Of a DNA stretch of 64,000 nucleotides, positions 1 through 64,000 are shown piece after piece. Origin of the DNA: an uncultured Erysipelotrichaceae bacterium (GTDB lineage: Bacteria; Bacillota_I; Bacilli_A; RF39; UBA660); the NCBI GenBank assembly GCA_902794075.1, contig CADBGE010000001.1, forward strand, positions 208,137 to 272,136, written 5' to 3'. Position 1 is the first letter of the stretch; the number at the start of each line of letters is the position of its first letter. The translations under genes were made by a program, and so were the position numbers. Below the pieces are notes generated by a model. That model made no database searches. It was not told the DNA's origin and was given only the letters and a program-made list of their open reading frames with translations.

Positions 1-283
1 TGGATTATATTCATGCCATCGATGATCCACGTCAAGGAACTTAAAGAAATTAAAGTTATGGTCATTCACATATTGAAGCAGATCATCAAAATCCTTAAAT
101 TCAGTGGGTTCATTCTTTCCGTCATATAAAGAAATCTTATTCTTAACTACAACGACAGTTCCAACACTATTCAGATCATTATTAACAAGAGTCATTGTAC
201 AGTCTTCACTAATGTCAATAATCTGAGGGATGTTACGAGCGTTTTCCTTAGTCAGTTTCTTCGTTTCTTCTTTCTTTGCCATA
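1..283 (-). CDS. Hypothetical protein; ATG at 283-281, 3' end lies beyond the window start
   Basis: Minus-strand frame is open from the ATG at 283-281 to the window edge (94 codons, no stop; begins MAKKEETKKLTKENARNIPQ...). Absent from the ORF track because it has no in-window stop. Confidence 0.45.
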
Positions 284-355
284 ATTTTGTTTTTTAAGTT
301 TGTTTTACAATTATGTTTTTAAAATATAAATAACCAATTAAAAAATTCAAAAAAA

Positions 356-634
356 CTATGTTTTATTTGCACGTCCAACATAAAAATTGCAGGCTCTATC
401 AATAATCTTTTTAAGATTTGTTTCATCAAGATTTGCAACCATCATTGAAGGAGCCGCAGTTGCGCCAACCTTATCACAATAATTGCACCACTTATCCCAA
501 ATATGCTCACCAAGTGAATATTTCCAATCTTCACCAGGTTCATTAAAAATAATTCCGCATTCTACTTTATTCCACATGTTCCACATATAAATGTGATAAC
601 TTAGTGTTTCTTTTACTGCTGAATAATCAGTCAT
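356..634 (-). CDS. Hypothetical small protein (Trp/Cys-rich, 92 aa)
   Basis: Only sizeable ORF in this interval. Flanked by AT-rich intergenic DNA. Confidence 0.5.
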   Translation of the reverse strand: MTDYSAVKETLSYHIYMWNMWNKVECGIIFNEPGEDWKYSLGEHIWDKWCNYCDKVGATAAPSMMVANLDETNLKKIIDRACNFYVGRANKT

Positions 635-773
635 AATGATTAAGTTTAATAAGTGTTGAACAATTTATTTTTGTAATTCTAATATATAATTGTTATGCAA
701 AAAATTCAATTCTTAGACAAGAAAATTTTCAATATTTTTATATATAATAAAAATGAATTTTGCTTATTGAGAC

Positions 774-2384
774 ATGGCTGAAAAACTAAATGTAGATACT
801 ATAAAACGAATTTCCGAATTAACTACTGTTAAAAAAATATCTGATCTTCAAACAATTCCAATAATAGAAAATGTAAATGGAACATATGTAACAACACAAC
901 AGTATAATAATTCTTATTTATTATCATCAACATATTTTCCAGATAACACATCTTATGGTAGATACATTAATTATAAAGTTAAGATATCTGATGTTACATA
1001 TTATTTATCTACTTTGGGTTCAGAAGATTTAAATTCATTTAAAGCAACATTCAATAATTTCATTAATAATTTATGTGAAAATACTAAAAACTCATATGTT
1101 CAGCTCGTTAAAAATCAAGATGCGACAGATGATTATTCATATACTTTTAAATATCAGTTAAGTTCTATTATGCCAGAATCGCACTCTCCATTTAGTTATA
1201 ATGATGGAGAAAATTCTACTTATGCATATACTAATAAATTAACTGATGGTATTGTAACAAATTACGTTCTTGAGGAATATATTCGTGAAACATTAGGAAG
1301 AATTCTTGGAGTTCCATCAACACCGGCATATATTTCTGAAGCAATAGATTCAGTTATAGAATTTGTTGATTGGTTTAAGGGATACACAAAAGATAAAGAT
1401 GGGTTAAATGAATTACTCACAAAAATTGATAACAAAGATAATGAAATAATAGCATCATATACGAATGCAGATCAAGATATAATAGATTCATATACAGCAG
1501 CAGATACTGAAATTATTAATAAAATAAATAACATAAATATTAAACCAAAAGCCGGAACAAATATTTCTATTGGAGAAGACAATAGTGTAAATTGCGATAT
1601 TGGATTAGATTCAACCAATAATAAATCATTCACGATTGGTAATAGTAAATATTCTTTAAATTTTGTTGGAGGACAATTTTATATAAGTGAAGTAAATAAT
1701 CCATATGTTCAAATAACATTAACATTAAATTCACCAAGTTCGGCAACATTACCTCCCATTGAATATGGGGATGAAAATGCATTAACCACAATAAATTTGA
1801 GTGCAACACCTTCTAAAGATTGTACAATTATAAGCGGCACATCATCAAATTGGGCAACAGTGAGTTCAACAACCCAATCAGCAGGTACAGCAATTAAAGC
1901 AAACAATGTACCATGTTCCACAACATCAAATTTTTCAGCATCATTAAAAGTTAAAGAAATATTAACACAAGATGAAATTGATTATGGGGGCAATACAGCA
2001 AAAACAGCAGACATCACGGTAAAAAGAAATATAATATATGATAGTTGGAGATATTTTAATGTTACTGCATTAGATCTTACTAATGGATTAACATCAACAG
2101 ATTTTGCTAATTTTAGTAAATTAAATAATAAAAATTCAAATGGCTATTCATCACAATATATTTTTACAGATTCTGAAATGTCGGGTGGTAAATATGTATA
2201 TATATTAATAAAAAAATCAAGCGGTACATTTATTCTTGGAAGCGAAACAACGCCAGGACAATTTCCAGGTGGCGTTACAAATACAGAAAAAACATATAAA
2301 CCTTATGGTTCAAGTGGACCAACATATTATTTATATAGGGTTACAGAAAGGCAATCAGGTGCTTTTAATATAACAGTTTCTTAA
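774..2384 (+). CDS. Putative virion structural / fibre-associated protein (536 aa)
   Basis: Starts the plus-strand structural operon. Carries the ADxxII.SYT decapeptide motif twice (IASYTNADQDIIDSYTAADTEIIN), which is also tandemly repeated in fibre 33903-35525. Ser/Thr/Asn-rich beta-type composition. Confidence 0.7.
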   Translation: MAEKLNVDTIKRISELTTVKKISDLQTIPIIENVNGTYVTTQQYNNSYLLSSTYFPDNTSYGRYINYKVKISDVTYYLSTLGSEDLNSFKATFNNFINNLCENTKNSYVQLVKNQDATDDYSYTFKYQLSSIMPESHSPFSYNDGENSTYAYTNKLTDGIVTNYVLEEYIRETLGRILGVPSTPAYISEAIDSVIEFVDWFKGYTKDKDGLNELLTKIDNKDNEIIASYTNADQDIIDSYTAADTEIINKINNINIKPKAGTNISIGEDNSVNCDIGLDSTNNKSFTIGNSKYSLNFVGGQFYISEVNNPYVQITLTLNSPSSATLPPIEYGDENALTTINLSATPSKDCTIISGTSSNWATVSSTTQSAGTAIKANNVPCSTTSNFSASLKVKEILTQDEIDYGGNTAKTADITVKRNIIYDSWRYFNVTALDLTNGLTSTDFANFSKLNNKNSNGYSSQYIFTDSEMSGGKYVYILIKKSSGTFILGSETTPGQFPGGVTNTEKTYKPYGSSGPTYYLYRVTERQSGAFNITVS

Positions 2385-2417
2385 ATATAAATTAAAAAAT
2401 AATTAGTAAACAATCAT

Positions 2418-5400
2418 ATGGCCAAAACAGAAGATAAATCAAATAAATTATATGGCACAGGCGTTGGTGAAAATAATATTACTCCAACAACAAATAATTT
2501 AACAAATATTGGTTCAAAAATAACGTCATTAAATCCAGGTGATGAATATGCAATGATTGATGCGTTCAACATTGATTGGGAAAGCGGTGAATATAAATAT
2601 TCAGATGATAGTGATGATATTATTCATTCTACCGGTCATTTTGTTGAAATTGTTAAACAAAAGGCTGCCGAAGGCGGTGCTGATGTATGGGATGATATAA
2701 AAGTAAGTAATTATATAACTTCTCAAATAATTATTTATGCAACAAGTAATGTAAAAACACCACCTGAATGTGATTTTTCTGGTGAACCAATAAACATAAA
2801 TAATTATGATAAACAAGTTTATGCTAACCTTCCTGAAGGGTGGGTAGAATCATTAGACAATGTTGAAAGTAATTATTATGTATTCCAAACATCTGTTTAT
2901 GAGGTAAGAACATTAAATAATGAACGCATAGGTTATCATGAGCCAATTGGTGAAGTGATTTATTTACTTGGAGAAAATGGTATAAATGGCAATTTTAAGA
3001 GTACTGTATTTTGTAGAACAAATGAAACACCTGTTGCACCAAAACAAGGAGCATATTACAATACGGGGCTTCCGAGTGACATAAAAGTATATAGAGATAA
3101 TAATAGTTCACAAGAATCAGAAATATCTAACGCAGAATGGTCAGACGGTATTCCAGAAGGTCAAGAAATTCTTTGGGCATCAACAGCTATAATTTCAGAT
3201 AATAATGGAAGTGAAGATGAGACGGCAGTTTGGACTACTCCAAGACAAATGACTGATACTGCCACATATGACGTTGAATTTTCACCTTACTCTAACTCAA
3301 ATAATACTGCCCCATTGACACTTCCATCAGATAACGATAATGAAAATGGAAATAGACATAATACTTCTCTTTCAAGAAATCAACGTTGGTTTGATTTAAC
3401 ATTAGATAATGAATTACGAAACGGGATAAGTAATGTTGATGAAAATGGACAAATTCCTATATCTGGAGGCAATAAGCCAACTTGGAAATCTATGATTTGG
3501 CGTGCTGAACGTGAGTGTATAAATGGCGTTTGGTCTAATTGGACAATAAGTAGAATTAAAGGTGAGCAAGGAACTGCTGGTATTAAGGGAGATTTTAAAT
3601 CAACTGTATTTAAGCGTTCTGAAAATATGCCTGACCGTCCGTCTGATAATGACGGTACCTATAACAATCCTGTTCCAAGTGGTTGGTCTGATGGTATTCC
3701 TAATGGAATAGGTCCAGTATGGTCAACATGGAGAACATTTAGTGTGAATGACAATAATTCTAGTTGGACAACACCGACACTTGTTGCTGATACTCCAACT
3801 TATGATGTTGAATTTAGTCAATTACAATCAGAATACGGTAATCCAACAGACAACCCAAATAACTGGTTTGATCCCACAAAAGATACATTACCAGAAGACA
3901 TAACATGGGAAGACATGATTTGGCGTGCTGAACGTAATCGAGCAACATCTCAGGATGAATGGTCAGAATGGGTAATCACAAAAATAAAAGGTGAAGATGG
4001 TACAATAGGTTTAAATTCTCCATACTTTGAACAACGTTGGGGTGTATTTGATAAAACAATTACTCCAACAGCACCAGATAATAATGCTATAACATTAAAT
4101 ACAGATCACACTACTTGGAAACTAACTCCACAATATACTCCAGGAAAGAACACATGGATGACTGCTCGTAAAGTTATTTATACTATTAACAATAATGAGC
4201 AGTCTGCTCAATATGATGAAGATTCTACATGGAGTACACCAATGCGTATGTCTGGAGTTGATGGAGTTTCTCAACCAATACAACCCGTACTTAAATATCA
4301 ATGGACAGCTTCTAACATAGTCACACCTCAGTTAGATCAGAATGGAAATACTGAAAATCCTGGAAATGCATGGAAAGAAGCACCAGGAAATCCCACATCA
4401 ACAAATAAATATCTTTGGATGATTCAGGGCCAACGTCAAAATGGTTCAATGATAACTTGGGATGCTAATTCAGATGAAACAGTTGGAACTAATGAATATT
4501 GGACGTCACCTGTTTGCTTAAGTGGAGCCGATGGTCAACCAGGTAAAGATGGAGATGATTTAGAATTCATATATCATGTGTATGATGAAGTGCCTGCATT
4601 CAGCAATGATAACAATAATCCAGCATATTGGGAAGTTAGTTCACAAGATAATTATTTAGGACCAGAAAATAACAAATGGAATAATAATCCAACTGGTGTT
4701 ACTATAACAGATAAATATGAATATTGTTCATATCGTAGAAAAACAGGAAATCCAAAGGCTTGGACAAAATTTAGCATGCCATTTCCTTGGTCTATATATG
4801 GAGAAAACGGTATAGATGGAGACGGAGTCGAATACATATATGCAGTTACTCCAACAGATACAGCACCAACTCAACCAGAAATAACTTCAGACAATTATAC
4901 ATCATCACAACAATCAGAATGGGGCGTTGATGAAAATATTAATGGAGTTATATGGCATGATGATCCACAACAATTAAATAATGAAAACCAAAAATATCAA
5001 TGGGTATCAGTAAGAAAATATAGATATCCAAAACAAAATGAAACGCTTGGTGGTAATGCATTAGATCATAATAAGAAATATTGGTTTAATTATTCAACAC
5101 CGCAACTTTGGAATTGGTATATAAATAACGGTACAAATGCTCCAAGAATTGTGATGGCATATAAACGTACAAGTTCAAACGATATATCATCATTATATTC
5201 TGTTGGAACAACAGATATTCTTTATCCTAATGATGGACATATATGGATAAGCGGTGAGCATAGTTATGATCAAAATTGGTGTGAAAGCCCAGGAAACAAT
5301 ACACAAGATACTGGTGATGAATTTCTATGGATGATTCAAGCATATTATACAAATGTTGAAAATAATGTCCGCGCAAATGGTGGAACATTTAATAAATATA

Positions 5401-8400
5401 CATTAGAAGGATCATGGTCAACACCAATATGTCTAACAGGCGAACCTGGGCATGAAGGTGAAGATGGTTCTGATATAGAATTCATATATTATAGAACTGC
5501 TGATGATAATAAAGTGCCAACAGTTCCTGATTCAGAAAATTTTGAGGACGGACAGTATAATGAATCAGATTGGCCATTTGTCAATCTAAAAAGAACTCAT
5601 GATGAAATAACTAATTCATCAGTTTTTGATTCAACAATAACTAAAGATGGAATAAAATATTTGATTAATGACAATAAATATGATATTCTTGAAGATGAAA
5701 CAATATATAATAGTTATTCTGATAATTTTACACAAATACCATCTGACATGCTTCATGATGTTTGGACTGACAATCCTCTTGGTGTAACATCAACATATGA
5801 TTATGAATATGCAGCAGTTCGTAGAAAACCTGCTGGAAGTAATTCGCAATGGGGTGAATTTTCACCAGTGTTCCTGTGGTCAAAATATGGTGAAGACGGT
5901 GTAGACGGTGATGGAGTTGAGTATATATATTATTTAAGTTCAGATGAAAATGAAGTAACATTTGATGCATTATCAGAAACAAGTAATAATTCATCAAACA
6001 ATCCAGCAAATTGGGAAATTAGTCAAAATCCAGAATATATAGCAAATAATGGATGGACTGATGATCCATCAGGAGTTTCCATAGATAATAGATGGGAATA
6101 CGTATCTGTCCGTCATAAAAGATTTGATGCAGAATCTAATACTACAACATGGGGTAAATATTCTGAACCATCGCTTTGGGCTCATTTTGCAGTAGACGGA
6201 CTTGCAACAAATCTTGTTCTTGAATCAGATAATGACAATATAACTGTTGGTATAACAAGTGAAGGAACTATAAATAATAATTATAGTGATTCAGTTAATT
6301 TTACTCTTGTATTTAATACAAGGCCACTTAATTTAGATACTGACTATACATTAAAAATTTTAACTGAACCAACACCATCTGGTGAAAGTAATTATAATCC
6401 ATTTGGAACAAAAACAGATACTACAATACCGTTTAATAATGATTTATTCCAAGGAAATTTCGCATCTTTAACAAATAACACATTAACAGTCAATATACCT
6501 GAAGGTTTTGACATGAGTCAATATGATTACATTATGTCTATAACTCTTGAGGCAAAAATTATACGAAACGATATTGATGGATTAGAAATAGATACTCCAG
6601 CAATATTTACATTAAAAATATCTGGTGTTGAACTATCAATTAATGACATATATAAGTTAAATATTGATAGACAGGTTATTAAATTAGACCCAAATGATCA
6701 GAAATATGATACTTTAAACATAAGTTTAAAATCGTTAACAAGTGTTAATTCTATAACAGAAAACAGTGAAGCAACAGATAAACATTTATATATAAGATAT
6801 AATATTTCTGAAAGAAACAATATAGATCCTGATGGTAATTTAATAAATGTTAATAATTATTATATACCAATTGGCGATTATACTCCAGATAAACATTATA
6901 ATAAGCATACATTTAGATTATATTATATATTAGATGATAGCTTTTTTGATGAACCTCGTTTTGATTATAAATTAACAGACAATGTATTAAATGCGCATGG
7001 TGCTGTATTATTAGACACTGAAACAATATCTGCTGTATGGGATGGCGCTAATGGTAACCCAGGAACTGATTCTAAATCACAAGAATATATATATTTTGTA
7101 ACAGATGACATATCTTATTTTGAAAGCGGAAATCACGCAAACATAAATCCAAATAATTGGGATACACACGAAAATGTTATCATAAATAATGTATCGTATT
7201 ACGCATATCTTACAGATGATTTTCCGTTTGTCAATGGACAAACTACATATCTTGGATGGGAAGATACTCACATAGGAATTAGTGAAGAACATCCATATCA
7301 GTTCATGTCCACTCGTGAATATAACACAACAACTAAAGAATGGGGTAAGTTTAGTTCTCCAGAATGTTCTCACAATTGGGGACACTCTGGTGAAGATGGA
7401 GATGGAGTTGAATATATCTATTATTTAAATGATTCTGCAACATTTAATGGTGATAAACCACAGACATGGTATAATGATACTAACTATCAAAATTCTGAAT
7501 ATATAAAAACAAATACAAATTGGACTGATAATCCATCAGGTGTTTCAGAAAATAAAAAATATGAATGGATTTCTGTTCGTAAATATAAATATGAATGCCC
7601 ATCAGATATACTATGGAATGCTATATTAAAAGAGGGAATATACAATGTAGACGAATGGCAAAAATTTGAAAATGATTTTAATATAAATAGTTATAATACA
7701 AAACAAGCATTTACATCGAAATATGAAGAAGAGGGCAGTCCAATTTCATTCCAGGATGTAGGAAACGATAATAGTAATATAAAACAATTTTTAGAAGATA
7801 ATCATGCGTTTTCTGATGGAAATCCATTTTGGGAAGCAATAAAATATGTATATAAATTATTTAGAACATATGATGAATTAGAAAATGTATTTAATCATAC
7901 AAAAAATAAAATATGGTCGCAATATTCAGAACCAACTCTTTGGGCAAAATATGGGGGAAAAGGTGCCACTGGAGATACTGGTGGTTCAGGGTTAACTTTT
8001 GATTTTGACAATCCAAGTATTCAGATTGCTGTAAATAGTAATGGAAAGATAAAAGATTATCAAGAAGTTACAACATATTTAAATGTTTATGAAGGCGCTT
8101 CAAAAATTTCTGCAAAAGATATAACATTATCCATAATTTCTAATGGTACTCATGATGCATTTGAACATTCATATAGTGATACTGATAAATATGGATATAC
8201 ATTATTTAACAGTAATAGTAGTAACAATGGAACATCAACATATTATACTTGGAAAATTGGTGATGTAGATATTGATAATATTGGAAATAATAATATTGTA
8301 CAGCTCACAGAAAATTCAAGTATAGAATTTAATATAAGTTATAAAGGCAATGATTATGTAAAGCGCGTTTCATTAGTTCCAATCAAATATGGTGAAGATG

Positions 8401-11400
8401 GGGCAAATGCTGTTGTGTTTGATTTATATTGTCCTACGTCAGTAATTCATTATAATGCAATGGATAACACTCCATCGTTTAACCCAACTACTATATCTGA
8501 CATAAAGGTTAGAAAAATAGAAAATAGTAATGTTGAATATAAAATTACTGAAGGAAATAATGAAAATGAAAATGGATTTTCAATAAGTTATTATATGGAA
8601 TTTCCATTAGCTACTTCTCAAGCAACAGGCGGAAATGCTGGTGAAATTGGAGGAAGTATAGTTAGACCAAAGTCATCACCACAAATGGCAGCAAAAAATA
8701 TTTCTGGCTACATATATAATGAAACATTAGATATTAATGACAAAATAAATAATGCTTTAAACGATGATAAGAACTATGATATTCCTAAAACAGTAAAACT
8801 TTCATTATATCATACAGAAAGCGATACTACAGCATTATGGGATGAAACAGATCTTGAGATTATATATGATGGCATAAATGGTGTTGACGGACGATATGAA
8901 GAATATATTTATTATTGTCCACAAAACTCAAATCAAATAAATTGGACAACAATAAATGATGCTTTGAATCCTACAACATGGGCAGCAAATTCAACAAATA
9001 AAGACAATGAAAAACTTTCCGATGTTGATGATTTCATTAAGTCAGGTCAAGAAGAAAATTGGTATGACCATCCAACAGGCGTTGATGAAACACATGTGTA
9101 TGAATATTTTGCACATCGTACATTCAATAAAACAACCGGTAAATGGAACATTTATGATACGGTAGGAATATGGTCACATTGGGGAAGTGACGGTAAAGAT
9201 GGCGATGGTGTTGAATATATATATGCTGTTGGAAATAATTCAGATTGGAAAACAGCAATAGGGTGGAGCGATGGAGCTATACAAAATGCAGATAGAGACC
9301 CAAGAAGATGGATTTTGTTTAAAGGTGGAAATCAATCAACATTATCTACAATAGCTTGGAACGACAATTATCAAACAACAGAATATCATAGAACAGATTC
9401 AAATTTTTCAACAGTATGGGAAGATGACCCAATTAAAAATTTATCTGAAGGTTATTATCAATTTTGTTCAACAAGAAAATATAAATTATTAACGCAAGAA
9501 TACGTTAATAACATAACTATATCAACATTACAATCAGAATTTGGATTTATATCTATAGAATCAACACAAGAAAAATTAAATACTGTTAAATCAATTTTAT
9601 CGTCATATATTGGACAAAAAATATGGCTCCCATATTCCGAACCAACTATTTGGTCAAGTAATATACCTGGGCAGCCCGGGCAAAAAGGTGCTGATGCAGT
9701 AGTATTAGATTGGACAAATGACCAGATTAATTTAGCTGTTGATGAAAATGGAAAAATATATAATGGTGTTCCACAATATAAATCAACAACATTAAAATTA
9801 TTAAATTCAGGTAATGATTTAACAATAACTGATTTAAACTGTTATGGCGATAATGATTATTTTGAAATTAATCTAACAAACTCAGCCGGAGGAGAAGGTG
9901 ATACAATTGAAGTTAATGATAAAATAAACATATATTCATCTTACTCAGAAAGTGATAAAGATTTTACAATAAATATTTCTATTGCTAGTAATTTTAATGA
10001 AGACATAACAATTCCTGAGAATGGTTTAGAAGTAACATTTACTGTTACATTATCTAATAGTAAAACATTAACAAAGGTACTTAAAATCTGTGGTCAACAT
10101 ATTCCAAGTGACGGTATTAATGGACAAAACGCCGTTACTTATGAATTAGATGTTACACCAAATTCATTATCATATTCATCTTTTTCACCAAATGTAAATG
10201 TTACGATAAATGTATTAAAATATAATGGAACATCTGTAACGAGATTAAGTACATCAGAAGACTTTGGCGCAAATAATATATATTTTACAACATCATTTTA
10301 TGATATAACGTTTGAACATACTGTAGTAGACACATATAATCAATCAAATTCTAAATCAATACCTAAAACATTTAGAGGACGAGATATTTATAATACAGGA
10401 TATGTTGTAATTAAAATGTATTATAAAAATGATGGAACTTATATCCAAATTGATTCAGAAACAATACCTGTGATTTGTGACGGTGAACAAGGTGCTCAAG
10501 GATTTACTGGACCTGTTGTTAGAAACTGTGGAGAATATTCTCACTCAAGAAAATACGGTAATGGCAATTATAATAAATCTAATGCTGGACCACAATATGA
10601 TGAAACTTCAATATTATATAAAGATATTGTATCATATACAAATAGAATAGGTACAAAATTTTATACTCCTTCAACATCAACAACATATATAACAGAAACA
10701 AATAATACATATCTATGTAAAGGAAGTGCATATATTGTTGGAACATATCCTGCTCCACCAAATACTAATTCAATAAATACGGGTTGGACAGTAGCTACTC
10801 AGTTTGATTTCATTGCCACAAAACTTCTATATGCTGACCAAGCGTTGATTAACCAAATATCAACACATGATTTGATTGCTACTAATAAGGATGGTTATCC
10901 TGTTGCAGGTGTAACCAGTGGTTCAAAGATGTACGATAAGAATAACAATGAAATTACATCATATCTTTCAACACTTGGAACAGTAAATTATTCAGAAAAC
11001 GCCGTATCATCTCAGAATGATCCGTCAAATGTTCGTATCTTTGCTGGAGAAATATGGGATGGTAATAATTCATATTCATTAACATATGCGCCATTTAATG
11101 TTCGTCAAGACGGTACGGCATATATGAGTAAAGCTATTATTGAAGGTACTGTTACAGCTAGTAATTTAAAACTTAAAGAAAATGTAAATGCAAATACGCT
11201 CGACCAAAAAGGTTCGTTTACATATTGGGATATATTAAATGGAGACAGATACGTACCGAATCTTAATGAAGGTGAGGTTGGTTTATACTATATATTATCA
11301 ATATATGGAAATAGTAATAGTAATATACATATAAAAACACCATATCCAGGAAATGGTATTCCACGTAATGCATTCTTTAAAAAATCAATAAATGGTAAAT

Positions 11401-11885
11401 CTGTTTTATCTGATGATGCTTATTACATGAGGCCTCCAAAGAATACATTATGTCAATTAGTTGGAATCAATGCAGATAATATAACATATTGGAATATTAT
11501 TGAGACACCATTAGCAGAACAAAAAATACCAGATACAATTCTTGAGCATTATGATTGTACAGATGATGTAATTTTATTTGCATATAACTTAGGAGATTAT
11601 TATACTAAAAATAATAATGGAAATGATGTTAAAATAAGTTATTTATGCACACGAGCAGATGATTATGATGGTTTTCTGCCAATACGTAGAGTTACCTTTG
11701 AAGGCGGAAACGGAACTGATGCGGACGATGTTTGGGTAGAATATACTTTTTTAACATATTTACAAAGTGATTCATCTAAACATACTACTAATGGCGCATA
11801 TGCTAATTTGGGTTTTTTGAGATATGTTAAGGATGAGTATAAGTCTTGGCGACCAGAAGGAGAATCAGTAAATCCAAATTCATAA
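2418..11885 (+). CDS. Giant (3155 aa) repeat-containing virion protein, putative tail fibre / adhesin
   Basis: Single uninterrupted ORF. About 10 iterations of W(S/T)xP...G(E/A)DG.DG.GVEYIY(Y/A): short collagen-like Gly-X-Y runs followed by an EYIY strand, e.g. YGENGIDGDGVEYIYAV, YGEDGVDGDGVEYIYYL, GADGQPGKDGDDLEFIYHV. The C-terminal region resembles fibre tips. Confidence 0.8.
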   Translation: MAKTEDKSNKLYGTGVGENNITPTTNNLTNIGSKITSLNPGDEYAMIDAFNIDWESGEYKYSDDSDDIIHSTGHFVEIVKQKAAEGGADVWDDIKVSNYITSQIIIYATSNVKTPPECDFSGEPININNYDKQVYANLPEGWVESLDNVESNYYVFQTSVYEVRTLNNERIGYHEPIGEVIYLLGENGINGNFKSTVFCRTNETPVAPKQGAYYNTGLPSDIKVYRDNNSSQESEISNAEWSDGIPEGQEILWASTAIISDNNGSEDETAVWTTPRQMTDTATYDVEFSPYSNSNNTAPLTLPSDNDNENGNRHNTSLSRNQRWFDLTLDNELRNGISNVDENGQIPISGGNKPTWKSMIWRAERECINGVWSNWTISRIKGEQGTAGIKGDFKSTVFKRSENMPDRPSDNDGTYNNPVPSGWSDGIPNGIGPVWSTWRTFSVNDNNSSWTTPTLVADTPTYDVEFSQLQSEYGNPTDNPNNWFDPTKDTLPEDITWEDMIWRAERNRATSQDEWSEWVITKIKGEDGTIGLNSPYFEQRWGVFDKTITPTAPDNNAITLNTDHTTWKLTPQYTPGKNTWMTARKVIYTINNNEQSAQYDEDSTWSTPMRMSGVDGVSQPIQPVLKYQWTASNIVTPQLDQNGNTENPGNAWKEAPGNPTSTNKYLWMIQGQRQNGSMITWDANSDETVGTNEYWTSPVCLSGADGQPGKDGDDLEFIYHVYDEVPAFSNDNNNPAYWEVSSQDNYLGPENNKWNNNPTGVTITDKYEYCSYRRKTGNPKAWTKFSMPFPWSIYGENGIDGDGVEYIYAVTPTDTAPTQPEITSDNYTSSQQSEWGVDENINGVIWHDDPQQLNNENQKYQWVSVRKYRYPKQNETLGGNALDHNKKYWFNYSTPQLWNWYINNGTNAPRIVMAYKRTSSNDISSLYSVGTTDILYPNDGHIWISGEHSYDQNWCESPGNNTQDTGDEFLWMIQAYYTNVENNVRANGGTFNKYTLEGSWSTPICLTGEPGHEGEDGSDIEFIYYRTADDNKVPTVPDSENFEDGQYNESDWPFVNLKRTHDEITNSSVFDSTITKDGIKYLINDNKYDILEDETIYNSYSDNFTQIPSDMLHDVWTDNPLGVTSTYDYEYAAVRRKPAGSNSQWGEFSPVFLWSKYGEDGVDGDGVEYIYYLSSDENEVTFDALSETSNNSSNNPANWEISQNPEYIANNGWTDDPSGVSIDNRWEYVSVRHKRFDAESNTTTWGKYSEPSLWAHFAVDGLATNLVLESDNDNITVGITSEGTINNNYSDSVNFTLVFNTRPLNLDTDYTLKILTEPTPSGESNYNPFGTKTDTTIPFNNDLFQGNFASLTNNTLTVNIPEGFDMSQYDYIMSITLEAKIIRNDIDGLEIDTPAIFTLKISGVELSINDIYKLNIDRQVIKLDPNDQKYDTLNISLKSLTSVNSITENSEATDKHLYIRYNISERNNIDPDGNLINVNNYYIPIGDYTPDKHYNKHTFRLYYILDDSFFDEPRFDYKLTDNVLNAHGAVLLDTETISAVWDGANGNPGTDSKSQEYIYFVTDDISYFESGNHANINPNNWDTHENVIINNVSYYAYLTDDFPFVNGQTTYLGWEDTHIGISEEHPYQFMSTREYNTTTKEWGKFSSPECSHNWGHSGEDGDGVEYIYYLNDSATFNGDKPQTWYNDTNYQNSEYIKTNTNWTDNPSGVSENKKYEWISVRKYKYECPSDILWNAILKEGIYNVDEWQKFENDFNINSYNTKQAFTSKYEEEGSPISFQDVGNDNSNIKQFLEDNHAFSDGNPFWEAIKYVYKLFRTYDELENVFNHTKNKIWSQYSEPTLWAKYGGKGATGDTGGSGLTFDFDNPSIQIAVNSNGKIKDYQEVTTYLNVYEGASKISAKDITLSIISNGTHDAFEHSYSDTDKYGYTLFNSNSSNNGTSTYYTWKIGDVDIDNIGNNNIVQLTENSSIEFNISYKGNDYVKRVSLVPIKYGEDGANAVVFDLYCPTSVIHYNAMDNTPSFNPTTISDIKVRKIENSNVEYKITEGNNENENGFSISYYMEFPLATSQATGGNAGEIGGSIVRPKSSPQMAAKNISGYIYNETLDINDKINNALNDDKNYDIPKTVKLSLYHTESDTTALWDETDLEIIYDGINGVDGRYEEYIYYCPQNSNQINWTTINDALNPTTWAANSTNKDNEKLSDVDDFIKSGQEENWYDHPTGVDETHVYEYFAHRTFNKTTGKWNIYDTVGIWSHWGSDGKDGDGVEYIYAVGNNSDWKTAIGWSDGAIQNADRDPRRWILFKGGNQSTLSTIAWNDNYQTTEYHRTDSNFSTVWEDDPIKNLSEGYYQFCSTRKYKLLTQEYVNNITISTLQSEFGFISIESTQEKLNTVKSILSSYIGQKIWLPYSEPTIWSSNIPGQPGQKGADAVVLDWTNDQINLAVDENGKIYNGVPQYKSTTLKLLNSGNDLTITDLNCYGDNDYFEINLTNSAGGEGDTIEVNDKINIYSSYSESDKDFTINISIASNFNEDITIPENGLEVTFTVTLSNSKTLTKVLKICGQHIPSDGINGQNAVTYELDVTPNSLSYSSFSPNVNVTINVLKYNGTSVTRLSTSEDFGANNIYFTTSFYDITFEHTVVDTYNQSNSKSIPKTFRGRDIYNTGYVVIKMYYKNDGTYIQIDSETIPVICDGEQGAQGFTGPVVRNCGEYSHSRKYGNGNYNKSNAGPQYDETSILYKDIVSYTNRIGTKFYTPSTSTTYITETNNTYLCKGSAYIVGTYPAPPNTNSINTGWTVATQFDFIATKLLYADQALINQISTHDLIATNKDGYPVAGVTSGSKMYDKNNNEITSYLSTLGTVNYSENAVSSQNDPSNVRIFAGEIWDGNNSYSLTYAPFNVRQDGTAYMSKAIIEGTVTASNLKLKENVNANTLDQKGSFTYWDILNGDRYVPNLNEGEVGLYYILSIYGNSNSNIHIKTPYPGNGIPRNAFFKKSINGKSVLSDDAYYMRPPKNTLCQLVGINADNITYWNIIETPLAEQKIPDTILEHYDCTDDVILFAYNLGDYYTKNNNGNDVKISYLCTRADDYDGFLPIRRVTFEGGNGTDADDVWVEYTFLTYLQSDSSKHTTNGAYANLGFLRYVKDEYKSWRPEGESVNPNS

Positions 11886-11924
11886 GTAAAAAAATAAAAA
11901 ATATAATTTAATTTTATATATAAT

Positions 11925-12410
11925 ATGCCAAATCAAACAGTATATCCACAAATAGATCAACCAACAGTTATTACTGGAGACGGTATGCAAATACCTCTTG
12001 CATGGGGCGGTAAAGCTGGAGGTATATCATTTAATAAAATAGCAATACCACCTGGATTAACATTACATAAAATAGTTATACATTATTCAAAAAATAATGG
12101 TATTGGGTCAATTGATGGATTTCCAATTCACACAACTTATGTAATGCCAAATGCAGCATTTGCTGCTAGTGGAATTGCTGTAGAAAATGTTCCAACTGGC
12201 GGATATTCTCAAAGCAAATATATATCTTATATAGATTTATCAAATATTAATTCTTTTATGAATGAACAGGCTGATAATATAAATAAAATAACTCAAGAAG
12301 AATCAATAATTGATGCAGCAGGGGCATTATATGCAGCAGATAGTTGGGTTACAACAAATACGTTTTATGTAAAAAATGCAGAAACAGTAGACGCAAAGGA
12401 TCCTTCTTAA
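11925..12410 (+). CDS. Hypothetical structural-operon protein (161 aa)
   Basis: Follows the giant gene on the same strand. Ends just before a strong bidirectional terminator. Confidence 0.6.
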   Translation: MPNQTVYPQIDQPTVITGDGMQIPLAWGGKAGGISFNKIAIPPGLTLHKIVIHYSKNNGIGSIDGFPIHTTYVMPNAAFAASGIAVENVPTGGYSQSKYISYIDLSNINSFMNEQADNINKITQEESIIDAAGALYAADSWVTTNTFYVKNAETVDAKDPS

Positions 12411-12450
12411 ATTAATAAGAACTATTAAAAACAGTAACAAAAATTACATA

Positions 12451-12485
12451 AAAAATCCATGGAACTCGAGTTCCATGGATTTTTA
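12451..12485. terminator. Bidirectional rho-independent terminator
   Basis: Perfect palindrome AAAAATCCATGGAACTC|GAGTTCCATGGATTTTT between convergent genes (11925-12410 plus, 12510-13166 minus). A-tract and T-tract on both sides. Confidence 0.8.
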
Positions 12486-12509
12486 GTAAATATTATATAT
12501 CATTAAAAA

Positions 12510-13166
12510 TTATATGTTAATGAAATGCGATTCGTTAATGTTTTCTTTTTCATGATCATCTTCATAAATTTCTTCTTCAGGATTATCTTCATCAATGATT
12601 TTTTCAACATCACCTTCTATTGGTACATTAGTTTCTTCATCTTCTTTATCAACTTCTTCTATAATAACATCGGTTGTTTTATCATCCTTAAGATATGATG
12701 AATTTTTTGAATTATCTTCAAGATAGTTTGCGATCATTGCTGTCATGGCAAGCGCGACAATCGGGAGAACGGCTCCCACTATGTATGTGACTAATACTGT
12801 AGTGACATTATCAGGCAAATCAGTCCAAACAAAGATAGGCTCTTTAAAATATTGAAGATCCCCCACATTGTGCTGCATTAGATACTTATATGAACTAAAA
12901 ACATTACCAATTATTTGAACTAAAGTCAATAAAGTCATTAAAGCCCATGGCATAAATCTACTTCTATCTTTACTTGATGTTAGAATAGCAAATAGCACAG
13001 CAGCCTGTCCAATTTCAAATGCAGTACCAAGCATAATGCTCATACCAGTATTGTTTGCTAATCCAAAAAAACTAAAACTATGTATTAACGATACTAACGC
13101 AACAACTGCATATAGTATCGCAAATAATGTTATATATATGTTTCGTTTTGTAAAAAATTTTTTCAT
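12510..13166 (-). CDS. Integral membrane protein with highly acidic C-terminal tail
   Basis: About 4 hydrophobic helices (LFAILYAVVALVSLI, AAVLFAILTS, LMTLLTLVQIIG, VLPIVALAMTAMIA). The C-terminal 50 aa are D/E-rich. Confidence 0.65.
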   Translation of the reverse strand: MKKFFTKRNIYITLFAILYAVVALVSLIHSFSFFGLANNTGMSIMLGTAFEIGQAAVLFAILTSSKDRSRFMPWALMTLLTLVQIIGNVFSSYKYLMQHNVGDLQYFKEPIFVWTDLPDNVTTVLVTYIVGAVLPIVALAMTAMIANYLEDNSKNSSYLKDDKTTDVIIEEVDKEDEETNVPIEGDVEKIIDEDNPEEEIYEDDHEKENINESHFINI

Positions 13167-13216
13167 TTTAATTTTCTTTAACTTTCCTTAATCTTTTTTA
13201 ATTATTTTTTAACATT

Positions 13217-13309
13217 AACTATGTATCTTAGAACATCCCAGACTATATCCAGATCATCATCCAATGACTTTTTATAATCATTTTAATAAATTATATAGTT
13301 GCTATTTTT
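13217..13309. repeat. 93-bp intergenic element, copy A (second copy at 45160-45252)
   Basis: Aligned by eye with 45160-45252: 89/93 identical. Three of the four differences are C/T at the same position of an iterated TC(C/T)A submotif spaced about 11-12 bp apart. Lies between a gene stop (13324) and the next gene start (13166) on the minus strand. Confidence 0.8.
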
Positions 13310-13323
13310 TAATTCATTAGAAG

Positions 13324-13773
13324 TCATTTAATGAACATTTTTCTTATGTCATCAGGTATTTTTGGCGATCCTTTAAATATATTATTTGTCATACATCCTT
13401 TAGAAAGTTTCCATTTCATAATCCCATCAAGATCCTCAAGTTCAGGACATAAAGAAAACATATTGACCATGTTAAAAATATTTGAAATATCCCATGTATC
13501 AAGTCCAATTATTTGTTCAAGATTTGGACAATTACAGAACATATATTTTGTTTCTGTAAACATAGATGTGTTCCATCCTGTTACATTTATAATTTTAGAT
13601 TCATTTGTTAAGAATTGAAAATCCATTTCTTCAAAGGATCTGTCATTTTCAAAATATATGTCACTTAAATCTAAAATACCATTTTCTGTTGTTCTTTCTT
13701 TAACTATTTTTTGAAATTCAATTTTATTCTTTACACATGTAACACTTTTATAATCTTTATTTATCTTAATCAT
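13324..13773 (-). CDS. DUF285 / BspA-like repeat protein (149 aa)
   Basis: Contains the W-D-(V/I)-S-N...MF..C..(L/F)-x repeat signature (GWNTSMF...MFCNCPNLEQ...LDTWDISNIFNMVNMFSLCPELE), typical of DUF285 surface-protein repeats. Confidence 0.6.
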   Translation of the reverse strand: MIKINKDYKSVTCVKNKIEFQKIVKERTTENGILDLSDIYFENDRSFEEMDFQFLTNESKIINVTGWNTSMFTETKYMFCNCPNLEQIIGLDTWDISNIFNMVNMFSLCPELEDLDGIMKWKLSKGCMTNNIFKGSPKIPDDIRKMFIK

Positions 13774-13787
13774 TCATTTGCCATATT

Positions 13788-14303
13788 TTATTTGTCATAT
13801 TCACATGAATCATATTTGAAAACTATATCTGTGTCATTATATGAATTACTTTCATATGCATTAAAGATTTTGTCTAATGTTTCATCGATATTATCTTCTT
13901 CCTCAATCATTAGTTCAAACTTTGAAAACATCATTTTAAATCTTAGTTTTGTCAATCTAAAAGTAACAATTTTTGATTCATCAGGTGCATCTTTTCCAAG
14001 ATTATCGTCATATATTATATCAACAATGTCTTTCTTATAATCAAGTCTTTGAAAACTATCATATTCAAAATAAGCATCATTAATATATTTTACATTATTT
14101 CTAAAATACTTCTTAGCAATGTCTTGATTACTTGGCATCTGTTCTAATAATAGATCATCTATATATTGATGAATGTCATCTTCTTGAAAAGTCTCAGGAC
14201 AGTTAATAAGAATTTCATCTTTATTGCAGTTATATGTAACTTCAAGATTATTTATTGATTTCTGTTCAAATGCTTCTTTTAAATATGTAACTAAGTTTTT
14301 CAT
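13788..14303 (-). CDS. Hypothetical protein with CTS-like N-terminus (MKNLVTYLKE)
   Basis: ATG-start ORF of 171 aa. N-terminal decapeptide matches the MK.L..Y(I/L).E family signature. Confidence 0.6.
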   Translation of the reverse strand: MKNLVTYLKEAFEQKSINNLEVTYNCNKDEILINCPETFQEDDIHQYIDDLLLEQMPSNQDIAKKYFRNNVKYINDAYFEYDSFQRLDYKKDIVDIIYDDNLGKDAPDESKIVTFRLTKLRFKMMFSKFELMIEEEDNIDETLDKIFNAYESNSYNDTDIVFKYDSCEYDK

Positions 14304-14615
14304 TTAGATTTCTGTAATTCTTTTTCTCTCAAGTTCCTTTTGAACTGAAGCCCTAAGCCCATTGCTTTTGTATGTGTTATTCCAAAAATTATTTGAATCT
14401 TCTAATGAATACCAAAATTCCAATGAATCTGGTTCTGATGTATTTGTTGCTCGAGGCTTAAAAAGATATGCATAATCAATATCCTTTAATGTCTTAAGAG
14501 TATCTAATGCCTCTGATCTTGACTTTACTAATTTTCTATCAATACTTCCGTTTTTTGTTCTATATTCAAGATCATACATATTTATACTTTCTAAAAATTG
14601 TTTTAATGTTTTCAT
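14304..14615 (-). CDS. Hypothetical protein with CTS-like N-terminus (MKTLKQFLES)
   Basis: 103 aa. 4-nt ATGA overlap with the upstream sigma-like gene indicates translational coupling. Confidence 0.6.
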   Translation of the reverse strand: MKTLKQFLESINMYDLEYRTKNGSIDRKLVKSRSEALDTLKTLKDIDYAYLFKPRATNTSEPDSLEFWYSLEDSNNFWNNTYKSNGLRASVQKELERKRITEI

Positions 14616-15790
14616 TCGTCGTCTGAATTATTATTTTTAATGATATCGTTTGTGTTTAGACCGTCCTCAATAAGATCATCATCATGTTCATATTCATGTA
14701 AACATTCCTTCATAAGTTCATAAATCTCTTTCATTTTTGCCATGACAGTCTTATCGTTCTTAATAAAATTGTTTACTGTGTTACAGTAATATGTAACGAG
14801 TGATGGCTGACATCCAATCTTTTCAGCAATTTCTTTATTCTTTAGTTTCTCACGTCCATTAAGACCCATGAATGAATACCAAGCTTCAATGACCTTCTTA
14901 TCAAATTCTTTCTCAAGAATACGATATACATCAGCCCACAACTTGTCAAGATCTTGTTGGTCAAGTGTGCGTTCACCATCGTCTGTTCCTCCTACAAAAT
15001 CAAATAATGACTTCTTGCCACCATCGTCATCTTTACCAACCTTTTTATCGCCACTAATGGTGTTGTTTTTAGTAATAGATCCTTTCTCTTTCTTTTCTTT
15101 ACTGAGAACAGAAATTGGAATACGAACAAGACGTGAAGCATTATTAACTTCAGCAACAATTGCGAAACGTATCATATATGCAGCAAATTGTCCAAATGTA
15201 TATGTCTTTACAGCTTTCTCATCTTCTATATCTTTGTATGCTGATTTCTTTCCGTATGTATTCATTGCGTTAACAAATCCCTCTAATGCAGCGGACTTAA
15301 GCTGTTTGTCATCCAAGTTAACCTTGCCTTCCCATTGATGAATAATCTTGTATATTAGTTTCATATACTTTTGAACTAACGCATTACGTCCTTCTTCACT
15401 CTTAAGGTCAAGAATGATGCTATCGGGTGCTTCCTTACCTGAAATGATTGCATTAAACTGTTCCTTAGTCTGTAGTGTTGGAATCTCAAGAAGTCTGTTG
15501 TTCTTTTCAAGCTTAGACAGTGCTGCATAAAGATCCTTTAATTCTCCAGAGGATGGACGAGGATGAGAATAGAATGATACTAGACAATTGTCATTAGATC
15601 CCTTTCCAAGAGTTTCAACATAAGTTTTGTTGTTCTTAATCATATAATTAATTATGGTCATAGCCTCTTGAGAAAGAAAGTTCTTAGCAATTTCTACATA
15701 TTTCTTCAAATCTTCTACATCAATAAAATTAATTCCATTGTCCTGTACATCAAGTGTTCTACCTTCCAATAATTGAGTAAATTTCTTCAT
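14612..15790 (-). CDS. Sigma-70 family RNA polymerase sigma factor (phage-encoded)
   Basis: Region 2 signature FGQFAAYMIRFAIVAEVNNASRLVRIP (compare F.TYA.WWIRQAI.R.I..Q.R.IRIP). C-terminal region-4-like HTH at EKLKNKEIAEKIGCQPSLVTYYCNTV. Confidence 0.7.
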   Translation of the reverse strand: MKKFTQLLEGRTLDVQDNGINFIDVEDLKKYVEIAKNFLSQEAMTIINYMIKNNKTYVETLGKGSNDNCLVSFYSHPRPSSGELKDLYAALSKLEKNNRLLEIPTLQTKEQFNAIISGKEAPDSIILDLKSEEGRNALVQKYMKLIYKIIHQWEGKVNLDDKQLKSAALEGFVNAMNTYGKKSAYKDIEDEKAVKTYTFGQFAAYMIRFAIVAEVNNASRLVRIPISVLSKEKKEKGSITKNNTISGDKKVGKDDDGGKKSLFDFVGGTDDGERTLDQQDLDKLWADVYRILEKEFDKKVIEAWYSFMGLNGREKLKNKEIAEKIGCQPSLVTYYCNTVNNFIKNDKTVMAKMKEIYELMKECLHEYEHDDDLIEDGLNTNDIIKNNNSDDE

Positions 15791-15895
15791 ATGTTATATA
15801 TATAGTTATTTATTATATTATCTTATTATTTACAATTTGACAGTACAAAAATATAACATTTTTTCGACATATTAAAATTTTTTTATGATTTTTTC

Positions 15896-15926
15896 TTGTT
15901 AAATTTTGTTAAATTTTTGTTAAAGA
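15896..15926. promoter_or_regulatory. Divergent promoter region with three tandem TTGTTAAA(TTTT) units
   Basis: CTTGTTAAATTTTGTTAAATTTTTGTTAAAG lies between divergent genes (sigma-like minus at 15790; plus gene starting 15942/15999). TTTG-containing iterated motif. Confidence 0.4.
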
Positions 15927-15998
15927 AAATGTCATACTGTTTTGAATTTAATGTGCCCGAAATTATATTTTATATATATAAAAATATTATGTAATTTT

Positions 15999-16526
15999 AT
16001 GTTAGGCATTTTTAAGTATGGTATAATATATAGAACATACGATTTCATAAAATCATATATATCTTATAGAAAGACATTACGGAATATAAGGGAAGTTTTT
16101 TATGGAGATGACTTTAAGAATGTCGTACATAGGTATTTAAATGTTGAACTTGACAAGGATTGGCTTGGTCGTTTATATGGTGTGATAAATCCAAATATAG
16201 ATATAAATGGAAATTTTAATGTAGATAACGTAGTAATAGAAATAGATGGCAACAATACTAACACGGATGAATATGTAAAGAATTGGATATATAAACAGTT
16301 AAATCTTATGGGGCAATTGTTTAAAATGAAAAGTTTATATTCAAATATAAATTTGGAAATTGAGCACATTGAGCCAGTTGAGTATGATAATTATTTAATT
16401 GTGTTTGATATTGCTGATAGACCAATAATGGCTGATTCTTTTAAAAAATTATGTAAAACATTTGTGACATATACTATAATAGCAGGAACAACACTTGGCA
16501 TATTATTTGCCATGAATATCATATGA
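15999..16526 (+). CDS. Hypothetical protein with C-terminal TM helix; start uncertain
   Basis: The ORF-track start at 15942 is a TTG and reads through an AT-rich promoter-like leader. The first in-frame ATG giving protein-like sequence is at 15999 (MLGIFKYG...); another ATG lies at 15951. C-terminal hydrophobic segment TYTIIAGTTLGILFAMNII. Confidence 0.5.
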   Translation: MLGIFKYGIIYRTYDFIKSYISYRKTLRNIREVFYGDDFKNVVHRYLNVELDKDWLGRLYGVINPNIDINGNFNVDNVVIEIDGNNTNTDEYVKNWIYKQLNLMGQLFKMKSLYSNINLEIEHIEPVEYDNYLIVFDIADRPIMADSFKKLCKTFVTYTIIAGTTLGILFAMNII

Positions 16527-16555
16527 TAATTATATATAAATAAATTTTAAGTATT

Positions 16556-17044
16556 ATGAGTCTAGACAAACAGAAAGAACTTGATGAATTTAAGAAGAAA
16601 TGTCAGTCAATGACACGAGCAGAACTTGAGGAACTTGAGCAAGAGTATATCAAGAAAGCAGACGAAGTTGACAAGGAAACTGCCGAAGCAATGTTTGAGT
16701 TGCCTACAGAGAATTATAAGAATGTTGCGGCAGGCATTCGAATGTTCCTCAATAAACAAACAATCCAATGGCAGTATACTCTCGGAATGAAGGTACTGTA
16801 TGAGTATTGGAATCCTGATGTACAGCCTAAGGAAATTAATTATCCTACACTTGACAGTACTCTTCGTACAATTGGTGAGCTTCAGTTCACTGGTTATGAT
16901 GAGTGGTGCGCAGTCGTTGACATCAATAAGTTCATGGAACCTCTTCGTGACAAGTATGTTGAAGTTACAGAAAAGGTTTATGATGTAGCAGCTCATCACA
17001 ATATCATTATGGACGAATTGAAGTTAAATACTCCAATGAAGTAA
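16556..17044 (+). CDS. Hypothetical protein (162 aa)
   Basis: Clean ATG ORF followed by a hairpin terminator at 17064-17095. Confidence 0.65.
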   Translation: MSLDKQKELDEFKKKCQSMTRAELEELEQEYIKKADEVDKETAEAMFELPTENYKNVAAGIRMFLNKQTIQWQYTLGMKVLYEYWNPDVQPKEINYPTLDSTLRTIGELQFTGYDEWCAVVDINKFMEPLRDKYVEVTEKVYDVAAHHNIIMDELKLNTPMK

Positions 17045-17063
17045 TTATAATGAATATGTGTAT

Positions 17064-17095
17064 AGAGTGGGTTAGCGATAGCTCACTCTTTTTTA
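17064..17095 (+). terminator. Rho-independent terminator after gene 16556-17044
   Basis: AGAGTGGGTT-AGCGAT-AGCTCACTCT hairpin (10-bp stem including 2 G-U pairs) followed by TTTTTT. It lies inside the ORF-track N-terminus of ORF 17050-18033, showing that start is wrong. Confidence 0.65.
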
Positions 17096-17109
17096 AGATA
17101 ATAAAGAAA

Positions 17110-18033
17110 ATGATAAGTTTAATTGATTACATAAAAAGCATTACGACTTCAAAACATAGAAATGTATTCAATGAATCGTATGAAGAATTTTATAATAAAA
17201 CTAATAAGTCATATGATGAATACATTGAATCGTTTTATAAAAACAAAGAAATGTGTAGACGATTTAACTTTGATGTTGATGATGAATCATATGAAAAACA
17301 AATACAAGATTTATATGAAACATTATTAAGTTCTAGTTCAAATGATTATTTTATAGATTGTTTTAAACAACGATTTAGAAATGATTTTGTTCGAGCAGAC
17401 ATACCATCGTATATAGATAATCAAAAAGTAGACGGATGCGTTAAACTAAAAGTCAAAAAATCATTTGATGAAGAATCTGAACGGTTCAAAAGTTTTCTAA
17501 ATGTACATAATTATTATATAGTTAAGATTGATGAAGAAATAGCATATAAAATTATATATGTTGAACGATACATACAAGACAATTACACAAATGAAGTATA
17601 TGAAACATATAATGGAATATTATATCATGTGACAACAAAAAACAAAAAAGATAAGATATTGAAATTTGGATTACATCCTAAAGGAAATGAATATGAAAGG
17701 TCACATGTAAATTTAATTGGATTGGGAAATAAAGATGTGAAACATCCAAAAAGATTATATTTCTTTGCAAACAAAAAACATAGTGAAACACTATATAGAA
17801 CATTGCATAATAATATTGATGAAATATGTGTTTTAAGAATAGATTTAAAGAAATATAAAAACACAATAAGATTTTTTAGAGATGATTCATTTTCTGACTT
17901 AAGATCAATATTCACGTATGAGCCAATACCTCCATATTGCATAAGTGAAGTTAACAACACGAATGTTCTTATGAATAATGACATATTCATATCATTCGTA
18001 AATAAAATAAAGAAACTTTTTAAGATTTATTAA
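17110..18033 (+). CDS. ADP-ribosyltransferase-fold (Tpt1/KptA- or PARP-like) domain protein with CTS-like N-terminus (MISLIDYIKS)
   Basis: Corrected start at ATG 17110, downstream of the terminator. Motif YNGILYHVTTKNKKDKILKFGLHPKG...RSHVNL resembles the Tpt1 LYHGT...I...GL.P..R.HVHL pattern. Paralogous to 58033-58773 and 61847-62755. Confidence 0.55.
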   Translation: MISLIDYIKSITTSKHRNVFNESYEEFYNKTNKSYDEYIESFYKNKEMCRRFNFDVDDESYEKQIQDLYETLLSSSSNDYFIDCFKQRFRNDFVRADIPSYIDNQKVDGCVKLKVKKSFDEESERFKSFLNVHNYYIVKIDEEIAYKIIYVERYIQDNYTNEVYETYNGILYHVTTKNKKDKILKFGLHPKGNEYERSHVNLIGLGNKDVKHPKRLYFFANKKHSETLYRTLHNNIDEICVLRIDLKKYKNTIRFFRDDSFSDLRSIFTYEPIPPYCISEVNNTNVLMNNDIFISFVNKIKKLFKIY

Positions 18034-18036
18034 TAA

Positions 18037-19788
18037 ATGATACATTTTAAATTTTCAGAAAACGACACAAGATATGTTTTTCTAAAATGTGATACTAAAC
18101 TTGATGAAGTGAACATAGGAAATTTAATTAAACATATCAATCTTGTGGATCCTATATGCTATCTTCCTACATATAAGGGTATACCATATACACAAGACTT
18201 CATATGGAAATATGTTAAAAAAGATGGTAGAAAGCTGTGGTATGCTGCGATTGGAATGACACAACCAATCATTGAGTTTTTCAAAGCAAATGGCATAGAA
18301 TATGATGGAATAGAATCACATTATTTCAAAAGACGAATGATTCATACGTTTGAGGAGTTTACTGATATTGTTGATTCATGGAACTTAAAATATAAACCAC
18401 GCCCATACCAATATGAAGTAGCATACAAAGTATTAACATATTATCAATCATTAAGCATAGCAGCAACAAGAGCGGGAAAGACACTTATTAGCTATATTGT
18501 GTTCAGATATGCAATGGAATACTTAGGCGTTAAGAAGATACTTATGATAGTTCCAAGCATTGACTTGGTAAAGCAAGGGTATAATGACTTCAGTGATTAT
18601 GCAGAATTCTTTAAGACAGAATGCGTATGGGGTGGAGGAAAGTTAGTTGAGTCATCTAATCTTACTATAGGAACATTCCAAAGTCTAATTAAGTTCTTAG
18701 ATAAGAAGTCAAAGAAGTATAATCCACACTTCTATGATGACTATGATTGTGTGTTCGTTGATGAAGTTCATAGAGCGACTGCAGCTCAAACTAAGACAAT
18801 CATTAGTCAACCATTCATGAAGACTGCAAAGATAGTGTTTGGTATGACAGGAACATTGCCAAAGGAGCACACGATACCTCGGTATGTACTTCATAGTTTG
18901 CTTGGAAGTAAGATTCAGGAAATTACTCCAAGAGAACTTATGGATGCAGGATATATAGCAAATGTAGACATAAGACAGATAAGACTGAACTATAGTAATG
19001 TTGATGAGCAGAAGAAGCTCTGGATACGATGCGCAGAATATGCACTTTCAGATTTCATGTATCAGAAGAACGAAAAGACGGGAAGAAACGAAAAGATTAA
19101 GCTACCTAATGGTAAGTTTCTGTTGCAGAACATGAAGAAACTTCCGTCAGGCATACAGATAGCAAAGGAAAGGATCTATGAAAGAATGGGTGAGTTTGCT
19201 GCAGAGGAATCCTACATAGAAATGCTTAAGGGAACTATCAAGGAAAGTACAAAGAGCAATCTCCTACAGATAGAAAAGATGATGGTTCACTTTATGAAGC
19301 CACGTATCAAATTCTTATTAGACGACGTCATTCCAAAGTGCAATCATAACACTATTCTATTCTGTCATCATACAGAGTACTTACGATATGTTGAACAAAA
19401 GCTCAAAGAAACATTCCCGGAACGCCACATAGCAAGTATTAGTGGGGCAGTTGGTAGTAAAAGACGAGATGAGATTAAACAGATGCTAAAGGATTATAAT
19501 GATTGTATTCTTGTAGCTAGTTATGCATGTGTTGGAACAGGATTGACATTAAACAATTTATGTTACGGAATATTGTTTGAGAGCTTCAAGTCCGAGGTTA
19601 TAAACATGCAAAGTATCGGTAGAGGCCTGGGATTGTCAGACATGCGCGATACTTTCATATTGTATGATATTATTGATGTGTTTGATAAGAATGTACTAAG
19701 TAATAAACTATTCCTTCAGGGTCTTGCAAAGATTAAGATATACCAAGAAAACAAATATGCATATCATATAGAGAACATTAATCTATAA
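18037..19788 (+). CDS. SF2 DEAD/DExH-box DNA helicase (UvsW/Rad25-like)
   Basis: Motif I ATRAGKT, motif II VFVDEVHRA, motif III MTGT, motif VI QSIGRGLG. Confidence 0.8.
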   Translation: MIHFKFSENDTRYVFLKCDTKLDEVNIGNLIKHINLVDPICYLPTYKGIPYTQDFIWKYVKKDGRKLWYAAIGMTQPIIEFFKANGIEYDGIESHYFKRRMIHTFEEFTDIVDSWNLKYKPRPYQYEVAYKVLTYYQSLSIAATRAGKTLISYIVFRYAMEYLGVKKILMIVPSIDLVKQGYNDFSDYAEFFKTECVWGGGKLVESSNLTIGTFQSLIKFLDKKSKKYNPHFYDDYDCVFVDEVHRATAAQTKTIISQPFMKTAKIVFGMTGTLPKEHTIPRYVLHSLLGSKIQEITPRELMDAGYIANVDIRQIRLNYSNVDEQKKLWIRCAEYALSDFMYQKNEKTGRNEKIKLPNGKFLLQNMKKLPSGIQIAKERIYERMGEFAAEESYIEMLKGTIKESTKSNLLQIEKMMVHFMKPRIKFLLDDVIPKCNHNTILFCHHTEYLRYVEQKLKETFPERHIASISGAVGSKRRDEIKQMLKDYNDCILVASYACVGTGLTLNNLCYGILFESFKSEVINMQSIGRGLGLSDMRDTFILYDIIDVFDKNVLSNKLFLQGLAKIKIYQENKYAYHIENINL

Positions 19789-20418
19789 GTATAAATATCT
19801 TTTATTTAATGGAATCATTGACAGTAATTTATGAAATTCATTTTCAAGTTCATTGTTCGCAATTCCACATTTTTTATAAATTTTTAACAGATCAGAACCA
19901 AGCTTAATTTTATAAAATATATTTTTACAGCTATTGGGTATGCATTGGTTATAGATTAATTCCTTTATTTTTATATGATAATTAATTGATTCATACAAAA
20001 TTTTTGATGTATGTATTTCGCCGTTATAATAATAAGTTATTTCTTTAACTAATAAATTATTTTTATATTCTTTTTTATCATCTAATATTTTTTTTGTTTT
20101 GTTACAGATATCAACAAATAAATATTGTTTTTGTATATTGGATAATATTTGTTTAATCACATTATTTAAATACTTAAAAACATCGTTCAATTCACCCTCA
20201 TCAACGAGTTCCAAATTTTCATTATGTAAAACAATAATGTCTAAATCTTTATTTATGTTTCTTTTAACATCACGTAAATTATAAAATGGCTCATTATAAA
20301 GTAATGAGCCAACTAATACAAAACAATATTTATCTTTAAAATATTTAGAAACATTTTCATATATATGTATATAGATATTAAATCTACTGTTATTAATTCT
20401 ATCGTCCATCATATTCAA
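19783..20418 (-). CDS. Hypothetical protein, weak nucleotidyltransferase-like motif
   Basis: 211 aa. VLVGSLLYNEP...DLDIIVL loosely fits the GS...D.D pattern of Pol-beta-type nucleotidyltransferases. Convergent 6-nt overlap with the helicase stop. Confidence 0.45.
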   Translation of the reverse strand: MNMMDDRINNSRFNIYIHIYENVSKYFKDKYCFVLVGSLLYNEPFYNLRDVKRNINKDLDIIVLHNENLELVDEGELNDVFKYLNNVIKQILSNIQKQYLFVDICNKTKKILDDKKEYKNNLLVKEITYYYNGEIHTSKILYESINYHIKIKELIYNQCIPNSCKNIFYKIKLGSDLLKIYKKCGIANNELENEFHKLLSMIPLNKRYLYL

Positions 20419-22822
20419 TATAATTAACTAACTGAACAATTTTTGTTGTTTCATATGTATCATCAAAAGTAATTGTAATATTACTTTCATATTTAAAAAT
20501 TGCATCGTTTTGAGTATGACCATTATGCCACAAATTATCAATTTTTTCTGTATCACTCCCACTTAAATTATCGTATATATCATTCCATGTTGGAAATATC
20601 TTAGCACCGTATCCATCTACATAATCTTTTATAGTTATTTCAGACATAGTATTTAAGCATAATTGTATATTGTCAAAATACAAATTATCCCATTCTCCAT
20701 TTACAGTTGGATTAGCAAAATCATTTGATGAACTACCTCTATAATAAGTTTGAAAATGAATAGTTTTTATTTTAACAGGCACGGAAAAATTTATTACTAT
20801 TTTATGATGTTCTAACGTATTAATTATATCTGAAACATCATCGTCTTCAATTCTACGCCATTTATCATCACCATATTTTCTTATAGATTCATAAATATAT
20901 CCGTCTGTTACATTCACTGAACTATAATCAACCGCCGTAGGAGCAGTCATAGTTTCATCTGACATGATCCATGAAAGATTTCCTATTACTGTTCCAGTTC
21001 CAGAATAATTATCACGAATTTCACAATATAATGGATAATCTGTAGATTCACCATAATCAATGATGTTAGTATTATTATTTGAATGTATATCGCAACATAT
21101 ATAATATGACTTATGAGGCTCTAAAGTTACAGGTTTTAAATAGTTTGTAAGATCTGGTGAATAATTGGTTCCAACTGCTGTCATTGTCGTGGCGTCATAC
21201 ACTACAGGCTTAACGACATATGGGTTACTATTTGCACTTTCTCCAATAGGTTTACCAACAAAACATATATCTCTACTTTCTGAAGAAAAGTTAGTAAATT
21301 TTATATATTCTGATGATACAAATTCAATTATTGTTGGATCTTCATCATCAACATTATTATGACCTTCATATTTTCCTTGAGTCTTTTCAATATATATCAT
21401 TGGATTTACTGTATATTGAATACTACAAGAATTATCTCCAGCATATATTGTTGCTGTGTTTGTACCTGTTACATATGGATTTAATTTAACTATAATTCCC
21501 GACATTGCATAAACAGCATCATAAAGAAAGAGTGATGCGTTTTCTGATTCGCAAAAATCAGCAATATTATTTGTCGTTATTAATGATGGGTCAATCCATC
21601 CACCAGATGGATTAATTGTCCATAATGCATATATATCATCACCATACAAGAATTCAGTTTTACCATTATTTAATTTAGAATCTAATTGTAATGACATTGA
21701 GTTAATGTCATATATAGATGTAAAATCAAATTCTTTACGTATACAGTCTAAACCGTATGGATACTCTGATATGTTGCCAGGATCTACCCATTGTTCAAAA
21801 TTAATTATACAATGACCTTTTAAATCAGGAAGATTTGCGAAATATCTAAAAAGTGTTTTAGTTGGATAGTTCGTTTTATAATTTGCAACAAGATTGTTAT
21901 CTGAAAAACTATTTGAAACTATTTGCAATTTGGTTTCAGAAGTTTTTAATCGCGGATTACAGTTTGAAAAGTTAAAGAAGTCCGTTCCATCTAATAATTC
22001 ATCTTCTTTACGGGCATAAACGTATGAAACTGATTCATATCCTCTAACACATCCACCGGTATTACCAGACTGACTACTAGGAAATGATACTGTACTAATT
22101 GTGTATGAATAATCAGAATTTACAGTTATGTCATTATAGCTATAAGTATTTTCACCACTAGAATTATTTGGAACTACTGGGGTAAATCTTAAACCCTGTG
22201 TTGCCCACTTATTAGTACCATCAGTTGTTCCTACACTAAAAGTATGTCCATAAATATTATCTGTACCGAATACTAAATTATCAATATTACCTGATGCAAC
22301 TTCTTCAGAAATGTCAATCAATAAATATGTTATATTATTATTTTGTTTTTTATATTGTATTATAGATAAAGAATCTGAATATGATGTTACATCTTTTATT
22401 GTAACATTGCTTGGAGAAATAGTTGCATAAAAATTTAAATCATGATTAGCCTGATTAATTAATGTTAAATTATTATAATTTAAATGTATTTGTTTAATGC
22501 TGCCAATTGTTTCCCCATACGGAAAAACGCTTATGTCAGTTGCTGCAACAGTTCTAGTAATAATTTTAGTTTTTGCAGTTATTAATTCAATAGGCACAAG
22601 CCGTTTATTTTCATATTGACCATTAACAGATAAATATCCAATTGTGATAGTACCGTCTCCTCCAGAATCAGTTTCAACATTAACAGAATTAATAGTTTCA
22701 TATGTTAGACACCGATATGAATCATCATTATAATAATGTGTATTCCACCAATCCGAAAAAGTGGCATTTTCAAGATGTTTAATTAAAGTTCTTATTTTTG
22801 AAACGGTATTTATTTCTCCCAT
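20399..22822 (-). CDS. Large tail / receptor-binding structural protein (807 aa)
   Basis: First gene (distal end) of the minus-strand fibre cassette. Ser/Thr/Asn/Tyr-rich beta composition. Confidence 0.65.
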   Translation of the reverse strand: MGEINTVSKIRTLIKHLENATFSDWWNTHYYNDDSYRCLTYETINSVNVETDSGGDGTITIGYLSVNGQYENKRLVPIELITAKTKIITRTVAATDISVFPYGETIGSIKQIHLNYNNLTLINQANHDLNFYATISPSNVTIKDVTSYSDSLSIIQYKKQNNNITYLLIDISEEVASGNIDNLVFGTDNIYGHTFSVGTTDGTNKWATQGLRFTPVVPNNSSGENTYSYNDITVNSDYSYTISTVSFPSSQSGNTGGCVRGYESVSYVYARKEDELLDGTDFFNFSNCNPRLKTSETKLQIVSNSFSDNNLVANYKTNYPTKTLFRYFANLPDLKGHCIINFEQWVDPGNISEYPYGLDCIRKEFDFTSIYDINSMSLQLDSKLNNGKTEFLYGDDIYALWTINPSGGWIDPSLITTNNIADFCESENASLFLYDAVYAMSGIIVKLNPYVTGTNTATIYAGDNSCSIQYTVNPMIYIEKTQGKYEGHNNVDDEDPTIIEFVSSEYIKFTNFSSESRDICFVGKPIGESANSNPYVVKPVVYDATTMTAVGTNYSPDLTNYLKPVTLEPHKSYYICCDIHSNNNTNIIDYGESTDYPLYCEIRDNYSGTGTVIGNLSWIMSDETMTAPTAVDYSSVNVTDGYIYESIRKYGDDKWRRIEDDDVSDIINTLEHHKIVINFSVPVKIKTIHFQTYYRGSSSNDFANPTVNGEWDNLYFDNIQLCLNTMSEITIKDYVDGYGAKIFPTWNDIYDNLSGSDTEKIDNLWHNGHTQNDAIFKYESNITITFDDTYETTKIVQLVNYIEYDGR

Positions 22823-22840
22823 ATTTTAAAACATTAATTC

Positions 22841-23785
22841 TTATTTTTTCTCAAGTTCTTTAATTCTTTCCTCTAATTCAGTAATCTTATTTATTAATTT
22901 ACTAACAACTAATGACAAAGAAGAATTATAATCAACAGATTTAACATTATGTATTTCTCCAGAATTATCGGAAGATGTAGTCACAAGTTCAGGATGCATT
23001 TTTTCTAAGTCTTGAGCAACAAATCCATACATATGAGAACCATTCATATTGAACTCATACATATTTATTTCGTCAATGTTCGCAATCTTTTCAATATCCG
23101 TTTTTAATCTTTCATCAGAATTCTCCATGAATTTTGGAGCAACAATCTGACCAGAAGTGCTGTTGGCTTCTAAAGATATTTTATTATTTGGACCAATTCT
23201 AACATAAGTATATGATACACTACTGCTGACATTAAAGTGTAATCCATCAACATTAGTATAATCATTTATAGATATACCTGATCTTGACAAAATTGCTTCA
23301 GGGTATGTTTGTATAAATCCTTGTGAACCACCAATTGTAATAGATCCTTTGTTCCATCCTATGGAAGAATTAGTTATATGTAATCCATCTATATTTCCTG
23401 AATATTGACTCCAATGAATTTCTTGGTCAGTATCGACTTTATTTGAACCGCTCTTTGAAACATAATTAGATATTTGAGAAGAAGTTGATTCAACAGCATC
23501 AAGGCGAGAATTAAGAACAGCCAATCCAATTGCTGTTGTCTGTTCATTCTCAATCATCTTTGTGTATATAACTTTATTCTGAACAGGATTAGTTGAAGTA
23601 TTGTTTAGTGTATCGTCAACTTTAACATGTCCATATGCTGTAGTTGATGCATGAATATTATGATCATTCCATGCTTTTGTAAGAGATTTAGTTGTGCCAT
23701 TATCATTAATTTGAACTAATCCTGCATAAGTAATTGGAAGCAATATGTCACTACCATTTTGTAATTTAATTGGATATGTTGCCAT
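22841..23785 (-). CDS. Tail fibre with C-terminal intramolecular chaperone (peptidase S74-like) domain
   Basis: N-terminal IKL.NG..LLPIT anchor motif shared with the other fibres. C-terminus ...SDERLKTDIEKI....MYGFVAQDLEKMHPELV... matches the endosialidase-type self-cleaving chaperone domain. Confidence 0.75.
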   Translation of the reverse strand: MATYPIKLQNGSDILLPITYAGLVQINDNGTTKSLTKAWNDHNIHASTTAYGHVKVDDTLNNTSTNPVQNKVIYTKMIENEQTTAIGLAVLNSRLDAVESTSSQISNYVSKSGSNKVDTDQEIHWSQYSGNIDGLHITNSSIGWNKGSITIGGSQGFIQTYPEAILSRSGISINDYTNVDGLHFNVSSSVSYTYVRIGPNNKISLEANSTSGQIVAPKFMENSDERLKTDIEKIANIDEINMYEFNMNGSHMYGFVAQDLEKMHPELVTTSSDNSGEIHNVKSVDYNSSLSLVVSKLINKITELEERIKELEKK

Positions 23786-23837
23786 GAATAAATATTGTGA
23801 TTGTTTGTAAAAAACTAATTTTATTTTATATATAAAA

Positions 23838-23931
23838 ATATTTTCCTAAAATGATTTCGTGTATCTATAATAGACGATATATTTTCCTAAAATGATTTCG
23901 TGTATCTATAATAGACGATATATTCTTAAAA
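23838..23931. repeat. 41-bp direct tandem repeat (2.3 copies) in an intergenic region
   Basis: ATATTTTCCTAAAATGATTTCGTGTATCTATAATAGACGAT at 23838-23878 and 23879-23919, plus a partial third copy. Lies upstream of the fibre gene start at 23785 (minus). Confidence 0.85.
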
Positions 23932-23932
23932 A

Positions 23933-24763
23933 TTATCCTCCAGTAAATTCTACTGAAGTTGAACTAAAGTACATCTTATTTGTTACTTTATCTATAAACC
24001 CGTATCTTTGTAATGCTAAATTGCCAGGCATTAAACGAATTGGAACAAGATAATGAGCAATATCATTATTTTCTGGAAGGCCATTCCAAATCTTTACATA
24101 ATATATTCTACCTTTAAAGGGGACGTCTAAGTCAGACTTTGTATTTGATGATGTAGCAGTTGTATTTCCTCCACCTCGAGCAAACAAAAATAAATCCTTT
24201 GCAATAGTTGCATTATAATATGCTGAACCATTACCTGTTTTTTTTATTATTCCATTATGACGAATATCCCATGCTCCGTTTGTGTCATTAATGTTCCAAT
24301 TAAATACATAATTATTATTTATATTAATTGGATTCATTATACTGACTGCTCCTGACTTATTTGTTCCAGATGTACCACCTGTTGCATAATCATTATTTAA
24401 CGCCATATACCCATATAATCTATTTGGATTTTTTGCATCATTATAGCTAAACTTTAATAAACATAATGTATGATACCCAGTAGATCTATATGCTTGTCCA
24501 AAAACACTTTCTTGTGCGCGCTCTAAATCATTAAATTTATATTTTATTTCTAAACTTTGTTTACCTATGTTTAAAGGAATTTTAGTATTTATGTATGAAT
24601 TACCGTCACCTTCTATGTAGTTCACATATTCAAACATATTATCTATATGTAAATCATTATCATCTAAACATGTACTAGCAATTGGAAATAATTCATTACG
24701 TGTCATAATGAATTTATTTTTAAGATAATTTGCATGAAAATTAAATAATCTAAGATTTTTCAT
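23933..24763 (-). CDS. Receptor-binding protein with LamG/concanavalin-like lectin domain
   Basis: GRIYYVKIWNGLPENNDIAHYL... matches the LamG-type jelly-roll signature (vRiYNraLs..Ei). Confidence 0.6.
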   Translation of the reverse strand: MKNLRLFNFHANYLKNKFIMTRNELFPIASTCLDDNDLHIDNMFEYVNYIEGDGNSYINTKIPLNIGKQSLEIKYKFNDLERAQESVFGQAYRSTGYHTLCLLKFSYNDAKNPNRLYGYMALNNDYATGGTSGTNKSGAVSIMNPININNNYVFNWNINDTNGAWDIRHNGIIKKTGNGSAYYNATIAKDLFLFARGGGNTTATSSNTKSDLDVPFKGRIYYVKIWNGLPENNDIAHYLVPIRLMPGNLALQRYGFIDKVTNKMYFSSTSVEFTGG

Positions 24764-24804
24764 TTATTCTTATACATTTTTTAAAATTTTTTAAAAGTTA
24801 TAAT

Positions 24805-25692
24805 TTAGCCACCAATGAATATAGGTTCAGCTGGTTCTACAGATATAGCAGTTGGATCATTTTGTATTGTAGTACTATCTATTTGTGAAATATGTTCATT
24901 TATTTCAACACCGGATAAATTTTCATGAGTATGCCATGTATGATCTATAGTATCGTATAATCCGTATTGTCCGTCTGAATTATGTTTGCACGGAACTAAA
25001 TTATGAACAAGAACTCTATCATGATACATTTGAAGATGATGCAAGTATATCCATGATATATAAATAGCTGAATTTGATCCGAAATATCCATTAGTATTTT
25101 CAAAAAAACCTAATTTATTCCTGCTATACTGTTTAACAAATACATCATCTACATATAAATTAGCTGAATACTCTGTGGCACTTGAAGTTGATCTTGTAGT
25201 ATCAAATTTTAATACTTGTGGTTTTAATGGATCAGTTGATGCTAAAACAGTATTTATACCTATATTACCTTCAATTGAAAATAGTGTTTTTGAACCTGAT
25301 TGTGTTATACCGAAAACCCCACTAGTTTGTGCGTTACCAAAAAATTGGGATGCTGGACTGCTTCCACCTGTATTTCCAATTTTTGATTCTTGCCATGAAC
25401 ATTTTACAACCCATCTAATATGTGTTAATCCAGTATTTGATACCGCAAAACGACCTAATCCAGCCAATGAAGCAGTGTTATAAACATATCTGCATTTCGT
25501 GTATTCATCAGGAATTATGTCTGCTCCAAAGAATCCATTATTTTCTATATGGATATATTTACCATCATATGAATATGTATTAGTAGATGTATATGTAGAT
25601 ACTACAGGACATACATAACTCTGACGAATATTCAGATTTTCATTGGTATTTGCATTTGATAATGATGAATAATTAGATAATAAATATTTCAT
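24805..25692 (-). CDS. Putative tail fibre / receptor-binding protein
   Basis: Beta-rich and Gly/Ser/Thr/Asn-rich. Located within the fibre cassette. Confidence 0.6.
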   Translation of the reverse strand: MKYLLSNYSSLSNANTNENLNIRQSYVCPVVSTYTSTNTYSYDGKYIHIENNGFFGADIIPDEYTKCRYVYNTASLAGLGRFAVSNTGLTHIRWVVKCSWQESKIGNTGGSSPASQFFGNAQTSGVFGITQSGSKTLFSIEGNIGINTVLASTDPLKPQVLKFDTTRSTSSATEYSANLYVDDVFVKQYSRNKLGFFENTNGYFGSNSAIYISWIYLHHLQMYHDRVLVHNLVPCKHNSDGQYGLYDTIDHTWHTHENLSGVEINEHISQIDSTTIQNDPTAISVEPAEPIFIGG

Positions 25693-25714
25693 GTTTAGCT
25701 TATATATAAAATGT

Positions 25715-26362
25715 TTACTGTTGAGTTATTGTGATAGTTGGCTGTGTGATGTTTGAAAGTACCGTTAGTGTATTCGTAGGTGAAAATGTATGATTATGAT
25801 CTGGTATAGTAACAGTTTTATCTGGAATAGTAACTGAACATGATTGACCACCAACCGCAATTGTTTGTTCAGCTAATGTATATGTATATGATAATGTTGT
25901 TTCACTAGTTCCACCTGCTAAACCTAATGATGTATTATCAATGGTAACACTTATAGCATTATATTTTGTATATTTTAAATTAGAAACTGTTCCATTAATA
26001 TTTAGTGCAGGAATTGTTATGCTTTTTGTTCCTGTGGTTCCAGAAGCAGTGAATGATGCTAAAGTACCAGATAATGATTTACTTCCTATCGTTCCACCAG
26101 TTGTCTTATCGTATTTTGCTGTTCCACCACTAGCGGTTGCTCTATATGTTGGTATGGATGTTATATATCCAGCATCCTCTAATACTTCAACTCTATCATT
26201 AAGATCATTATATCCTGCAGCAGTTACTTCTTCATTCTCAAGAATTACATCCTTAACAGATTTAACCTGTCCATCAACAGACATTTGAACAACAGATGCA
26301 TCAGTTACTGGAATAAGAGTTACATTGTTGTTATCAGTTAGTTTTATGATTTTTGCGCTCAT
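25715..26362 (-). CDS. Tail fibre paralog (N-terminal anchor MSAKIIKLTDNNNVTLIPVTDASVVQ)
   Basis: Shares the IKL(T/K)...L.PvT.a.VvQ N-terminal motif with 22841, 27349, 30878 and 33903. Confidence 0.65.
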   Translation of the reverse strand: MSAKIIKLTDNNNVTLIPVTDASVVQMSVDGQVKSVKDVILENEEVTAAGYNDLNDRVEVLEDAGYITSIPTYRATASGGTAKYDKTTGGTIGSKSLSGTLASFTASGTTGTKSITIPALNINGTVSNLKYTKYNAISVTIDNTSLGLAGGTSETTLSYTYTLAEQTIAVGGQSCSVTIPDKTVTIPDHNHTFSPTNTLTVLSNITQPTITITQQ

Positions 26363-26468
26363 TTATACATATAAAAATTTTTGATATATTTAAAAATAAA
26401 ATATTCATAAAAAAATCCCTATCGTAAGATAAGGATATTATATATTTCATTATAATTGTGTTAATGAC

Positions 26469-27242
26469 TTATAAACCTAAATTAAACCTTTTATTGTCAA
26501 TCATTTGATTATGTCGCATTTCATCAGCAGATAATAATCTATTATAAATTCTTATAGAATATATATGTCCAACAAATTTTGTACCACTATTGTTTAACTC
26601 TCTGTTACCTATAGTATTTATTGTGTTATTACCTCCCCAATAATTACTTGCTATGCTTGTTCTATTGTTACTAAAATCTAATATACCAGCATTTTTGTTT
26701 ATGCTTATAGTATGCGGTACAGTGTTATATAAATCTGATGAAAATACATGTTCTGCATTTGCAACACTTCCGCCAGCATTTGGGTTAGCAGGATATATGC
26801 ACGCTCTACGTCCATTATCAAAGTATCCATAGGAAATTGATCCTACGGTCTTTTGTAGGAATAATAAACATCTTTTATTAGCTACAGTTGGCTTATATGT
26901 AATTTCAATCGTTGAAGATAAGTAATTAAAATCAATAGTGTCAGAGTTTTTAAGATACCCATTAGCATCTGACGTAAATATAAATGAATTATTGTCAGAA
27001 GTTATAGAACTATTGTTCTTTGTAAAGACATGCCCACCAATCAAATCTGTCCAAGCATTTGCCGTAGACCCCTTATCTATGCCGTCCAAATGAAATACTA
27101 AACCATTCTCTATATAATTTCTACCGTATATAACTGACAAAGGATTTCTGACTGTTATCACAACTGGTAAACTTGACACTGCTGATGAAAGACTGTCTGA
27201 ATTCTTATCAGCTTCTGTATCGTATACTCTTAAATACTTCAT
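26469..27242 (-). CDS. Receptor-binding protein with LamG-like lectin domain
   Basis: C-terminal GHIYSIRIYNRLLSADEMRHN is a classic LamG-type motif. Confidence 0.65.
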   Translation of the reverse strand: MKYLRVYDTEADKNSDSLSSAVSSLPVVITVRNPLSVIYGRNYIENGLVFHLDGIDKGSTANAWTDLIGGHVFTKNNSSITSDNNSFIFTSDANGYLKNSDTIDFNYLSSTIEITYKPTVANKRCLLFLQKTVGSISYGYFDNGRRACIYPANPNAGGSVANAEHVFSSDLYNTVPHTISINKNAGILDFSNNRTSIASNYWGGNNTINTIGNRELNNSGTKFVGHIYSIRIYNRLLSADEMRHNQMIDNKRFNLGL

Positions 27243-27260
27243 AAATTACGTTTCGTTAAA

Positions 27261-27274
27261 TATAATTAAAAATA
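27261..27274 (-). promoter_or_regulatory. Recurrent promoter-like motif (minus-strand reading ...TTTTTAATTATA...)
   Basis: One of at least 6 near-identical ATTTTTAATTATAT(A) motifs 25-50 nt upstream of minus-strand ATGs (also near 29178, 33817, 39341, 45529, 50595). Confidence 0.4.
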
Positions 27275-27288
27275 TTAATCAATTATAT

Positions 27289-27326
27289 AAAAAATCCTCC
27301 AAACGCGCGCGTTTGGAGGATTTTTG
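27289..27326. terminator. Bidirectional rho-independent terminator
   Basis: AAAAAATCCTCCAAACGCGC|GCGTTTGGAGGATTTTT, a perfect GC-rich palindrome with A and T tracts. Downstream of fibre gene 27349-29148. Confidence 0.8.
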
Positions 27327-27348
27327 TAAATTATATTTAATATAATTT

Positions 27349-29148
27349 TTAGCTTATTGTTGCTGTAACTTGTGTAAGATCTGCTAAACTAATTGTTTGA
27401 GTAAATTGACTATCTGCAAATAAACTAAAATCATTTGTTGTATCAGGACCAATTTTAACTTTTAATCCACTATCATGTGGAGTTACTTTTATAGTTGGCG
27501 CAGAACCAGCTGTTACATGGCCTTGATCATCAACAGCAAATTTATATAATCCTTCTGTTTTTGTTTTTCCAGTATTAGCATGAGCAATTGTTAACTTATC
27601 TTTATCTGTTGTAGTTAATTGTATACCATTGCTTGGAACAAAATAAACTTTACTATTTGAACCACTTAAATTTAATTCATAATTTCCTGATGTTCCAGCG
27701 GTCTTATTAACAAATGCATGTGTTTGGTCTTGAGGAGTGTCAGTTGAATAAATATTAGCTGCAGTATATGCAGTAATATGACCGTATTCATTAATTGTTA
27801 AACCAGTAATTACTTTTTGCTTATTAGTGCTACCGGTTACATCCTTATCTGATGGAGTAACATTTGACACACTATGAGTATTATGATTAATGTGATTATT
27901 ACTTGAATCAATAGTTATTTCATTTCCACTATAATATAATGTATTCTTTGAATAAATATCAGCAGCAGTATATGATGTAACATGACCATAACTATTTACT
28001 GTAATACCTGTAATTACTTTTTGCTGTCCTGTTGTACCAGTTACATCTTTATTAGATGCTTGAGGATTACTTGTTCCTGCCGAAGTTGTTTCATGAGTAA
28101 TATGTACGTCATCTGCAAGTGTTTCATCTGTAACAACAATAGCAGTATTATCTGAAATAATTTTTATAGTTTTATTCGCCTTTGCAGAAGAATCACCTAA
28201 TTCATTCCAAGAATTGCCATTCCAAATATATTCTTTTTTATCTGCTCCAGCACCTGATAATACAATATCTCCATTTTTTGGAGTTATTGATTCATTATTA
28301 ATTGTTATAGGTTTAGTAGTTGCACCATCTGTTAATGTTGTAGATGTAACACCACGATAATTCATTGCAGAAATAACAAGACTGTCAGCATGTGCAATTG
28401 CTTCAGCCTTAGCTTTATCAATAGCATTTTGAGTAGGAACACTATAATGTTTAACATTATTCGCAGTAACAGATTCACCATTTGAACCAGACATTGTTAT
28501 TGTTTCACTCTTAAGAACATCTACAGAATATGTAGTTACCGCAACAGATTCAGCTGAACTTTTAGGGGTAATTGACGCTGAAGTTAACTTATGATCTTCA
28601 TCAGTTCCCCAATCAATAGTAGTTCCATTATATTTTAATACTTGACCTGATGCAGTTGGAGCATTAATAAATCCAGTTGTATCAGCTCCAGTTTGATATG
28701 CTATTTTTTTAGCTCCACCACCCTTAATATTAGTTGATTTGTTAACTGTTGGAGATAAAGATGTACCTAATGGAGTAGATGATAATGTAATATCTCCAGT
28801 AAAACCAATATTATGATTATGATCATTTTTTGCAATATTATAACCACTTATAACAAATTTATTTGCGGTAGTATTATCAATACTAATATATGCTCCACCT
28901 TCAATTGAAACTGATCCTGTTGCATTATGTGCACCGCTTAATGAAATATTATATGAATTTGCAGCTTTAGTTAATGAAATGCCTGTTGTTATATGATCAT
29001 TTACAGAACCAGCTGTTATACCAATTGCTTCTTGTACAGATGTATATGAATTTGTTCCATAATCATATTGCACAGCAGCTGCAACAGTTACTGGCACATA
29101 TGTTAAGGTGCCGTTAGTTAATTTTATTATTTTTGTATTTGTTGCCAT
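27349..29148 (-). CDS. Long tail fibre paralog (599 aa)
   Basis: N-terminus MATNTKIIKLTNGTLTYVPVT matches the anchor motif. The body is Thr/Ser/Gly/Asn-rich with internal repeats (KDVTGTTGQQKVITGITVNSYGHVTSYTAADIYS occurs twice). Confidence 0.7.
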   Translation of the reverse strand: MATNTKIIKLTNGTLTYVPVTVAAAVQYDYGTNSYTSVQEAIGITAGSVNDHITTGISLTKAANSYNISLSGAHNATGSVSIEGGAYISIDNTTANKFVISGYNIAKNDHNHNIGFTGDITLSSTPLGTSLSPTVNKSTNIKGGGAKKIAYQTGADTTGFINAPTASGQVLKYNGTTIDWGTDEDHKLTSASITPKSSAESVAVTTYSVDVLKSETITMSGSNGESVTANNVKHYSVPTQNAIDKAKAEAIAHADSLVISAMNYRGVTSTTLTDGATTKPITINNESITPKNGDIVLSGAGADKKEYIWNGNSWNELGDSSAKANKTIKIISDNTAIVVTDETLADDVHITHETTSAGTSNPQASNKDVTGTTGQQKVITGITVNSYGHVTSYTAADIYSKNTLYYSGNEITIDSSNNHINHNTHSVSNVTPSDKDVTGSTNKQKVITGLTINEYGHITAYTAANIYSTDTPQDQTHAFVNKTAGTSGNYELNLSGSNSKVYFVPSNGIQLTTTDKDKLTIAHANTGKTKTEGLYKFAVDDQGHVTAGSAPTIKVTPHDSGLKVKIGPDTTNDFSLFADSQFTQTISLADLTQVTATIS

Positions 29149-29177
29149 TTATATCTTAAACAATATTTTTTTTATTT

Positions 29178-29190
29178 TATAATTAAAAAT
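29178..29190 (-). promoter_or_regulatory. Promoter-like ATTTTTAATTATA motif upstream of gene start at 29148
   Basis: Same motif family as 27261. Immediately follows terminator 29194-29217 in the direction of transcription. Confidence 0.4.
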
Positions 29191-29193
29191 AAA

Positions 29194-29217
29194 ATGGGTG
29201 GGTGCGCACCCACCCAT
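29194..29217. terminator. Rho-independent terminator (palindrome ATGGGTGGGTGC|GCACCCACCCAT)
   Basis: 12-bp perfect inverted repeat, followed on the minus strand by TTTTATTTTT. Downstream of 29245-30834. Confidence 0.75.
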
Positions 29218-29244
29218 AATTATATTGTTATTTTATTATATCTA

Positions 29245-30834
29245 TTATGCTTCTGGATTAAATATGTTTGCAACTTCACCATTCCATGATGCAACCTGTT
29301 CATATTGTAATTTAGAAACATTTCCAAGAGCGCTATCATCAACAGTTAATGTAACATTATTACCGTCTTTTGCAGCAGAAATCTTAACATATGTATTGTC
29401 ATTGTCGCCAATAATACTGGTTACAGCATTTCCACCATTATCCGAAATCTTATTGGCAATCTTATTTAATGCATCATGTAAATTAGTTGGAAGATTTCCG
29501 CTGCCAAGTAATTTATAAAGACCTGATTCAGAATTAAATGTAGTAGTCTTAACATTTTCATCAGTTAAACCAATATATGAAGCAGCTGTTAACTTACCAT
29601 CAGTCTCTGTTACACCCGTCATTACATAGCTGAAATTGTTTTCTGTCTTAGCAGCAATTTCAGAATCAAGACCAGCAATTAAATCACCAGTATATGCGTT
29701 AGCATTAGCTTCAGCGGTATTAATAGCAGATTGAACACCACTTAACTTAATACCATCAGATTCAACTGTCAAGAATTCTTCAGAACTAGCGTCTAAACCA
29801 ACAGCAATTGTAGAACCAGTTTTTACAATACCATTTCCACGTTCTGCTTGTGTAAAGAATTTAGATATATCAATCTTAGTTATAGAATACGTGCCATTTG
29901 CAAGTTTATGAACAAAATTCATACTTTGTGCGTCATCAACACTATTCTTTGTTACAGTACCAGTTGTAGCATCAACCGTATCGTTATTTGCGCCAAGATA
30001 TACTTCTACTAATGTGCTGTCTGCTGGTATATCAATAGTTTCTGCAACAGCAGTTGCAGTGCCTCCATTTATTGATTGCATTAATTGGTATCTTGCACCT
30101 ACAGTTGCAGGTAGATCAGTTGTTACTTTATTAATAGTATAACGAGCAGCATCACCAACAGCAGCGTCAATCTCAGTTTGTAAATGTTCAAGTGTTGCCT
30201 GTGTACTTAATGTTGTAGCAGGACTATCACCAGCAATATTAAATTTATTATTACTGTTATCTACATCAACATATTGTGCGTCAATATTGCCTGGAGTTGC
30301 AGTAACAAGACCGTCAGTTTCAGAAACAGAAATAATTGCCTTTCCTGCTGAAGTCATTTCAGATTTATCAAGTCCTTGAATAGCATTTGTAATTTGTGTT
30401 TGAACACTGCCTTCACCATCACCGGCAAGACCTGCTAATGTTGCTTGAAGACCTTCAATAGCAGATTTAACGTTACTGTTACCATTGTATGAAACAACAG
30501 AAGCATCAAGCCAAATTTGATTATATGAAGTTAATTTACCGGCAGCTTCAGTTATGCTTCCAAATACATATCCATTATCTGCTGTAATTGTAGAATTAAG
30601 ACCATTTATGGAATCACTAGTATATGATTTTGCTGTTTCTAAATCACTATTACCCTTATTTAGTAAATATGTAAGAGCATCTTGAACACTTAACGCATTA
30701 TCTACATTATATCCAGAAAATTTTGTTTTATCGGCATTAGCAAGTTCAATCAATTTAGCTTTAGAAATAGGAAGAATTTGTTCTGTTCCATTATTAAGAA
30801 GAACTGCTAATGAAGCATTATATTTATTTCCCAT
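29245..30834 (-). CDS. Tail fibre paralog (529 aa)
   Basis: N-terminus ...VLLNNGTEQILPISKAKLIEL is an anchor-motif variant. Ala/Thr/Gly/Asn-rich fibre-like body. Confidence 0.65.
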   Translation of the reverse strand: MGNKYNASLAVLLNNGTEQILPISKAKLIELANADKTKFSGYNVDNALSVQDALTYLLNKGNSDLETAKSYTSDSINGLNSTITADNGYVFGSITEAAGKLTSYNQIWLDASVVSYNGNSNVKSAIEGLQATLAGLAGDGEGSVQTQITNAIQGLDKSEMTSAGKAIISVSETDGLVTATPGNIDAQYVDVDNSNNKFNIAGDSPATTLSTQATLEHLQTEIDAAVGDAARYTINKVTTDLPATVGARYQLMQSINGGTATAVAETIDIPADSTLVEVYLGANNDTVDATTGTVTKNSVDDAQSMNFVHKLANGTYSITKIDISKFFTQAERGNGIVKTGSTIAVGLDASSEEFLTVESDGIKLSGVQSAINTAEANANAYTGDLIAGLDSEIAAKTENNFSYVMTGVTETDGKLTAASYIGLTDENVKTTTFNSESGLYKLLGSGNLPTNLHDALNKIANKISDNGGNAVTSIIGDNDNTYVKISAAKDGNNVTLTVDDSALGNVSKLQYEQVASWNGEVANIFNPEA

Positions 30835-30877
30835 AATTTTTTATAATTTATTAATATATTTTTTCTTAATTTATTTT

Positions 30878-32563
30878 TTAAGGATTTGTAGTTTCTGAAG
30901 TAATACCGTGCATCTGCAAGAAACCTTCAGTTACACCATCAGTTGATGTTCCAGAATCATATTTAAGTGAGCTAGTTAAACTAACAACACCATTAGAAAC
31001 AGTTCCAGCAGTTCCATCAAGAGTTACACCAGTTATGTGTGATACAGAAGCAGTCTCAAGTGCCTCAACTTTAGTCTCAAGAGTATCAACACGATCTTCA
31101 AGAGCACTTACCTTAGTATCAATTTCATTAGTAACAGTTCCAAGAATGCTCTTAATAGAAACTACAGAATAAGACTTAGCATTATCAACCTTCCAAATAA
31201 ATACCAAAGCAGGAAGTTCTGCAAGTTCTTCAGTGGATAATGTCATACCACTTGGAAGTTTGGTTGCAACATCACTTTGAGAATTTATATAGTATACAGA
31301 ATCCAAGAACTGATCTTTAGGAATATTAATAGTTCCAATTGTTTCAGAATTCTGAGTTAGTGTATAAACCTTTGCAAAGTCTGTACTATCTGATGGAGTT
31401 ACAGTAACTTTATACTTACCATCAAGCGCAGTTGCATTAGATGCAGCTGCAAGTTCTTTAATCTTACTATCATATTCATCATAGAACTCTTGAACTGTCT
31501 TTTGTCCATCAGTATGCTCAACTGGAGTACCTTCTACAGTAACTGTATAACTATAAGTAACATTAATGTTATCTGCGTCTAATCCACCTTCTATTTGTGA
31601 AGGCTGAATCATACCAGAGATATTGTTTGCATATGTAGTTACACCTGTAAGATCTAACTTAGATTCATCAATCGTTAAACCAGAACTTGTTTCCTTTAAT
31701 TTTCCATCAGAATTTAAAATTAAACCAACTGATACTGCACCATTCTTTTCTATTCCGTCGCCAGTACCTTGAACAAGTATTGTATTAGGTGTTGATGATG
31801 CAACTGAATTAACTGCTCCTTTTACGGCATTATCAATTGTTCTGTCTAATGCATTTACCTTAGTTTCTAATGCATCAAGTGCACCATCTACATTAGTAAC
31901 ACTATTAAATATAGTTGTTGTATTAGAAGGTTCAAATGAAACAGCTGACGCGTCTATTGAAAGATTTCCTTCAGGGAATAAATCATTAACCTTTGCATAA
32001 GCATATTCAAGGTCAGATTTAGCATCAGTTAAATCACTTTCCAATGTACCTACTCGGCTTTCTAATGAATCAATATCAGATTCTGCTGTAGTAACTCGTG
32101 TTGTTAATCCGTCAACATTACCATTAATTGTTGAAATGCTAGAATTCAGTTCTGTTTTATTATTGTCTATCTTTGTATCAATAGCCTCTATAACCTTTTG
32201 AACTGATACATAAGATATTCCATCAGGTCCTCCATTATAATCATTTTCAAGATCACTAAAATAAGAACTATTATCAAATACTATATATGAAGCATAATCT
32301 GGTTTTTGAACGTATGATGAAAAATAAGCAAATGCTTCATTAATAGAATCAGTAAGTGTATTAAATCGTGTATCCTGATTTGTTAATGTTGAATTAATGT
32401 CATCGATATAGCTGTTGACATTATTTAAATCACCACTTAAAGTATCAAGATAACTTCTTACGTCTATACCATTTTTATATTCTACATAGTACGATAACGT
32501 AATTGGTAACAACGCATTACCTTGATTGTCTTTCAGTAATATATTTTTATAGTTTGTTGCCAT
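30878..32563 (-). CDS. Tail fibre paralog (561 aa)
   Basis: N-terminus MATNYKNILLKDNQGNALLPITLSYYVEY. Coiled-coil-like segments (LESRVGTLESDLTDAKSDLEYAYAKVNDL). Confidence 0.65.
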   Translation of the reverse strand: MATNYKNILLKDNQGNALLPITLSYYVEYKNGIDVRSYLDTLSGDLNNVNSYIDDINSTLTNQDTRFNTLTDSINEAFAYFSSYVQKPDYASYIVFDNSSYFSDLENDYNGGPDGISYVSVQKVIEAIDTKIDNNKTELNSSISTINGNVDGLTTRVTTAESDIDSLESRVGTLESDLTDAKSDLEYAYAKVNDLFPEGNLSIDASAVSFEPSNTTTIFNSVTNVDGALDALETKVNALDRTIDNAVKGAVNSVASSTPNTILVQGTGDGIEKNGAVSVGLILNSDGKLKETSSGLTIDESKLDLTGVTTYANNISGMIQPSQIEGGLDADNINVTYSYTVTVEGTPVEHTDGQKTVQEFYDEYDSKIKELAAASNATALDGKYKVTVTPSDSTDFAKVYTLTQNSETIGTINIPKDQFLDSVYYINSQSDVATKLPSGMTLSTEELAELPALVFIWKVDNAKSYSVVSIKSILGTVTNEIDTKVSALEDRVDTLETKVEALETASVSHITGVTLDGTAGTVSNGVVSLTSSLKYDSGTSTDGVTEGFLQMHGITSETTNP

Positions 32564-32601
32564 ATTTTTTTGTAATATATATTATGTATTTTAGTTTTTT
32601 A

Positions 32602-33783
32602 TTATTCTTGTGACTGTATAAATGCATCACTTAACTTATAATCTTTTCCAAATGTATCGTATTCTGAATACTTACTTACATATGTATATATATTAGTTAC
32701 TTCAGTATTCATATCATTTCTAAGTTGTGCAATATCATCTGCATTATTATTTATTAATGTTGTTAAGTCGTTCTTTGCATCACTAATACTATTGTCAATA
32801 TAGTTCTTGACATTTGACATGTCACCAACCCAATTTCCGTTCTCATCTATGAACTTAAACTTACTTTCAGCATTTGCAAGAACAACTTCATTGTTTACTA
32901 CAAGTTGTCCAAGTTCATTAATATATATAGATCTATTATCTACTATCTCAGACGTATTTACACTAACTTTATTGTCATCACTAATGTTTATACCAAAACC
33001 TGCTGTATATGAATGTATATACGATAATATATTAGTTACATCTATTGTATGCTGAGCAGCAAGTTCATCAACAACTCCAGACAATTCACTATTAAGTTGG
33101 ATTAAGTATTCTCGAAGTTGAGTTAGCTTATCATCAGTTTCATTTGATAACTTTTCAATGTTTGACGAAGTATATGCGTATGCTAAATCATTATTTCCAG
33201 ATACTATTCCTTGAAGTTGCGCAACTTCATTATCTATTTCAGTTAACTTATCTGATGTTTCACTAAATAATGAATAAGCATATTCATATGACAAATCCTG
33301 TGCCTCATTTATGTCACGTGATAATTCATAATGCTTTTGAGCAGATCTTTCTTCAAGATCATTTACTAATGACTGAGATCGTGAATATGAATATTCTAAG
33401 TTTCTTTCTATTAATTCATTGGCCTGATTTATTTTATTAAATGCATCAGATAGACCACTAGTTATTTGAGAATTAAGAATAGCAAGTTCATCATCTAAAT
33501 TCTTAGTGTTGTCAATAAGAACATATGCTGATGAAGTTATTGGATATAATTTTCCATCTTCATTATTATTTATCATCACAGGAGTACCTGCTCCAGTTGA
33601 TGCGAAAATATCGTCAATCTTATCAAATCTTGGAAAATTCTTGGTAAATTCATATGAAGTATGAAGACTATCTATGATTTCATTGATTTTTCCAACTGTT
33701 GCATTATATTCATATGCATGAAGTATATTACCACGATACTTTATTGGAATGTTAAGATGTTCAATATATGTTAATTCTGCCAT
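32602..33783 (-). CDS. Fibre-associated coiled-coil protein (paralog of 35573-36226)
   Basis: Shares the N-terminal motif NIPIKYRGNILHAYEYNATVGKINEIIDSLH with TIPRKFKGDTLHALEFNDVVDKINEIRRHLN of 35573. Confidence 0.6.
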   Translation of the reverse strand: MAELTYIEHLNIPIKYRGNILHAYEYNATVGKINEIIDSLHTSYEFTKNFPRFDKIDDIFASTGAGTPVMINNNEDGKLYPITSSAYVLIDNTKNLDDELAILNSQITSGLSDAFNKINQANELIERNLEYSYSRSQSLVNDLEERSAQKHYELSRDINEAQDLSYEYAYSLFSETSDKLTEIDNEVAQLQGIVSGNNDLAYAYTSSNIEKLSNETDDKLTQLREYLIQLNSELSGVVDELAAQHTIDVTNILSYIHSYTAGFGINISDDNKVSVNTSEIVDNRSIYINELGQLVVNNEVVLANAESKFKFIDENGNWVGDMSNVKNYIDNSISDAKNDLTTLINNNADDIAQLRNDMNTEVTNIYTYVSKYSEYDTFGKDYKLSDAFIQSQE

Positions 33784-33816
33784 ACAGTTAAGTGATATGA
33801 AACTATTTTATATATA

Positions 33817-33832
33817 ATATAATTAAAAATAA
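33817..33832 (-). promoter_or_regulatory. Promoter-like ATTTTTAATTATAT motif upstream of start at 33783
   Basis: Motif family as above. Downstream of terminator 33852-33877 in the direction of transcription. Confidence 0.4.
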
Positions 33833-33851
33833 TTTAGAATGAAAGCATAAA

Positions 33852-33877
33852 AAATCCTGGTCTTAAGACCAGGATTT
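33852..33877. terminator. Rho-independent terminator (AAATCCTGGTCTTAAGACCAGGATTT)
   Basis: Perfect 11-bp stem. On the minus strand it is followed by TTTTTTAT. Downstream of fibre 33903-35525. Confidence 0.75.
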
Positions 33878-33902
33878 GTTCATTTATGTTAAATTAGAAT
33901 TT

Positions 33903-35525
33903 TTAGAGAGATACATCATCAATATTGGTGAAACCTGTAGCTTCCTCAAAATATACACCAGCAGCAAGTACTTCATCAACAGTATGAGTAGTTGCAGATG
34001 TATCAGAACCAATCTTGTAAGTATTTGAAGTATTAATCTGATTAGCATTAACTGTAACTTCACCGTTTGCATTAGGTGCTTGGTTATTTACTTTCTTAAC
34101 TGCAGCGCCGTTAAGTGTATCGATGCGAGCTGCAAGTTTTCCTAATGTGTTGTTATCTGTATTAGCATTACCAAGTAATTCTGTCTTAACTGCAGCAGCA
34201 GCTCCCGCAGCTTCAACTTCAACAGAATCAACGGCAGTAATCTTACCATCAACTTCAGTAACACCACTTACAACGAATGTACCATTATGCTGTGCTGTAC
34301 CGGTTGCATCAAGATCTGCATCAAGTGCTTCAATAGCAGTTTGGATTTGAGTAGCAACTGAACCACCATTACCAAGTTCACCTTCAATACGTGCGATTGC
34401 CTGTGCAACAGTTTCCTCAGTAACATTGTTTTGAGCATCAGCTTCACGATAAATAATCTTGGACGCAGCAATCTTACCAATTGTCGCTGTAATCTTATGA
34501 TTTGCATCCTGTGATAATGTTACTTCAGCGGTAGATTCTACTGAGTTATATTCAATAAGTGAAGCAACATCAATATAGAACGGATTACCATTTTGAATTG
34601 TCAACTTAATGAATGTACCATCATTGTTCTCACCATCTTTATATACAATTTCACCACTAACTGCAACTAAGTCCTTAGGAATATTGATAGTACCTATAGA
34701 ATTACCGCCTTGAGAAATTGTGTACACTTTAAGAACATCACCTGAGCCAGCTGCTTCAGTTAATGATACAGTGTAACTTGATTTAAGAGCATTAATTTCA
34801 CTAGTTAATGCAGCATCAGCAGCCTGATAAGCAGTAATGATTGCACTATCAGCAGCGGTATAAGAAGAAATAATAGCAGTATCTGCTTGAGTATAACCAG
34901 TGATGATTGCAGCATCAGCGTTTTCATAAGCAGTAATGATAGCAGAATCAGCCTCTTCAGAAGCAGTCTTTGTAATATAAGCAGCCTCAATAGCATTTAC
35001 CTTATTTGTAAGAGTTTGTAAACCTTCTGAAGTTGCAATAGAACCAAGATCTACATAGCGACCGTTTGTCTCATCACTTGCAACAGTAACAAACGTATCA
35101 TTCAACTTAACTTTTGATAAGAACTTGCCATCAGCATAATCTTTAGCATTTTGCTCAGCAGCATTTGCTTTTGTTTCAGCCCATGCATAAGAATTTGCTT
35201 GAGCAGCAGCAGCATCAGCAGCAGATTGAGCATATGCAAGTGCAAGATATGCAGTGTCTTGTGCATCTACATAATTAGCAACAGCACGTTGATTTTCAAG
35301 AACTCCTTCAAGAGCATTCTTTATTTTGGTTAAATCAGCATCCCAAGCTGCTTTGTTAGTGTTGACATAACTTACAAGAGCCTGCAATGCGTCTTGTACT
35401 GATTTGGAGGTCCAGCCACCATCAATGTCTAAACCTGTAATTGCAGATACTTGTACAAGTTGTGATCTGGTCAACGGTAGTACAACACTACCTTGACGAT
35501 CTTTAAGTTTTATAACTTTTGCCAT
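33903..35525 (-). CDS. Tail fibre paralog with intragenic 10-aa tandem repeat
   Basis: N-terminus MAKVIKLKDRQGSVVLPLTRSQLVQV. Contains 5 copies of AD(S/A/T)AII(T/S).Y..., encoded by a 30-bp DNA tandem repeat at about 34806-34960. The C-terminal 'NIPKD' beta module is shared with 30878. Confidence 0.7.
   Translation of the reverse strand: MAKVIKLKDRQGSVVLPLTRSQLVQVSAITGLDIDGGWTSKSVQDALQALVSYVNTNKAAWDADLTKIKNALEGVLENQRAVANYVDAQDTAYLALAYAQSAADAAAAQANSYAWAETKANAAEQNAKDYADGKFLSKVKLNDTFVTVASDETNGRYVDLGSIATSEGLQTLTNKVNAIEAAYITKTASEEADSAIITAYENADAAIITGYTQADTAIISSYTAADSAIITAYQAADAALTSEINALKSSYTVSLTEAAGSGDVLKVYTISQGGNSIGTINIPKDLVAVSGEIVYKDGENNDGTFIKLTIQNGNPFYIDVASLIEYNSVESTAEVTLSQDANHKITATIGKIAASKIIYREADAQNNVTEETVAQAIARIEGELGNGGSVATQIQTAIEALDADLDATGTAQHNGTFVVSGVTEVDGKITAVDSVEVEAAGAAAAVKTELLGNANTDNNTLGKLAARIDTLNGAAVKKVNNQAPNANGEVTVNANQINTSNTYKIGSDTSATTHTVDEVLAAGVYFEEATGFTNIDDVSL
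34806..34960. repeat. 30-bp period intragenic tandem repeat (about 5 copies) within fibre gene
   Basis: Repeating GCAGCATCAGC...GTAATGATNGCA units are visible directly in the sequence. They encode the decapeptide repeat ADxAIIxxYx. Confidence 0.7.
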
Positions 35526-35572
35526 AGTATTTTTATAATTTTATTATATATATTTCTATTATTTAAAAAATA

Positions 35573-36226
35573 TTAATCATGATATTCACCATCATATAGA
35601 TCATCATTATTGTCATATATGATTTTTTGTTCAACTGTTGGTTCAGTTCTTACATCATAATCAAATGTAAGAGTCGTGTCATTTATATGAGTGTATAAAC
35701 GTGTGTATGATTCATCAGTATATTCTTTTGCTTGTTCTACAGATGATTGAACTGCAGCTGTATATGAATTTTCTATTCTATCATCTACAGTATTTAATTC
35801 ATCCTTCATATCGTTTATTTCATTACCATATATACCTAAAGTTTCACCAATTGAATCAAGATTAGATAATATATCATTAATGTTTGAACTATTTGTAGAA
35901 ATTTTTTCATCTGATGAATTAAGCTTAATATTTATTTCATTTAATTCATCAAGTATTGATTTTGTGGAATTTTCATTAATAGGTATATTATCTGCTCTTA
36001 ATGACAATTGAACATTATTTATCTTATCCAATATATATGAAGTTGTTTCTGTTATTGTGTCGCGGACTGGTCCATTTAAATGTCTGCGTATTTCATTTAT
36101 CTTATCTACAACATCATTAAATTCTAATGCGTGTAGTGTGTCACCCTTAAATTTTCTAGGTATAGTTAAACTATCTATAAAGGTCATTGTTTCATTGATA
36201 TTGTCATATATATCGTTCATACACAA
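35573..36226 (-). CDS. Fibre-associated coiled-coil protein (paralog of 32602-33783)
   Basis: See 32602-33783. It opens the fibre cassette in the direction of transcription. Confidence 0.6.
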   Translation of the reverse strand: MCMNDIYDNINETMTFIDSLTIPRKFKGDTLHALEFNDVVDKINEIRRHLNGPVRDTITETTSYILDKINNVQLSLRADNIPINENSTKSILDELNEINIKLNSSDEKISTNSSNINDILSNLDSIGETLGIYGNEINDMKDELNTVDDRIENSYTAAVQSSVEQAKEYTDESYTRLYTHINDTTLTFDYDVRTEPTVEQKIIYDNNDDLYDGEYHD

Positions 36227-36408
36227 TTATTACAAGCAAATATTATAAGTTATATATTTAATAATAAATTTAGTTTAGTTAAAATTACAAAAAACAATAA
36301 AAATGGATCATCTCATTTCACAATGGGACAATCCAATTAAAATGTGTTTCTTTATTTTAATATTTCCTTGTTCTTCTAACTATTCGTTTCACAACGAAAA
36401 TTTATTGT

Positions 36409-36846
36409 TCAATCTTCTTTTTTGTCATCCTTCTTTGTTCTTTTTCTAGTAACTTTCTTTTTAGGTTTTTCGTCTTTTTCTGTCTGTTGAGATTCCGCAG
36501 AAACATTCTTTGAATTCTTTTCTACTTTTTCAGATAATTGTTGTTTATTAGATTTCTTAGTATATGTTCGTTTAACTTTATCTGTTTTTTCAGTATTTTT
36601 TATAGTATTGTTGATCTTTTCAATTTTTTTGCTTTCATTGATAACCTCTTTCTTAACATTGTCATTGATTGTTTCCTCTTTTGTTACTTTAGCATTGTCA
36701 ATGTTCTTTTCAAATAGCTTTGAATTATCATTGTTATTATTCACAACTGCGGGCTTGTTATTAATCTCAACAGGATCTTTGCATGTGCAAACTTTATTAT
36801 TCTTTTTAAATAATTTTTTCAACCAATTAGTAAAATTTTTGAACAT
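36409..36846 (-). CDS. Lysine-rich, highly basic low-complexity protein (possible DNA-binding / internal virion protein)
   Basis: 145 aa and strongly K-rich (..KKVTRKRTKKDDKKED). A CTCK motif lies near the N-terminus. Confidence 0.55.
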   Translation of the reverse strand: MFKNFTNWLKKLFKKNNKVCTCKDPVEINNKPAVVNNNNDNSKLFEKNIDNAKVTKEETINDNVKKEVINESKKIEKINNTIKNTEKTDKVKRTYTKKSNKQQLSEKVEKNSKNVSAESQQTEKDEKPKKKVTRKRTKKDDKKED

Positions 36847-36903
36847 AATATATTATCTTTATTTATATATATAAAAATATAAACTTTTTCTAAAAATCAA
36901 CGG

Positions 36904-37233
36904 TTATTTCGTACCAAATGTTTCATCTAATATTTCTTGATTAATTTCATCCGAAATTTCTTTTCCATATTTTACTGGGATGTCAGAATCATTAACTACT
37001 ATTTTTTCGGATGACTCAATTCCATAGTTAAGTCCTTTATAAAAACCCGCGTTATATAATGTTTCAAGAAATTTTATTATTGGAAACATATCATTTAATT
37101 CATTTATTAACTTTGTACACTTGAATACTTCGGTTATTTTCATAAGAGCAGATAAAAAATATTCCTGTCTATCTTTTTCCATCTCAATTCTATATTCTGC
37201 TCCTATTTTGTCAAGATGTTCATCAAGTGTCAT
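36904..37233 (-). CDS. Hypothetical protein (109 aa)
   Basis: ATG ORF located between two terminator-flanked units. Confidence 0.55.
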   Translation of the reverse strand: MTLDEHLDKIGAEYRIEMEKDRQEYFLSALMKITEVFKCTKLINELNDMFPIIKFLETLYNAGFYKGLNYGIESSEKIVVNDSDIPVKYGKEISDEINQEILDETFGTK

Positions 37234-37260
37234 AAACTAAAAAATAAATTTTTATATTTA

Positions 37261-37286
37261 AAAGTGCGATCATATGATCGCACTTT
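37261..37286. terminator. Rho-independent terminator (AAAGTGCGATCATATGATCGCACTTT)
   Basis: Perfect palindrome downstream of the ssb stop (37309). T-tract on the minus strand. Confidence 0.75.
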
Positions 37287-37308
37287 CATATGATATATTT
37301 ATCAATCC

Positions 37309-38385
37309 TTAGAATGGAAGATCATCATCTTCAGGTGCATTTGTCTGAGGTGCAGCGGGTTGCGGAGCACTTGTTGAACTTAATCCAAAGGGATCATTGT
37401 CTGGAGTCGGATCTGTTGTTACATTACCATAAGTAGCAGGATCCTCACCCTTAAGAACAATGTCAATCCAATTCTGTACTCGCTTTTTCTGTTCATCAGT
37501 CCACTCCTTATATCCAAGTTCCTCAATCAGGTTAGGTGCAAATGACTTGATTTGCTCAAGTACTCGCTTGTAGATTTCACCAAGCTTCTTGGTGTTCTCC
37601 TGAGCATTAATTTCCTTAGTCTTGTTCATACGGAACTCTGGATCGCGAGAACGCCAAACCTCCTTCATTGCATTTACATAAGTATCAAGTACTTGCTGTT
37701 CCTCAGCATTCAGAAGAGGACTTCCGTCAGGATTTTTACAGCTTACAATATCCTCAGAGATCTCACCCATGTAAGAAATCTCACGAAGTTTGCGCTCAGG
37801 TGCGTTACGATCATCAGGTCCAGGATGTACCTCAAGATAAATCTCACGTCCAAAGAGGAAGTCCATTACAGGAACAGGAGCACGACCACTATCCTTTGAA
37901 GGATTCATCTTTGCATTAATAATCTCGTACACTGACTTCGGAAGTTTCCAAAACATATATTGTCCAACAAGGTCAGGATTATTCTTGTCCTCCATAATCT
38001 GAACAAGTACATAACGGCTAAAACGCTTTTGGAAAATTCCCTTCTTGTGCTGTTCATTAAGAACAGTTCCCTCTGGAGCATAACGGCACTTCTTCCATGC
38101 AGTAAAGATAGGACAACTTGTGTCATTGTTTGTCAACTTACTTACAACACTGAACCAACCATCCTTATCCTGCATTGCATAAACTTGCTGCTCAAGAATT
38201 GAGTTCTTTACATCAAAAGGATTGTAAATGATTTTAATTGTCGAATGATAAATTCCATCCTCAGTCTTACTATCTGCGGGACGAGGCTTGTAAATGTTTT
38301 GGTTTCCCGATGCATGGGGAGTTTCTTCACGATTAAATAAGTCTTGCGGGTTAAAACCCAAAATGTCTAATTCATTCATTTTCAA
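37309..38385 (-). CDS. ssb: Single-stranded DNA-binding protein
   Basis: C-terminal acidic tail ...APEDDDLPF (compare bacterial SSB DDDIPF). A Gln/Pro-rich linker precedes it. Sits in the replication neighbourhood. Confidence 0.75.
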   Translation of the reverse strand: MKMNELDILGFNPQDLFNREETPHASGNQNIYKPRPADSKTEDGIYHSTIKIIYNPFDVKNSILEQQVYAMQDKDGWFSVVSKLTNNDTSCPIFTAWKKCRYAPEGTVLNEQHKKGIFQKRFSRYVLVQIMEDKNNPDLVGQYMFWKLPKSVYEIINAKMNPSKDSGRAPVPVMDFLFGREIYLEVHPGPDDRNAPERKLREISYMGEISEDIVSCKNPDGSPLLNAEEQQVLDTYVNAMKEVWRSRDPEFRMNKTKEINAQENTKKLGEIYKRVLEQIKSFAPNLIEELGYKEWTDEQKKRVQNWIDIVLKGEDPATYGNVTTDPTPDNDPFGLSSTSAPQPAAPQTNAPEDDDLPF

Positions 38386-38524
38386 AAATTTTTAAAGTTA
38401 ATTTATTAAGTTATTTGTTCAATTATTTGTTCATTATATAACGAACAATAGTTTTATATAATTTTAATATATTATTTGCAAAAGTATTTTTTCAAATTTT
38501 TTTAAATAATTGTTAAAAAATGTT

Positions 38525-38857
38525 TCATCTAATTCCTAATGTATTTGGTATTACACCATTTATAATAGGAGTATTTAGTGAATTAATCCTTGCTGTTTGA
38601 GTCGTAGGACTACCTACAGTTATTACTGTACCAAATATTTCCGAGTTCTTTATATAATAATCAATAGCAGAAGCAAATACTTCAGCCAACTGTTCTGATA
38701 CTAATTCATCAAAATTATTTGCAAAATCTTCTGCAACAGTGTCACCAATGTCAGACTTTGAAGGCCACATTCTTTTGAAGCATTCCTCAATGGCTGGTCT
38801 AACTATTGTTGACATACCATTTGCTAACTGATCTTTTAATGTCTCTTTATCAAGCAT
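38525..38857 (-). CDS. Hypothetical protein (110 aa)
   Basis: ATG ORF co-oriented in the gene block. Confidence 0.55.
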   Translation of the reverse strand: MLDKETLKDQLANGMSTIVRPAIEECFKRMWPSKSDIGDTVAEDFANNFDELVSEQLAEVFASAIDYYIKNSEIFGTVITVGSPTTQTARINSLNTPIINGVIPNTLGIR

Positions 38858-38860
38858 ATC

Positions 38861-39316
38861 TTATCTATTTATTACCCAGCATGCAAATTCAAACAGTCCT
38901 GCATATACGTCATCAACAACTTTCTTGTCCATTTTTCCATAAGGACGAATATATGTATCTACATATTCTCCAACAATCTTATGAAGATGAAGCTGCATAT
39001 CCATTGGAACACTCTTTGAAGGCAATTCTGGAACTTTCTTTTCATTCTTAATTGCTTCATTATGAATTTCATCACCAGCTTCCTTAATGTCTTTAATGAT
39101 GTCCTTCAAATCAAAACCAAATATTGTACTAAAAAGTAATCTTGTCAAATTATTTACTGAATCGTCGTTATTGCAAATCTTATCACATTCATCAACGTAT
39201 TTATTAAACTTTGCATAATCTTCGTCTTTAGTAAGATCTAATTTTTCTATATCTTCAGTGTCATTAACAGTTGAAAATACATCTTCCAATAATTTCAAAA
39301 TTCCGTCGTTGTTCAT
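38861..39316 (-). CDS. Hypothetical acidic protein (151 aa)
   Basis: ATG ORF with the promoter-like motif at 39341-39357 upstream. Confidence 0.55.
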   Translation of the reverse strand: MNNDGILKLLEDVFSTVNDTEDIEKLDLTKDEDYAKFNKYVDECDKICNNDDSVNNLTRLLFSTIFGFDLKDIIKDIKEAGDEIHNEAIKNEKKVPELPSKSVPMDMQLHLHKIVGEYVDTYIRPYGKMDKKVVDDVYAGLFEFACWVINR

Positions 39317-39340
39317 AATATAAAAGTTTGATATAATTTA

Positions 39341-39357
39341 TATATAATTAAAATATA
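39341..39357 (-). promoter_or_regulatory. Promoter-like ATTTTAATTATATA motif upstream of start at 39316
   Basis: Motif family as above. Confidence 0.35.
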
Positions 39358-39392
39358 TTATTGTTCTTTTTTAAAATTCAAAATTAGTTTAA

Positions 39393-39701
39393 CTAAAACA
39401 ATGCAGGTAAGGTAACTATAGCTCCAAGTATAACACCTGTAACATCAGCATATAAATCATCAATATCTGCACAACCATCACGAAAAATATCATCAATAAG
39501 ATATTCCTTTATTACTCCGATTAACAATGTCAAAAAAGTTGCCCATACAATAGCAAATCCTGGAACTAATATTAGCTGTAATATATTAAATAAAAGTACA
39601 AATATTAATGCTGATACTCCGGCATGAATAATTAAGTCTGTTCTTATTGAGCCCAATTTGTCATTTATGTAATTAAATGTGTTCTTTACAAAATTTTTCA
39701 T
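39393..39701 (-). CDS. Small membrane protein, VanZ-like
   Basis: Hydrophobic helices plus KEYLIDDIFRDGCADIDDLYADVTGVILG, which resembles the VanZ-family conserved E...R..D.DD....G motif. Confidence 0.45.
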   Translation of the reverse strand: MKNFVKNTFNYINDKLGSIRTDLIIHAGVSALIFVLLFNILQLILVPGFAIVWATFLTLLIGVIKEYLIDDIFRDGCADIDDLYADVTGVILGAIVTLPALF

Positions 39702-39715
39702 AATATTTTAAAAAG

Positions 39716-40078
39716 TTAAATTTTTCCTAATTTTTTTAACATCTTTTCAACATCTTCTTTACTATTATATTTCATAGGAACCTTTTTAAATTCTTCTTTG
39801 ACTATATCATATAATTTCTTTATCTCATCATATGTTTCCATTATATATATTTGATTATTGTCATGTACAAGAAGTTCGGATATATTACAATATTTTTTAA
39901 ATCCATCATCTTGTATTTCACCATTGTGTATTACTTTATAACCAAATGTAGTATCATCAATAAATCTTCCATATATCATTTGACATCTTTGATATACTTC
40001 ATATTTATTGTTAAGTCCATATTTAACCTTTATGGTATAAAAGTATTTGTTTACTGGAATTTTTGATGATATTTGCAT
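39716..40078 (-). CDS. Hypothetical protein (120 aa)
   Basis: ATG ORF. Confidence 0.5.
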   Translation of the reverse strand: MQISSKIPVNKYFYTIKVKYGLNNKYEVYQRCQMIYGRFIDDTTFGYKVIHNGEIQDDGFKKYCNISELLVHDNNQIYIMETYDEIKKLYDIVKEEFKKVPMKYNSKEDVEKMLKKLGKI

Positions 40079-40129
40079 AATGATATAAGTTTCCTACTAA
40101 AATATTATATATAAAAATATTTTCGTAGT

Positions 40130-40408
40130 TCATAAATCACGTTCTTTTCTAAATATGCATATAGGCTCATTATTTCTATTAAAATACATACTCAATAATC
40201 GAACTTTTTCATATGCTTCTTCCGTCCAAGGTTTTGACTTTAGATCATCAAAAAATTTTCCTTTATAAAAAATGAACTCTTTATATATTGGCTCATAAGA
40301 TTCTTTGTTCTCATTAAATAAATATGTCTGCCAATATCCATAACAAACATCAAGATCTAATATGTTCTTGATGTCTGTCATAATGAGATGTTTTTTATCT
40401 TCAGCCAT
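40130..40408 (-). CDS. Hypothetical protein (92 aa)
   Basis: ATG ORF. Confidence 0.5.
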   Translation of the reverse strand: MAEDKKHLIMTDIKNILDLDVCYGYWQTYLFNENKESYEPIYKEFIFYKGKFFDDLKSKPWTEEAYEKVRLLSMYFNRNNEPICIFRKERDL

Positions 40409-40429
40409 ATTTCTTTTTTTAAAAACTTC

Positions 40430-40753
40430 TTAGATAATTAATTTGTTTTCAGGTGAATTGCTTTCATTAACAGTATCGTGTCCATCATCAGTTAATTTAT
40501 AATATTCACGATCCTTCTTAAGTATTGTTCCACATTTTGAACACACTAGAATCTGGTCAGGCATTAATTGTGTCTTATTTGGACTGCCCAACAGTACTCC
40601 AGGAATCTTCTTAATAATCATTGCAGTAGTGAATGCTACATTTCCACACTTATCGCAGCACAATGAAGGATACTCCGTAGGATCTACTTGCGGCATCTGA
40701 AAGTTCTTATTGCTGTTTGCTGCGTCAATAATTTTTCCAAAATCTTCTGTCAT
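40430..40753 (-). CDS. C4 zinc-ribbon protein
   Basis: CCDKCGN...(29 aa)...CSKCGT pairs of CxxC. Confidence 0.55.
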   Translation of the reverse strand: MTEDFGKIIDAANSNKNFQMPQVDPTEYPSLCCDKCGNVAFTTAMIIKKIPGVLLGSPNKTQLMPDQILVCSKCGTILKKDREYYKLTDDGHDTVNESNSPENKLII

Positions 40754-40863
40754 AATCTTTCTTATTTTTTATTTATATATATTAAAATATTAATTTTATT
40801 TGCAAAAATTTAATGATATCCTTAACAAAAAATATTTCTGATTTCATTAAAATTCTTTAACAT

Positions 40864-43800
40864 ATGTTAAAATATTATAATAAAATCAAAGAAAATAGCA
40901 AATATAATTTAAATCATTTTATGGTGAATAATTCATTATCCAAATCATTAGGTACATATTTAAAACAAATTTCTGACAAGTATAAGAATAAAGAAAATGG
41001 CGACTTAACAGGAATCTTAAGTTCCTTTAGTCAAATGAGTAAAGATTATTCGGAATTCACAAACACTAAGCAGGATGAATTCGCATATTCAAATTATGAA
41101 TATTCTAAATGTAGTGAAGTTGAGAAAAAAGATTTTATAAATCAACAACTACAGTTCATTGAATGTCTTGTTCTTGATAATATATATAATATGTCAGGAA
41201 CTATTCGTAATTGGTATGAAATTTATTCATTGATGACAAATAAGTTATATAAGAACGTTGAGAAGAAAAATCGTAAAGTCATATATTCTTGTACTTCAAC
41301 ATCACGTCCTGTAGGAGAAAAGTCTTATATGACCTGGAATGGATTTCAGATTATAGACCTTGATATTAAAAATTCTAAATTGTCTGATGATTTAAAACCG
41401 TTATTATTTAATGAACTATGCAAATATAATTGGTTTCTTGGTGTATATAAATCGGCATCAGGAAAAGGACTTCATATATGGACAAAGATAAAGCCACTTT
41501 CACTTGACCAAAGAGGAAAACGTATTGAATACTTATGTAATTTCCGTCATAAATATTCTTATGTATATATAGTATTATTAAAATACGCATCAAAATTTAA
41601 CTACACAAAGGATGACATTTTGCAGTATATGGATATGGCAATGGCAAAACCGCAGCAAGGATCATTCATATCATACGACAATACTGCTTTGATGTCGACT
41701 AATTTTAAAGATTTTAGACTTGATGTAAATTTTGAAAGTTCAATCACAAATGGTATAGAAACTATTGATTGGATTGCCCATCCTGATTTGAAGATGATTT
41801 TTAGAAAACTTGATTGGTTTGCAAATGAATCATTTGACAAATCTTCTAATGTTGATGTGTCTGACATTGAGGAAGTCTCAAACAGAGATAAGAAAAAGTC
41901 AAATGGACGTAAGCACTATAAACATGCTCAACGATGGCAGATTGCAAACACTCTTGTTTCTATATATGGAGAGAAAAAGGCACTTGATTTAATTATAGAA
42001 ATATGTAAAGATACTCCGTATCGCGAGTTGGCAGGTGACATTAGAACTGCAAGTATTCATAATAAGCCAATTTCTATATGGGCTATAAAAGAACTAAATG
42101 CGCAACATGGTTTTAACATTAAGATAAATAATACGAATATATATAGTGATGAATTAGAAGAAATTGAGAAAAAGATGTCTGAAGATGCATCAAACTTAGA
42201 TGATCCAACTCGTGTTCTTAATGATTCTACTGTTGCTACTACTATATATATAAAAAGTAATCAATATCTTTCTGATGTGAAAGATCAGATATTGGAAAAT
42301 TTATCACATATTACATTGCTTGAAGCCGGCGCAGGATATGGAAAGACTGAAATGATTAAAGCGTTCAAAGCTAAGACATTACTTATTCTTCCATTTACTT
42401 CAACAATTAAAGCAAAAGTAGAATCAAGTGAGACAACAAAAGATTGGTTATATTTCTATGGAAACAAAAGACCAACACTTGACAATATATTTGATAATAG
42501 ATCTATGACTATGACAATTGATAAGTTCTCAAGACTAAATATTATGGAACTTAATCAAGCAGGATTTGATTATATAGTTGTGGATGAAAGCCACTTATTG
42601 TTCACAAGTTCATATAGGGATGTCATGAGTCCTGCCATTCAAAGACTTGCGAATAGTTCTGCAAAAGTAATTATGATGACAGGAACTCCTACAGGTGAAA
42701 TGCTGTTTTTTCCAAATATTAGACATATAAAGGTCATAAAGGAAGACACACGAATAAAACAATGCACCGTTCATACATACCCATATAAACTTGAGACATT
42801 TTATAGAATGTGCGAGATGATGGCAAATGACATCATTAATGGTTATAAAGTATTATATCCATCAAATAAAGGAAATTTATATTTTGAGACTGTCACAGGA
42901 TTCATTCAGTACATATTAAATAATTCTAAAGATAAAGATACAGGAAAACCAATATCTCATAAGTTAAAGGCATTTTATTATAAAAAATCAAACTATGGTG
43001 AGGAAAGTATGGAAAACATAAATATCAATAAGACTTATGGAGATAATGACATCATATTCTGTTCAAGTTATTTAAGTGTTGGTGTTGATATTTGTGATGA
43101 CAAGACTTTCTCAATATATTTTACGGATCTTATGATTCCGCAGGACATTGAACAATATGCAAACCGACTTCGTAATAATGACTTATTTATTCATATAATG
43201 CTACCAAGAAATGATGATGATGGTACACCAATAAGATATGACATTGTGAAGCCTCTTGATCTTAACTTTGATGAAGCTGATTTATTGTTTATACGAGACT
43301 TATTAAGAACAATGAATGATATGCTCGAACGTAATTCCGAAGAATCAAAATATTCACCAATTCTTAGTTCAATTCTTGCAGCACATAAGGCACTGAAATA
43401 TGATGAAAACGAATGTAAATATTATATAGATGAAACAACATATAAATTAAACATTTTTGAAGAAAGATATAATGAATATTCTAAGCAACTTAAGGTATTG
43501 ACAAAAGGATTACGTTATTATGGATACACAATAGACTTTGACAATAATGAAAAAGTAATGACAGAAAGTGGACGAGCATATATTGAAGATTTTAAAAGAA
43601 CTTGTAGAAATATAAAACATAATGCAGATACAGCAAAGACATTTGAACTTCTTGACCATATTAATGATGAGAACATTGAAATATATAAAGAATTTATGAA
43701 AGGTTCATATGAAATATTCAGGGCTCCGGAATATTCAGAAGAACGAATAAGTAATAAACTATTTGTGAAGGACATTGAAATAATTGGAAAGAATATGCCA

Positions 43801-44598
43801 ATCATCATCTCATTATATAAATTCTATAATATTGATACTATAAAAGACATATATAAGTTTTGTGTTAATTATAGATCAAATGCTATCAACTATACTCAAC
43901 TTAAAAGAATTAGACAGTTCATTAAAATTGAAGCAAATAGAAGATATAAGAGAGTTGATTTTCCTGTCATAAAATTTATTAATGAAGCAAAAAAGTTCGC
44001 GACAGATAATTCATCAACTAATCAGTCAGCAATTGATATGTTCCTTGCTGATTATGCAACAAGATATGCAAACTCAATTAAAGATGTCGTCGTTGAAGAC
44101 CTTCAGTATCATCAATACATTTATGAATTAGTTAGAGAACTTTGGAAAGTCATAATCGTTGAGACTAAATCAAGAAAAGGAAGTATAAATATAAAGCCAT
44201 TTGAATTGTTATGGGAGGAAAAAGATAAGACAAAGAATTTATTTGGTGATGAAATGACACAACAGTTCTTCTTGGTTGATGAACTTATGGAAAACATGAA
44301 GGATGAAAATGGAAATATATTGAATATTGATAAAGTCGTTGATGAAAGTGAAACTGAACAAGAATTTGAACATACTTCAAAGAAAAGAATTTCTGACATT
44401 AAAAATGAAATTCCAACAATTGTTCATAGTGATTTTGATTACGAAAAGTATTCAGAACTTGATGGATCTAATGAACGATTCATCCGTAAACAGAAAAACA
44501 CAAATCATTTGGTTGATAGTGTGTTTGCAATGGAAGAACGTGATAATGATTTAAGAAATGCTGAACTAAAAGAAATGACATTATTTGATGAAGAATGA
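40864..44598 (+). CDS. AEP-family primase (PrimPol-like) fused to a DExH helicase, replicative primase-helicase
   Basis: N-terminal AEP motif I FQIIDLDIK (hhhDhD) and motif II SGKGLHIW (sG.G.H). Downstream Walker A GAGYGKTEM and Walker B/DExH IVVDESHLL. 1244 aa. Confidence 0.75.
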   Translation: MLKYYNKIKENSKYNLNHFMVNNSLSKSLGTYLKQISDKYKNKENGDLTGILSSFSQMSKDYSEFTNTKQDEFAYSNYEYSKCSEVEKKDFINQQLQFIECLVLDNIYNMSGTIRNWYEIYSLMTNKLYKNVEKKNRKVIYSCTSTSRPVGEKSYMTWNGFQIIDLDIKNSKLSDDLKPLLFNELCKYNWFLGVYKSASGKGLHIWTKIKPLSLDQRGKRIEYLCNFRHKYSYVYIVLLKYASKFNYTKDDILQYMDMAMAKPQQGSFISYDNTALMSTNFKDFRLDVNFESSITNGIETIDWIAHPDLKMIFRKLDWFANESFDKSSNVDVSDIEEVSNRDKKKSNGRKHYKHAQRWQIANTLVSIYGEKKALDLIIEICKDTPYRELAGDIRTASIHNKPISIWAIKELNAQHGFNIKINNTNIYSDELEEIEKKMSEDASNLDDPTRVLNDSTVATTIYIKSNQYLSDVKDQILENLSHITLLEAGAGYGKTEMIKAFKAKTLLILPFTSTIKAKVESSETTKDWLYFYGNKRPTLDNIFDNRSMTMTIDKFSRLNIMELNQAGFDYIVVDESHLLFTSSYRDVMSPAIQRLANSSAKVIMMTGTPTGEMLFFPNIRHIKVIKEDTRIKQCTVHTYPYKLETFYRMCEMMANDIINGYKVLYPSNKGNLYFETVTGFIQYILNNSKDKDTGKPISHKLKAFYYKKSNYGEESMENININKTYGDNDIIFCSSYLSVGVDICDDKTFSIYFTDLMIPQDIEQYANRLRNNDLFIHIMLPRNDDDGTPIRYDIVKPLDLNFDEADLLFIRDLLRTMNDMLERNSEESKYSPILSSILAAHKALKYDENECKYYIDETTYKLNIFEERYNEYSKQLKVLTKGLRYYGYTIDFDNNEKVMTESGRAYIEDFKRTCRNIKHNADTAKTFELLDHINDENIEIYKEFMKGSYEIFRAPEYSEERISNKLFVKDIEIIGKNMPIIISLYKFYNIDTIKDIYKFCVNYRSNAINYTQLKRIRQFIKIEANRRYKRVDFPVIKFINEAKKFATDNSSTNQSAIDMFLADYATRYANSIKDVVVEDLQYHQYIYELVRELWKVIIVETKSRKGSINIKPFELLWEEKDKTKNLFGDEMTQQFFLVDELMENMKDENGNILNIDKVVDESETEQEFEHTSKKRISDIKNEIPTIVHSDFDYEKYSELDGSNERFIRKQKNTNHLVDSVFAMEERDNDLRNAELKEMTLFDEE

Positions 44599-44649
44599 TT
44601 TAAAAAATTTATATATTTGCTATTATTTTATAATACTGTGAAAAAATTA

Positions 44650-44687
44650 GAACCTGTATTGTTGCGAAACAACGCAGGTTCATTTTA
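44650..44687 (+). terminator. Candidate terminator after primase-helicase gene
   Basis: GAACCTG...(18 nt)...CAGGTTC 7-bp stem followed by ATTTTAATAAT. Imperfect inner region. Confidence 0.4.
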
Positions 44688-44710
44688 ATAATATATATAA
44701 AGTAATATCT

Positions 44711-44914
44711 TTAATCAATTATCATATTCATTTCATAACATTCACGAATGAACACAAACATATCAAGATTAGTGTTTAGACCACTGCAATTCAATTTTCC
44801 TGGAGAAGATATAAGTTTCCAACCTTCTTGACCAAGTTTGTTCAATTCTTCGCATATGCCCATTGATGACAAGCCATCAAAGCATCGCATAAGATATTCA
44901 TATTTAGTTTTCAT
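44711..44914 (-). CDS. Hypothetical small protein (67 aa)
   Basis: ATG ORF. Overlaps the next ORF by 11 nt. Confidence 0.4.
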   Translation of the reverse strand: MKTKYEYLMRCFDGLSSMGICEELNKLGQEGWKLISSPGKLNCSGLNTNLDMFVFIRECYEMNMIID

Positions 44915-45122
44915 AAAGTCTCATTAAATCTATTTCTATAACCTCAGGTTCCATTTCCCAAGTCATCTTTGAGTGAGATATCATATTGTCTATATTCTTC
45001 TGTACAATTGAATTTACATAAGGTCTTGTTGATACCCATGTCCCAGAATTCATGCATCGTGTTGGCTCAACCGTATGAAGAGATACTTTTCTATTCTTAT
45101 TAACTCCGATAAATATCTGCAT
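44904..45122 (-). CDS. Hypothetical small protein (72 aa)
   Basis: ATG ORF whose start lies 38 bp downstream of repeat copy B. Confidence 0.45.
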   Translation of the reverse strand: MQIFIGVNKNRKVSLHTVEPTRCMNSGTWVSTRPYVNSIVQKNIDNMISHSKMTWEMEPEVIEIDLMRLYEN

Positions 45123-45159
45123 ATTATTTTTTATAAAAAATGTTAAAAATATTAAAGTG

Positions 45160-45252
45160 AACTATGTATCTTAGAACATCCTAGACTATATCTAGATCAT
45201 CATCTAATGACTTTTTATAATCATTTTAATAAATTATATAGTTGCCATTTTT
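45160..45252. repeat. 93-bp intergenic element, copy B (copy A at 13217-13309)
   Basis: See copy A. The flanking sequences are unrelated, so this is a discrete element. Confidence 0.8.
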
Positions 45253-45279
45253 AGAGGCTGTCTAAGATGATATATGAAC

Positions 45280-45510
45280 TTATTCTTTAACGCAATCACC
45301 ATATACATATACTACGTTTGATAATGCAATTTGAGTGATTTCATATTCATCAATTAGTTCATCATCCATTGCCTTTATTACCTTTGCTTGTACATCAGCT
45401 GGGTCAACAGCATCAACAAGATGAGTTTCTTTTACTTTCTTTACTTTCCCATTTGAATCTTCTTGTGTGAACGATATGGTTGCTGTGTAAAATTTATTAA
45501 TTGGTTGCAT
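45280..45510 (-). CDS. Hypothetical small protein (76 aa)
   Basis: ATG ORF with the promoter-like motif 45529-45544 upstream. Confidence 0.5.
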   Translation of the reverse strand: MQPINKFYTATISFTQEDSNGKVKKVKETHLVDAVDPADVQAKVIKAMDDELIDEYEITQIALSNVVYVYGDCVKE

Positions 45511-45528
45511 AAGTCATAATCTTATTTT

Positions 45529-45544
45529 TATATAATTAAAAATA
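45529..45544 (-). promoter_or_regulatory. Promoter-like ATTTTTAATTATATA motif upstream of start at 45510
   Basis: Motif family as above. Immediately downstream (in transcript direction) of the dnaJ terminator. Confidence 0.4.
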
Positions 45545-45548
45545 AAAA

Positions 45549-45572
45549 AAGATCTACATAAAGTAGATCTTC
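45549..45572 (-). terminator. Rho-independent terminator of dnaJ
   Basis: AAGATCTAC-ATAAA-GTAGATCTT hairpin. On the minus strand it is followed by TTTTTTTATTTTT. Abuts the dnaJ stop at 45577. Confidence 0.7.
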
Positions 45573-45576
45573 ATTT

Positions 45577-46650
45577 TCATTTATGTTCTTTACGAATTTT
45601 TTCAAGCAATTTTCTTTCTTCTTTATTGATTGATGTAGGCATGATTACATTTATTATATATCTATATTCATATCCATTTATTGTACCTCCATATATGTTC
45701 GCTTCATTTTGCGTGCATTCCTTTAACTTTAGATTAATTGTCTTTCCATTTGGAATTGTCATTTTCATTTCTTTACCAATAATTGCGTCATAATATGGAA
45801 CATCAATCTTTTCATATATTGTTCTTCCTTGTACAAGATATTTATTCTTATCATACTGATGAAGCAATATGACTTGTAAATCTCCAGTAGGTGCTCCAGG
45901 AGTCTTACTTTCACATCCTGCACCATTTATAACAAGTGTATGTCCATTTTGACATCCTTTAGGAATATTAATCGTTACACTATTTTCTTTACTAATTAGA
46001 CCTTCACCATGGCATTTTTTACATTTATTCTTAATGATTTTTCCAGTGGCGCCACAGTATTGGCATGGATGAGAATTCTGTACCATTCCAAATCCAGTTC
46101 TATGAATCTCTGTGATCATACCAGTTCCATGACAATGCGGGCAAGTATCAACTCCAGTACCACCAGTTCCGTTACAGTCAGTACATCTTACATTACGATT
46201 ATATTTAAATGTTTTTTCTCCACCGTCAAGAATCTCCTTAATTCCAATTCCAACTTGTATTCTCAAGTTCTGACCAGGTTCTGGTCCTCTTGGTTGCTGT
46301 TGACGAGGTCTTCCACTGCCTCCAAAGAAACGTTCGAATCCTCCTAAATCAAAATCATCAAAGAATGAACTGAAATGAGAGAACATATCCGCACCACCAG
46401 ACCAGCCTTGCCCATAATTGTCCATACTTCCGTATCGGTCATAATGCGCTCTCTTGTTAGCATCAGACAAGCATTCATATGCTTCCTGGACATCCTTGAA
46501 GTTTTCCTCAGCTTTCTTTTTCTCATCATCTGACTTTCCTGCCTGTCTATCCGGATGATACTTCAAACACATTTTCTTATACTGCTTCTTTAAGTCATCT
46601 TCTGTGAAGTTCTTATCAACTCCTAAAATTTTATAGTAGTCTTTAGCCAT
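45577..46650 (-). CDS. dnaJ: DnaJ (Hsp40) co-chaperone, full type I
   Basis: J domain with HPD (DYYKILGV...YHPDRQ). G/F-rich region. Four CxxCxGxG zinc-finger repeats (CTDCNGTG, CPHCHGTG, CQYCGATG, CKKCHGEG). C-terminal substrate-binding domains. Confidence 0.9.
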   Translation of the reverse strand: MAKDYYKILGVDKNFTEDDLKKQYKKMCLKYHPDRQAGKSDDEKKKAEENFKDVQEAYECLSDANKRAHYDRYGSMDNYGQGWSGGADMFSHFSSFFDDFDLGGFERFFGGSGRPRQQQPRGPEPGQNLRIQVGIGIKEILDGGEKTFKYNRNVRCTDCNGTGGTGVDTCPHCHGTGMITEIHRTGFGMVQNSHPCQYCGATGKIIKNKCKKCHGEGLISKENSVTINIPKGCQNGHTLVINGAGCESKTPGAPTGDLQVILLHQYDKNKYLVQGRTIYEKIDVPYYDAIIGKEMKMTIPNGKTINLKLKECTQNEANIYGGTINGYEYRYIINVIMPTSINKEERKLLEKIRKEHK

Positions 46651-46712
46651 AATATTAAAAAAATCTTATATAAAAATTAACAATATTAAAATATTAATTT
46701 TATTATTAAATT

Positions 46713-47258
46713 TCAATCGTTATACAATATAATGATTTTAAATTTTTCTATATTGTCAACATCAAACTTTCCTCTCTTAAAAAGTGATCTTCCTATTATA
46801 TACATCAGCACATCATCATCTTTTATACGAATAAGCTGTACGTTGTTCTTTGATGCTCGAGAATTTGATTGAAACAACAATTCAGATAAATCTTCTTCAT
46901 TTGCAATAGTAATAATTTCTTTCAACATTTTATTCTTCCCATAATTGTCAGGGCGATACTTATGATACCATAATAATTTGATATGATCATATTCATTAAT
47001 GTTATTTATTATTTCATCAGCAAAATTAAGTAATCTATTGGTAACACCTCCATCTTTATCTGTGACCCATAGCCAGGTATATTGGATTGCATCTTTTGAA
47101 ACTTTCGCATCAATATTTTGCGGATCACACCATATTTTCTTTGCAAGTTCCAATAATTGACTTGCCGTATCTATGTAATCTTTGTTGATAATTAATTTTT
47201 CATCAAATCGTTTATTGATGATAAGACGTTCTTCTATATGCTGAGACAATGATTTCAT
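46713..47258 (-). CDS. Hypothetical protein with CTS-like N-terminus (MKSLSQHIEE)
   Basis: 181 aa. The N-terminus carries the family signature followed by the (E)KLIINK(D/N)(Y/F) second motif shared with 47255, 50630 and 54273. Confidence 0.6.
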   Translation of the reverse strand: MKSLSQHIEERLIINKRFDEKLIINKDYIDTASQLLELAKKIWCDPQNIDAKVSKDAIQYTWLWVTDKDGGVTNRLLNFADEIINNINEYDHIKLLWYHKYRPDNYGKNKMLKEIITIANEEDLSELLFQSNSRASKNNVQLIRIKDDDVLMYIIGRSLFKRGKFDVDNIEKFKIIILYND

Positions 47259-47950
47259 TTTTCTAGTACATCAAATATTTCTTTAGTATATTTATACATT
47301 TTTTCACATTCTTCATATATATCAAATATTTCTCTTAATGACTTTGGATGAACTGCTTTACCATTTGGTGTTTTTAACTTATTTTCACGAATGAATTTTC
47401 GTGCTTCCTTTGATGAATTGAACAGCATACCGTTAAACGTGGTATAAAAGCCATGTGCTGTTTTTCCTAAATTATTTATTCTTGATGATGTATCTATAAA
47501 ATTCCATTTTGCATAAAAACCGAACAAGTTATCAAGAAGATAATCGCCAAGTTTATCTTTTAATCTATATAAACCCCATATCCAATTGTCCATACCATAT
47601 CTGCTGTCATACGGTGAATCATTTAGATTTGTTTTGTTTTCTTTTTTAATGAATAAATGCGGTTCTCCATCAACATCATATACCTTATAAATGAACTTAT
47701 AAATCATTTTATTCTCTTCATAATATTGGTTCATTATATCTGCAACTGATGTAGATATTTTAGTTGTGTCTTTTAATGAATCTATATCAAATTCTTTAAA
47801 ATCTTTATTAACTATTAACTTTTCAGCAATATTTACATTTTGATGTAAAGCTTTGCTTTCAGCAATATTTACATTTTGATGTAAAGCTTTGCTTTCAGCA
47901 ATATATTTTTCAACAATATTTTCATTAATATATTTGACTAATGATTTCAT
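47255..47950 (-). CDS. Hypothetical protein with CTS-like N-terminus (MKSLVKYINE) and internal 12-aa duplication
   Basis: 231 aa. AESKALHQNVNI is repeated twice, encoded by a 36-bp DNA tandem repeat at 47822-47893. ATGA overlap with the downstream gene. Confidence 0.6.
   Translation of the reverse strand: MKSLVKYINENIVEKYIAESKALHQNVNIAESKALHQNVNIAEKLIVNKDFKEFDIDSLKDTTKISTSVADIMNQYYEENKMIYKFIYKVYDVDGEPHLFIKKENKTNLNDSPYDSRYGMDNWIWGLYRLKDKLGDYLLDNLFGFYAKWNFIDTSSRINNLGKTAHGFYTTFNGMLFNSSKEARKFIRENKLKTPNGKAVHPKSLREIFDIYEECEKMYKYTKEIFDVLEK
47822..47905. repeat. 36-bp in-frame tandem duplication (2.3 copies) inside CDS 47255-47950
   Basis: TTCAGCAATATTTACATTTTGATGTAAAGCTTTGCT occurs twice, plus a partial third copy. 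Confidence 0.8.
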
Positions 47951-47960
47951 ATTTTATAAT

Positions 47961-48497
47961 TTATATATATTTCTTGTCAGTTTCACAGAATATTGGTTTG
48001 ATGTTCTTTATGTTTGCCCATTTACAGAATTTTCCAAATGTATCATATAACTGCACTCGTGGAAGATATTCATTAACTAACAATACATAATGAATTTTAC
48101 CATTATGACGAATCATCTTTAGTTCCATTGTTTCATTTTGTATTGATAACTGTTGTCCTTCGCCAAGTTGCGTCAATGCTGTTGTCATTTGTTTTTGAAC
48201 TTTATGAGATGGAAGCATTGAAATGATTGCTGCTTTTTCATCAGTACTTAAGTTTGATGATTTTCTTGCAATGTATTTTTTATTATTTCTTTCCCATGTT
48301 TCATCCGTATCCTGGAACTGTTTGTTGACTATCATACAAGCGTTTTCATAAGTTATAAGATGATAGCTTTCATTTTCCATTTCATACACACGTCTATCAT
48401 CACCATCATTCCATGGTGAAATCTGCAGATAATGAGTTGGTAGCATCTTAAACACTTTGTTATCTGCAGTACATATGTAATAGGAATTTTCTTTCAT
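47961..48497 (-). CDS. Hypothetical protein (178 aa)
   Basis: ATG ORF between dnaK and the MKSL genes. No recognisable GrpE features. Confidence 0.55.
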   Translation of the reverse strand: MKENSYYICTADNKVFKMLPTHYLQISPWNDGDDRRVYEMENESYHLITYENACMIVNKQFQDTDETWERNNKKYIARKSSNLSTDEKAAIISMLPSHKVQKQMTTALTQLGEGQQLSIQNETMELKMIRHNGKIHYVLLVNEYLPRVQLYDTFGKFCKWANIKNIKPIFCETDKKYI

Positions 48498-48570
48498 TTG
48501 CTTTATAAAATATTATATATAAAAATCAAAAATCAAGCTTTTTCATTTTAATGAAAATAAAAATCAAAAA

Positions 48571-48603
48571 ATAGTGAGTGGGCTCAATTGCCACACCCAC
48601 TAT
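48571..48603 (-). terminator. Terminator downstream of the Hsp70 gene
   Basis: ATAGTGAGTGGGC-TCAATTG-CCACACCCACTAT imperfect hairpin. On the minus strand it is followed by TTTTTTGATTTTTATTTT. Confidence 0.55.
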
Positions 48604-48631
48604 TTCATTAGTCATAATCTTATATAGTGTA

Positions 48632-50548
48632 TCATTTGACTTCCTCAGCTTGTACATCTTCAGCATCCTTGAATGGATTGTCTCCACCCATCTGAGCAAA
48701 TGGATTGCTCTGCGCTTGCTGAGACTGTTCACCTTGCTTTGGAGCAGATTCCTGATAGATTCTAGTGATGATTGGTTGATAGTAATCCTCAAGTGCCTTA
48801 CGAGCAGGCTCAATCTTCTCGAGATCCTTTGTCTGCAGTTGTTCATCAAATTCTTTCAGAAGTTCATTAATCTTCTCTTTCTCCTCATCAGTGAACTTGC
48901 TGCCCATGTGCTCATCCTTCAATGATGCTTCAACGGCATACTTATATCCTTCTGCAGTATTCAGCTTGTCAATCTCTTCTTTCTTTTTCTTGTCCTCTTC
49001 AGCATGATCTGCAGCATCTTTCTTGATACGGTCAATTTCTTCTTGAGATAGCGAATTGCCCTTCTCAATAGTGATGTGTTGTTCCTTTTGAGTACCAAGA
49101 TCCTTTGCAGTGACTGTCAAGATACCGTTAGCATCCATCTCAAATGTAACCTCAATCTGAGGAACGCCACGAGGAGCAGGAGCAATGCCGTCCAAGTTGA
49201 ATTGACCAATGATCTTATTGTCACGACTCATAGGACGCTCACCCTGAAGAACAATGATACTTACTGCAGGTTGGTTATCAACAGCAGTTGTGAATACTTG
49301 AGACTTACGAACAGGAATAGTTGTGTTTGCATCAATCAATTTACCCATCTGACTTCCGTTCACCTCGATACCGAGTGAGATAGGTGTTACATCAAGAAGA
49401 AGAACATCAGTGTCAGAAGTGTTGCCCACCAAGATGTTTGCCTGGATTGCAGCACCTTCAGCTACAGCAAGGTCAAGGTCAGCTTTATGAATTAATTCAA
49501 CACCGAACTTATCGGTAAGACGCTTCTGAAGAAGAGGAATACGGCAAGAACCACCAACCAAGATAATACCATCAAGAGTACAGTTTGCCTTTTCACGAGC
49601 ATCCTCAGCACACTTGATTACTTTATCTACATACTTGCTTGCGATATTCTCAAATGCTGCTTTGTTAAGTTTCTTAACAAAGTGTTTAGGCATACCGTCA
49701 ATTGCTGTAATATATGGTAGGTTAATTTCAGTCTCAGTAACTCCTGACAGTTCAATCTTTGCTTTCTCTGCAGCCTCAACTACACGTTGCATAGCCATAG
49801 GATCCTTGCTTAAGTCAAAATTCTCCTGTTTCTTGAACTCATCAACGATCCATTGTGCGACTGCATTGTCAATATCTGCACCACCAAGCCATGTATCGCC
49901 ATAACTTGAAAGTACTTCAATCAGTTGAGAATCTTTGTCATAATCAAGAACAGTTACATCTGTAGTGGAACCACCAAAATCCACAACAGCATACTTACCT
50001 GATTTCTCCAGTTTACTTGCAAGACATGCCGCAGTAGGCTCATTGATGATACGCAATACATTTAGACCAGCAAGTTCACCAGCCTCTTTAGTAGCATTAC
50101 GCTGTGAATCATCAAACAATGCAGGAACTGTAATGACAGCATCTTCGACGGAATGGCCAAGATATTCCTCAGCCTGCTTCTTTAGTTCTTGAAGAATCCA
50201 TGAACTGATTTCTTGTGGAGAATACTCCTTATCGTTAATCTTTACATAGGGATAGCCATTATGATTCACAACATCATAATGCAAGTGCTTGATAGCATCC
50301 TGAGCTTCTTCCCAGTTGCGTCCAATTAGTCTCTTAATTAAATTGATTGTTTGTTTAGGTTTCATCAACATTTGACGCTTTGCTGATGAGCCTACACGAC
50401 GCTCACCATTGTCATCGATGTTGACTACTGATGGAAATGTTTTAGAACCTTCTGCGGTAAGTACAATAGCCGGACGGCCGTTTTCCATCACACATACTTC
50501 CGACATTGTTGACCCAAGGTCAACACCAATTGCTTTCTTGTTGCTCAT
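48632..50548 (-). CDS. dnaK: Hsp70-family chaperone (divergent DnaK homolog)
   Basis: 638 aa. N-terminal phosphate-1 motif AIGVDLGSTMSEV (compare IGIDLGTTNS). DFGGSTTDVTVL (compare DLGGGTFD). ILVGGSCRIPLLQ (compare LVGGQTRMP). A substrate-binding domain and a charged C-terminal tail follow. Confidence 0.85.
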   Translation of the reverse strand: MSNKKAIGVDLGSTMSEVCVMENGRPAIVLTAEGSKTFPSVVNIDDNGERRVGSSAKRQMLMKPKQTINLIKRLIGRNWEEAQDAIKHLHYDVVNHNGYPYVKINDKEYSPQEISSWILQELKKQAEEYLGHSVEDAVITVPALFDDSQRNATKEAGELAGLNVLRIINEPTAACLASKLEKSGKYAVVDFGGSTTDVTVLDYDKDSQLIEVLSSYGDTWLGGADIDNAVAQWIVDEFKKQENFDLSKDPMAMQRVVEAAEKAKIELSGVTETEINLPYITAIDGMPKHFVKKLNKAAFENIASKYVDKVIKCAEDAREKANCTLDGIILVGGSCRIPLLQKRLTDKFGVELIHKADLDLAVAEGAAIQANILVGNTSDTDVLLLDVTPISLGIEVNGSQMGKLIDANTTIPVRKSQVFTTAVDNQPAVSIIVLQGERPMSRDNKIIGQFNLDGIAPAPRGVPQIEVTFEMDANGILTVTAKDLGTQKEQHITIEKGNSLSQEEIDRIKKDAADHAEEDKKKKEEIDKLNTAEGYKYAVEASLKDEHMGSKFTDEEKEKINELLKEFDEQLQTKDLEKIEPARKALEDYYQPIITRIYQESAPKQGEQSQQAQSNPFAQMGGDNPFKDAEDVQAEEVK

Positions 50549-50576
50549 AATAAAATATGTTAATAAATTTGTAGCT

Positions 50577-50594
50577 CAGGTTGTTGCCAACCTG
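50577..50594 (-). other. Hairpin in the 5' leader of the Hsp70 gene
   Basis: CAGGTTG-TTGC-CAACCTG (7-bp stem). Lies between the promoter-like motif (50595-50610) and the ATG at 50548. No adjacent T-tract on either strand. Confidence 0.4.
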
Positions 50595-50610
50595 TATATA
50601 ATTAAAAATA
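50595..50610 (-). promoter_or_regulatory. Promoter-like ATTTTTAATTATATA motif upstream of Hsp70
   Basis: Motif family as above, about 47 nt upstream of the ATG. Confidence 0.4.
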
Positions 50611-50629
50611 TAATTTTAGTCAAAAAAAT

Positions 50630-51136
50630 TTAATGATGTATCTCATTAAAAATTTCTTTTAATGAATCAAATATTTCTTTGTCTATTATAAAATAATTTA
50701 CTGCTGTTCCAGGATATTCTAATGAGGACTTGTTAAATAATGATATGTTTTTTAATTGCTGTGCTTCTACATAACGAATTTGAACATCATTAATGTATCT
50801 AATTCGAATGTCATCATATAAATTTACATATTTGTCATGTCTTTGTAAACGATGAACTAAAAATAAATTTTGTATAACTTCATTAAAGCCACATACATAT
50901 TCACCTTCATTGGCAATGACATTCATCTTATTGAATGATATCTCTTTACCAGACCTTTTTATATAATTAATTATGTCTTTAAACGCATTTTTATCTTTTG
51001 TGTTAATTGTATATAAATGAGATGACCATGAATAGCTTCTTAAAGTATCTTCAAAACTTTCTGATTTGAAATTTTTGTTGATGACAAGTTTTTCATTAAA
51101 AAATGACTCATGCAAATGCTGTTTTAATGATTTCAT
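50630..51136 (-). CDS. Hypothetical protein with CTS-like N-terminus (MKSLKQHLHE)
   Basis: The ORF-track start at 51172 is a GTG that overlaps the upstream stop. The first ATG (51136) gives the family N-terminus MKSLKQHLHESFFNEKLVINKNF, so it was preferred. Confidence 0.55.
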   Translation of the reverse strand: MKSLKQHLHESFFNEKLVINKNFKSESFEDTLRSYSWSSHLYTINTKDKNAFKDIINYIKRSGKEISFNKMNVIANEGEYVCGFNEVIQNLFLVHRLQRHDKYVNLYDDIRIRYINDVQIRYVEAQQLKNISLFNKSSLEYPGTAVNYFIIDKEIFDSLKEIFNEIHH

Positions 51137-51168
51137 TACATATTGAACATATTTTTCAATTAAAAATA

Positions 51169-51597
51169 TCACTTCATTTGCCTTATAATTTCAATAACTT
51201 TACTACCATCTGCTGCAGGATATTTATCTTTCACATATCCCATGATGTGCTTCATGTTTTGTGGCTTAGGTTCATAACCACTATCAATGATTGCTTGCTT
51301 CAATTCATCTTGACTAGGAACCTTAGGCAAGAAACTTTGAAGAATATTCAATCGTTCAGTTAGTTCTGTGACATCCCTATTTGCTTTAATGAACATATCT
51401 CTCTCATCCTGCCATGACTTTTCCATCTTCATAAGAATTGAGATCTCTTTTGCGTCATTGAAATCACTTTTCTTGAATCCCTTGCTTGTCTTATATTCAA
51501 GAAATTTTGCCTTAATCATTTTCAGTACATAAAGACGATTTGCATCTTTTGACTTCATCGCGTCTGCAATTTCCTTATTAATGTTCTCTCTAAGCAT
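51169..51597 (-). CDS. GatB/YqeY-domain protein
   Basis: 142 aa. MLRENINKEIADAMKSKDANRLYVLKMIKAKFLEY... resembles the YqeY/GatB C-terminal domain family. Confidence 0.55.
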   Translation of the reverse strand: MLRENINKEIADAMKSKDANRLYVLKMIKAKFLEYKTSKGFKKSDFNDAKEISILMKMEKSWQDERDMFIKANRDVTELTERLNILQSFLPKVPSQDELKQAIIDSGYEPKPQNMKHIMGYVKDKYPAADGSKVIEIIRQMK

Positions 51598-51623
51598 AAT
51601 TTTAATTATTTTTTTTTAATTTA

Positions 51624-51809
51624 TTAATTACAACGTACCGCTGTATCACATAATGTTGCCTTTTCAATATGAAGCAAGTTCTTGTAATAACTATTTTCAA
51701 TATATTGTTCACATGCTTCTTTATCGGTTGTCCAATGAGTTTCTGCACTCTTGTAATTATAATTATCAATGCATACAACACGATAAATTTCTTGAATTGT
51801 AAATGTCAT
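51624..51809 (-). CDS. Hypothetical small Cys-containing protein (61 aa)
   Basis: ATG ORF directly downstream of rtcB. Confidence 0.4.
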   Translation of the reverse strand: MTFTIQEIYRVVCIDNYNYKSAETHWTTDKEACEQYIENSYYKNLLHIEKATLCDTAVRCN

Positions 51810-51813
51810 AATT

Positions 51814-53034
51814 TTAATTATTTGCTTTAAAATTGTAAAGTGGTTTAATTTGCTTGATAATATCTACTGTATCACCAATTGCATTGATAATTGATTCCAT
51901 AGGCTTATATGCCATAGGTGCTTCATCAATAGTATCAGTGTTGACTGAAGTAGTATAAATACCCTTCATAGAATTTTTGAAATCTTCCATGTTCAATTCA
52001 GCTTTTGCCTTAGAACGACTCATTATACGACCTGCTCCATGAGGTGCAGAATAATTCCAATCCGCATTACCCCTACCAACACAAATCAATGAACCATCTC
52101 TCATGTTCATGGTGATAATCAAATTTTCACCATCCGCCGCAGAAACAGCTCCTTTACGAAGCATCATATATTCATCAATATAATTATGAGTAGTAAATAT
52201 ATGTTCATCGAATTTCCAATTCATATATTTACCAATTACCTGACAAATAGTTTCATGATTTATATATGCGAATTGTGAACACTTCCACATATCATTAATG
52301 TAACCTGAAAAATCATCGCCATCGAGATTCTTATCAAGATATGCCATTTCATTAGAAACTGCAGGGCGTTTAATTTTCTTAAGTTCTGACTGAATCTCCT
52401 TTTCACGTCCTTCTGCTTTCAAACGCTTAATAAGTTCATCAACTTCACCCTTCTTTGATGTTCTATTCTGAATTGCCTTAGTCTGCCAATACTTGCACAC
52501 TTCAACACCTAAATGACGAGAACCACAATGAATAAGAAGATATACTTCATTTGTCTCCTCGCACCATTCTACAGAAATAAAATGATTACCTCCGCCAAGT
52601 GTTCCTAAAGAATATAGTGTATATCTCTTATTAATTGGACATTTAATCTCGTCAAGAAAATTTACACATTGTTTTTGCATACTCGCAGGAACATCATCAA
52701 GTACATTACGAATATTGGTTCCTGAAGGAATATGCTCATGAATCACATTATCTAATTTTTCTTTAACAGTATCAAACCACTGCTTTCCATTTACCTTCTT
52801 AGGTAACTTAATGCGATGTGCTGATACGGTACATCCGATGTCGACGCCAACGAAATTAGGAGTAATCTTATCAGTAATCTGCATGGTTGTACCAACAGTA
52901 CAGCCTTTACCAGCATGGCAATCAGGCATCATACGAATAATGTTGTTCTTATATGCATCTGACTTAGCCATTGCATAAATCTGGTTCAGAGCCTCGGGCT
53001 CAACAATCTCTGCATATATCTTTAAAGTTTCCAT
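51814..53034 (-). CDS. rtcB: RtcB-family RNA 3'-phosphate/2',3'-cyclic phosphate ligase
   Basis: Signature motifs CHAGKGCTVG, GGGNHFISVEW and HGAGR (APHGAGRIMS) are present. 406 aa. Confidence 0.9.
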   Translation of the reverse strand: METLKIYAEIVEPEALNQIYAMAKSDAYKNNIIRMMPDCHAGKGCTVGTTMQITDKITPNFVGVDIGCTVSAHRIKLPKKVNGKQWFDTVKEKLDNVIHEHIPSGTNIRNVLDDVPASMQKQCVNFLDEIKCPINKRYTLYSLGTLGGGNHFISVEWCEETNEVYLLIHCGSRHLGVEVCKYWQTKAIQNRTSKKGEVDELIKRLKAEGREKEIQSELKKIKRPAVSNEMAYLDKNLDGDDFSGYINDMWKCSQFAYINHETICQVIGKYMNWKFDEHIFTTHNYIDEYMMLRKGAVSAADGENLIITMNMRDGSLICVGRGNADWNYSAPHGAGRIMSRSKAKAELNMEDFKNSMKGIYTTSVNTDTIDEAPMAYKPMESIINAIGDTVDIIKQIKPLYNFKANN

Positions 53035-53106
53035 AATTTATTTATTTATTGTATAAATAAAATAAAAAAGTTCCCTAAAAAATTCAATTTTTAAAGAACC
53101 TTATTT

Positions 53107-53445
53107 CTATAAATTATCAATTAGTTTTTTATTTTCTTTTAGTTTGTGTTTTATCTTATCACAATATTTTTTATACATTTTCTTTATTGTTGTCTTATCA
53201 ATGCACCACATTATGTAATCATCATAATCAATTAAGTTTCTAACATATTCATATGAATTTTTCTTATACACATTTATACGTTCTTTAACATAAGTATAAT
53301 GTTCTTTATGTTTTAATGATAAACATATTTGTTCCGAATATTGTGATTTTTCAATATTAAAGATTTCGTATATTTCTATATCTCCTGTCTGAAAATTACA
53401 ACGATAAATTATATTTCCTATATGCAGACTTTCAAATGTCTTCAT
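53107..53445 (-). CDS. Hypothetical protein (112 aa)
   Basis: ATG ORF. 1-nt overlap with the upstream gene. Confidence 0.5.
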   Translation of the reverse strand: MKTFESLHIGNIIYRCNFQTGDIEIYEIFNIEKSQYSEQICLSLKHKEHYTYVKERINVYKKNSYEYVRNLIDYDDYIMWCIDKTTIKKMYKKYCDKIKHKLKENKKLIDNL

Positions 53446-53837
53446 TACATACTTTGAATAATGCGTTTTTTATTTTCATCAAACAACACAAGAGCTGAAT
53501 CAGTTCCTGGATGCCATTTTCCAAATTTAATTGAATCCAATAAATGATCAGCATCTAATGATACAATATCTGCTTCAATGTTGTTACGCTTACAGAAATC
53601 AATAACCTCCTGCATAATCAAACGATGAAGATAATTGAATTTTTCATTAAGTGATTCATTTTCCCATTCATCCCATTCATAAAAATGAGCATGATTTAGC
53701 ACACGTTTTTCATCATAAAGTTTCTTTTGGAAATCATCAGGACGCTCAACATATGTATGAAGGTGAGCATATTCAGAATAATCATTCCCTTCGTGCCCAC
53801 ACATTCCAGCCAATTCAGCAAAAAGTTCATTTTCCAT
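53445..53837 (-). CDS. Hypothetical His-rich protein (130 aa)
   Basis: ATG ORF with several His/Trp clusters (HAHFYEWDEW, HPGTDSA). No confident family assignment. Confidence 0.5.
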   Translation of the reverse strand: MENELFAELAGMCGHEGNDYSEYAHLHTYVERPDDFQKKLYDEKRVLNHAHFYEWDEWENESLNEKFNYLHRLIMQEVIDFCKRNNIEADIVSLDADHLLDSIKFGKWHPGTDSALVLFDENKKRIIQSM

Positions 53838-53925
53838 AATCTTAAAAATCTTAAAGTTTATTATATAATTTAATATATAACTTCATTATGTAACAATTCA
53901 ATAATCATTGGAGAGAAAATATATA

Positions 53926-54276
53926 TTATGATTCTAATTTTTCCAATGCGTCAGGCCCTTCATATTCATAATCACCCCATAAATCATTTTCATCAACCCA
54001 ATTCAAAAAATTAATTAATGGAATAATGTCATCTTTTATATTATTTCTATTTATGACTGGCCAATTATTTGTATCATCAAGAACATCATATAGATCGTTC
54101 ATTTGTTGTTTTTCTTCATCAGATAATACATTCCAATATTCAGAATACTTTTTTATTTCAGAATCTTCACCAATATTTCCTGTTAATAGACCGACCAAGG
54201 ATGCTATAGCGTCTCTTTCACTTTCTGTTAGTTTAAAATATCTTGTTTCATTTATATAAGTTATTAATGATTTCAT
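53926..54276 (-). CDS. Hypothetical acidic protein with CTS-like N-terminus (MKSLITYINE)
   Basis: 116 aa. Last gene of a 3-gene overlapping MKSL array. Confidence 0.6.
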   Translation of the reverse strand: MKSLITYINETRYFKLTESERDAIASLVGLLTGNIGEDSEIKKYSEYWNVLSDEEKQQMNDLYDVLDDTNNWPVINRNNIKDDIIPLINFLNWVDENDLWGDYEYEGPDALEKLES

Positions 54277-55073
54277 TCTACTCCTTTTGGTTTATATTTA
54301 TTTACTATATTGCAATTACTGAACATTTTGTCCGTTTTTGCTGTATCTTTAATTTTCCATTTACTTAAGTTACAATTAAAATTTTCGCACCATCCAAACA
54401 TCCAAGAAAAATTCTCTCCTTTACTAACATTCCATTTACTTAAATCATAATTAAATTTTGAACAACCATAAAACATTGAATCAAAGTTTGTTGAATTACT
54501 TACATCCCATTTACTTAAATCTGAATTGAAATTTGGGCAGTTAAAGAACATTTTTTTAAAAGTCTGGCCGTTTCTAACATTCCATTTTCTTAAATCGCCA
54601 TTAAATTTTATACAGTCTTCAAACATCCAATAAAAAAATTCTCCATTACTTACATCCCATTCGCTTAAGTTTTGATTAAATTTTTTACATTCATAAAACA
54701 TTGCTCCAAAATTCTCTCCATTGCGAACATCCCAATTGCTTAAGTCGCAATTGAATTTTTTACACCCATAAAACATATAATAAAAATCCTTACCATTACT
54801 TACATCCCATTTACTAATATCAAAATCTTTATTTCCGGTATTTTTATCTTGTAGAAACAATTTGCTAAAATCAGTTATTTCGGATACGTCTATATCATTT
54901 AAGTCATATATGCCTTTATTATAATGTTCACGTATTGCTAATTCTAATTCATTTCTGTCTTTTGGGTGATAATTATAAATGTCACTATAATTTTTATTAA
55001 TGACAAGTTTTTCATCTACTTGTGATGGAATAATGATAAGTTTTTCAGATATGTAATTTATTAATGACTTCAT
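54273..55073 (-). CDS. DUF285 / BspA-like repeat protein with CTS-like N-terminus (MKSLINYISE)
   Basis: About 7 tandem 23-aa repeats SKWDVSNG..F..MF..C.KFN.DL. The N-terminus has the family motif plus EKLVINKNY. Confidence 0.7.
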   Translation of the reverse strand: MKSLINYISEKLIIIPSQVDEKLVINKNYSDIYNYHPKDRNELELAIREHYNKGIYDLNDIDVSEITDFSKLFLQDKNTGNKDFDISKWDVSNGKDFYYMFYGCKKFNCDLSNWDVRNGENFGAMFYECKKFNQNLSEWDVSNGEFFYWMFEDCIKFNGDLRKWNVRNGQTFKKMFFNCPNFNSDLSKWDVSNSTNFDSMFYGCSKFNYDLSKWNVSKGENFSWMFGWCENFNCNLSKWKIKDTAKTDKMFSNCNIVNKYKPKGVE

Positions 55074-55453
55074 TTCATAAAATTAAATTTTTTTCTATTA
55101 AAAACTACAATACCAATATTATCATTAAGTATTGTATCATAATTATATATCTCACGATCATCATCAACATTAACTATAATTCCGTTATCTGAACTTTCAT
55201 ATTTATATATATTTGATGTATCAACAATATTATAATATGAAGAATCTGTTTCAATAATTTTACAGATTACATATTCATTGTCATTACCAAATTCTTTATT
55301 TTCTAATTTATTAAATATTCTTTTAATGCTATTTTCATTTTCAATAGCAATTCCTAAAACAATATTATCTGGTATTCTATTACCACTTTCTGAACATTTA
55401 AGTCTGAATGGTGCTGGGCCGCGTTCATTAATGTATTCTACTAAACTTTTCAT
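55070..55453 (-). CDS. Hypothetical protein with CTS-like N-terminus (MKSLVEYINE)
   Basis: The ORF-track start at 55495 adds 14 AT-rich codons. The internal ATG at 55453 gives a near-consensus family N-terminus, so it was preferred. Confidence 0.55.
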   Translation of the reverse strand: MKSLVEYINERGPAPFRLKCSESGNRIPDNIVLGIAIENENSIKRIFNKLENKEFGNDNEYVICKIIETDSSYYNIVDTSNIYKYESSDNGIIVNVDDDREIYNYDTILNDNIGIVVFNRKKFNFMK

Positions 55454-55550
55454 TTTTATGTTGATAAAATTTATATATATAAAAATAAAATCCATAAAGT
55501 ATATGCGTATATATCACAAATATTTTTAAATATATACTTCATTAAATATC

Positions 55551-56372
55551 ATGAGAACTACAGTAAAACTAAATAGTAAGGGCGAAGATGTAAAGTATCT
55601 TCAGAAGCTTCTTGGTTTGACAGCTGATGGAGCTTTTGGTCCAAAGACAGACTCTGCAGTAAAAAAGTTCCAGAAAGATCATAGTCTTGTTGCTGACGGT
55701 ATAGTCGGAGCAAAGACGTGGGCAGAACTTGAGAAACTAAACGCGTCAAAGCCCGCTGTTTCAACAGTTAATTCAAAGCAAGTTGACCCATCAGTAATAT
55801 ATGCACCTCTTAAATGCTGCTTATCAAAACTTGCGAATAGACAAATCAAATACATAGCAATTCATTACACTGCAGGTGGAAGTTCTACACCAGGCCGTGC
55901 AATCAGCATGAAGAATTCTTGGGAGAACACAAAGAGAGCTTCAGCGGACTTTGGTGTTGATGACAGAGACATAGTCCAATTCAACCCAGATCCTAAGAAC
56001 TATTATTGCTGGTCAGTCGGTGACAAGAAGGCAGCTCATGTAAATGTTCCTGATGGACGAAATAGTAACACAATAAATATTGAGATATGTTCAAATCTTA
56101 GAAAAGGAACAAGTGCAGCAGTACCAAATCATGAAGGTTGGTACTATACAGACAAGGCAATTGAGAATGCAATCAAGTTAACGAAGATCCTGATGAAGAA
56201 GTATAATATTCCTGTTGAAAGAGTCGTTCGTCATTATGACATCAGTGGTAAACTTTGCCCGGGTATCATTGGTTGGAATGATGGTCAACTATACGACACA
56301 AATGGAAAGTTATTAGTAGGAAAAAGAAACAATAGTAATAAATGGAAAAAATTTAAGAATAAGCTGAAATGA
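55551..56372 (+). CDS. Endolysin: N-terminal peptidoglycan-binding domain + N-acetylmuramoyl-L-alanine amidase (Amidase_2/PGRP)
   Basis: PG_binding_1-like LGLTADGAFGPKTDSAVKKFQKDHSLVADGIVGAKTW. Amidase_2 features IAIHYTAGG...RVVRHYDISGKLCPG. Confidence 0.85.
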   Translation: MRTTVKLNSKGEDVKYLQKLLGLTADGAFGPKTDSAVKKFQKDHSLVADGIVGAKTWAELEKLNASKPAVSTVNSKQVDPSVIYAPLKCCLSKLANRQIKYIAIHYTAGGSSTPGRAISMKNSWENTKRASADFGVDDRDIVQFNPDPKNYYCWSVGDKKAAHVNVPDGRNSNTINIEICSNLRKGTSAAVPNHEGWYYTDKAIENAIKLTKILMKKYNIPVERVVRHYDISGKLCPGIIGWNDGQLYDTNGKLLVGKRNNSNKWKKFKNKLK

Positions 56373-56390
56373 TAAAATCAACATATGCAA

Positions 56391-56420
56391 AACGGACTGC
56401 TCATATATGAGCAGTCCGTT
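56391..56420. terminator. Bidirectional terminator (AACGGACTGCTCATATATGAGCAGTCCGTT)
   Basis: Perfect 12-bp stem between the convergent lysin (plus) and 56423-56803 (minus). A/T tracts on both sides. Confidence 0.8.
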
Positions 56421-56422
56421 CT

Positions 56423-56803
56423 TTAATATTCCATGTATTGCTTACACCATTCTCCAAACTGACGAGCCTTTGTTTCAAGATATTCAATACTATGCTTAGG
56501 ATAATCCAAGTGCAAGTCAATTCGTTCATCCGTGTCTCTGGAGATCATAATCACTGGCTCAATAGAATACATTGATTCCTGAGGAACTCTGTCAGCATAA
56601 TCTTCAAAATTCCATATCTTAAGAATTAGTTGATTAATGGCTCGTGTATCACCATACTTATCATCATCATATTCAATTACTTTATATAAATAGTGTGTGC
56701 CGTTTGAGTTTATCTTTTCATCAAACTTAAAGTTCTTTTTATATCCTTTTAGCTCAAGTTCCTTACATGTATCAATAAATTCTGCTCTTGTCATAATATG
56801 CAT
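56423..56803 (-). CDS. Hypothetical protein (126 aa)
   Basis: ATG ORF. Confidence 0.55.
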   Translation of the reverse strand: MHIMTRAEFIDTCKELELKGYKKNFKFDEKINSNGTHYLYKVIEYDDDKYGDTRAINQLILKIWNFEDYADRVPQESMYSIEPVIMISRDTDERIDLHLDYPKHSIEYLETKARQFGEWCKQYMEY

Positions 56804-56812
56804 TATTTTAAA

Positions 56813-57181
56813 TTATTTATACACAAAATACTTTATTCTATACTTATGCCGTGATAATGGAATATATGATGTTACTAAATTAACTGTATCATTGACATTA
56901 ACATAATTATATACATCATATGAATTTAATGTTGTGACATTATTACCATCGCTCACACGGACAATTGGCTTATTTAGTATCTTTTCTTTTGATGTAACTA
57001 CAACAATTATTGTGTCATTAATAGGTGTAAAATATTCTGTCTTATACATATCAAAAAAATGATTGACATTCCAGACATTTTGTCCATTTCTTTGTCCAAT
57101 AATTGTCTTCGGAGTACTAAAAAGTTCACCTGCAATAATTACTATAATTAAAAATAGAATTGCGAATAATGTCTTTTTCAT
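56813..57181 (-). CDS. Secreted/exported protein with N-terminal signal peptide
   Basis: MKKTLFAILFLIIVIIAGELFS hydrophobic leader. No lipobox Cys. Confidence 0.55.
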   Translation of the reverse strand: MKKTLFAILFLIIVIIAGELFSTPKTIIGQRNGQNVWNVNHFFDMYKTEYFTPINDTIIVVVTSKEKILNKPIVRVSDGNNVTTLNSYDVYNYVNVNDTVNLVTSYIPLSRHKYRIKYFVYK

Positions 57182-57184
57182 AAC

Positions 57185-57487
57185 TTATTTATTCTTAATA
57201 TATAATTTAATGATTTCATAAATGGATACAATCAACCATACTATATTAAACGCTGGTACAAAAATAGCAATATAAGCGTTTAGCCAATTAATCTTTGATG
57301 CATATTTATAATCACATACTGAATTATATGTACTATATAATGCATCAGAAAACATCAAAGCATCTTTATATTTTTCTTTAATAACATCATTGTTAAAACC
57401 ACTGAAATGCATTATAAGTTCAATATTTACAAGTGCTGCAAAGAAATGTACACTTAATAATGTCAATAAAAATGTGACTGAATCCAT
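57185..57487 (-). CDS. Small two-TM membrane protein (holin-like candidate)
   Basis: Two hydrophobic helices (FLLTLLSVHFFAALV and IAIFVPAFNIVWLIVSI) with a charged C-terminus. About 1.1 kb from the endolysin. Confidence 0.45.
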   Translation of the reverse strand: MDSVTFLLTLLSVHFFAALVNIELIMHFSGFNNDVIKEKYKDALMFSDALYSTYNSVCDYKYASKINWLNAYIAIFVPAFNIVWLIVSIYEIIKLYIKNK

Positions 57488-57514
57488 ATTGTAAAAATTG
57501 TAAATATTAATTTT

Positions 57515-58024
57515 TTAATCCCACCAATCACGCATATATCTTTCACGTAACATATGATATAGTCTCCAAGCTTTTTCAACTCTTAATTGAGTTTTCCAAA
57601 AATTTGGACTTTCTTTTATTCTAGTCTCTTTAAGCCATGGCAAATATCTGTGCCAATTGTTAATGTTAACATAAGCATCAACAACATAACAATTATCTGA
57701 TAATTTATTATATCTATGGTTCTCATCAAACCACTTATAATCATCAGGGAAATTAATATGCCACCATTCGTTCTTTTCTAAAATAATGTCAAGTAATGAA
57801 ATAGCCAATTTCATTTGTTTGACTACAGTATCTCCAGATGTACAATGACCATAATTATTTGTTTCATACCAATGAACCATATTTTTTAACTTATTATATT
57901 CTAGTTCTAGCATAAAACCATAATCCCACTCTCTATCTTTCCATAGTGTAGGAATCCATCTGATTATATTTCTGATGTTCTTGAAGAAGTGAGTAATTTT
58001 GTTCATAATACTATTCATAATCAA
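57515..58024 (-). CDS. Hypothetical Trp-rich protein (169 aa)
   Basis: ATG ORF with unusually high Trp content. Confidence 0.55.
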   Translation of the reverse strand: MIMNSIMNKITHFFKNIRNIIRWIPTLWKDREWDYGFMLELEYNKLKNMVHWYETNNYGHCTSGDTVVKQMKLAISLLDIILEKNEWWHINFPDDYKWFDENHRYNKLSDNCYVVDAYVNINNWHRYLPWLKETRIKESPNFWKTQLRVEKAWRLYHMLRERYMRDWWD

Positions 58025-58032
58025 ACCAATAT

Positions 58033-58773
58033 TTAAAATGATTTTACAAATTTAATAAGTTCAGCAGGAATATTGTGATATGTGAATATTGCTTCCTCTT
58101 CTTTCATTGCAGTATCTTTATATATTGGAATATTGTGAACATGGTTAAAATCAATTTTTAATACTGAAATATTATCATTGCAATTTAATATCTTATCACA
58201 AAAATCTTTTACTTTATCGGTTAATTTTCCATTGTTAAATATTCTTTCATTTGTTTTATATAAGAAAATACGTTCAGGAAAATTACGATATTTTGCCTTT
58301 TTACATCTTAGCCCATTCTTTAATATACTCTCCACATTTTTTGTATATGTAAAATGATAACAAATATTATGATATTCATTTAAATCAACAGTTTTAGAGT
58401 ATGTTGGTTCAATGAATAATAACTTTGTTTTAATATCAACACCAGACAAATAATACCCATAAAATTCTAAAATTCTTTTGAATTTTTTGTCGTTTGATAA
58501 ATATATGTAATTTGATTTATTTACCTTTATTGTGAATGAGCCATTATCATAATCATCAAATTCTATTTCATATTCATTATTGAATTCTTGAAATAACTTT
58601 GATTTTAGTTTTTCAACATCATGTGAATTTAAAGCTTCAAGAATATAATCAATGTTTGCGTCAATATTATTGGGATCTAAATCTTCATTAAAAAAATCAC
58701 ATAATGATTCATAGTATTGTCTCCACCAAAATTTCTTTGAACTTTCATTAATAAATTCTTTTAATGTTTTCAT
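58033..58773 (-). CDS. ADP-ribosyltransferase-fold (Tpt1/PARP-like) protein with CTS-like N-terminus (MKTLKEFINE)
   Basis: Paralog of 61847-62755 (ILEFYGYYLSG...HNICYHFTYTKNVESILKNGLRCKKAKYRNFPERIFLY versus IIEFYGYYISG...HNICYHFTDNKSAESILKNGLRCKSGSYREYPERIYLY). H-x-T...GL...R pattern. Confidence 0.55.
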   Translation of the reverse strand: MKTLKEFINESSKKFWWRQYYESLCDFFNEDLDPNNIDANIDYILEALNSHDVEKLKSKLFQEFNNEYEIEFDDYDNGSFTIKVNKSNYIYLSNDKKFKRILEFYGYYLSGVDIKTKLLFIEPTYSKTVDLNEYHNICYHFTYTKNVESILKNGLRCKKAKYRNFPERIFLYKTNERIFNNGKLTDKVKDFCDKILNCNDNISVLKIDFNHVHNIPIYKDTAMKEEEAIFTYHNIPAELIKFVKSF

Positions 58774-58806
58774 AAAAAATTATCGTATTTTTTAAGTAAT
58801 AATATT

Positions 58807-59301
58807 TTATAACTTAAATTCATCATCAATGACAAGTTCAAGTTCTTTAATCGTGCAGTCATGCCAATCATCCCATTTATGTTCATAATATTCAATATAC
58901 TTTTCCCAATCATCGGCAGTATACTTATTGTCATAATGGGTTGTTAAATAATTAATGCACCATTCATTATATTTATCTCCTAAATAATCACAGAGTTTAT
59001 TTATTGTTTCCTGTTGTTCATCTGTTCTATGAAGTTCATCATCATTATTTGGAATATTATGTTCCTCACAAAACTTATTAAGTTCAATATCAAAGAAATC
59101 ATCATAAAAATGATTGTCTACTTCATTGAAAATTTCATCAGTTAATGAATGATCATAAATATGTGATTTATCAACCTCTTTAGCAAATTCATAAGCATCA
59201 TCTTTATTTGTGAAGCACTTCTCAACCCATTCACAATAGTCATCATATGAACCTTTGCTTGATACGACGGCATAAATTGTAACTGTTTTATTCATAACCA
59301 A
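58807..59301 (-). CDS. Highly acidic Trp-rich protein (possible DNA-mimic / anti-restriction candidate)
   Basis: 164 aa, about 30% Asp+Glu, with many aromatic residues. Confidence 0.5.
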   Translation of the reverse strand: MVMNKTVTIYAVVSSKGSYDDYCEWVEKCFTNKDDAYEFAKEVDKSHIYDHSLTDEIFNEVDNHFYDDFFDIELNKFCEEHNIPNNDDELHRTDEQQETINKLCDYLGDKYNEWCINYLTTHYDNKYTADDWEKYIEYYEHKWDDWHDCTIKELELVIDDEFKL

Positions 59302-59373
59302 ATATTTTTTAATTTACAAAAATAAAATATAAATGAAACGTCAAAAATTCAATAGTGAGTCAATAATCTTTTA

Positions 59374-59592
59374 TTAATCTCCTTTAATTCCAATTTTCCA
59401 CTTAATTAGTTCAACAGCATCTTTATATGCAGGATCTTTATTGATGATTTCAAGTACCGCCCATACACCAGAACAATATCCTTCGCAATAAATTTTTCTT
59501 AAATTTTGATAAAAGTCAGAATTCTTATATTCATCAAGATTCAATTCAGCATCTTCTTCTGCGTTTTGCCAAAGAGTTTTCATAAATTTCAT
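59374..59592 (-). CDS. Hypothetical small protein (72 aa)
   Basis: ATG ORF. Confidence 0.45.
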   Translation of the reverse strand: MKFMKTLWQNAEEDAELNLDEYKNSDFYQNLRKIYCEGYCSGVWAVLEIINKDPAYKDAVELIKWKIGIKGD

Positions 59593-59604
59593 TAAGTGAT
59601 TTTA

Positions 59605-59913
59605 TTAAAATTCAAGAGCATCATCATTAAGAATAGTCTCAGTAAATTCATCAATCATATTTCTATGATTTTTGTATGCTAGTTGAAGAAATCCTCGTGG
59701 ACTGTCATTGACAAACTCATCCATGATCATCTTGATAGTTTTTGCCTGATATTTAGCTCCGACCAGTGATTCACCAATTGTGAACTTAATCAGGCCACGT
59801 TCATTATTAATCTCAGGAATAATGTTCTGTGAACTTAGCACACGACGCTTAGAACCATTCAAAATCATCATATTGTCCTTGTCATTAAATCCTTGAAAAA
59901 TAATTGTTGCCAT
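59605..59913 (-). CDS. Hypothetical protein (102 aa)
   Basis: ATG ORF. Confidence 0.5.
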   Translation of the reverse strand: MATIIFQGFNDKDNMMILNGSKRRVLSSQNIIPEINNERGLIKFTIGESLVGAKYQAKTIKMIMDEFVNDSPRGFLQLAYKNHRNMIDEFTETILNDDALEF

Positions 59914-59983
59914 TTTCTTAAAGTTTTTAGAATGTTACACAATCAAATTAACAAATACAAAATAGAAATGTTGCTTCAAAAAT

Positions 59984-60568
59984 TCAAAATTTACTTCTAT
60001 ATTTTTCTAATAATTCTTCAATATTATTTTTAATTTCTGGATATCGGCACCTCAGTCTCCATCTAAACTTCAGTTCATCATTCATACGAATTGCATTGAC
60101 TACTTCAACACCGTTCAATATATCAACGCATATTTTAGCATCACGTTCTGTGATTCCCTCATAAGTATCTGTCTGAACAAAATTGAACAACTGATAATCA
60201 CACATATCGGAATCATCATCAAGAATTACATAACTATCCACTTCAGGATGTTCATTCATATAGAATCTGATTTCATCACCACGCAATCCGCCAATGCTTT
60301 CCGTCATTCCAATAATGTTGTTAATGAACTTGTCAAACTCTTTTTTAAAGTGATCTAAATATTGGTTCTTGATGAAGTACTGTTTCAAAGATTCATGAAA
60401 AGCAGACACAACATTAGCATAACCAATTCTCCAAGAAGATGTAACAACAATCTTTGCATCCGTTTTGTCGCAGATATCATTGATTATCTTAACATTATTC
60501 ATATCAATCTTCCACCGTGTATTAAGTGTGGTTATCACACCATCAAAATCAAGAAATAGTATTTTCAT
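59984..60568 (-). CDS. HAD-superfamily phosphatase (polynucleotide 3'-phosphatase / nucleotidase-like)
   Basis: HAD motif I ILFLDFDGVITT (DxDGV), motif II IVVTSSW, motif IV VILDDDSD. Confidence 0.6.
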   Translation of the reverse strand: MKILFLDFDGVITTLNTRWKIDMNNVKIINDICDKTDAKIVVTSSWRIGYANVVSAFHESLKQYFIKNQYLDHFKKEFDKFINNIIGMTESIGGLRGDEIRFYMNEHPEVDSYVILDDDSDMCDYQLFNFVQTDTYEGITERDAKICVDILNGVEVVNAIRMNDELKFRWRLRCRYPEIKNNIEELLEKYRSKF

Positions 60569-60592
60569 AATCCTTATAAAAATGTTAAATAT

Positions 60593-61567
60593 TTATACCT
60601 TATATTTTTCTAATCGTTTAACATCAAACAATATGTCATTTGAATTAATATATAAAGTTGTGTTCTTTCGTCTTTTTAATAATAAATCACAAACAATTTT
60701 TGGTAATAACTGATTGAATTTTTTATAAAACTTATTCCATGCATTTGTAAATTCTTTTCTTAATTTACTAAATGTTACGTTCTTGTTCCATTCTTTATTA
60801 TATGCATCAACAAAATGTTTCTTATCATCTTCGGACATTGAATTCATTTTCACAATAAATGTTCCACAATCAAAATATATTTTCCACACCCCAGATTTTT
60901 GTAATTTTTCCCTAAATTTTGTATAATCAAAATGCGTGATGTTATATTGGTCAAGTAATTTATCGCATGTTTCTTCAAGCTGTCCAAAATATGCTCGTTG
61001 TTCCTTGTCATTCAAGAAATATTTACATTGGCCGAGTATTCTATATTCATATATATTAGATTTAACATTTCTAAATGCCTTAATATATTCATCTGAAAAA
61101 TAATCAAATATTGATGGTTCTCCATTATTGATTCTATTTATATCCTCATAGGCATGCATAAGCTCATGAAGAAGAGCACTTTTTATTTCCCATTCATTTG
61201 GAATTCCATTATTTATGTATAAATCAAATTCAACAACATTATTCTTTATTCCTTTGTAACTGCCATAAACATATTTGTCAGTTATAACGTGTAAATTTAT
61301 TTTTTTGAAAAATATGTTAAATTTGCTACAATCAATTAATATTTCATAATCTTTATTTTCTTTATATCTTTCGTTTTCAAATATTCCATAATATGATATA
61401 AAATCAATAAGATCTTTATAGTTTGAAAAATGTCCAAGTTCTTCATTTATCATCCCATAAAAATCATTGTAGTTCGCAAATAATTCAATGTTTATATGTT
61501 CTTTAAGAATGTTGAATAATTTATCCTCAAAATTCTTTGATATTATATGTTCTTTAAAATTTTTCAT
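60593..61567 (-). CDS. Putative zinc metallopeptidase with HExxH motif (SprT/Wss1- or ImmA-like)
   Basis: ALLHELMHAY at about residue 135 of 324 aa. N-terminus MKNFKEHIIS loosely resembles the family leader. Confidence 0.45.
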   Translation of the reverse strand: MKNFKEHIISKNFEDKLFNILKEHINIELFANYNDFYGMINEELGHFSNYKDLIDFISYYGIFENERYKENKDYEILIDCSKFNIFFKKINLHVITDKYVYGSYKGIKNNVVEFDLYINNGIPNEWEIKSALLHELMHAYEDINRINNGEPSIFDYFSDEYIKAFRNVKSNIYEYRILGQCKYFLNDKEQRAYFGQLEETCDKLLDQYNITHFDYTKFREKLQKSGVWKIYFDCGTFIVKMNSMSEDDKKHFVDAYNKEWNKNVTFSKLRKEFTNAWNKFYKKFNQLLPKIVCDLLLKRRKNTTLYINSNDILFDVKRLEKYKV

Positions 61568-61761
61568 TAATTTTTAATATTTATTTCATCCTTAATTACT
61601 TTTAATTTATATATATTATTAATGTTTGAATGTCCTTCGCACATAAACTTTTCTGTCTCATATTGTATGCTGTCTATTTCATCAGAATCAGCACCAATAT
61701 ACGTCTGTGTGACATCAGAATAATATGGATCTATTGCTGTGTATTTGACTATTCTTTTCAT
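61567..61761 (-). CDS. Hypothetical small protein (64 aa)
   Basis: ATG ORF. 1-nt overlap with the downstream gene. Confidence 0.45.
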   Translation of the reverse strand: MKRIVKYTAIDPYYSDVTQTYIGADSDEIDSIQYETEKFMCEGHSNINNIYKLKVIKDEINIKN

Positions 61762-61846
61762 TATTTATTTTAAACTTTTCATCAGTTCAGTAATTCGTTC
61801 CTTTGTGTTTGGATGAATGAATTTAAATGTCTGAAAAATGCTTTAA

Positions 61847-62755
61847 TCATCTTATATAAATTTTTGCTATGCATTCCGCAGGAATATTAGTATATGTGAA
61901 TACACTCTTGTTATCATCTATCATCATTGTGTCTCTATATACAGAAACACCAATATGATTCAAATCAATTTTCAATACAGCTAACCCGTATTTGTGTATC
62001 ATATTGTGATCGCAGATTATGTCAACCATATTTTTGATGTCTGTTCTTAAGTGCATGTTCTTGTCAGTAACATATAAATCACAATATAGATATATACGCT
62101 CAGGATATTCCCTATAACTTCCTGACTTACATCTCAACCCATTCTTAAGTATACTTTCAGCTGATTTATTGTCCGTAAAATGATAGCATATATTGTGTGA
62201 TTTAGTCAATATGTCGTCAGCATTTTTTGAATATTTTGGCTCAATTGTGAGTATTATTGCTGCTTGTTTATCAACAGTAAGTATATAATCTTTTAAATTA
62301 TGTATCTTATCTAATTTGAATATTGATATGTCTCCTAAACCATTTTTACCATATATTCCTGAGATGTAATATCCATAAAACTCAATGATTGATAAAAATT
62401 TCTTGCCTTTTATTATGTTGGCTAATTCATCATCATACTTTAGTATAATTTCAAATGAATCAATTGTTTCATCATCGTTGTTTTTCTCAATACTTATGAG
62501 TGAACTTCCTAAAAATTCATGAAGCTTCTTACTGATTTTAGAAAAATCATGAGAATTTAATGTCTCAAGTATAAAATCAAATCCTGATGAATTATTGAAT
62601 GTTTTGTAATAATTCGCAACATCATCAATCAGATTATCAGGACATGTATCATCAATTGATTCTCCATAAAAATTGATTATGTCATTTCTGATTAAGCTTC
62701 CTTTCTGTATTGGAACATATTTGTTAGTTCTTATATATTCTGTAAACCTTTTCAT
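61847..62755 (-). CDS. ADP-ribosyltransferase-fold (Tpt1/PARP-like) protein, paralog of 58033-58773
   Basis: See 58033-58773. N-terminus MKRFTEYIRT is a leader variant. 302 aa. Confidence 0.55.
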   Translation of the reverse strand: MKRFTEYIRTNKYVPIQKGSLIRNDIINFYGESIDDTCPDNLIDDVANYYKTFNNSSGFDFILETLNSHDFSKISKKLHEFLGSSLISIEKNNDDETIDSFEIILKYDDELANIIKGKKFLSIIEFYGYYISGIYGKNGLGDISIFKLDKIHNLKDYILTVDKQAAIILTIEPKYSKNADDILTKSHNICYHFTDNKSAESILKNGLRCKSGSYREYPERIYLYCDLYVTDKNMHLRTDIKNMVDIICDHNMIHKYGLAVLKIDLNHIGVSVYRDTMMIDDNKSVFTYTNIPAECIAKIYIR

Positions 62756-62756
62756 A

Positions 62757-63008
62757 TTAATTATCTTTAGCTTTAGTTAATGTATTTTCAACAATTTCAC
62801 AAAGTTTCTTATATCTGACATTGTTCAATGTCTTAAAAAGATATGTATCATCCTCTTTATAATACAATTCAAAATTGTCTAACATTGCTGTCGCAGCTTT
62901 TAACTGTTCATTTGTCTTACAAGACTCAATGACATTTTTCACCTTTGTGAATGCGTCATATTTGTTGTGAAGTTCGTATTTCATATTGTTAAATTTAAAA
63001 TTTATCAA
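62757..63008 (-). CDS. Hypothetical protein (83 aa)
   Basis: ATG ORF. Confidence 0.45.
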   Translation of the reverse strand: MINFKFNNMKYELHNKYDAFTKVKNVIESCKTNEQLKAATAMLDNFELYYKEDDTYLFKTLNNVRYKKLCEIVENTLTKAKDN

Positions 63009-63023
63009 ATTTTTATAATCTTA

Positions 63024-63221
63024 TTATTTTTTATCGTTTTCTTTTGAACCTTTCTTCCATAGATAGATACCAGTTATCATTGTCAACACAATCAATATAC
63101 CACCAATAACTTCTCCTCTTAAAAATGTCCACAAGAGAACTACAAGTGCTACAAGTCCTATCAACCCACTGAAAATCATAAGCACGAAGCCTATGATTTG
63201 TTTAAAGTTCCAATCTTCCAT
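63024..63221 (-). CDS. Small single/double-TM membrane protein (65 aa)
   Basis: Hydrophobic core IGFVLMIFSGLIGLVALVVLLWTFL...ILIVLTMITGIYLW. Confidence 0.5.
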   Translation of the reverse strand: MEDWNFKQIIGFVLMIFSGLIGLVALVVLLWTFLRGEVIGGILIVLTMITGIYLWKKGSKENDKK

Positions 63222-63257
63222 GTAATTACAACTTTATAATGTCACATTTAAAAATTA

Positions 63258-63596
63258 TTAATCCTTTAAAACGTTCAACATTTCAGTAAATTTACGTTGA
63301 TATTCGACGGCAATGTTGTTAATCAGTTCCTGAACGGCAAATTTATCCCACCAAATTTCAGTATTGTTGTCTTCGGTACATTCAGCATCATACCAATATG
63401 AATCAATAAAATATCCGTGTGTTCCGTGAAGTGTACCTTCTTCTACGATGTCTTCCGTTTTAATAACTGTGCCAGAATGCACTTCTTCAATCGCAGTAAC
63501 CTTTTCCTTTTGAATCCTTATAGGTGTGCCTGAGTCAGATGCGTAAATAATCTTATACACAGTATCGCCAACCTTCAAATCCTTAAACTTCTTCAT
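63258..63596 (-). CDS. Hypothetical protein (112 aa)
   Basis: ATG ORF. Confidence 0.5.
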   Translation of the reverse strand: MKKFKDLKVGDTVYKIIYASDSGTPIRIQKEKVTAIEEVHSGTVIKTEDIVEEGTLHGTHGYFIDSYWYDAECTEDNNTEIWWDKFAVQELINNIAVEYQRKFTEMLNVLKD

Positions 63597-63600
63597 AATT

Positions 63601-63984
63601 TTATAATTTTAATTCAAAATATTCGTCAAATTCATCCTTGAACCAATGTTCAATATTTTCAATTAGGCAATGAATACTTGTCTCCAAGCCTGACGTCAAT
63701 ATAACATTTGTTCTTAGACAAAATATTCCATAAGGGTCCGTATCAGTGCTATCTGAAACGATTTCCCAACAGCCATCGGAATAGTTGCGATTAACAGCTC
63801 GGGCAAGCCTGCTTAATACGCCCAAGTTATAACACTTGAACCAAATTCTGAACACATCCTTGCCATGTCCGCTACAGGATTCAAATGTTATGACATACGG
63901 AATATTATTTAGTGCATTACACAGTTCAACACATTCCTTATCCATATGTCCATCATAATTTAGACAATTGTCTTGTAATTTCAT
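63601..63984 (-). CDS. Hypothetical Cys-rich protein (127 aa)
   Basis: ATG ORF with scattered Cys/His residues (CVELC, CSGHG). Confidence 0.5.
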   Translation of the reverse strand: MKLQDNCLNYDGHMDKECVELCNALNNIPYVITFESCSGHGKDVFRIWFKCYNLGVLSRLARAVNRNYSDGCWEIVSDSTDTDPYGIFCLRTNVILTSGLETSIHCLIENIEHWFKDEFDEYFELKL

Positions 63985-64000
63985 AATATTTAGTCTTTAT

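Follow-up and report, generated by a model that had tools for sequence, protein, structure and literature searches.

The 64-kb stretch of DNA analyzed here (the window, 64,000 nucleotides) carries three dispersed ORFs that a first-pass annotation had described as diverged paralogs with an ADP-ribosyltransferase (ART) fold, raising the question of what kind of enzymes they may be and where they would act. All three were found where they had been placed: P1 at 17110–18033 on the forward strand (307 residues plus stop codon), P2 at 58033–58773 on the reverse strand (246 residues plus stop codon), and P3 at 61847–62755 on the reverse strand (302 residues plus stop codon). BLASTP confirmed that they are diverged paralogs, with 40% identity between P2 and P3 (E value of 2e-42), 26% identity between P1 and P2 (2e-10), and an E value of 3e-7 between P1 and P3. 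P1 is the most divergent of them and P2 the most compact, and P3 is similar to P2 with an insertion of ~30 residues between both domains. When the family profile was run against 290 six-frame ORFs, these were the only paralogs in the window, and the next match had an E value of 0.38. The core motif quoted earlier was also present, as LYHVT..ILKFGL in P1 and CYHFT..SILKNGLRCK in P2 and P3, and it covers the most conserved columns of the family. The (I/L)EFYGYY(I/L)SG module was found in P2 and P3 as described, but it lies in the middle of the protein (residues 101–112 of P2) and not at the N-terminus; its counterpart in P1 is NVHNYYIVK.

The translation start of P1 was examined against an alternative upstream ATG at 17050. 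The start at 17110 lines up with the N-terminus of the family. In addition, a terminator-like hairpin with an 11-bp stem followed by TTTTT (17064–17089, forward strand) separates the upstream gene from the start of P1 and falls within the extension from 17050. Both observations agree with the annotated start at 17110, which was therefore preferred over 17050. A sigma-70 promoter scan around P1 gave background level, and the T4 late-promoter motif TATAAATA was not enriched in the window, with 28 matches compared to 20 expected.

Scans of P1 to P3 against Pfam, NCBIfam, PHROGs, and PADLOC returned nothing significant. Below the thresholds, the Pfam model of RNA 2'-phosphotransferase (PF01885) matched only P2 among the three proteins (17.2 bits with a cut-off of 26, E value of 0.006) and showed weak matches in 7 of 38 family members, and the NCBIfam Tpt1/KptA model gave 12 bits against a threshold of 231 (E value of 0.1). 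The Pfam DarT model (PF14487) matched one of the 38 members below threshold (E value of 0.003), and the PADLOC DarT model gave a sub-threshold match spanning 28 residues (E value of 0.0024, 15.8 bits). With P3 as the query, we obtained 66 homologous clusters at 90% identity, all without a name or Pfam domain, and some of the matched clusters come from contigs of 440–474 kb. The family reached 2136 representatives (50% identity) at E ≤ 1e-3 in an exhaustive profile search, and 845 at E ≤ 1e-10. Among 50,697 GenBank phage records, tblastn with P1 matched only Prevotella Lak megaphages (25–31% identity), and P2 had no match. A degenerate DNA pattern for ILKNGLRCK had 22 matches in metagenomes, 13 of which were family members. 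With one genome per bacterial or archaeal species as the target, the same pattern matched 16 times, never in a family member, and this single pattern hints that the family may be absent from cellular genomes. P1 to P3 belong to a large, metagenomic, and previously unannotated family of two-domain phage proteins.

AlphaFold models of P1 and P2 were calculated with an alignment of 64 sequences as input, giving a pLDDT of 85 and a pTM of 0.70 for P2 and a pLDDT of 74 for P1. The split β-sheet core of the ART fold was recognizable, and the C-terminal ~120 residues are, judging from these models, very probably folded as an ART. Tpt1 was the top structural match of both models, and P1 gave the same order of matches as P2. 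In a profile search of the PDB, ARTs ranked at the top, with E values of 0.0011 for DarT1 and 0.009 for Tpt1. Foldseek searches of BFVD, which contains predicted viral structures, matched phage DarT, Tpt1/KptA from giant viruses and nidoviruses, small uncharacterized phage proteins, and a 121-residue "putative RNA 2'-phosphotransferase" of phage PaBG; none of T4 Alt, ModA, and ModB was among the best 50 matches. We then used hhalign with five KptA sequences (E. coli K-12 and four phages) as the reference. The C-terminal domain of the family aligned with KptA over residues 97–184 (probability of 80%, E value of 1.4e-5), and the full-length family profile aligned over residues 94–181 only (probability of 86%, E value of 5.4e-6). 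These profile comparisons bear out the earlier reading of the three paralogs as Tpt1/KptA-like ART-fold proteins, whereas the PARP-like reading offered beside it holds at the superfamily level and no closer. The ART domain is closest to the NAD+ lobe of the RNA 2'-phosphotransferase Tpt1/KptA, with DarT next.

In P1, this NAD-lobe-like ART domain is encoded at 17578–17961 on the forward strand (approximately residues 157–284), as delimited by family alignments and hhalign to KptA. The corresponding segments on the reverse strand are 58036–58404 in P2 (residues 124–246, delimited by hhalign to KptA and family conservation) and 61850–62236 in P3 (residues 174–302, delimited by alignment and family conservation). 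In P2 it is preceded by an N-terminal α/β domain (58405–58656, reverse strand, approximately residues 40–123) that contains the FYGYY strand and the family-conserved residues Glu46, Leu48, His51, and Asp52. The structural neighbors of this N-domain were ferredoxin-like domains. Homology of the N-domain to the RNA lobe of Tpt1 was considered and rejected, as the full-length profile covers the NAD lobe of KptA only. P1 lacks the E..L..HD motif of the N-domain and has GLH instead of the GLR of the family.

The alignment with KptA allowed candidate active-site residues to be assigned. His140, Thr142, and Gly154-Leu155 of P2 correspond to His105, Thr107, and Gly119-Leu120 of KptA, respectively, and R125 of KptA aligns with R168 in P2, R215 in P1, and R220 in P3. 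In Clostridium thermocellum Tpt1, the residues equivalent to KptA His105 and Thr107 form hydrogen bonds with ADP-ribose, and the essential tetrad of Tpt1 and the roles of the Tpt1 His/Thr and Arg have been defined (PMC6333775). In our family, the first-strand histidine of the Y-H-x-T motif, which is predicted to contact NAD+, was present in 197 of 202 sequences, and the glycine of the core motif in all 202. The arginine position was occupied by Arg in 185 and by Lys in 15 of 201 sequences, and the residue two positions after it was aromatic in 195 of 200. Furthermore, an aspartate was invariant in the 199 sequences that cover its position. The candidate active site of P2 thus consists of His140 (58354–58356), Thr142 (58348–58350), Arg168 (58270–58272), Phe170 (58264–58266), and Asp220 (58114–58116), and that of P3 of His192 (62180–62182), Thr194 (62174–62176), Arg220 (62096–62098), Tyr222 (62090–62092), and Asp275 (61931–61933), all on the reverse strand. 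P1 keeps the same His, Thr, Arg, aromatic residue, and Asp on the forward strand, namely His173 (17626–17628), Thr175 (17632–17634), Arg215 (17752–17754), Tyr217 (17758–17760), and Asp258 (17881–17883). The codon coordinates given for all three proteins were checked.

The position of the canonical ART catalytic glutamate is occupied by Ala, Ser, Thr, or Cys, and the neighboring positions are not conserved. Of the residues proposed for mapping (H-x-T, R, and E), H-x-T and R align with KptA, but no acidic residue occupies the Glu position. The invariant aspartate is located eight residues upstream of this position and adjoins a five-residue insertion relative to KptA. In the DarT1 chain (PDB 8baq), the family Ala/Ser/Thr/Cys position aligns to "QA(A)ILVF", and we take the wild-type residue there to be the catalytic Glu. 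In the family column aligned with the second His of the Tpt1 "HVHL" strand, the residue varies among the hydrophobic or aromatic Tyr, Phe, Ile, Leu, Trp, and Val. The R-H-R-R tetrad of Tpt1 had not been evident by eye, and indeed its fourth Arg alone is present, because the other three members are located in the winged-helix RNA lobe, which is absent here.

The likeness to Tpt1/KptA (PF01885) comprises the NAD+ lobe, the H-x-T ribose contacts, and the fourth arginine of the tetrad (Arg or Lys in 200 of 201 sequences). However, Tpt1/KptA possesses a winged-helix RNA lobe with the Arg-His...Arg members of the tetrad, and the family has neither. Conversely, the family has an extra "Y-R-x-F-P" insert in addition to the five-residue insert beside the invariant Asp, is fused to a different N-terminal α/β domain, and scores well below the Tpt1/KptA family thresholds. 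Compared to DarT (PF14487; E. coli DarT1, PDB 8baq), the family does not conserve the catalytic Glu and has no DarG-type macrodomain neighbor among the flanking ORFs scanned, and its genes belong to phages and encode an additional N-terminal domain and a leader. Alt, ModA, and ModB of T4 belong to the R-S-E clade of arginine-specific ARTs, whereas the first-strand residue of our family is His rather than Arg. Some stand-alone phage ARTs resembling the Tpt1 lobe (the 121-residue PaBG protein and proteins of mycobacteriophages Barnyard and Tonenili) matched over the ART domain with Foldseek E values of 1e-4 to 1e-5, and the RNA lobe is likewise missing in them. However, they are single-domain proteins of ~105–150 residues without the N-domain or leader, and we detected no similarity in sequence between them and the family. 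P1 to P3 represent a new ART family near Tpt1 and DarT that has its own active-site signature and is a member of neither.

The N-terminal leaders of the three proteins were read as described earlier, as MKTLKEFINE in P2 (58744–58773, reverse strand), MKRFTEYIRT in P3 (62726–62755, reverse strand), and MISLIDYIKS in P1 (17110–17139, forward strand), the last being a divergent, degenerate form of the family sequence. The capsid targeting sequence of T4 is MKTYQEFIAE (PMC8442874). Translation of the T4 genes showed that ipIII starts with MKTYQEFIAE and ipI with MKTFKEF. The leader of P2 is identical to the IPIII sequence at 7 of 10 positions, and its residues 1–7 are identical to those of IPI at 6 of 7; P1 and P3 match the T4 sequence more weakly. 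The P2 leader ends with I-N-E, a Glu-terminated site of the type cut by T4-type prohead proteases. A Glu at position 10 is missing in P1 and P3, and the pattern [LIVM]-x-E at positions 8–10, found in 32 of 103 complete family N-termini, is likewise missing in both. The consensus of the 103 N-termini is M-K-[ST]-[LI]-x-[ED]-[YF]-[IL]-x-E, with Lys at position 2 in 78%, Leu/Ile at position 4 in 92%, Glu/Asp at position 6 in 71%, Tyr/Phe at position 7 in 78%, Ile/Leu at position 8 in 89%, and Glu at position 10 in 33%. The first ten residues are conserved throughout the family and the next 20–30 residues are not. The confidence of the models was low for residues 1–20.

We constructed a position-specific scoring matrix (PSSM) from the family N-termini, excluding the copies in the window, and scanned all 996 Met starts of the window and of five related loci. 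Scores of 10 or more were obtained on 18 ORF starts, compared to 0.15 expected from shuffles. The leaders of P2, P1, and P3 scored 19.3, 13.8, and 13.6, respectively. The leader is also borne by nine unrelated ORFs in the window, of which eight reach a score of at least 10 and seven carry [IL]-x-E at residues 8–10. The nine are 55070–55453 (MKSLVEYINE), 47255–47950 (MKSLVKYINE), 53926–54276 (MKSLITYINE), 13788–14303 (MKNLVTYLKE), 54273–55073 (MKSLINYISE), 46713–47258 (MKSLSQHIEE), 50630–51136 (MKSLKQHLHE), 14304–14615 (MKTLKQFLES), and the weakest, 60593–61567 (MKNFKEHIIS, score of 8.7). Outside the leader, the nine ORFs do not share any family. The leader codons vary synonymously, indicating selection on the peptide and not on the DNA. 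Applied to 22 kb of T4, the PSSM ranked IPIII second and IPI third, with the unrelated homing endonuclease segD in first place. The leader PSSM is indicative and not specific.

The internal proteins (IPs) and the ART Alt of T4 carry a propeptide of 10–20 residues that targets them to the scaffolding core, and gp21 cuts after its Glu (PMC5694885, PMC3012670). We propose that our proteins would be delivered in the same way as Alt, IPI, and IPIII, through a short N-terminal capsid targeting propeptide that ends in Glu. As in the window, the T4 IPs are unrelated proteins of one genome that have only the leader in common. A gene for a UvsW-like helicase adjoins P1, and its matches are T4-like phages. 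Lak-B8 has been placed in the T4-related "group 2.2" of jumbo phages, a group that carries a gp21-type prohead protease (PMC7824862). The helicase and the literature on Lak phages together suggest a T4-related lineage for the window. No recognized prohead protease was found within the 64 kb, and tblastn with T4 gp21 gave 2574 records, with Lak phages not visible among the top groups listed. Injection in the manner of T4 Alt, as considered in the first-pass annotation, is favored by a leader near the T4 capsid targeting sequence that recurs on unrelated neighbors, but the analogy does not extend to the enzyme, whose ART clade is not that of Alt and Mod. Capsid packaging and injection would be the best-supported mode of delivery; such packaging has been demonstrated in T4, whereas we infer it by analogy for P1 to P3.

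Taking these data together, we tentatively favor a reading that, for the chain as a whole, falls slightly short of an even bet: P1 to P3 would be new Tpt1/DarT-like NAD+-using ARTs whose N-domain chooses the substrate, and at least the P2 type would be packaged and injected. The ART domain would bind NAD+ through the conserved Tyr-His-x-Thr strand and the aromatic residue. The conserved Arg, which corresponds to the fourth, phosphate-binding tetrad residue of Tpt1, and the family-specific invariant Asp may act in catalysis, and ADP-ribose would be transferred to a macromolecular acceptor. The closest relatives and the preserved Arg for phosphate binding suggest nucleic acid or a group bearing phosphate as the most likely acceptor, rather than the protein Arg modified by Alt. 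The N-terminal α/β domain, which replaces the winged-helix RNA lobe of Tpt1, presumably selects the substrate. By analogy with T4, the N-terminal decapeptide would serve as a capsid targeting sequence; proteins of at least the P2 type would enter the prohead, lose the leader when the prohead protease cleaves behind Glu10, be delivered into the host along with the phage DNA, and act there as infection begins. ARTs are central weapons of phage-host conflict, and the presence of three copies at 20–40% identity fits the diversification of conflict effectors.

An alternative, raised in part by the first-pass annotation, is that these proteins act in RNA repair with RtcB: they would be cytoplasmic, unpackaged accessories in which a Tpt1-like phosphotransferase removes or caps 2'- or terminal phosphates on cleaved tRNA or RNA, together with RtcB and a "Swiss-army-knife" HAD phosphatase. 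The gene neighborhood invites this idea, since a HAD_SAK_2 phosphatase gene (59984–60568, E value of 1e-21) is flanked by P2 and P3, and an RtcB ligase is encoded at 51814–53034, with DnaK at 48632–50548 and DnaJ at 45577–46650. KptA-based repair has moreover been documented in jumbo phages (PMC7824862, PMC9503650), and both the rank of Tpt1 as the top structural match and the retention of the phosphate-contacting Arg of the NAD lobe agree with it. However, the family has only one of the four essential tetrad residues and no RNA lobe, and the scores with the Tpt1 models are all far under threshold. Furthermore, tblastn found no homologues of RtcB, HAD_SAK_2, DnaK, or DnaJ in the flanks of 12 other family loci, and P1 is located elsewhere in the window, 34 kb from the repair genes, so that the RtcB/HAD linkage looks incidental and a joint action with RtcB is weakened. 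The other neighboring proteins had only one match at these 12 loci, in a near-identical relative. A single enzyme would be expected for repair rather than three diverged copies, and the conserved leader would be left unexplained. We regard the RNA-repair explanation as quite unlikely.

Somewhat less doubtful, though still unlikely, is that the proteins are unpackaged toxin-like effectors made after infection, either DarT-like ARTs acting on host DNA or RNA bases or NAD+ glycohydrolases that deplete or reshape the NAD+ pool, in which case the leader would be the first helix of the fold. DarT1 was indeed the best profile match in the PDB and PADLOC searches, and jumbo phages commonly carry several copies of fast-evolving ARTs (PMC9503650). 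In the family, however, the position of the DarT catalytic Glu is Ala or Ser, and a Pfam scan of flanking ORFs showed neither a macrodomain nor a NADAR partner (the remaining neighbors have 64–83 residues). The occurrence of the decapeptide on nine unrelated ORFs in the window is also not expected of a helix intrinsic to the fold. The missing canonical catalytic acid could, on the other hand, point to catalytically inactive ART-fold proteins, such as decoys that bind NAD+ or ADP-ribose or structural internal head proteins, and P1 has lost conserved residues (GLR to GLH, and the E..L..HD motif of the N-domain). Against this, the His, Arg, aromatic residue, and invariant Asp are kept in a family with otherwise ~25% identity, suggesting a selected active site, and Tpt1 itself works without a catalytic Glu. 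Inactive proteins seem to us at most as probable as the RNA-repair accessories.

The preferred reading, packaged Tpt1/DarT-like ARTs, can be extended to a bolder form that is rather improbable in its entirety. Lak-like gut megaphages would then use a T4-type leader on diverse cargo (at least 12 of ~90 genes in the window), and P1 to P3 would be new injected enzymes in which the RNA lobe was exchanged for a new substrate domain and a His/Arg/Asp site ADP-ribosylates host nucleic acid or a phosphorylated target upon DNA entry. To our knowledge, T4 Alt is the only well-studied packaged ART, and we know of no phage ART for which the combination of Tpt1-type chemistry and capsid delivery has been described. 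Packaged ARTs and jumbo phages with several fast-evolving ARTs are already known concepts (PMC9503650). The novelty here lies in the family itself, in its domain architecture and the signature of its active site, and in the T4 capsid targeting sequence apparently being reused on many proteins of one Lak-like gut megaphage. In this family, a new domain is joined to the NAD+ lobe of an enzyme directed at RNA phosphates, and if the proteins are active, the chemistry known for ARTs of the Tpt1/DarT branch would become wider. Should the leader truly be a capsid targeting sequence, the injected proteins of uncultured gut megaphages could be listed by a simple rule based on sequence, and the packaging signal of T4 would be conserved across a very large evolutionary distance.

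The homologue of P1 in Lak-B5 also bears on the timing of expression. It is a full-length family member only when Gln is assigned to three in-frame TAG codons, and a leader-like segment is located ~8 residues in from its first Met. Recoding in phages is believed to confine translation to the late stage of infection (PMC9523058), and the reading of TAG as Gln in this homologue thus suggests late expression, when head cargo is made. The window itself has 30% G+C, dense coding, and the standard code, and the stop codons of its 60 long ORFs are TAA in 40 cases, TGA in 16, and TAG in 4.

A decapeptide resembling the T4 capsid targeting sequence (MKSL.xYI.E) was found to open nine ORFs in the window that are unrelated to the ADP-ribosyltransferase-fold (ART) family (13788-14303, 14304-14615, 46713-47258, 47255-47950, 50630-51136, 53926-54276, 54273-55073, 55070-55453 and 60593-61567, all on the minus strand). 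In seven of the nine, [IL]-x-E closes the leader. In the window plus five related loci, 18 starts scored at least 10 on a leader matrix built from the N-termini of the ART family, with the copies in the window excluded, compared to 0.15 expected. Comparable leaders were also present in the related loci L001, L009, L011 and L042. The nine non-ART ORFs may encode a set of capsid-packaged cargo proteins.

One of these ORFs, 60593-61567, lies between the ART paralogs P2 and P3 and encodes a 324-residue protein with the leader MKNFKEHIIS. The product showed no match to any family and carries an HExxH motif (LLHELMHAYE); it may be a packaged metallopeptidase. Besides the leader, the 266-residue product of 54273-55073 has a DUF285 repeat domain, strongly recognised by Pfam (E-value of 3e-52), and it matches stretches of very large PHROG families without known function. 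In several ORFs, namely 46713-47258, 50630-51136 and 54273-55073 on the minus strand of the window and 15436-15753 and 15765-16094 in L009, the leader is immediately followed by another short motif, E[KR]L[IV]INK (e.g. MKSLSQHIEERLIINKRFDEKLIINK), which is repeated in some cases.

The window also contains an RNA-repair gene pair, an RtcB ligase (51814-53034, minus strand; Pfam E-value of 8e-57) together with a HAD phosphatase of the "Swiss-army-knife" type (HAD_SAK_2; 59984-60568, minus strand; E-value of 1e-21). The window ORFs scanned included none with a canonical KptA, 2H or macro domain. Full-length, phage-encoded DnaK (HSP70; 48632-50548, E-value of 1e-193) and DnaJ (45577-46650) are located on the minus strand.

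In Prevotella phage Lak-B5 (MK250024.1; locus L052, about 5920-6870), three in-frame TAG codons interrupt the homologue of the ART paralog P1. Only translation of TAG as Gln yields a full-length family member (family profile E-value of 3.5e-20), which is consistent with code-15 recoding of late genes. DnaK-like and DnaJ-like ORFs (L052, 315-2334) lie ~4-6 kb upstream of this homologue.

Directly 3' of P1 in the window, 18037-19788 (plus strand) encodes a UvsW-like superfamily-2 helicase. Its top match was the 462-kb uncultured phage LR756500.1, and ~1800 T4-type phages matched as well, which places the window in the T4-related lineage. The 1244-residue product of 40864-44598 (plus strand) combines a DEAD/ResIII helicase core with a weakly matching BT4734-like N-terminal domain, and may be a primase-helicase. 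The 314-residue product of 22841-23785 (minus strand) contains a Peptidase_S74 intramolecular chaperone domain (E-value of 2e-9), a domain that tail fibres and spikes carry at their C-termini; the window therefore holds structural genes. The region 2418-11885 (plus strand) is one single ORF of 3155 residues.

Follow-up and report, generated by a model that had tools for sequence, protein, structure and literature searches.

Positions 20399-36226 of the window (the whole analysed stretch of 64,000 nt) raise the question whether a row of neighbouring genes can encode a set of separately expressed and exchangeable receptor-binding fibres. The initial annotation had proposed this in describing a cassette of twelve tail-fibre paralogs with a shared N-terminal anchor and diversified tips. 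On balance, the region is probably a hypervariable multi-fibre host-recognition locus of an uncultivated megaphage (~400 kb) of gut or rumen, equipped with a new family of docking modules. To our knowledge, megaphages of such size have almost never been cultured.

Gene content of the locus

Under the standard genetic code the region is filled by twelve ORFs, all on the minus strand and all with the boundaries first annotated (Table 1). Eleven of them end in TAA and one (20399) in TAG. For 35573 the start listed is a TTG at 36226, and an in-frame ATG at 36220 yields the 215-aa product that is called in the source contig. The set comprises: i) six fibres that bear a common N-terminal module (22841, 25715, 27349, 29245, 30878 and 33903, exactly the genes for which an anchor motif had been claimed, as leave-one-out profiles confirmed); ii) a pair of coiled-coil proteins, 32602 and 35573; iii) the lectin-fold protein 26469; and iv) 23933, 24805 and 20399. 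The description as twelve paralogs is wrong: only six genes share the module, the coiled-coil proteins are paralogous to each other, as annotated (BLASTP 2e-8, 30% identity across 180 aa; class-II paralogues), and for 20399, 24805 and 23933 BLASTP and profile comparison demonstrated no relationship to other cluster genes. Residues 79-138 of 32602 resemble the module internally, at a non-significant level (E 2.6 with the family profile).

Table 1. Genes and sequence elements of the locus, in the order of transcription
Feature	Position	Strand	Description
35573	35573..36226	-	coiled-coil protein, 215-217 aa
33903	33903..35525	-	fibre, 540 aa; module ~35346-35525
Terminator after 33903	33847..33877	-	11-bp GC-containing stem, then T run; -15.7 kcal/mol
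Promoter-like motif TATTTTTAATTATA	33818..33831	-	35 nt upstream of 32602
32602	32602..33783	-	coiled-coil protein, 393 aa
30878	30878..32563	-	fibre, 561 aa; module ~32384-32563
29245	29245..30834	-	fibre, 529 aa; module ~30640-30834
Terminator after 29245	29185..29217	-	-17.2 kcal/mol
Promoter-like motif	29178-29191	-	overlaps T run of 29245 terminator; 30 nt upstream of 27349
27349	27349..29148	-	fibre, 599 aa; module ~28969-29148
Terminator after 27349	27287..27322	-	13-bp stem; -19.1 kcal/mol
Promoter-like motif	27261-27274	-	19 nt upstream of 26469
26469	26469..27242	-	stand-alone concanavalin A-like/LamG jelly-roll protein (modelled), 257 aa
Terminator after 26469	26407..26436	-	-9.7 kcal/mol
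Promoter-like motif, one mismatch	26385-26398	-	23 nt upstream of 25715
25715	25715..26362	-	short fibre, 215 aa; module ~26183-26362
24805	24805..25692	-	295 aa, without module, no fold assigned
23933	23933..24763	-	276 aa, possibly lectin-like
Tandem duplication	23838..23924	-	perfect, 41 nt, 2.1 copies; in 147-nt spacer upstream of 22841
22841	22841..23785	-	fibre, 314 aa; module ~23606-23785; C-terminal Peptidase_S74
20399	20399..22822	-	807 aa, lineage-restricted, no fold assigned
Terminator-like hairpin	20281..20311	-	88 nt downstream of 20399; -13.2 kcal/mol

The fibre identity of 22841 has direct support. Its C-terminal part (residues 223-268 of 314) matches Peptidase_S74 (PF13884) with 38 bits, above the cut-off of 22 (E 2.1e-9), and is followed by a coiled coil, and nine of the 11 PHROG families that it matches are labelled tail fibre or tail protein. 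The catalytic Ser...Lys motif of Peptidase_S74 at the cleavage site is S-D-x-R-x-K, and the sequence SDERLK at residue 223 fits it; with the Pfam match this bears out the annotated S74-type chaperone, the cleavage itself being a prediction. The other five module genes are putative fibre genes by association: Peptidase_S74 is terminal in 11 of the 87 full-length members of the module family and is the sole recurrent globular Pfam domain among them. In 33903 the annotated decapeptide array is real, but its unit has 11 residues (33 nt) instead of ten: ~4.3 copies of the form ADxAIIxxYxx lie at 34810-34952 on the minus strand (aa 192-235); by eye, a similar run is seen in the L008 orthologue and a shorter one in that of L012. 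Gene 30878 combines coiled-coil segments with an internal segment of 40 aa in common with 33903, and 27349 contains an internal repeat of 111 nt (27744-27854 and 27948-28058) and a DHNH motif, which is also found close to the C-terminus of 25715, the bearer of the most typical module of the family.

LamG-like domains had been assigned to 26469 and 23933, and this stood for the former. Its own match to Laminin_G_3 stays below the cut-off (20.2 bits against 27.6, E 7e-4), many of its homologues carry PF13385, and its family profile matches PDB entry 4qvs at 3.7e-4. The AF2 model (pLDDT 85, pTM 0.80) confirmed a predicted jelly-roll beta-sandwich of the concanavalin A-like/LamG type, for which Foldseek retrieved viral ConA-like proteins (~1e-11), a trans-sialidase lectin domain (2.4e-8), the Pan3 tailspike (1.2e-6) and also the lectin-like Hc domain of BoNT. 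In 23933, which has no Pfam match, only a C-terminal motif of 26-28 residues aligns with the 26469 family (hhalign, E 2.5e-4 to 4e-3, probability 8-43%), so that this protein is possibly lectin-like. Gene 24805 showed no relationship in the Pfam, PHROG and profile comparisons, and 20399, with no match in Pfam, PHROGs or PDB, has homologues in only 5 clusters (74-100% identity) among the 5.8 billion searched. A gap of 18 nt separates the latter gene from the S74 fibre gene upstream of it, a pairing that is kept in both relatives that have it (L030 and L031).

The N-terminal module and its variation among syntenic relatives

The module covers 35-60 residues. It starts with a short strand and a D/N-x-x-G turn, goes on with an L-L-P-(I/V)-T strand and x-A-x-x-V-Q, and passes through a variable loop to a K-S-V-x-D-x-L helix that continues into a coiled coil. 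In a leave-one-out procedure on 1138 six-frame ORFs, the profile of any five members ranked the sixth directly after the training set, at E-values between 1.6e-4 and 0.012 except for 29245 (0.64); unrelated ORFs reached 0.5-2.3 at best. Gene 29245 carries the most divergent copy and reaches E 3.4e-8 with a richer family profile; its weak leave-one-out score was counted against the module reading. A profile search of 1.84 billion proteins retrieved 147 cluster representatives at E<=1e-3 (a family of ~147-150 clusters), in proteins of 68-1299 aa, where the match almost always begins at residue 1. Grouping the C-terminal bodies of 103 members by single linkage gave 20 clusters. Six family members have the module inside the protein, so the module does not require a free N-terminus and may act as a structural joint instead of a docking peptide. 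There are also natural proteins of 93 aa in which the module is fused to a terminal S74 coiled coil.

Searches of Pfam, PHROGs, PDB and 50,697 deposited phage genomes gave no match to the module; the only sequences that PDB offered were trimeric viral coiled coils, at a non-significant E of 0.4-2.5. Its AF2 monomer model is of moderate quality (pLDDT 73, pTM 0.39) and predicts a hairpin leading into a long helix, for which Foldseek returned no structural neighbour (best E 3.5). As far as these comparisons reach, the family is previously unnamed; the design is a familiar one, and the likely handle is new.

We compared the locus with its syntenic relatives. An invariant locus in related phages, which the initial annotation had named as contrary to its proposal, was not what we found: the flanking genes are conserved (62-98% identical), the N-termini are kept, and the bodies of the fibres have diverged, have been replaced or have gained or lost blocks of 70-300 residues. 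Between positional orthologues, residues 1-35 are 54-97% identical against 22-83% for the rest of the protein. The copies within the window resemble each other at only 28-42% identity across their first ~50-65 residues, and each position thus has a conserved version of the module to itself. In L030, against flanks of 89-98% identity, 20399 reaches 80% and the S74 fibre carries an insertion. The helicase of L026/L027 and L011/L012 shows 86% identity, but their fibres either agree at 36-52% or are recognisable by the N-terminus only, and the distal four genes have been replaced; in L008 the SSB is 91% identical against 64% for 33903 and 48% for 35573.

The individual genes illustrate the same pattern. 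Positional orthologues of 35573 are 48-52% identical in L008 and L012, and a 155-aa allele is present in L002 and L003; the L012 orthologue of 33903 retains only the first ~190-250 aa, and that of 32602 has 294 aa and is 36% identical. The orthologues of 30878 are 36% identical overall against 80-83% in the first 35 aa, those of 29245 are 46-52% identical, and of 27349 relatives keep only the first ~95 aa (35-41% identity; ~24% in the rest). At the position of 25715, relatives carry proteins of 1044-1299 aa that are alike only in the first ~70 aa, and in P0035 N- and C-terminal parts of the 25715 type flank an insertion of ~300 aa. Gene 24805 has 56% identity in L031 and is missing from L011, L012 and L026, and 23933 is 51% identical in L031. 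For 22841, relatives have insertions of 70 and 260 aa just past the module, and in P0039 its S74 tip occurs behind a different module subtype. As in modular receptor-binding proteins, conservation is higher in the N-terminus than in the body, and one type of N-terminus occurs with unrelated bodies, both at the locus and throughout the family. Between positions 19500 and 37000 no DNA repeats between paralogues were found that would be usable for recombination within the genome, and the exchange observed in these sequence comparisons is between genomes.

Possible roles of the module and comparison with known systems

The module would anchor every fibre either on the virion or on a second fibre, its six versions would act as position-specific addresses, and everything downstream would be a replaceable shaft-and-tip unit. 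A role in virion docking is suggested by analogy and by the conservation of the module. The interleaved genes that lack it (including those for the lectin-fold protein, the coiled-coil pair and the 807-aa protein) probably supply binding tips, adaptors or assembly factors. A multi-receptor or broad host-range strategy, which the initial annotation had also put forward, would be a possible consequence. Diversity would arise between genomes via recombination just downstream of the module, with whole-body replacement, block insertion or deletion and the re-pairing of tips with other module subtypes as the outcomes seen. More tentatively, the module may be an undescribed docking or joint domain of a single gut/rumen megaphage clade, in which six orthogonal tags would place six fibres at six positions and the internal copies would be joints of fibre on fibre. 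If true, the fibres would branch without the help of T4 gp10-like domains and would offer host-range engineering a natural plug-and-play system.

Several findings count against the preferred reading. None of the window genes scanned was recognised as encoding a baseplate component or any other structural protein of the virion, and a recognisable receptor-binding domain is absent in five of the six module fibres. The moderate model of the module, its internal copies and the failure to detect an acceptor domain point the same way. The locus lies between replication-type genes, encoding a UvsW-like helicase and an SSB, and outside a recognisable tail module, which would agree with virion fibres that have an attachment module and are not receptor-binding proteins of the baseplate: head, neck or whisker fibres, hair-like tail decorations (known on some jumbo phages), or serial or branched fibre-on-fibre joins. 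The internal module copies are compatible with such joins, and six related addresses would imply many equivalent sites. We nevertheless consider this unlikely, since S74 chaperones and lectin domains typically occur in fibres and spikes that bind the host, and C-termini that turn over so much faster than the flanks are what one would expect of receptor-binding parts.

Slightly less likely still is a module that acts as a folding or trimerisation nucleus or as an assembly-chaperone tag, conserved for the folding of the fibre only. The modelled hairpin and helix, the trimeric coiled coils among the non-significant PDB matches, the internal copies and the 93-aa proteins would all suit such a nucleus; S74 fibres, however, already have one at the opposite, C-terminal end, and six distinct versions that are each conserved by position would not be expected of a generic nucleus. 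Although adjacent genes on one strand are what tandem duplication predicts, it is very improbable that the common start is a functionless duplication remnant, or that a diversity-generating retroelement or some other targeted mutator produced the variation, since the N-terminus is the best-conserved part in every orthologue pair (which argues for selection), no inter-paralogue DNA repeats, template/variable repeat pair (19500-37000) or reverse transcriptase (window genes scanned) were found, and the variation consists of modular replacement and insertion/deletion and not of clustered point changes.

The preferred reading, a host-recognition locus whose fibres would sit on the tail and bind receptors, has several known counterparts. 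The branched systems of the Klebsiella jumbo phages RaK2 and phiK64-1 and of CBA120, each with several receptor-binding proteins, use T4 gp10-like XD domains together with one organiser protein that bears a single long anchor domain. In the present locus, in contrast, none of the twelve proteins matches a T4 gp10-like family of Pfam or PHROGs or another Pfam anchor family at the sequence level, no acceptor or branching domain was detected and no organiser protein is evident; the common module is also far shorter and without a match in the reference databases, and the tips are not recognisable beta-helix depolymerases. What RaK2/phiK64-1 and the Ackermannviridae (CBA120 TSP1-4) share with the present locus are many adjacent fibre or spike genes with conserved N-termini and variable C-terminal specificity domains, at least one member with an autocleaving C-terminal chaperone, and a modularity that permits domain swapping; in RaK2 nine-protein fibres are built through conserved N-terminal domains (PMC10253068). 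In RBP2 of KP32 a conserved N-terminal peptide of 29 aa docks to the virion; it is needed for virion incorporation, dispensable for folding and enzymatic activity, and transferable to foreign tips (PMC13352976). The short conserved start followed by an exchangeable body is similar to the architecture that we infer here, but there is no sequence similarity, and KP32 has one peptide on one branching domain whereas this genome has six divergent versions, for which docking is suggested by analogy.

A terminal Peptidase_S74, with SDERLK in 22841, connects this fibre and the S74 members of its family to the endosialidase-type fibres and spikes, from which 22841 differs by its short upstream part (~220 aa) with no recognised enzymatic or beta-helix domain. 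Likewise, 26469 has its predicted fold in common with the ConA-like/LamG virion proteins of phages (Laminin_G_3), including the Pan3 tailspike, but is a stand-alone putative glycan binder with its own promoter-like motif and terminator, rather than the terminal domain of a fibre.

That conserved anchors carry variable tips is a well-established principle, and the advance is therefore incremental and not conceptual. For one clade the locus provides a testable map of likely host-range genes, of an exchange junction just after residue ~60 and of the module to be kept in tip swaps, and the module family, once included in annotation resources, could mark fibre genes, all of which now go as 'hypothetical'.

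Transcription signals and DNA repeats

Terminators are enriched (18 found against 4.1 expected), and four clean intergenic hairpins separate genes of the cluster, as had been annotated; the one after 27349 was missed by the consensus terminator scanner. The hairpin at 20281..20311 lies inside ORF 19783-20418 and its role as a terminator is uncertain. The promoter-like motifs that had been claimed for several genes held up in altered form: sigma-70-like sites are at chance level (122 against 125), but TATTTTTAATTATA, a motif of another kind, occurs more often than expected (9 against 1.0), 4 of the copies lying within the cluster. Each of the four cluster terminators is followed by a copy of this type, and the position of the motif is conserved, as it is found 31 nt upstream of the L012 orthologue of 32602. 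Together these signals would split the cluster into at least five transcription units, the first of which begins with 35573. With the N-termini retained and the bodies replaced in relatives, they agree with the proposal of independently expressed, exchangeable modules. Upstream of 22841 the promoter-like variant AATATTTTTATATATAAAATA follows the 41-nt tandem duplication, whose unit is present in L031 as a single diverged copy.

The N-terminal module and the make-up of the cluster

The fibre feature on the minus strand (20399-36226) is real and coherent, and its initial annotation was largely right in spirit, if overstated in detail. All 12 ORFs (named here by their left-hand coordinate in the window) were found as described. 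They had been taken for twelve paralogs; an all-against-all BLASTP, however, related only part of the set, and the shared N-terminal segment of 35-60 residues, the module, is carried by six genes (22841, 25715, 27349, 29245, 30878 and 33903). Besides these six module-bearing fibres, the set comprises a coiled-coil pair (32602/35573), whose proposed paralogy was borne out (BLASTP 2e-8), a lectin-fold protein and three proteins without established relationship. In the same BLASTP comparison 30878 and 33903 had a 40-residue internal segment in common, 23933 and 26469 a weak C-terminal motif alone, and 20399 and 24805 matched no cluster protein; local iterative searches did not link 23933, 24805 and 26469 to one another.

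The N-terminal motif claimed for the six genes was recovered with leave-one-out profiles, run on the window's full set of 1138 six-frame ORFs: each left-out member ranked next after the five training sequences, with E-values of 1.6e-4 to 0.012 except for 29245 (0.64), and the top unrelated ORF was never below E 0.5. A profile enriched by outside homologues made all six unambiguous (7.6e-28 to 3.4e-8), the next match in the window being an internal stretch of 32602 (E 2.6, not significant). The motif extends past the part originally listed, from the L-P-(I/V)-T...V-Q strands through a variable loop to a K-S-V-x-D-x-L helix.

A search of 1.84 billion cluster representatives with a profile of residues 1 to ~60 retrieved 147 proteins (E ≤ 1e-3), 37 of them at ≤ 1e-10; nearly all matches begin at residue 1, the proteins being 68 to 1299 residues long, and the family subtypes map one-to-one onto the six genes of the window. 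The bodies past residue 80 fall into 20 single-linkage clusters among 103 proteins. Peptidase_S74 is the sole recurrent globular Pfam domain (11 of the 87 full-length members), and a podovirus tailspike galactose-binding-like domain occurs in 1/87. Some relatives encode natural proteins of 93 aa that consist of the module and the last ~36 residues of an S74 chaperone; the 90-93-aa proteins of related contigs (P0007-P0010, P0003 and P0004), in which the module is followed by such an S74 end or by a small part of the 25715 body, resemble alleles from which an in-frame deletion removed the fibre body.

The module family has no counterpart in Pfam, no common PHROG family (66 module sequences scanned) and no sequence counterpart in the PDB. 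Its consensus gave nothing at E ≤ 1 in a tblastn against 50,697 phage records, and a pattern scan of IMG/VR yielded no relatives with 27349 or a module alignment. In the AF2 monomer model, which is of moderate quality (pLDDT 73, pTM 0.39), residues 26-35 form a hairpin and 36-64 a helix, besides an extended segment; a fold search with this model found no structural neighbour (nothing below E 3.5).

Variation of the locus and its interpretation

Several versions of the locus were recovered that share the helicase (UvsW-like), the SSB and small genes as bounds. As the initial annotation had anticipated, the locus is variable across relatives: bodies diverge or are replaced between conserved flanks while residues 1-35 are kept (54-97% identity in 14 orthologue pairs, against 22-83% for the remainder).

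Versions of the fibre locus on related contigs (S74 fibre, relative of 22841; lectin gene, 26469; percentages are identities)
Locus	Flanks	Cluster genes
L030	89-98%	20399 80%; S74 fibre 382 aa, insertion after module
L031		Gene order kept (215 / 294 / 253 / S74 / 777 aa); 25715 80%, 24805 and 23933 51-56%; S74 fibre 576 aa, ~250 extra residues right after residue ~49; lectin gene replaced by unrelated 427-aa gene
L026 / L027	62-89%, helicase 86%	30878, 29245, 26469 36-46%; 27349 and 25715 kept in first 70-95 residues only; last four genes replaced by unrelated ORFs of 683, 141, 131 aa
L011 / L012	Helicase 86%	Pattern as in L026 / L027, other distal set; 25715 position occupied by 1044-1183-aa proteins
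L008	SSB 91%	33903 64%, 35573 48%

In two more distant relatives, L006 and L009 (helicase or SSB at 58-59% identity), the syntenic position is without a cluster of this kind. Mosaic proteins were found as well: P0035 consists of the N- and C-terminal parts of 25715 around an insert of ~300 aa, and P0039 of the 22841 tip and S74 domain after another module subtype. Intragenomic homologous recombination or a retroelement was rejected as the route of exchange, since the window contains neither DNA repeats between paralogues nor a template/variable repeat pair; the exchange is therefore between genomes.

A short N-terminal module more constrained than the remainder, its fusion to many unrelated bodies, S74 ends that recur and hypervariability framed by conserved flanks together form the pattern of modular receptor-binding fibres that are attached to the particle by their N-terminus, from which we infer docking, a tail location and receptor binding. 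The module may instead be a joint or trimerisation element, a role compatible with its helix-forming character and with the second, internal module copy in six family members; the internal copy of P0041 closely matches, by eye, how a separate subtype starts (MATKGIK), suggestive of gene fusion or fission. Under the reading as particle-attached fibres, the closest experimentally grounded analogue of the module is the 29-aa conserved peptide of KP32 RBP2, which docks on RBP1 and can carry foreign tips (PMC13352976), and the closest multi-gene analogue of the cluster is the nine-protein fibre of RaK2, put together via conserved N-terminal domains (PMC10253068). Unlike these systems, the window is without detectable gp10-like domains and has a much shorter module, six versions of which co-reside and are conserved by position, with module-less accessory genes that have their own signals interleaved in the cluster. 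The module defines a new protein family in a so far unstudied phage lineage, and the strategy it serves is a known one.

Individual proteins

The Peptidase_S74 assignment of 22841 was confirmed above the Pfam cut-off, with the Ser/Lys motif SDERLK at residue 223; the protein matches eleven PHROG families, nine of which are labelled tail fibre or tail protein. LamG-like domains had been proposed for two proteins, and the proposal stands for 26469 but is unproven for 23933. The Laminin_G_3 match of 26469 itself is sub-threshold; of its homologues found (n=73), many carry PF13385, and their profile matches a LamG-type PDB entry. AF2 gives a confident model (pLDDT 85, pTM 0.80), which matches lectin jelly-rolls (2.4e-8) and the Pan3 tailspike (1.2e-6) in the PDB, and phage ConA-like proteins in BFVD (1.2e-11). 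For 24805 no relative of known fold was detected.

The repeat array of 33903 is present, but its unit is 11 residues (33-nt period; ADxAIIxxYxx, ~4.3 copies) and not a decapeptide. With 33903, tblastn matched only a 109-aa stretch of Faecalibacterium phage FP_Brigit. Only five clusters, of 74-100% identity, were found for 20399 among 5.8 billion proteins, and word-indexed homologue searches returned close relatives alone for 20399 and for the module. Direct PDB sequence searches gave nothing significant for 33903, 27349, 20399, the module profile and the neighbouring 3155-aa ORF.

Transcription signals, source lineage and neighbouring genes

Several genes had been credited with a promoter-like motif and a terminator of their own. 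An enrichment was seen for terminator-like hairpins (18 seen, 4.1 ± 2.1 expected) and for the motif TATTTTTAATTATA (9 in the window at ≤ 1 mismatch, 1.0 expected; 0/100 shuffles reach 9), but not for sigma-70-type promoter sites. Clean intergenic hairpins with T runs (-9.7 to -19.1 kcal/mol) lie 3' of 33903, 29245, 27349 and 26469, with TATTTTTAATTATA no more than about 30 nt further on in each case, and copies of the motif precede start codons by 17-49 nt, among them the start codon of the DnaK-like gene. Despite coding divergence it is kept at the orthologous junctions of L012, L026, L027 and L008. Judged from sequence, TATTTTTAATTATA is plausibly a phage promoter, and because it also occurs outside the fibre cluster it would be a general phage promoter-like element rather than a fibre-specific one; a sigma-factor-like protein of the window is a candidate for its reader.

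The window is AT-rich (G+C ~30%). Exact-sequence look-ups found 33903 on 14 metagenome contigs; of the collection blocks searched, eight are blocks of 0.2-1 Mb contigs, the one contig retrieved was 400,026 bp, and the longest contig in the cluster tables is 400,076 bp. The names of the samples (STEW19, XIEF21) and of JGI relatives hint at an animal-gut or rumen origin. Among 50,697 deposited phage genomes the UvsW-like helicase adjoining the cluster had no match above 30% identity and a megablast of the whole region returned nothing, and the lineage is therefore absent among deposited phages. No match to the module family was found in a scan of 185,579 GTDB genomes, which thus offers no prophage or host clue. 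The DnaK-like gene is 53% identical to its counterpart in Prevotella Lak megaphages. Lak phages are alternatively coded (PMC8346664), whereas the genes of the window read through under the standard code; stop-codon recoding was rejected because table 11 leaves the fibre ORFs intact, with TAA as the stop of 11/12 (TAG in 1/12).

Implied transcription units and other elements of the window
Feature	Position	Strand	Observation
Implied transcription unit 1	35573-33903 (genes)	-	
Implied transcription unit 2	32602-30878-29245 (genes)	-	
Implied transcription unit 3	27349 (gene)	-	
Implied transcription unit 4	26469 (gene)	-	
Implied transcription unit 5	25715-24805-23933 (genes)	-	Possibly on through 22841-20399
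TATTTTTAATTATA beyond the fibre cluster	45531-45544, 50597-50610, 55521-55534, 57143-57156		Before genes, e.g. DnaK-like
Sigma-factor-like protein	14612-15790	-	392 aa; PHROG match RNA polymerase sigma factor (1.1e-15); 74-98% identical in relatives
3155-aa ORF	2418-11885	+	No Pfam, PHROG or PDB sequence match; 3263-aa ORF at corresponding end of L026, same neighbourhood
211-aa ORF	19783-20418	-	TTG start; between 20399 and helicase; no family match; looks like a strain-specific insertion, being missing in L030, whose 20399 homologue lies directly next to the helicase
Terminator-like hairpin	20281-20311		Inside the 211-aa ORF
Perfect 41-nt tandem duplication	23838-23924		2.1 copies; spacer upstream of S74 fibre gene; one diverged copy in L031; possibly a regulatory element that was duplicated recently
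145-aa protein	36409-36846	-	Lysine-rich, low-complexity; directly upstream of cluster; 145-aa gene called at this position on contigs with identical 33903
1244-aa protein	40864-44598	+	DEAD/ResIII helicase core; weak BT4734-like N-terminal and Pyrin-like matches
DnaJ	45577-46650	-	All three Pfam DnaJ domains present
DnaK-like protein	48632-50548	-	
RtcB-type RNA ligase	51814-53034	-

Follow-up and report, generated by a model that had tools for sequence, protein, structure and literature searches.

Closterovirus Hsp70h is a plant RNA virus protein that acts in virion assembly and movement. The Hsp70 described here is likewise a virus-encoded homologue, but it is of the bacterial DnaK type and has a co-inherited DnaJ. 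Huge phages are known for their translation and proteostasis genes, and their chaperones have been mentioned just in passing; the Lak genomes were published merely as encoding "multiple molecular chaperones" (10.1101/356790). DnaK and DnaJ are present in all 15 Lak megaphages. Both proteins are also encoded by other huge phages, namely moraphages (PMC12619734, 2025) and several phages of 630–735 kb (LR756501-4, LR745206), and DnaK/DnaJ occur in giant-virus MAGs and in PHROGs 22485 and 14336. An earlier note on this DNA had called viral Hsp70 rare, with the closterovirus protein as the precedent, a view that these cases overturn; phage carriage of DnaK and DnaJ is itself already known. In LR756502, grpE lies directly upstream of dnaJ. 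The moraphage DnaKs nest within Flavobacteriaceae, which indicates recent transfer.

Lak-A, Lak-B and Lak-C are Prevotella phages of 540–552 kb. Their Hsp70 is 53–55% identical, and their DnaJ 38–40% identical, to the proteins of the window, the whole 64,000-nucleotide stretch analysed here. The two genes are neighbours in Lak and follow the order of the present pair. With good confidence, we read the locus as a phage-lineage Hsp70 and a class A DnaJ that descend from a grpE-dnaK-dnaJ module, old among megaphages and common to Lak, and that would act as working chaperones.

Setting and layout of the chaperone locus

The locus is phage-borne: the same Hsp70 protein is found on contigs of 400,026 bp (e.g. 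ERZ27280413:k141_844548), and the contigs with this protein range over 318–423 kb. The window is most likely part of a megaphage of about 400 kb from the animal gut. A megablast search of 50,697 phage records with the region gave no match, and the Hsp70 clade was not found in IMG/VR.

Table 1. Features of the chaperone locus (positions in the window)
Feature	Position	Strand	Evidence
Upstream neighbours: leader-family gene, YqeY, RtcB	50630-51136, 51169-51597, 51814-53034	-	Pfam
Promoter-like motif ATTTTTAATTATAT	50596-50609	-	Exact copy, directly upstream of hsp70 leader hairpin
hsp70 leader element	50566-50594	-	Stem-loop 50577-50594 and invariant tail AGCUACAAA 50566-50576
DnaK-type Hsp70, 638 aa	48632-50548	-	Pfam HSP70, PDB, phrog_22485
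Terminator-like hairpin then U-run UUUUUUGAUUUUU, after Hsp70	48568-48606	-	-22.1 kcal/mol, z=-5.4
Promoter-like motif before inserted three-gene block	48515-48526	-	Exact motif match
Three inserted genes	46713-48497	-	47961-48497, 47255-47950, 46713-47258
Near-match to promoter-like motif, ATTTTTATATAA	46666-46677	-	One mismatch, upstream of DnaJ
Class A (type I) DnaJ, 357 aa	45577-46650	-	Pfam DnaJ, DnaJ_CXXCXGXG, DnaJ_C
Terminator-like hairpin then U-run, after DnaJ	45548-45572	-	-13.2 kcal/mol, z=-5.6

The window has 18 copies of the motif ATTTTTA(N0-2)TATAT, where 0.92 are expected. Nearly all copies are intergenic, upstream of genes and in the same orientation as the gene, and the motif is a putative phage promoter. 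It had been said to precede both chaperone genes; the copy upstream of hsp70 is exact, whereas that of dnaJ has one mismatch. A generic sigma-70 promoter scan of the window was uninformative (44 sites against 48.8 expected). With a promoter-like motif, a leader stem-loop, the ORF and a terminator, hsp70 most likely forms a transcription unit of its own.

The DnaJ had been described as a complete type I protein, and the J domain, the CXXCXGXG zinc-finger domain and DnaJ_C are indeed all present. The HPD at residues 32–34 and a G/F-rich stretch can be read from the sequence, and the four zinc-finger motifs are CTDCNGTG, CPHCHGTG, CQYCGATG and CKKCHGEG. The protein is matched at full length by phrog_14336 (E=9e-68).

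Three genes separate hsp70 from dnaJ, and all three had been assigned to a leader family. This assignment stands for 46713–47258 and 47255–47950, which carry MKSL..I.E and also share an EKLI(I/V)NK motif, but not for 47961–48497, which is without MKSL..I.E. None of the three has a Pfam match, and at most one has a marginal PHROG match (E=0.0016). Among relatives, the interval between hsp70 and dnaJ holds 0, 2, 5, 6 or 7 unrelated genes, and the two genes are adjacent in many of them (Lak, P0071-type and P0029-type). The changing gene content marks the interval as an insertion hot spot; by this comparison the three genes found here belong to an insertion that varies, and not to the chaperone unit. 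Upstream, the 84% and 95% relatives have retained the RtcB-(YqeY)-Hsp70 gene order.

Sequence and descent of the Hsp70

The 638-residue ORF matches Pfam HSP70 over its entire length (1–599 of 599, E=1e-193), in agreement with its earlier designation. The nucleotide-binding domain, linker, substrate-binding domain and lid are all full-length, and phrog_22485 also matches the protein at full length. It matches DnaK-type proteins of bacteria and mitochondria best; among solved structures, those of mitochondrial Hsp70 and E. coli DnaK come closest (E=1e-159 to 1e-147, residues 5–612). It is 38% identical to an HscA versus about 50% to DnaKs. The catalytic and phosphate-binding residues D8, K70, E171, D194, T199 and D201 (E. 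coli numbering, checked against annotated Salmonella DnaK) are kept, as are the DVLLLDVTP interdomain linker and the substrate-binding core. The protein is accordingly best taken as a presumptive working chaperone of the DnaK type.

Non-canonical ATPase motifs had been reported for this protein. DLGSTMS and DFGGSTTD are present, and they are invariant across 18 clade members at 60–85% identity. The motifs of the clade are GSTxSE, GGST and VPA(L/M)F, and the clade has synapomorphies of its own. The Hsp70 is under selection. The arch residue Met404 is replaced by Asn in the window protein, and this position is variable within the clade. Tyr145 is Leu in the window Hsp70, Leu or Met across the clade, and Trp in Lak. 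This tyrosine has been called invariant in the Hsp70 family; the Y145A mutant is unresponsive to DnaJ, and the bulky substitutes Phe and His work in part (PMC4595643). The change to Leu or Met suggests that coupling to the J-protein may differ from the textbook cycle. Such a replacement offers a natural experiment on Hsp70 allostery and co-chaperone specificity.

The divergence claimed for the Hsp70 is borne out by comparison with 84 bacterial DnaKs, to which it is 46–52% identical, under the 56–83% that they share among themselves. That the phage recently took a dnaK-dnaJ operon from a Bacteroidota host, without phage-specific adaptation, would be in keeping with the bacterial DnaK-type architecture and C-terminus of the protein. 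The Lak GrpEs are closest to those of Bacteroidales, which fits a bacterial source for the module originally. However, a pattern-limited scan of 185,579 species genomes gave a best bacterial match of 51%, and none of the best 120 database matches, all at least 59% identical, bears an organism name. The clusters of the nearest 50%-identity representatives yielded no taxonomy either. The GC3 of hsp70 is raised only mildly (0.34 against a genome mean of 0.21 +/- 0.07). The clade with its own synapomorphies also argues against capture; it is monophyletic in 92.5% of neighbour-joining bootstraps, and its nearest relatives are the Hsp70s of other huge phages (54–55%, versus at most 52% for bacteria). 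Joint monophyly of the clade and the Lak Hsp70s has weak support in this tree, which is neighbour-joining only and samples DnaKs other than those of gut Bacteroidales. Recent host capture is very improbable and already close to refuted. As far as these sequence comparisons go, the Hsp70 is not a recent host capture but belongs to an old, fast-evolving megaphage lineage.

A covarying hairpin in the hsp70 leader

A 7-bp hairpin had been claimed in the hsp70 leader, and it is found there as CAGGTTG-GCAA-CAACCTG (-10.7 kcal/mol, z=-3.6). The element has the form CA-stem-loop-stem-UG, followed by the invariant tail. It is specific to hsp70; the sole match of a covariance model in the window is the hsp70 leader (34.3 bits, E=6e-6), the next best reaching 16 bits. 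The same element precedes hsp70 in Lak, as a covarying stem-loop with the tail AGCAACAAAA, and in the present clade, and it has been conserved between them although the Hsp70s are only 55% identical. No Rfam family matches it, and this covarying leader provides a testable handle on how a phage controls its own chaperone.

Pairing holds in 97% of cells across 34 distinct sequences, Lak among them, versus 69.6% in shuffles and 20–39% in slid controls. The stem in these sequences comprises 76 double-change cells, with compensatory changes at six of the eight pairs. There are 16 G.U pairs versus one A.C, which indicates that the structure forms on the sense strand. When leaders were retrieved without the hairpin in the search pattern, 29 of the 30 had it flush with the same G and with the CA start.

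These data bear on whether the hairpin arose by chance in AT-rich DNA, where hairpins form readily, or is the terminator of the upstream gene, whose stop codon lies 35 nt before it. The hairpin is followed by the tail AGCUACAAA and by no U-run, unlike an intrinsic terminator, and it comes after, not before, the promoter-like motif. Its retention between Lak and the clade likewise speaks against both origins. The 29 of 30 leaders and the compensatory changes have already refuted this explanation, to which we attach almost no probability. On the comparative evidence, the leader RNA hairpin is real, conserved and previously undescribed.

The ROSE and fourU thermometers and CIRCE are likewise conserved hairpin-forming elements in heat-shock gene leaders. 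Unlike the ROSE and fourU hairpins, which sequester the ribosome-binding site or the start codon of the ORF under their control, the present one ends at 50577, 28 nt upstream of the AUG at 50548, and the start is not covered. CIRCE, the HrcA element, is an inverted repeat with the consensus TTAGCACTC-N9-GAGTGCTAA; the leader stem differs in every lineage, and none is like this consensus. Since the sequence of the stem is free to vary, it is not a sequence-specific operator as CIRCE is. The hairpin pairs an upstream UUG/CUG, after which comes a copy of the first codons of the ORF. A conserved peptide from an upstream ORF was rejected since length, frame and stop position vary by lineage, and conservation is limited to about the first four codons. 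A sigma-70-type -35/-10 reading of the conserved TTGAGC...CATAAT blocks was rejected as well, since these are 14 to 21 nt apart.

The most likely role of the stem-loop is to control the stability or translation of the hsp70 mRNA, although the hairpin could not form in the mRNA if transcription starts within its 5' arm. It could also belong to a larger departure: a private Hsp70-DnaJ pair with rewired coupling (Tyr145 and the phosphate loops), no phage GrpE, and a new class of leader RNA switch extending from Lak to this clade. In such a switch the UUG/CUG at the 3' base of the stem and the first-codon copy behind it would serve as a decoy start, or a short upstream ORF, gated by the hairpin. 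We consider this combination unlikely.

GrpE, the predicted chaperone cycle and comparison with known systems

The window had been reported to hold no GrpE-like ORF. This was confirmed with HMMs, including a clade-specific GrpE, against six-frame translations (best E about 0.4), and 68 ORFs were scanned with Pfam to the same effect; the 9,984 bp past the upper end of the window gave none either. The stretch in which no GrpE was found thus reaches 23 kb beyond hsp70 on its upstream side and 45 kb beyond dnaJ on its downstream side. The 74 kb examined represent 18.5% of the 400-kb genome, so "without GrpE" means loss or relocation, and a partial genome does not allow a claim of absence. The earlier wording fails if taken to describe the phage as a whole, for related megaphages keep grpE 18 kb (Lak-B) to about 130 kb (Lak-A) from dnaK. 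Lak, LR756502, LR756504 and the clade member L152 all encode a GrpE. L152 has a compact grpE-hsp70-dnaJ operon, with grpE at the position held here by the upstream neighbours, and its GrpE is closest to those of Lak.

In eight other lineages of the clade, HMM and phmmer searches detected no GrpE within 6–10 kb either side of hsp70 (less at contig ends). In L132, a 195-aa ORF sits immediately before hsp70; a check for a cryptic GrpE rejected this candidate. Database searches with a Lak/LR profile and with P0167, which proved a Lak relative, had only Lak-family and bacterial GrpEs among the matches listed, and no GrpE cluster among these was on contigs in the size range of this clade. The GrpE of the L152 type is missing from the same lists, showing that the searches are insensitive to such a GrpE.

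The Hsp70 retains features of GrpE dependence: the 28–34 loop is of the same length with its AEG core, and the K55/R56-E264/E267 salt bridges are kept as K57, R58, E258 and E261. This loop and these salt bridges were reportedly tied to GrpE dependence by Brehmer et al. in 2001. The negative searches in the 74 kb, in the eight lineages and in the databases favour a two-component system in which grpE has truly been lost and host GrpE, or a faster intrinsic nucleotide exchange, is used. The limited view of the genome, the distance of grpE from dnaK in Lak-A, the missed L152-type GrpE and the retained features weigh against true loss, to which we give slightly less than an even chance.

In the shared-module reading that we prefer, DnaJ would hand over unfolded phage proteins and trigger ATP hydrolysis by Hsp70. 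Release would need a GrpE-type exchange factor, given the DnaK-type features retained, with about equal probability for a GrpE from the host and for one encoded by the phage at another site in its genome. The pair would provide the phage with folding capacity of its own while it makes a very large proteome. The module would have been pulled apart here, with three genes between hsp70 and dnaJ and grpE off its L152 position. That the clients are the giant protein, the fibres or packaged cargo, as had been proposed, is speculation.

A specialised, non-housekeeping role may also be considered, either as a virion-assembly or packaged component, like closterovirus Hsp70h, or as a decoy against host defences, titrating DnaJ- or DnaK-dependent immunity or the sigma-32 control of the host. 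The alteration of Tyr145, critical for the DnaJ response, and the variable arch residue fit such a role, and the neighbours RtcB, YqeY and HAD_SAK_2 are host-takeover or repair genes, not structural ones. Phage-chaperone counter-defence and the J-protein of phage RB43 are discussed in the literature (PMC12619734). However, the canonical domains, the co-inherited class A DnaJ and the GrpE, HSP20 and FtsH-like protease at the loci of relatives point to general proteostasis, and no signal or targeting leader was found on the Hsp70. A specialised role is quite improbable.

Compared with the E. coli-type KJE system, the locus has the same domain architecture, catalytic residues, linker, GrpE loop, salt bridges and class A DnaJ. 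It differs in its identity of only 45–52%, in the substitutions T11S, N13M, G198S, F200T, Y145L and M404N in the Hsp70, in lacking grpE within 74 kb, and in the three unrelated genes that split hsp70 from dnaJ. No CIRCE or known heat-shock operator is present, in contrast to bacterial KJE loci. The Lak Hsp70s likewise have long branches (48% identity to bacteria), carry Y145W and depart from the usual phosphate motifs, but their variants DLGTGNS and DLGCGTED differ from those of the window, and an insertion of about 560 bp interrupts the Lak-B Hsp70. The dnaK genes of moraphages and of the 630–735-kb phages are without the leader element. LR756502 and the IMG/VR locus L010 have canonical motifs and are 60–69% identical to bacteria, whereas the window clade is far more diverged. 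What is new is that a clade of 400-kb phages, widespread in gut and rumen, has an Hsp70 and DnaJ that appear to belong to an old, fast-evolving megaphage lineage and not to be a recent gain from a host.

A conserved stem-loop in the hsp70 leader

The least expected result is the leader hairpin of hsp70, the gene of the 638-residue DnaK-type protein. The 7-bp hairpin described in the earlier note is real (-10.7 kcal/mol, z = -3.6 against shuffles). At this place ahead of hsp70, relatives down to Lak, the Prevotella megaphages of 540–552 kb, also carry a hairpin, one whose sequence is quite different. It always starts with CA and ends with UG, followed by AGC(U/A)AC(A/U)AAA; about 20–30 AU-rich bases, an ACAUA block and the AUG come next. 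The leader tail (CUGAGCUACAAAU) is almost a copy of the first bases of the Hsp70 ORF (AUGAGCAACAAGA), a mimicry also seen in Lak and other relatives.

JGI metagenomes were searched with a pattern restricted to the tail plus the first 11 ORF bases, the hairpin being left out, and an Hsp70 ORF lies downstream of 35 of the 120 matches listed. The minimum-energy hairpin starts with CA and ends exactly at the closing G in 29 of 30 distinct leaders (median z -3.4). Over 34 distinct sequences, pairing in the eight basal pairs reaches 97%. Shuffles give 69.6% (0 of 500 reaching the observed value) and a slid-partner control 20–39%, and double changes occur in six of the eight pairs (76 cells). Hand anchoring of the alignment at the hairpin ends favors pairing; the retrieval by a pattern lacking the hairpin addresses that concern. 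G·U pairs outnumber A·C pairs by 16 to 1, which places the structure on the sense strand, in the mRNA.

In the 64-kb window a covariance model has a single match (34.3 bits, with 16 for the runner-up), and its matches in the 45 loci searched lie only upstream of hsp70. There are none among the bacterial dnaK loci searched, nor among the LR phages, uncultured phages of the 630–735-kb group to which LR756502 and LR756504 belong, and Rfam holds nothing like it. As a structured element, the leader RNA is both new and well supported.

A terminator is ruled out because no U-run follows the hairpin. Nor is the element CIRCE, and the hairpin leaves the start codon uncovered. An AT-rich, -10-like block ends 6–9 nt ahead of the hairpin's CA, a spacing which suggests a possible location of the hairpin right at the mRNA 5′ terminus. 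A 5′-terminal stabilizing stem-loop is ranked first among the candidate roles, if tentatively. Read together with the tail, the 3′ foot of the stem (UUG or CUG) mimics the actual start, (U/C)UG AGC WAC WAA A against AUG AGC AAC AAR A; a stem-gated decoy start, or a short upstream ORF tuning translation, is ranked second and would be somewhat unlikely. A protein-binding site comes third, as a distinctly improbable candidate.

Features of the chaperone proteins and the search for GrpE

The variant Hsp70 motifs reported earlier are present, DLGSTMS replacing DLGTTNS and DFGGSTTD replacing DLGGGTFD. They are invariant in 18 members, at 60–85% identity, of the clade of phage-lineage Hsp70s that share the GSTxSE motif. 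With numbering verified on the annotated Salmonella DnaK, alignment to DnaK shows conservation of D8, K70, E171, D194, T199 and D201, of the residues of the substrate pocket and of the DVLLLDVTP linker. Judged from this conservation, the Hsp70 would be functional. The T11S substitution keeps the hydroxyl, which Sousa and McKay reportedly found in 1998 to be the essential feature of DnaK position 11.

The replacement of Tyr145 (VPAYF) is a more telling change than these motifs. The residue is Leu in the window protein, Leu or Met throughout the clade, Phe and Met in the related loci L008 and L015, respectively, and Trp in Lak. Tyr145 has been termed invariant in the Hsp70 family; Y145A raises basal ATPase 15-fold, loses the DnaJ response and fails in complementation, and bulky Phe and His partly work at this position (Kityk et al. 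2015, PMC4595643). Since the phage Hsp70s keep a bulky side chain at 145, we expect them to be active, with their coupling to J-proteins possibly altered. We hypothesize that the Hsp70 is co-adapted with the phage DnaJ. The latter has HPD at residues 32–34, a G/F-rich stretch and four CXXCXGXG motifs and is therefore, with its Pfam domains, the complete class-A (type I) J-protein that the earlier note had recognized.

The earlier note saw no GrpE-like ORF. GrpE is absent from the families listed in a Pfam scan of the 68 window ORFs, which covered all matches at E<3e-4, and GrpE HMMs against six-frame translations of the window give noise only (best E about 0.4). The claim holds for the window and 10 kb past its upper end, and is unproven for the whole phage, 74 of its 400 kb having been examined. 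GrpE is encoded in 15 of 15 Lak genomes (at a distance from dnaK-dnaJ of 18 kb in Lak-B and of about 130 kb in Lak-A), in LR756502 directly upstream of dnaJ, in LR756504, and on one IMG/VR contig 30 kb from hsp70. Within the clade itself, locus L152, whose Hsp70 is 68% identical with the same GSTxSE motif, has a compact grpE-hsp70-dnaJ operon with grpE overlapping the hsp70 start. Its 143-residue GrpE is closest to those of Lak (E about 1e-24), and no homolog of it occurs in the window, the 10 kb past its upper end or the other clade loci fetched. Because of this operon and of grpE in related megaphages, the ancestral module included grpE; the window phage has either lost or moved it, and its absence, if real, would be a secondary loss. 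Large database searches list no GrpE cluster on contigs of the clade's size, a weak negative because the L152-type GrpE is also missing from the lists. A 28–34 loop and K55/R56–E264/E267 salt bridges mark GrpE-dependent DnaK-type proteins. The window Hsp70 keeps both, which predicts that it would need some GrpE, from phage or host.

Arrangement of genes and intergenic signals

The window holds 18 copies of the motif ATTTTTA(N0-2)TATAT (0.92 expected), almost all of them ahead of genes, and we infer that it acts as a promoter. The earlier note placed it ahead of both chaperone genes; the copy at hsp70 is exact, and that at dnaJ has one mismatch. With a promoter-like motif and a terminator-like hairpin each, the two genes look like separate transcription units. 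GC-rich terminator hairpins with a T-run, directly followed by the motif, recur as intergenic cassettes. Promoter/stem-loop cassettes are described in T4-type phages, and those of the window resemble them.

Features of the window
Feature	Position	Strand	Detail
hsp70 ORF	48632-50548	-	638 aa; whole Pfam HSP70 model matched, E=1e-193
Three ORFs between hsp70 and dnaJ	within 45577-50548	-	178, 231, 181 aa
dnaJ ORF	45577-46650	-	357 aa; Pfam J domain, CXXCXGXG zinc-finger domain, DnaJ_C
Leader hairpin	50577-50594
Leader tail	50566-50578
Hsp70 ORF start	50535-50547
Hairpin then U-run, after hsp70	48568-48606		-22.1 kcal/mol, z=-5.4
Strong hairpin then U-run, after dnaJ	45548-45572
Promoter-like motif of the three inserted genes	48515-48526
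Terminator/promoter-like cassettes (examples)	27243-27348, 29149-29244, 33784-33902, 45511-45576
Near-identical intergenic ~100 nt	13167-13316, 45123-45272		..GGCAACTATATAATTTATTAAAATGATTATAAAAAGTCATTGGATGATGATCTGGATATAGTCTGGGATGTTCTAAGATACATAGTT..; upstream of 12510-13166 and 44904-45122
Tandem direct repeat, ~46 nt	23786-23932		ATATATCGTCTATTATAGATACACGAAATCATTTTAGGAAAATAT, two copies; upstream of gene 22841-23785
Leader-family genes	13788-14303, 46713-47258, 47255-47950, 50630-51136, 53926-54276, 54273-55073, 58033-58773	-	shared N-terminus
Leader-family gene (internal Met)	55070-55495	-	shared N-terminus
RtcB and YqeY genes	51169-53034		near hsp70
HAD_SAK_2 RNA-repair domain gene	59984-60568		near hsp70

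The chaperone region holds five genes, all on the minus strand. The hsp70-dnaJ gap is 70–190 bp in the 62% and 73% relatives, Lak and many metagenome contigs, and in other lineages holds 2, 5, 6 or 7 genes unrelated to one another, among them a methylase and HSP20. As its content varies among relatives, the three genes of the window, which have their own promoter-like motif, are an insertion at a hot spot. All three had been assigned to the leader family; two carry the leader and the third does not. Eight otherwise unrelated window proteins share the N-terminal MK(S/T/N)Lxx(Y/F/H)(I/L)xE, and four of them contain EKL(I/V)(I/V)NK(D/N)(F/Y). This N-terminus resembles the T4 capsid-targeting sequence MKTYQEFIAE, after whose Glu the prohead protease cleaves; by analogy, they may be internal proteins that are packaged or ejected. 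In the related locus L132 the hsp70 neighborhood also contains genes for IF3, a sigma-70 factor and an FtsH-like protease, and in L150 and L151 one for HSP20.

Origin of the Hsp70 and its phage relatives

The earlier note had named a recent, near-identical capture of host dnaK as what would speak against its reading. A scan of 185,579 species, one genome each, found no bacterial or archaeal Hsp70 above 51% identity, and the best matches are scattered over many phyla; the scan reaches only genes with short peptides in common with the query, as any near-identical gene would have. Among 1.84 billion cluster representatives searched exhaustively with HMMER, the best is 55% identical and the next full-length ones 50–52%. 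In a search of 5.8 billion proteins none of the best 120 hits, all at least 59% identical, bears an organism name. The divergence claimed for the protein is real and touches the functionally important Tyr145: over a trimmed 594-column alignment it is 46–52% identical to 84 bacterial DnaKs, which are 56–83% identical among themselves. The Hsp70s of Lak and two IMG/VR contigs are as remote from bacteria, and those of LR756502 and the related locus L010 resemble ordinary DnaKs (60–69%).

The G+C content of hsp70 (window 48001-50000) is 41.6% against about 30% in its surroundings, and its GC3 is 0.34 against 0.21 ± 0.07. First codon positions hold most of the excess, which fits amino-acid constraint and not recent import. 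In a neighbor-joining tree the 400-kb clade is monophyletic in 92.5% of 200 bootstraps, and its sisters are, with weak support, first a pair of huge-phage contigs from IMG/VR and next Lak; the method is simple and the sampling lacks gut Bacteroidales DnaK, so the deeper placement is provisional. On these sequence comparisons, the window Hsp70 is evidently not a recent host capture.

Several assemblies contain contigs of 400,026 to 400,076 bp with an identical Hsp70, and relatives at 59–85% identity come from contigs of 318–423 kb; judging by the sample labels, the source would be metagenomes of rumen and pig gut. A phage collection of 50,697 records has no DNA similar to the region. Hsp70 and DnaJ matches in it outside the huge phages resemble bacterial contigs filed as phage, several with whole hrcA-grpE-dnaK-dnaJ operons.

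In Lak-B4 (L122, MK250023.1) about 560 bp without an ORF (6630-7180) split the Hsp70 gene inside the phosphate-2 motif (..NDLGC and GTEDVS..), with a weak, sub-threshold match to a group I intron model (17 bits, E=0.11). The Hsp70 match also falls in two separate places in six other Lak-B genomes and Lak-C1.

The view that viral Hsp70s are rare, with closteroviruses as the precedent, is not supported. By tblastn, full-length Hsp70 and DnaJ homologs are present in 15 of 15 Lak genomes and in several 630–735-kb uncultured phages, and the PHROGs families phrog_22485 (Hsp70) and phrog_14336 (DnaJ) match at full length. DnaK and DnaJ were described in "moraphages" in 2025 (PMC12619734), and earlier surveys mention huge phages with DnaK and jumbo phages with DnaJ; on this subject the Lak preprint goes no further than stating that its genomes "encode multiple molecular chaperones". 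DnaK/DnaJ genes are rare in phages at large; in megaphages they appear to be a regular feature. The present pair is a further case of these known megaphage chaperones, and resembles that of Lak, whose Hsp70 and DnaJ are 53–54% and 38–40% identical to the window proteins and whose genes lie about 250 bp apart.
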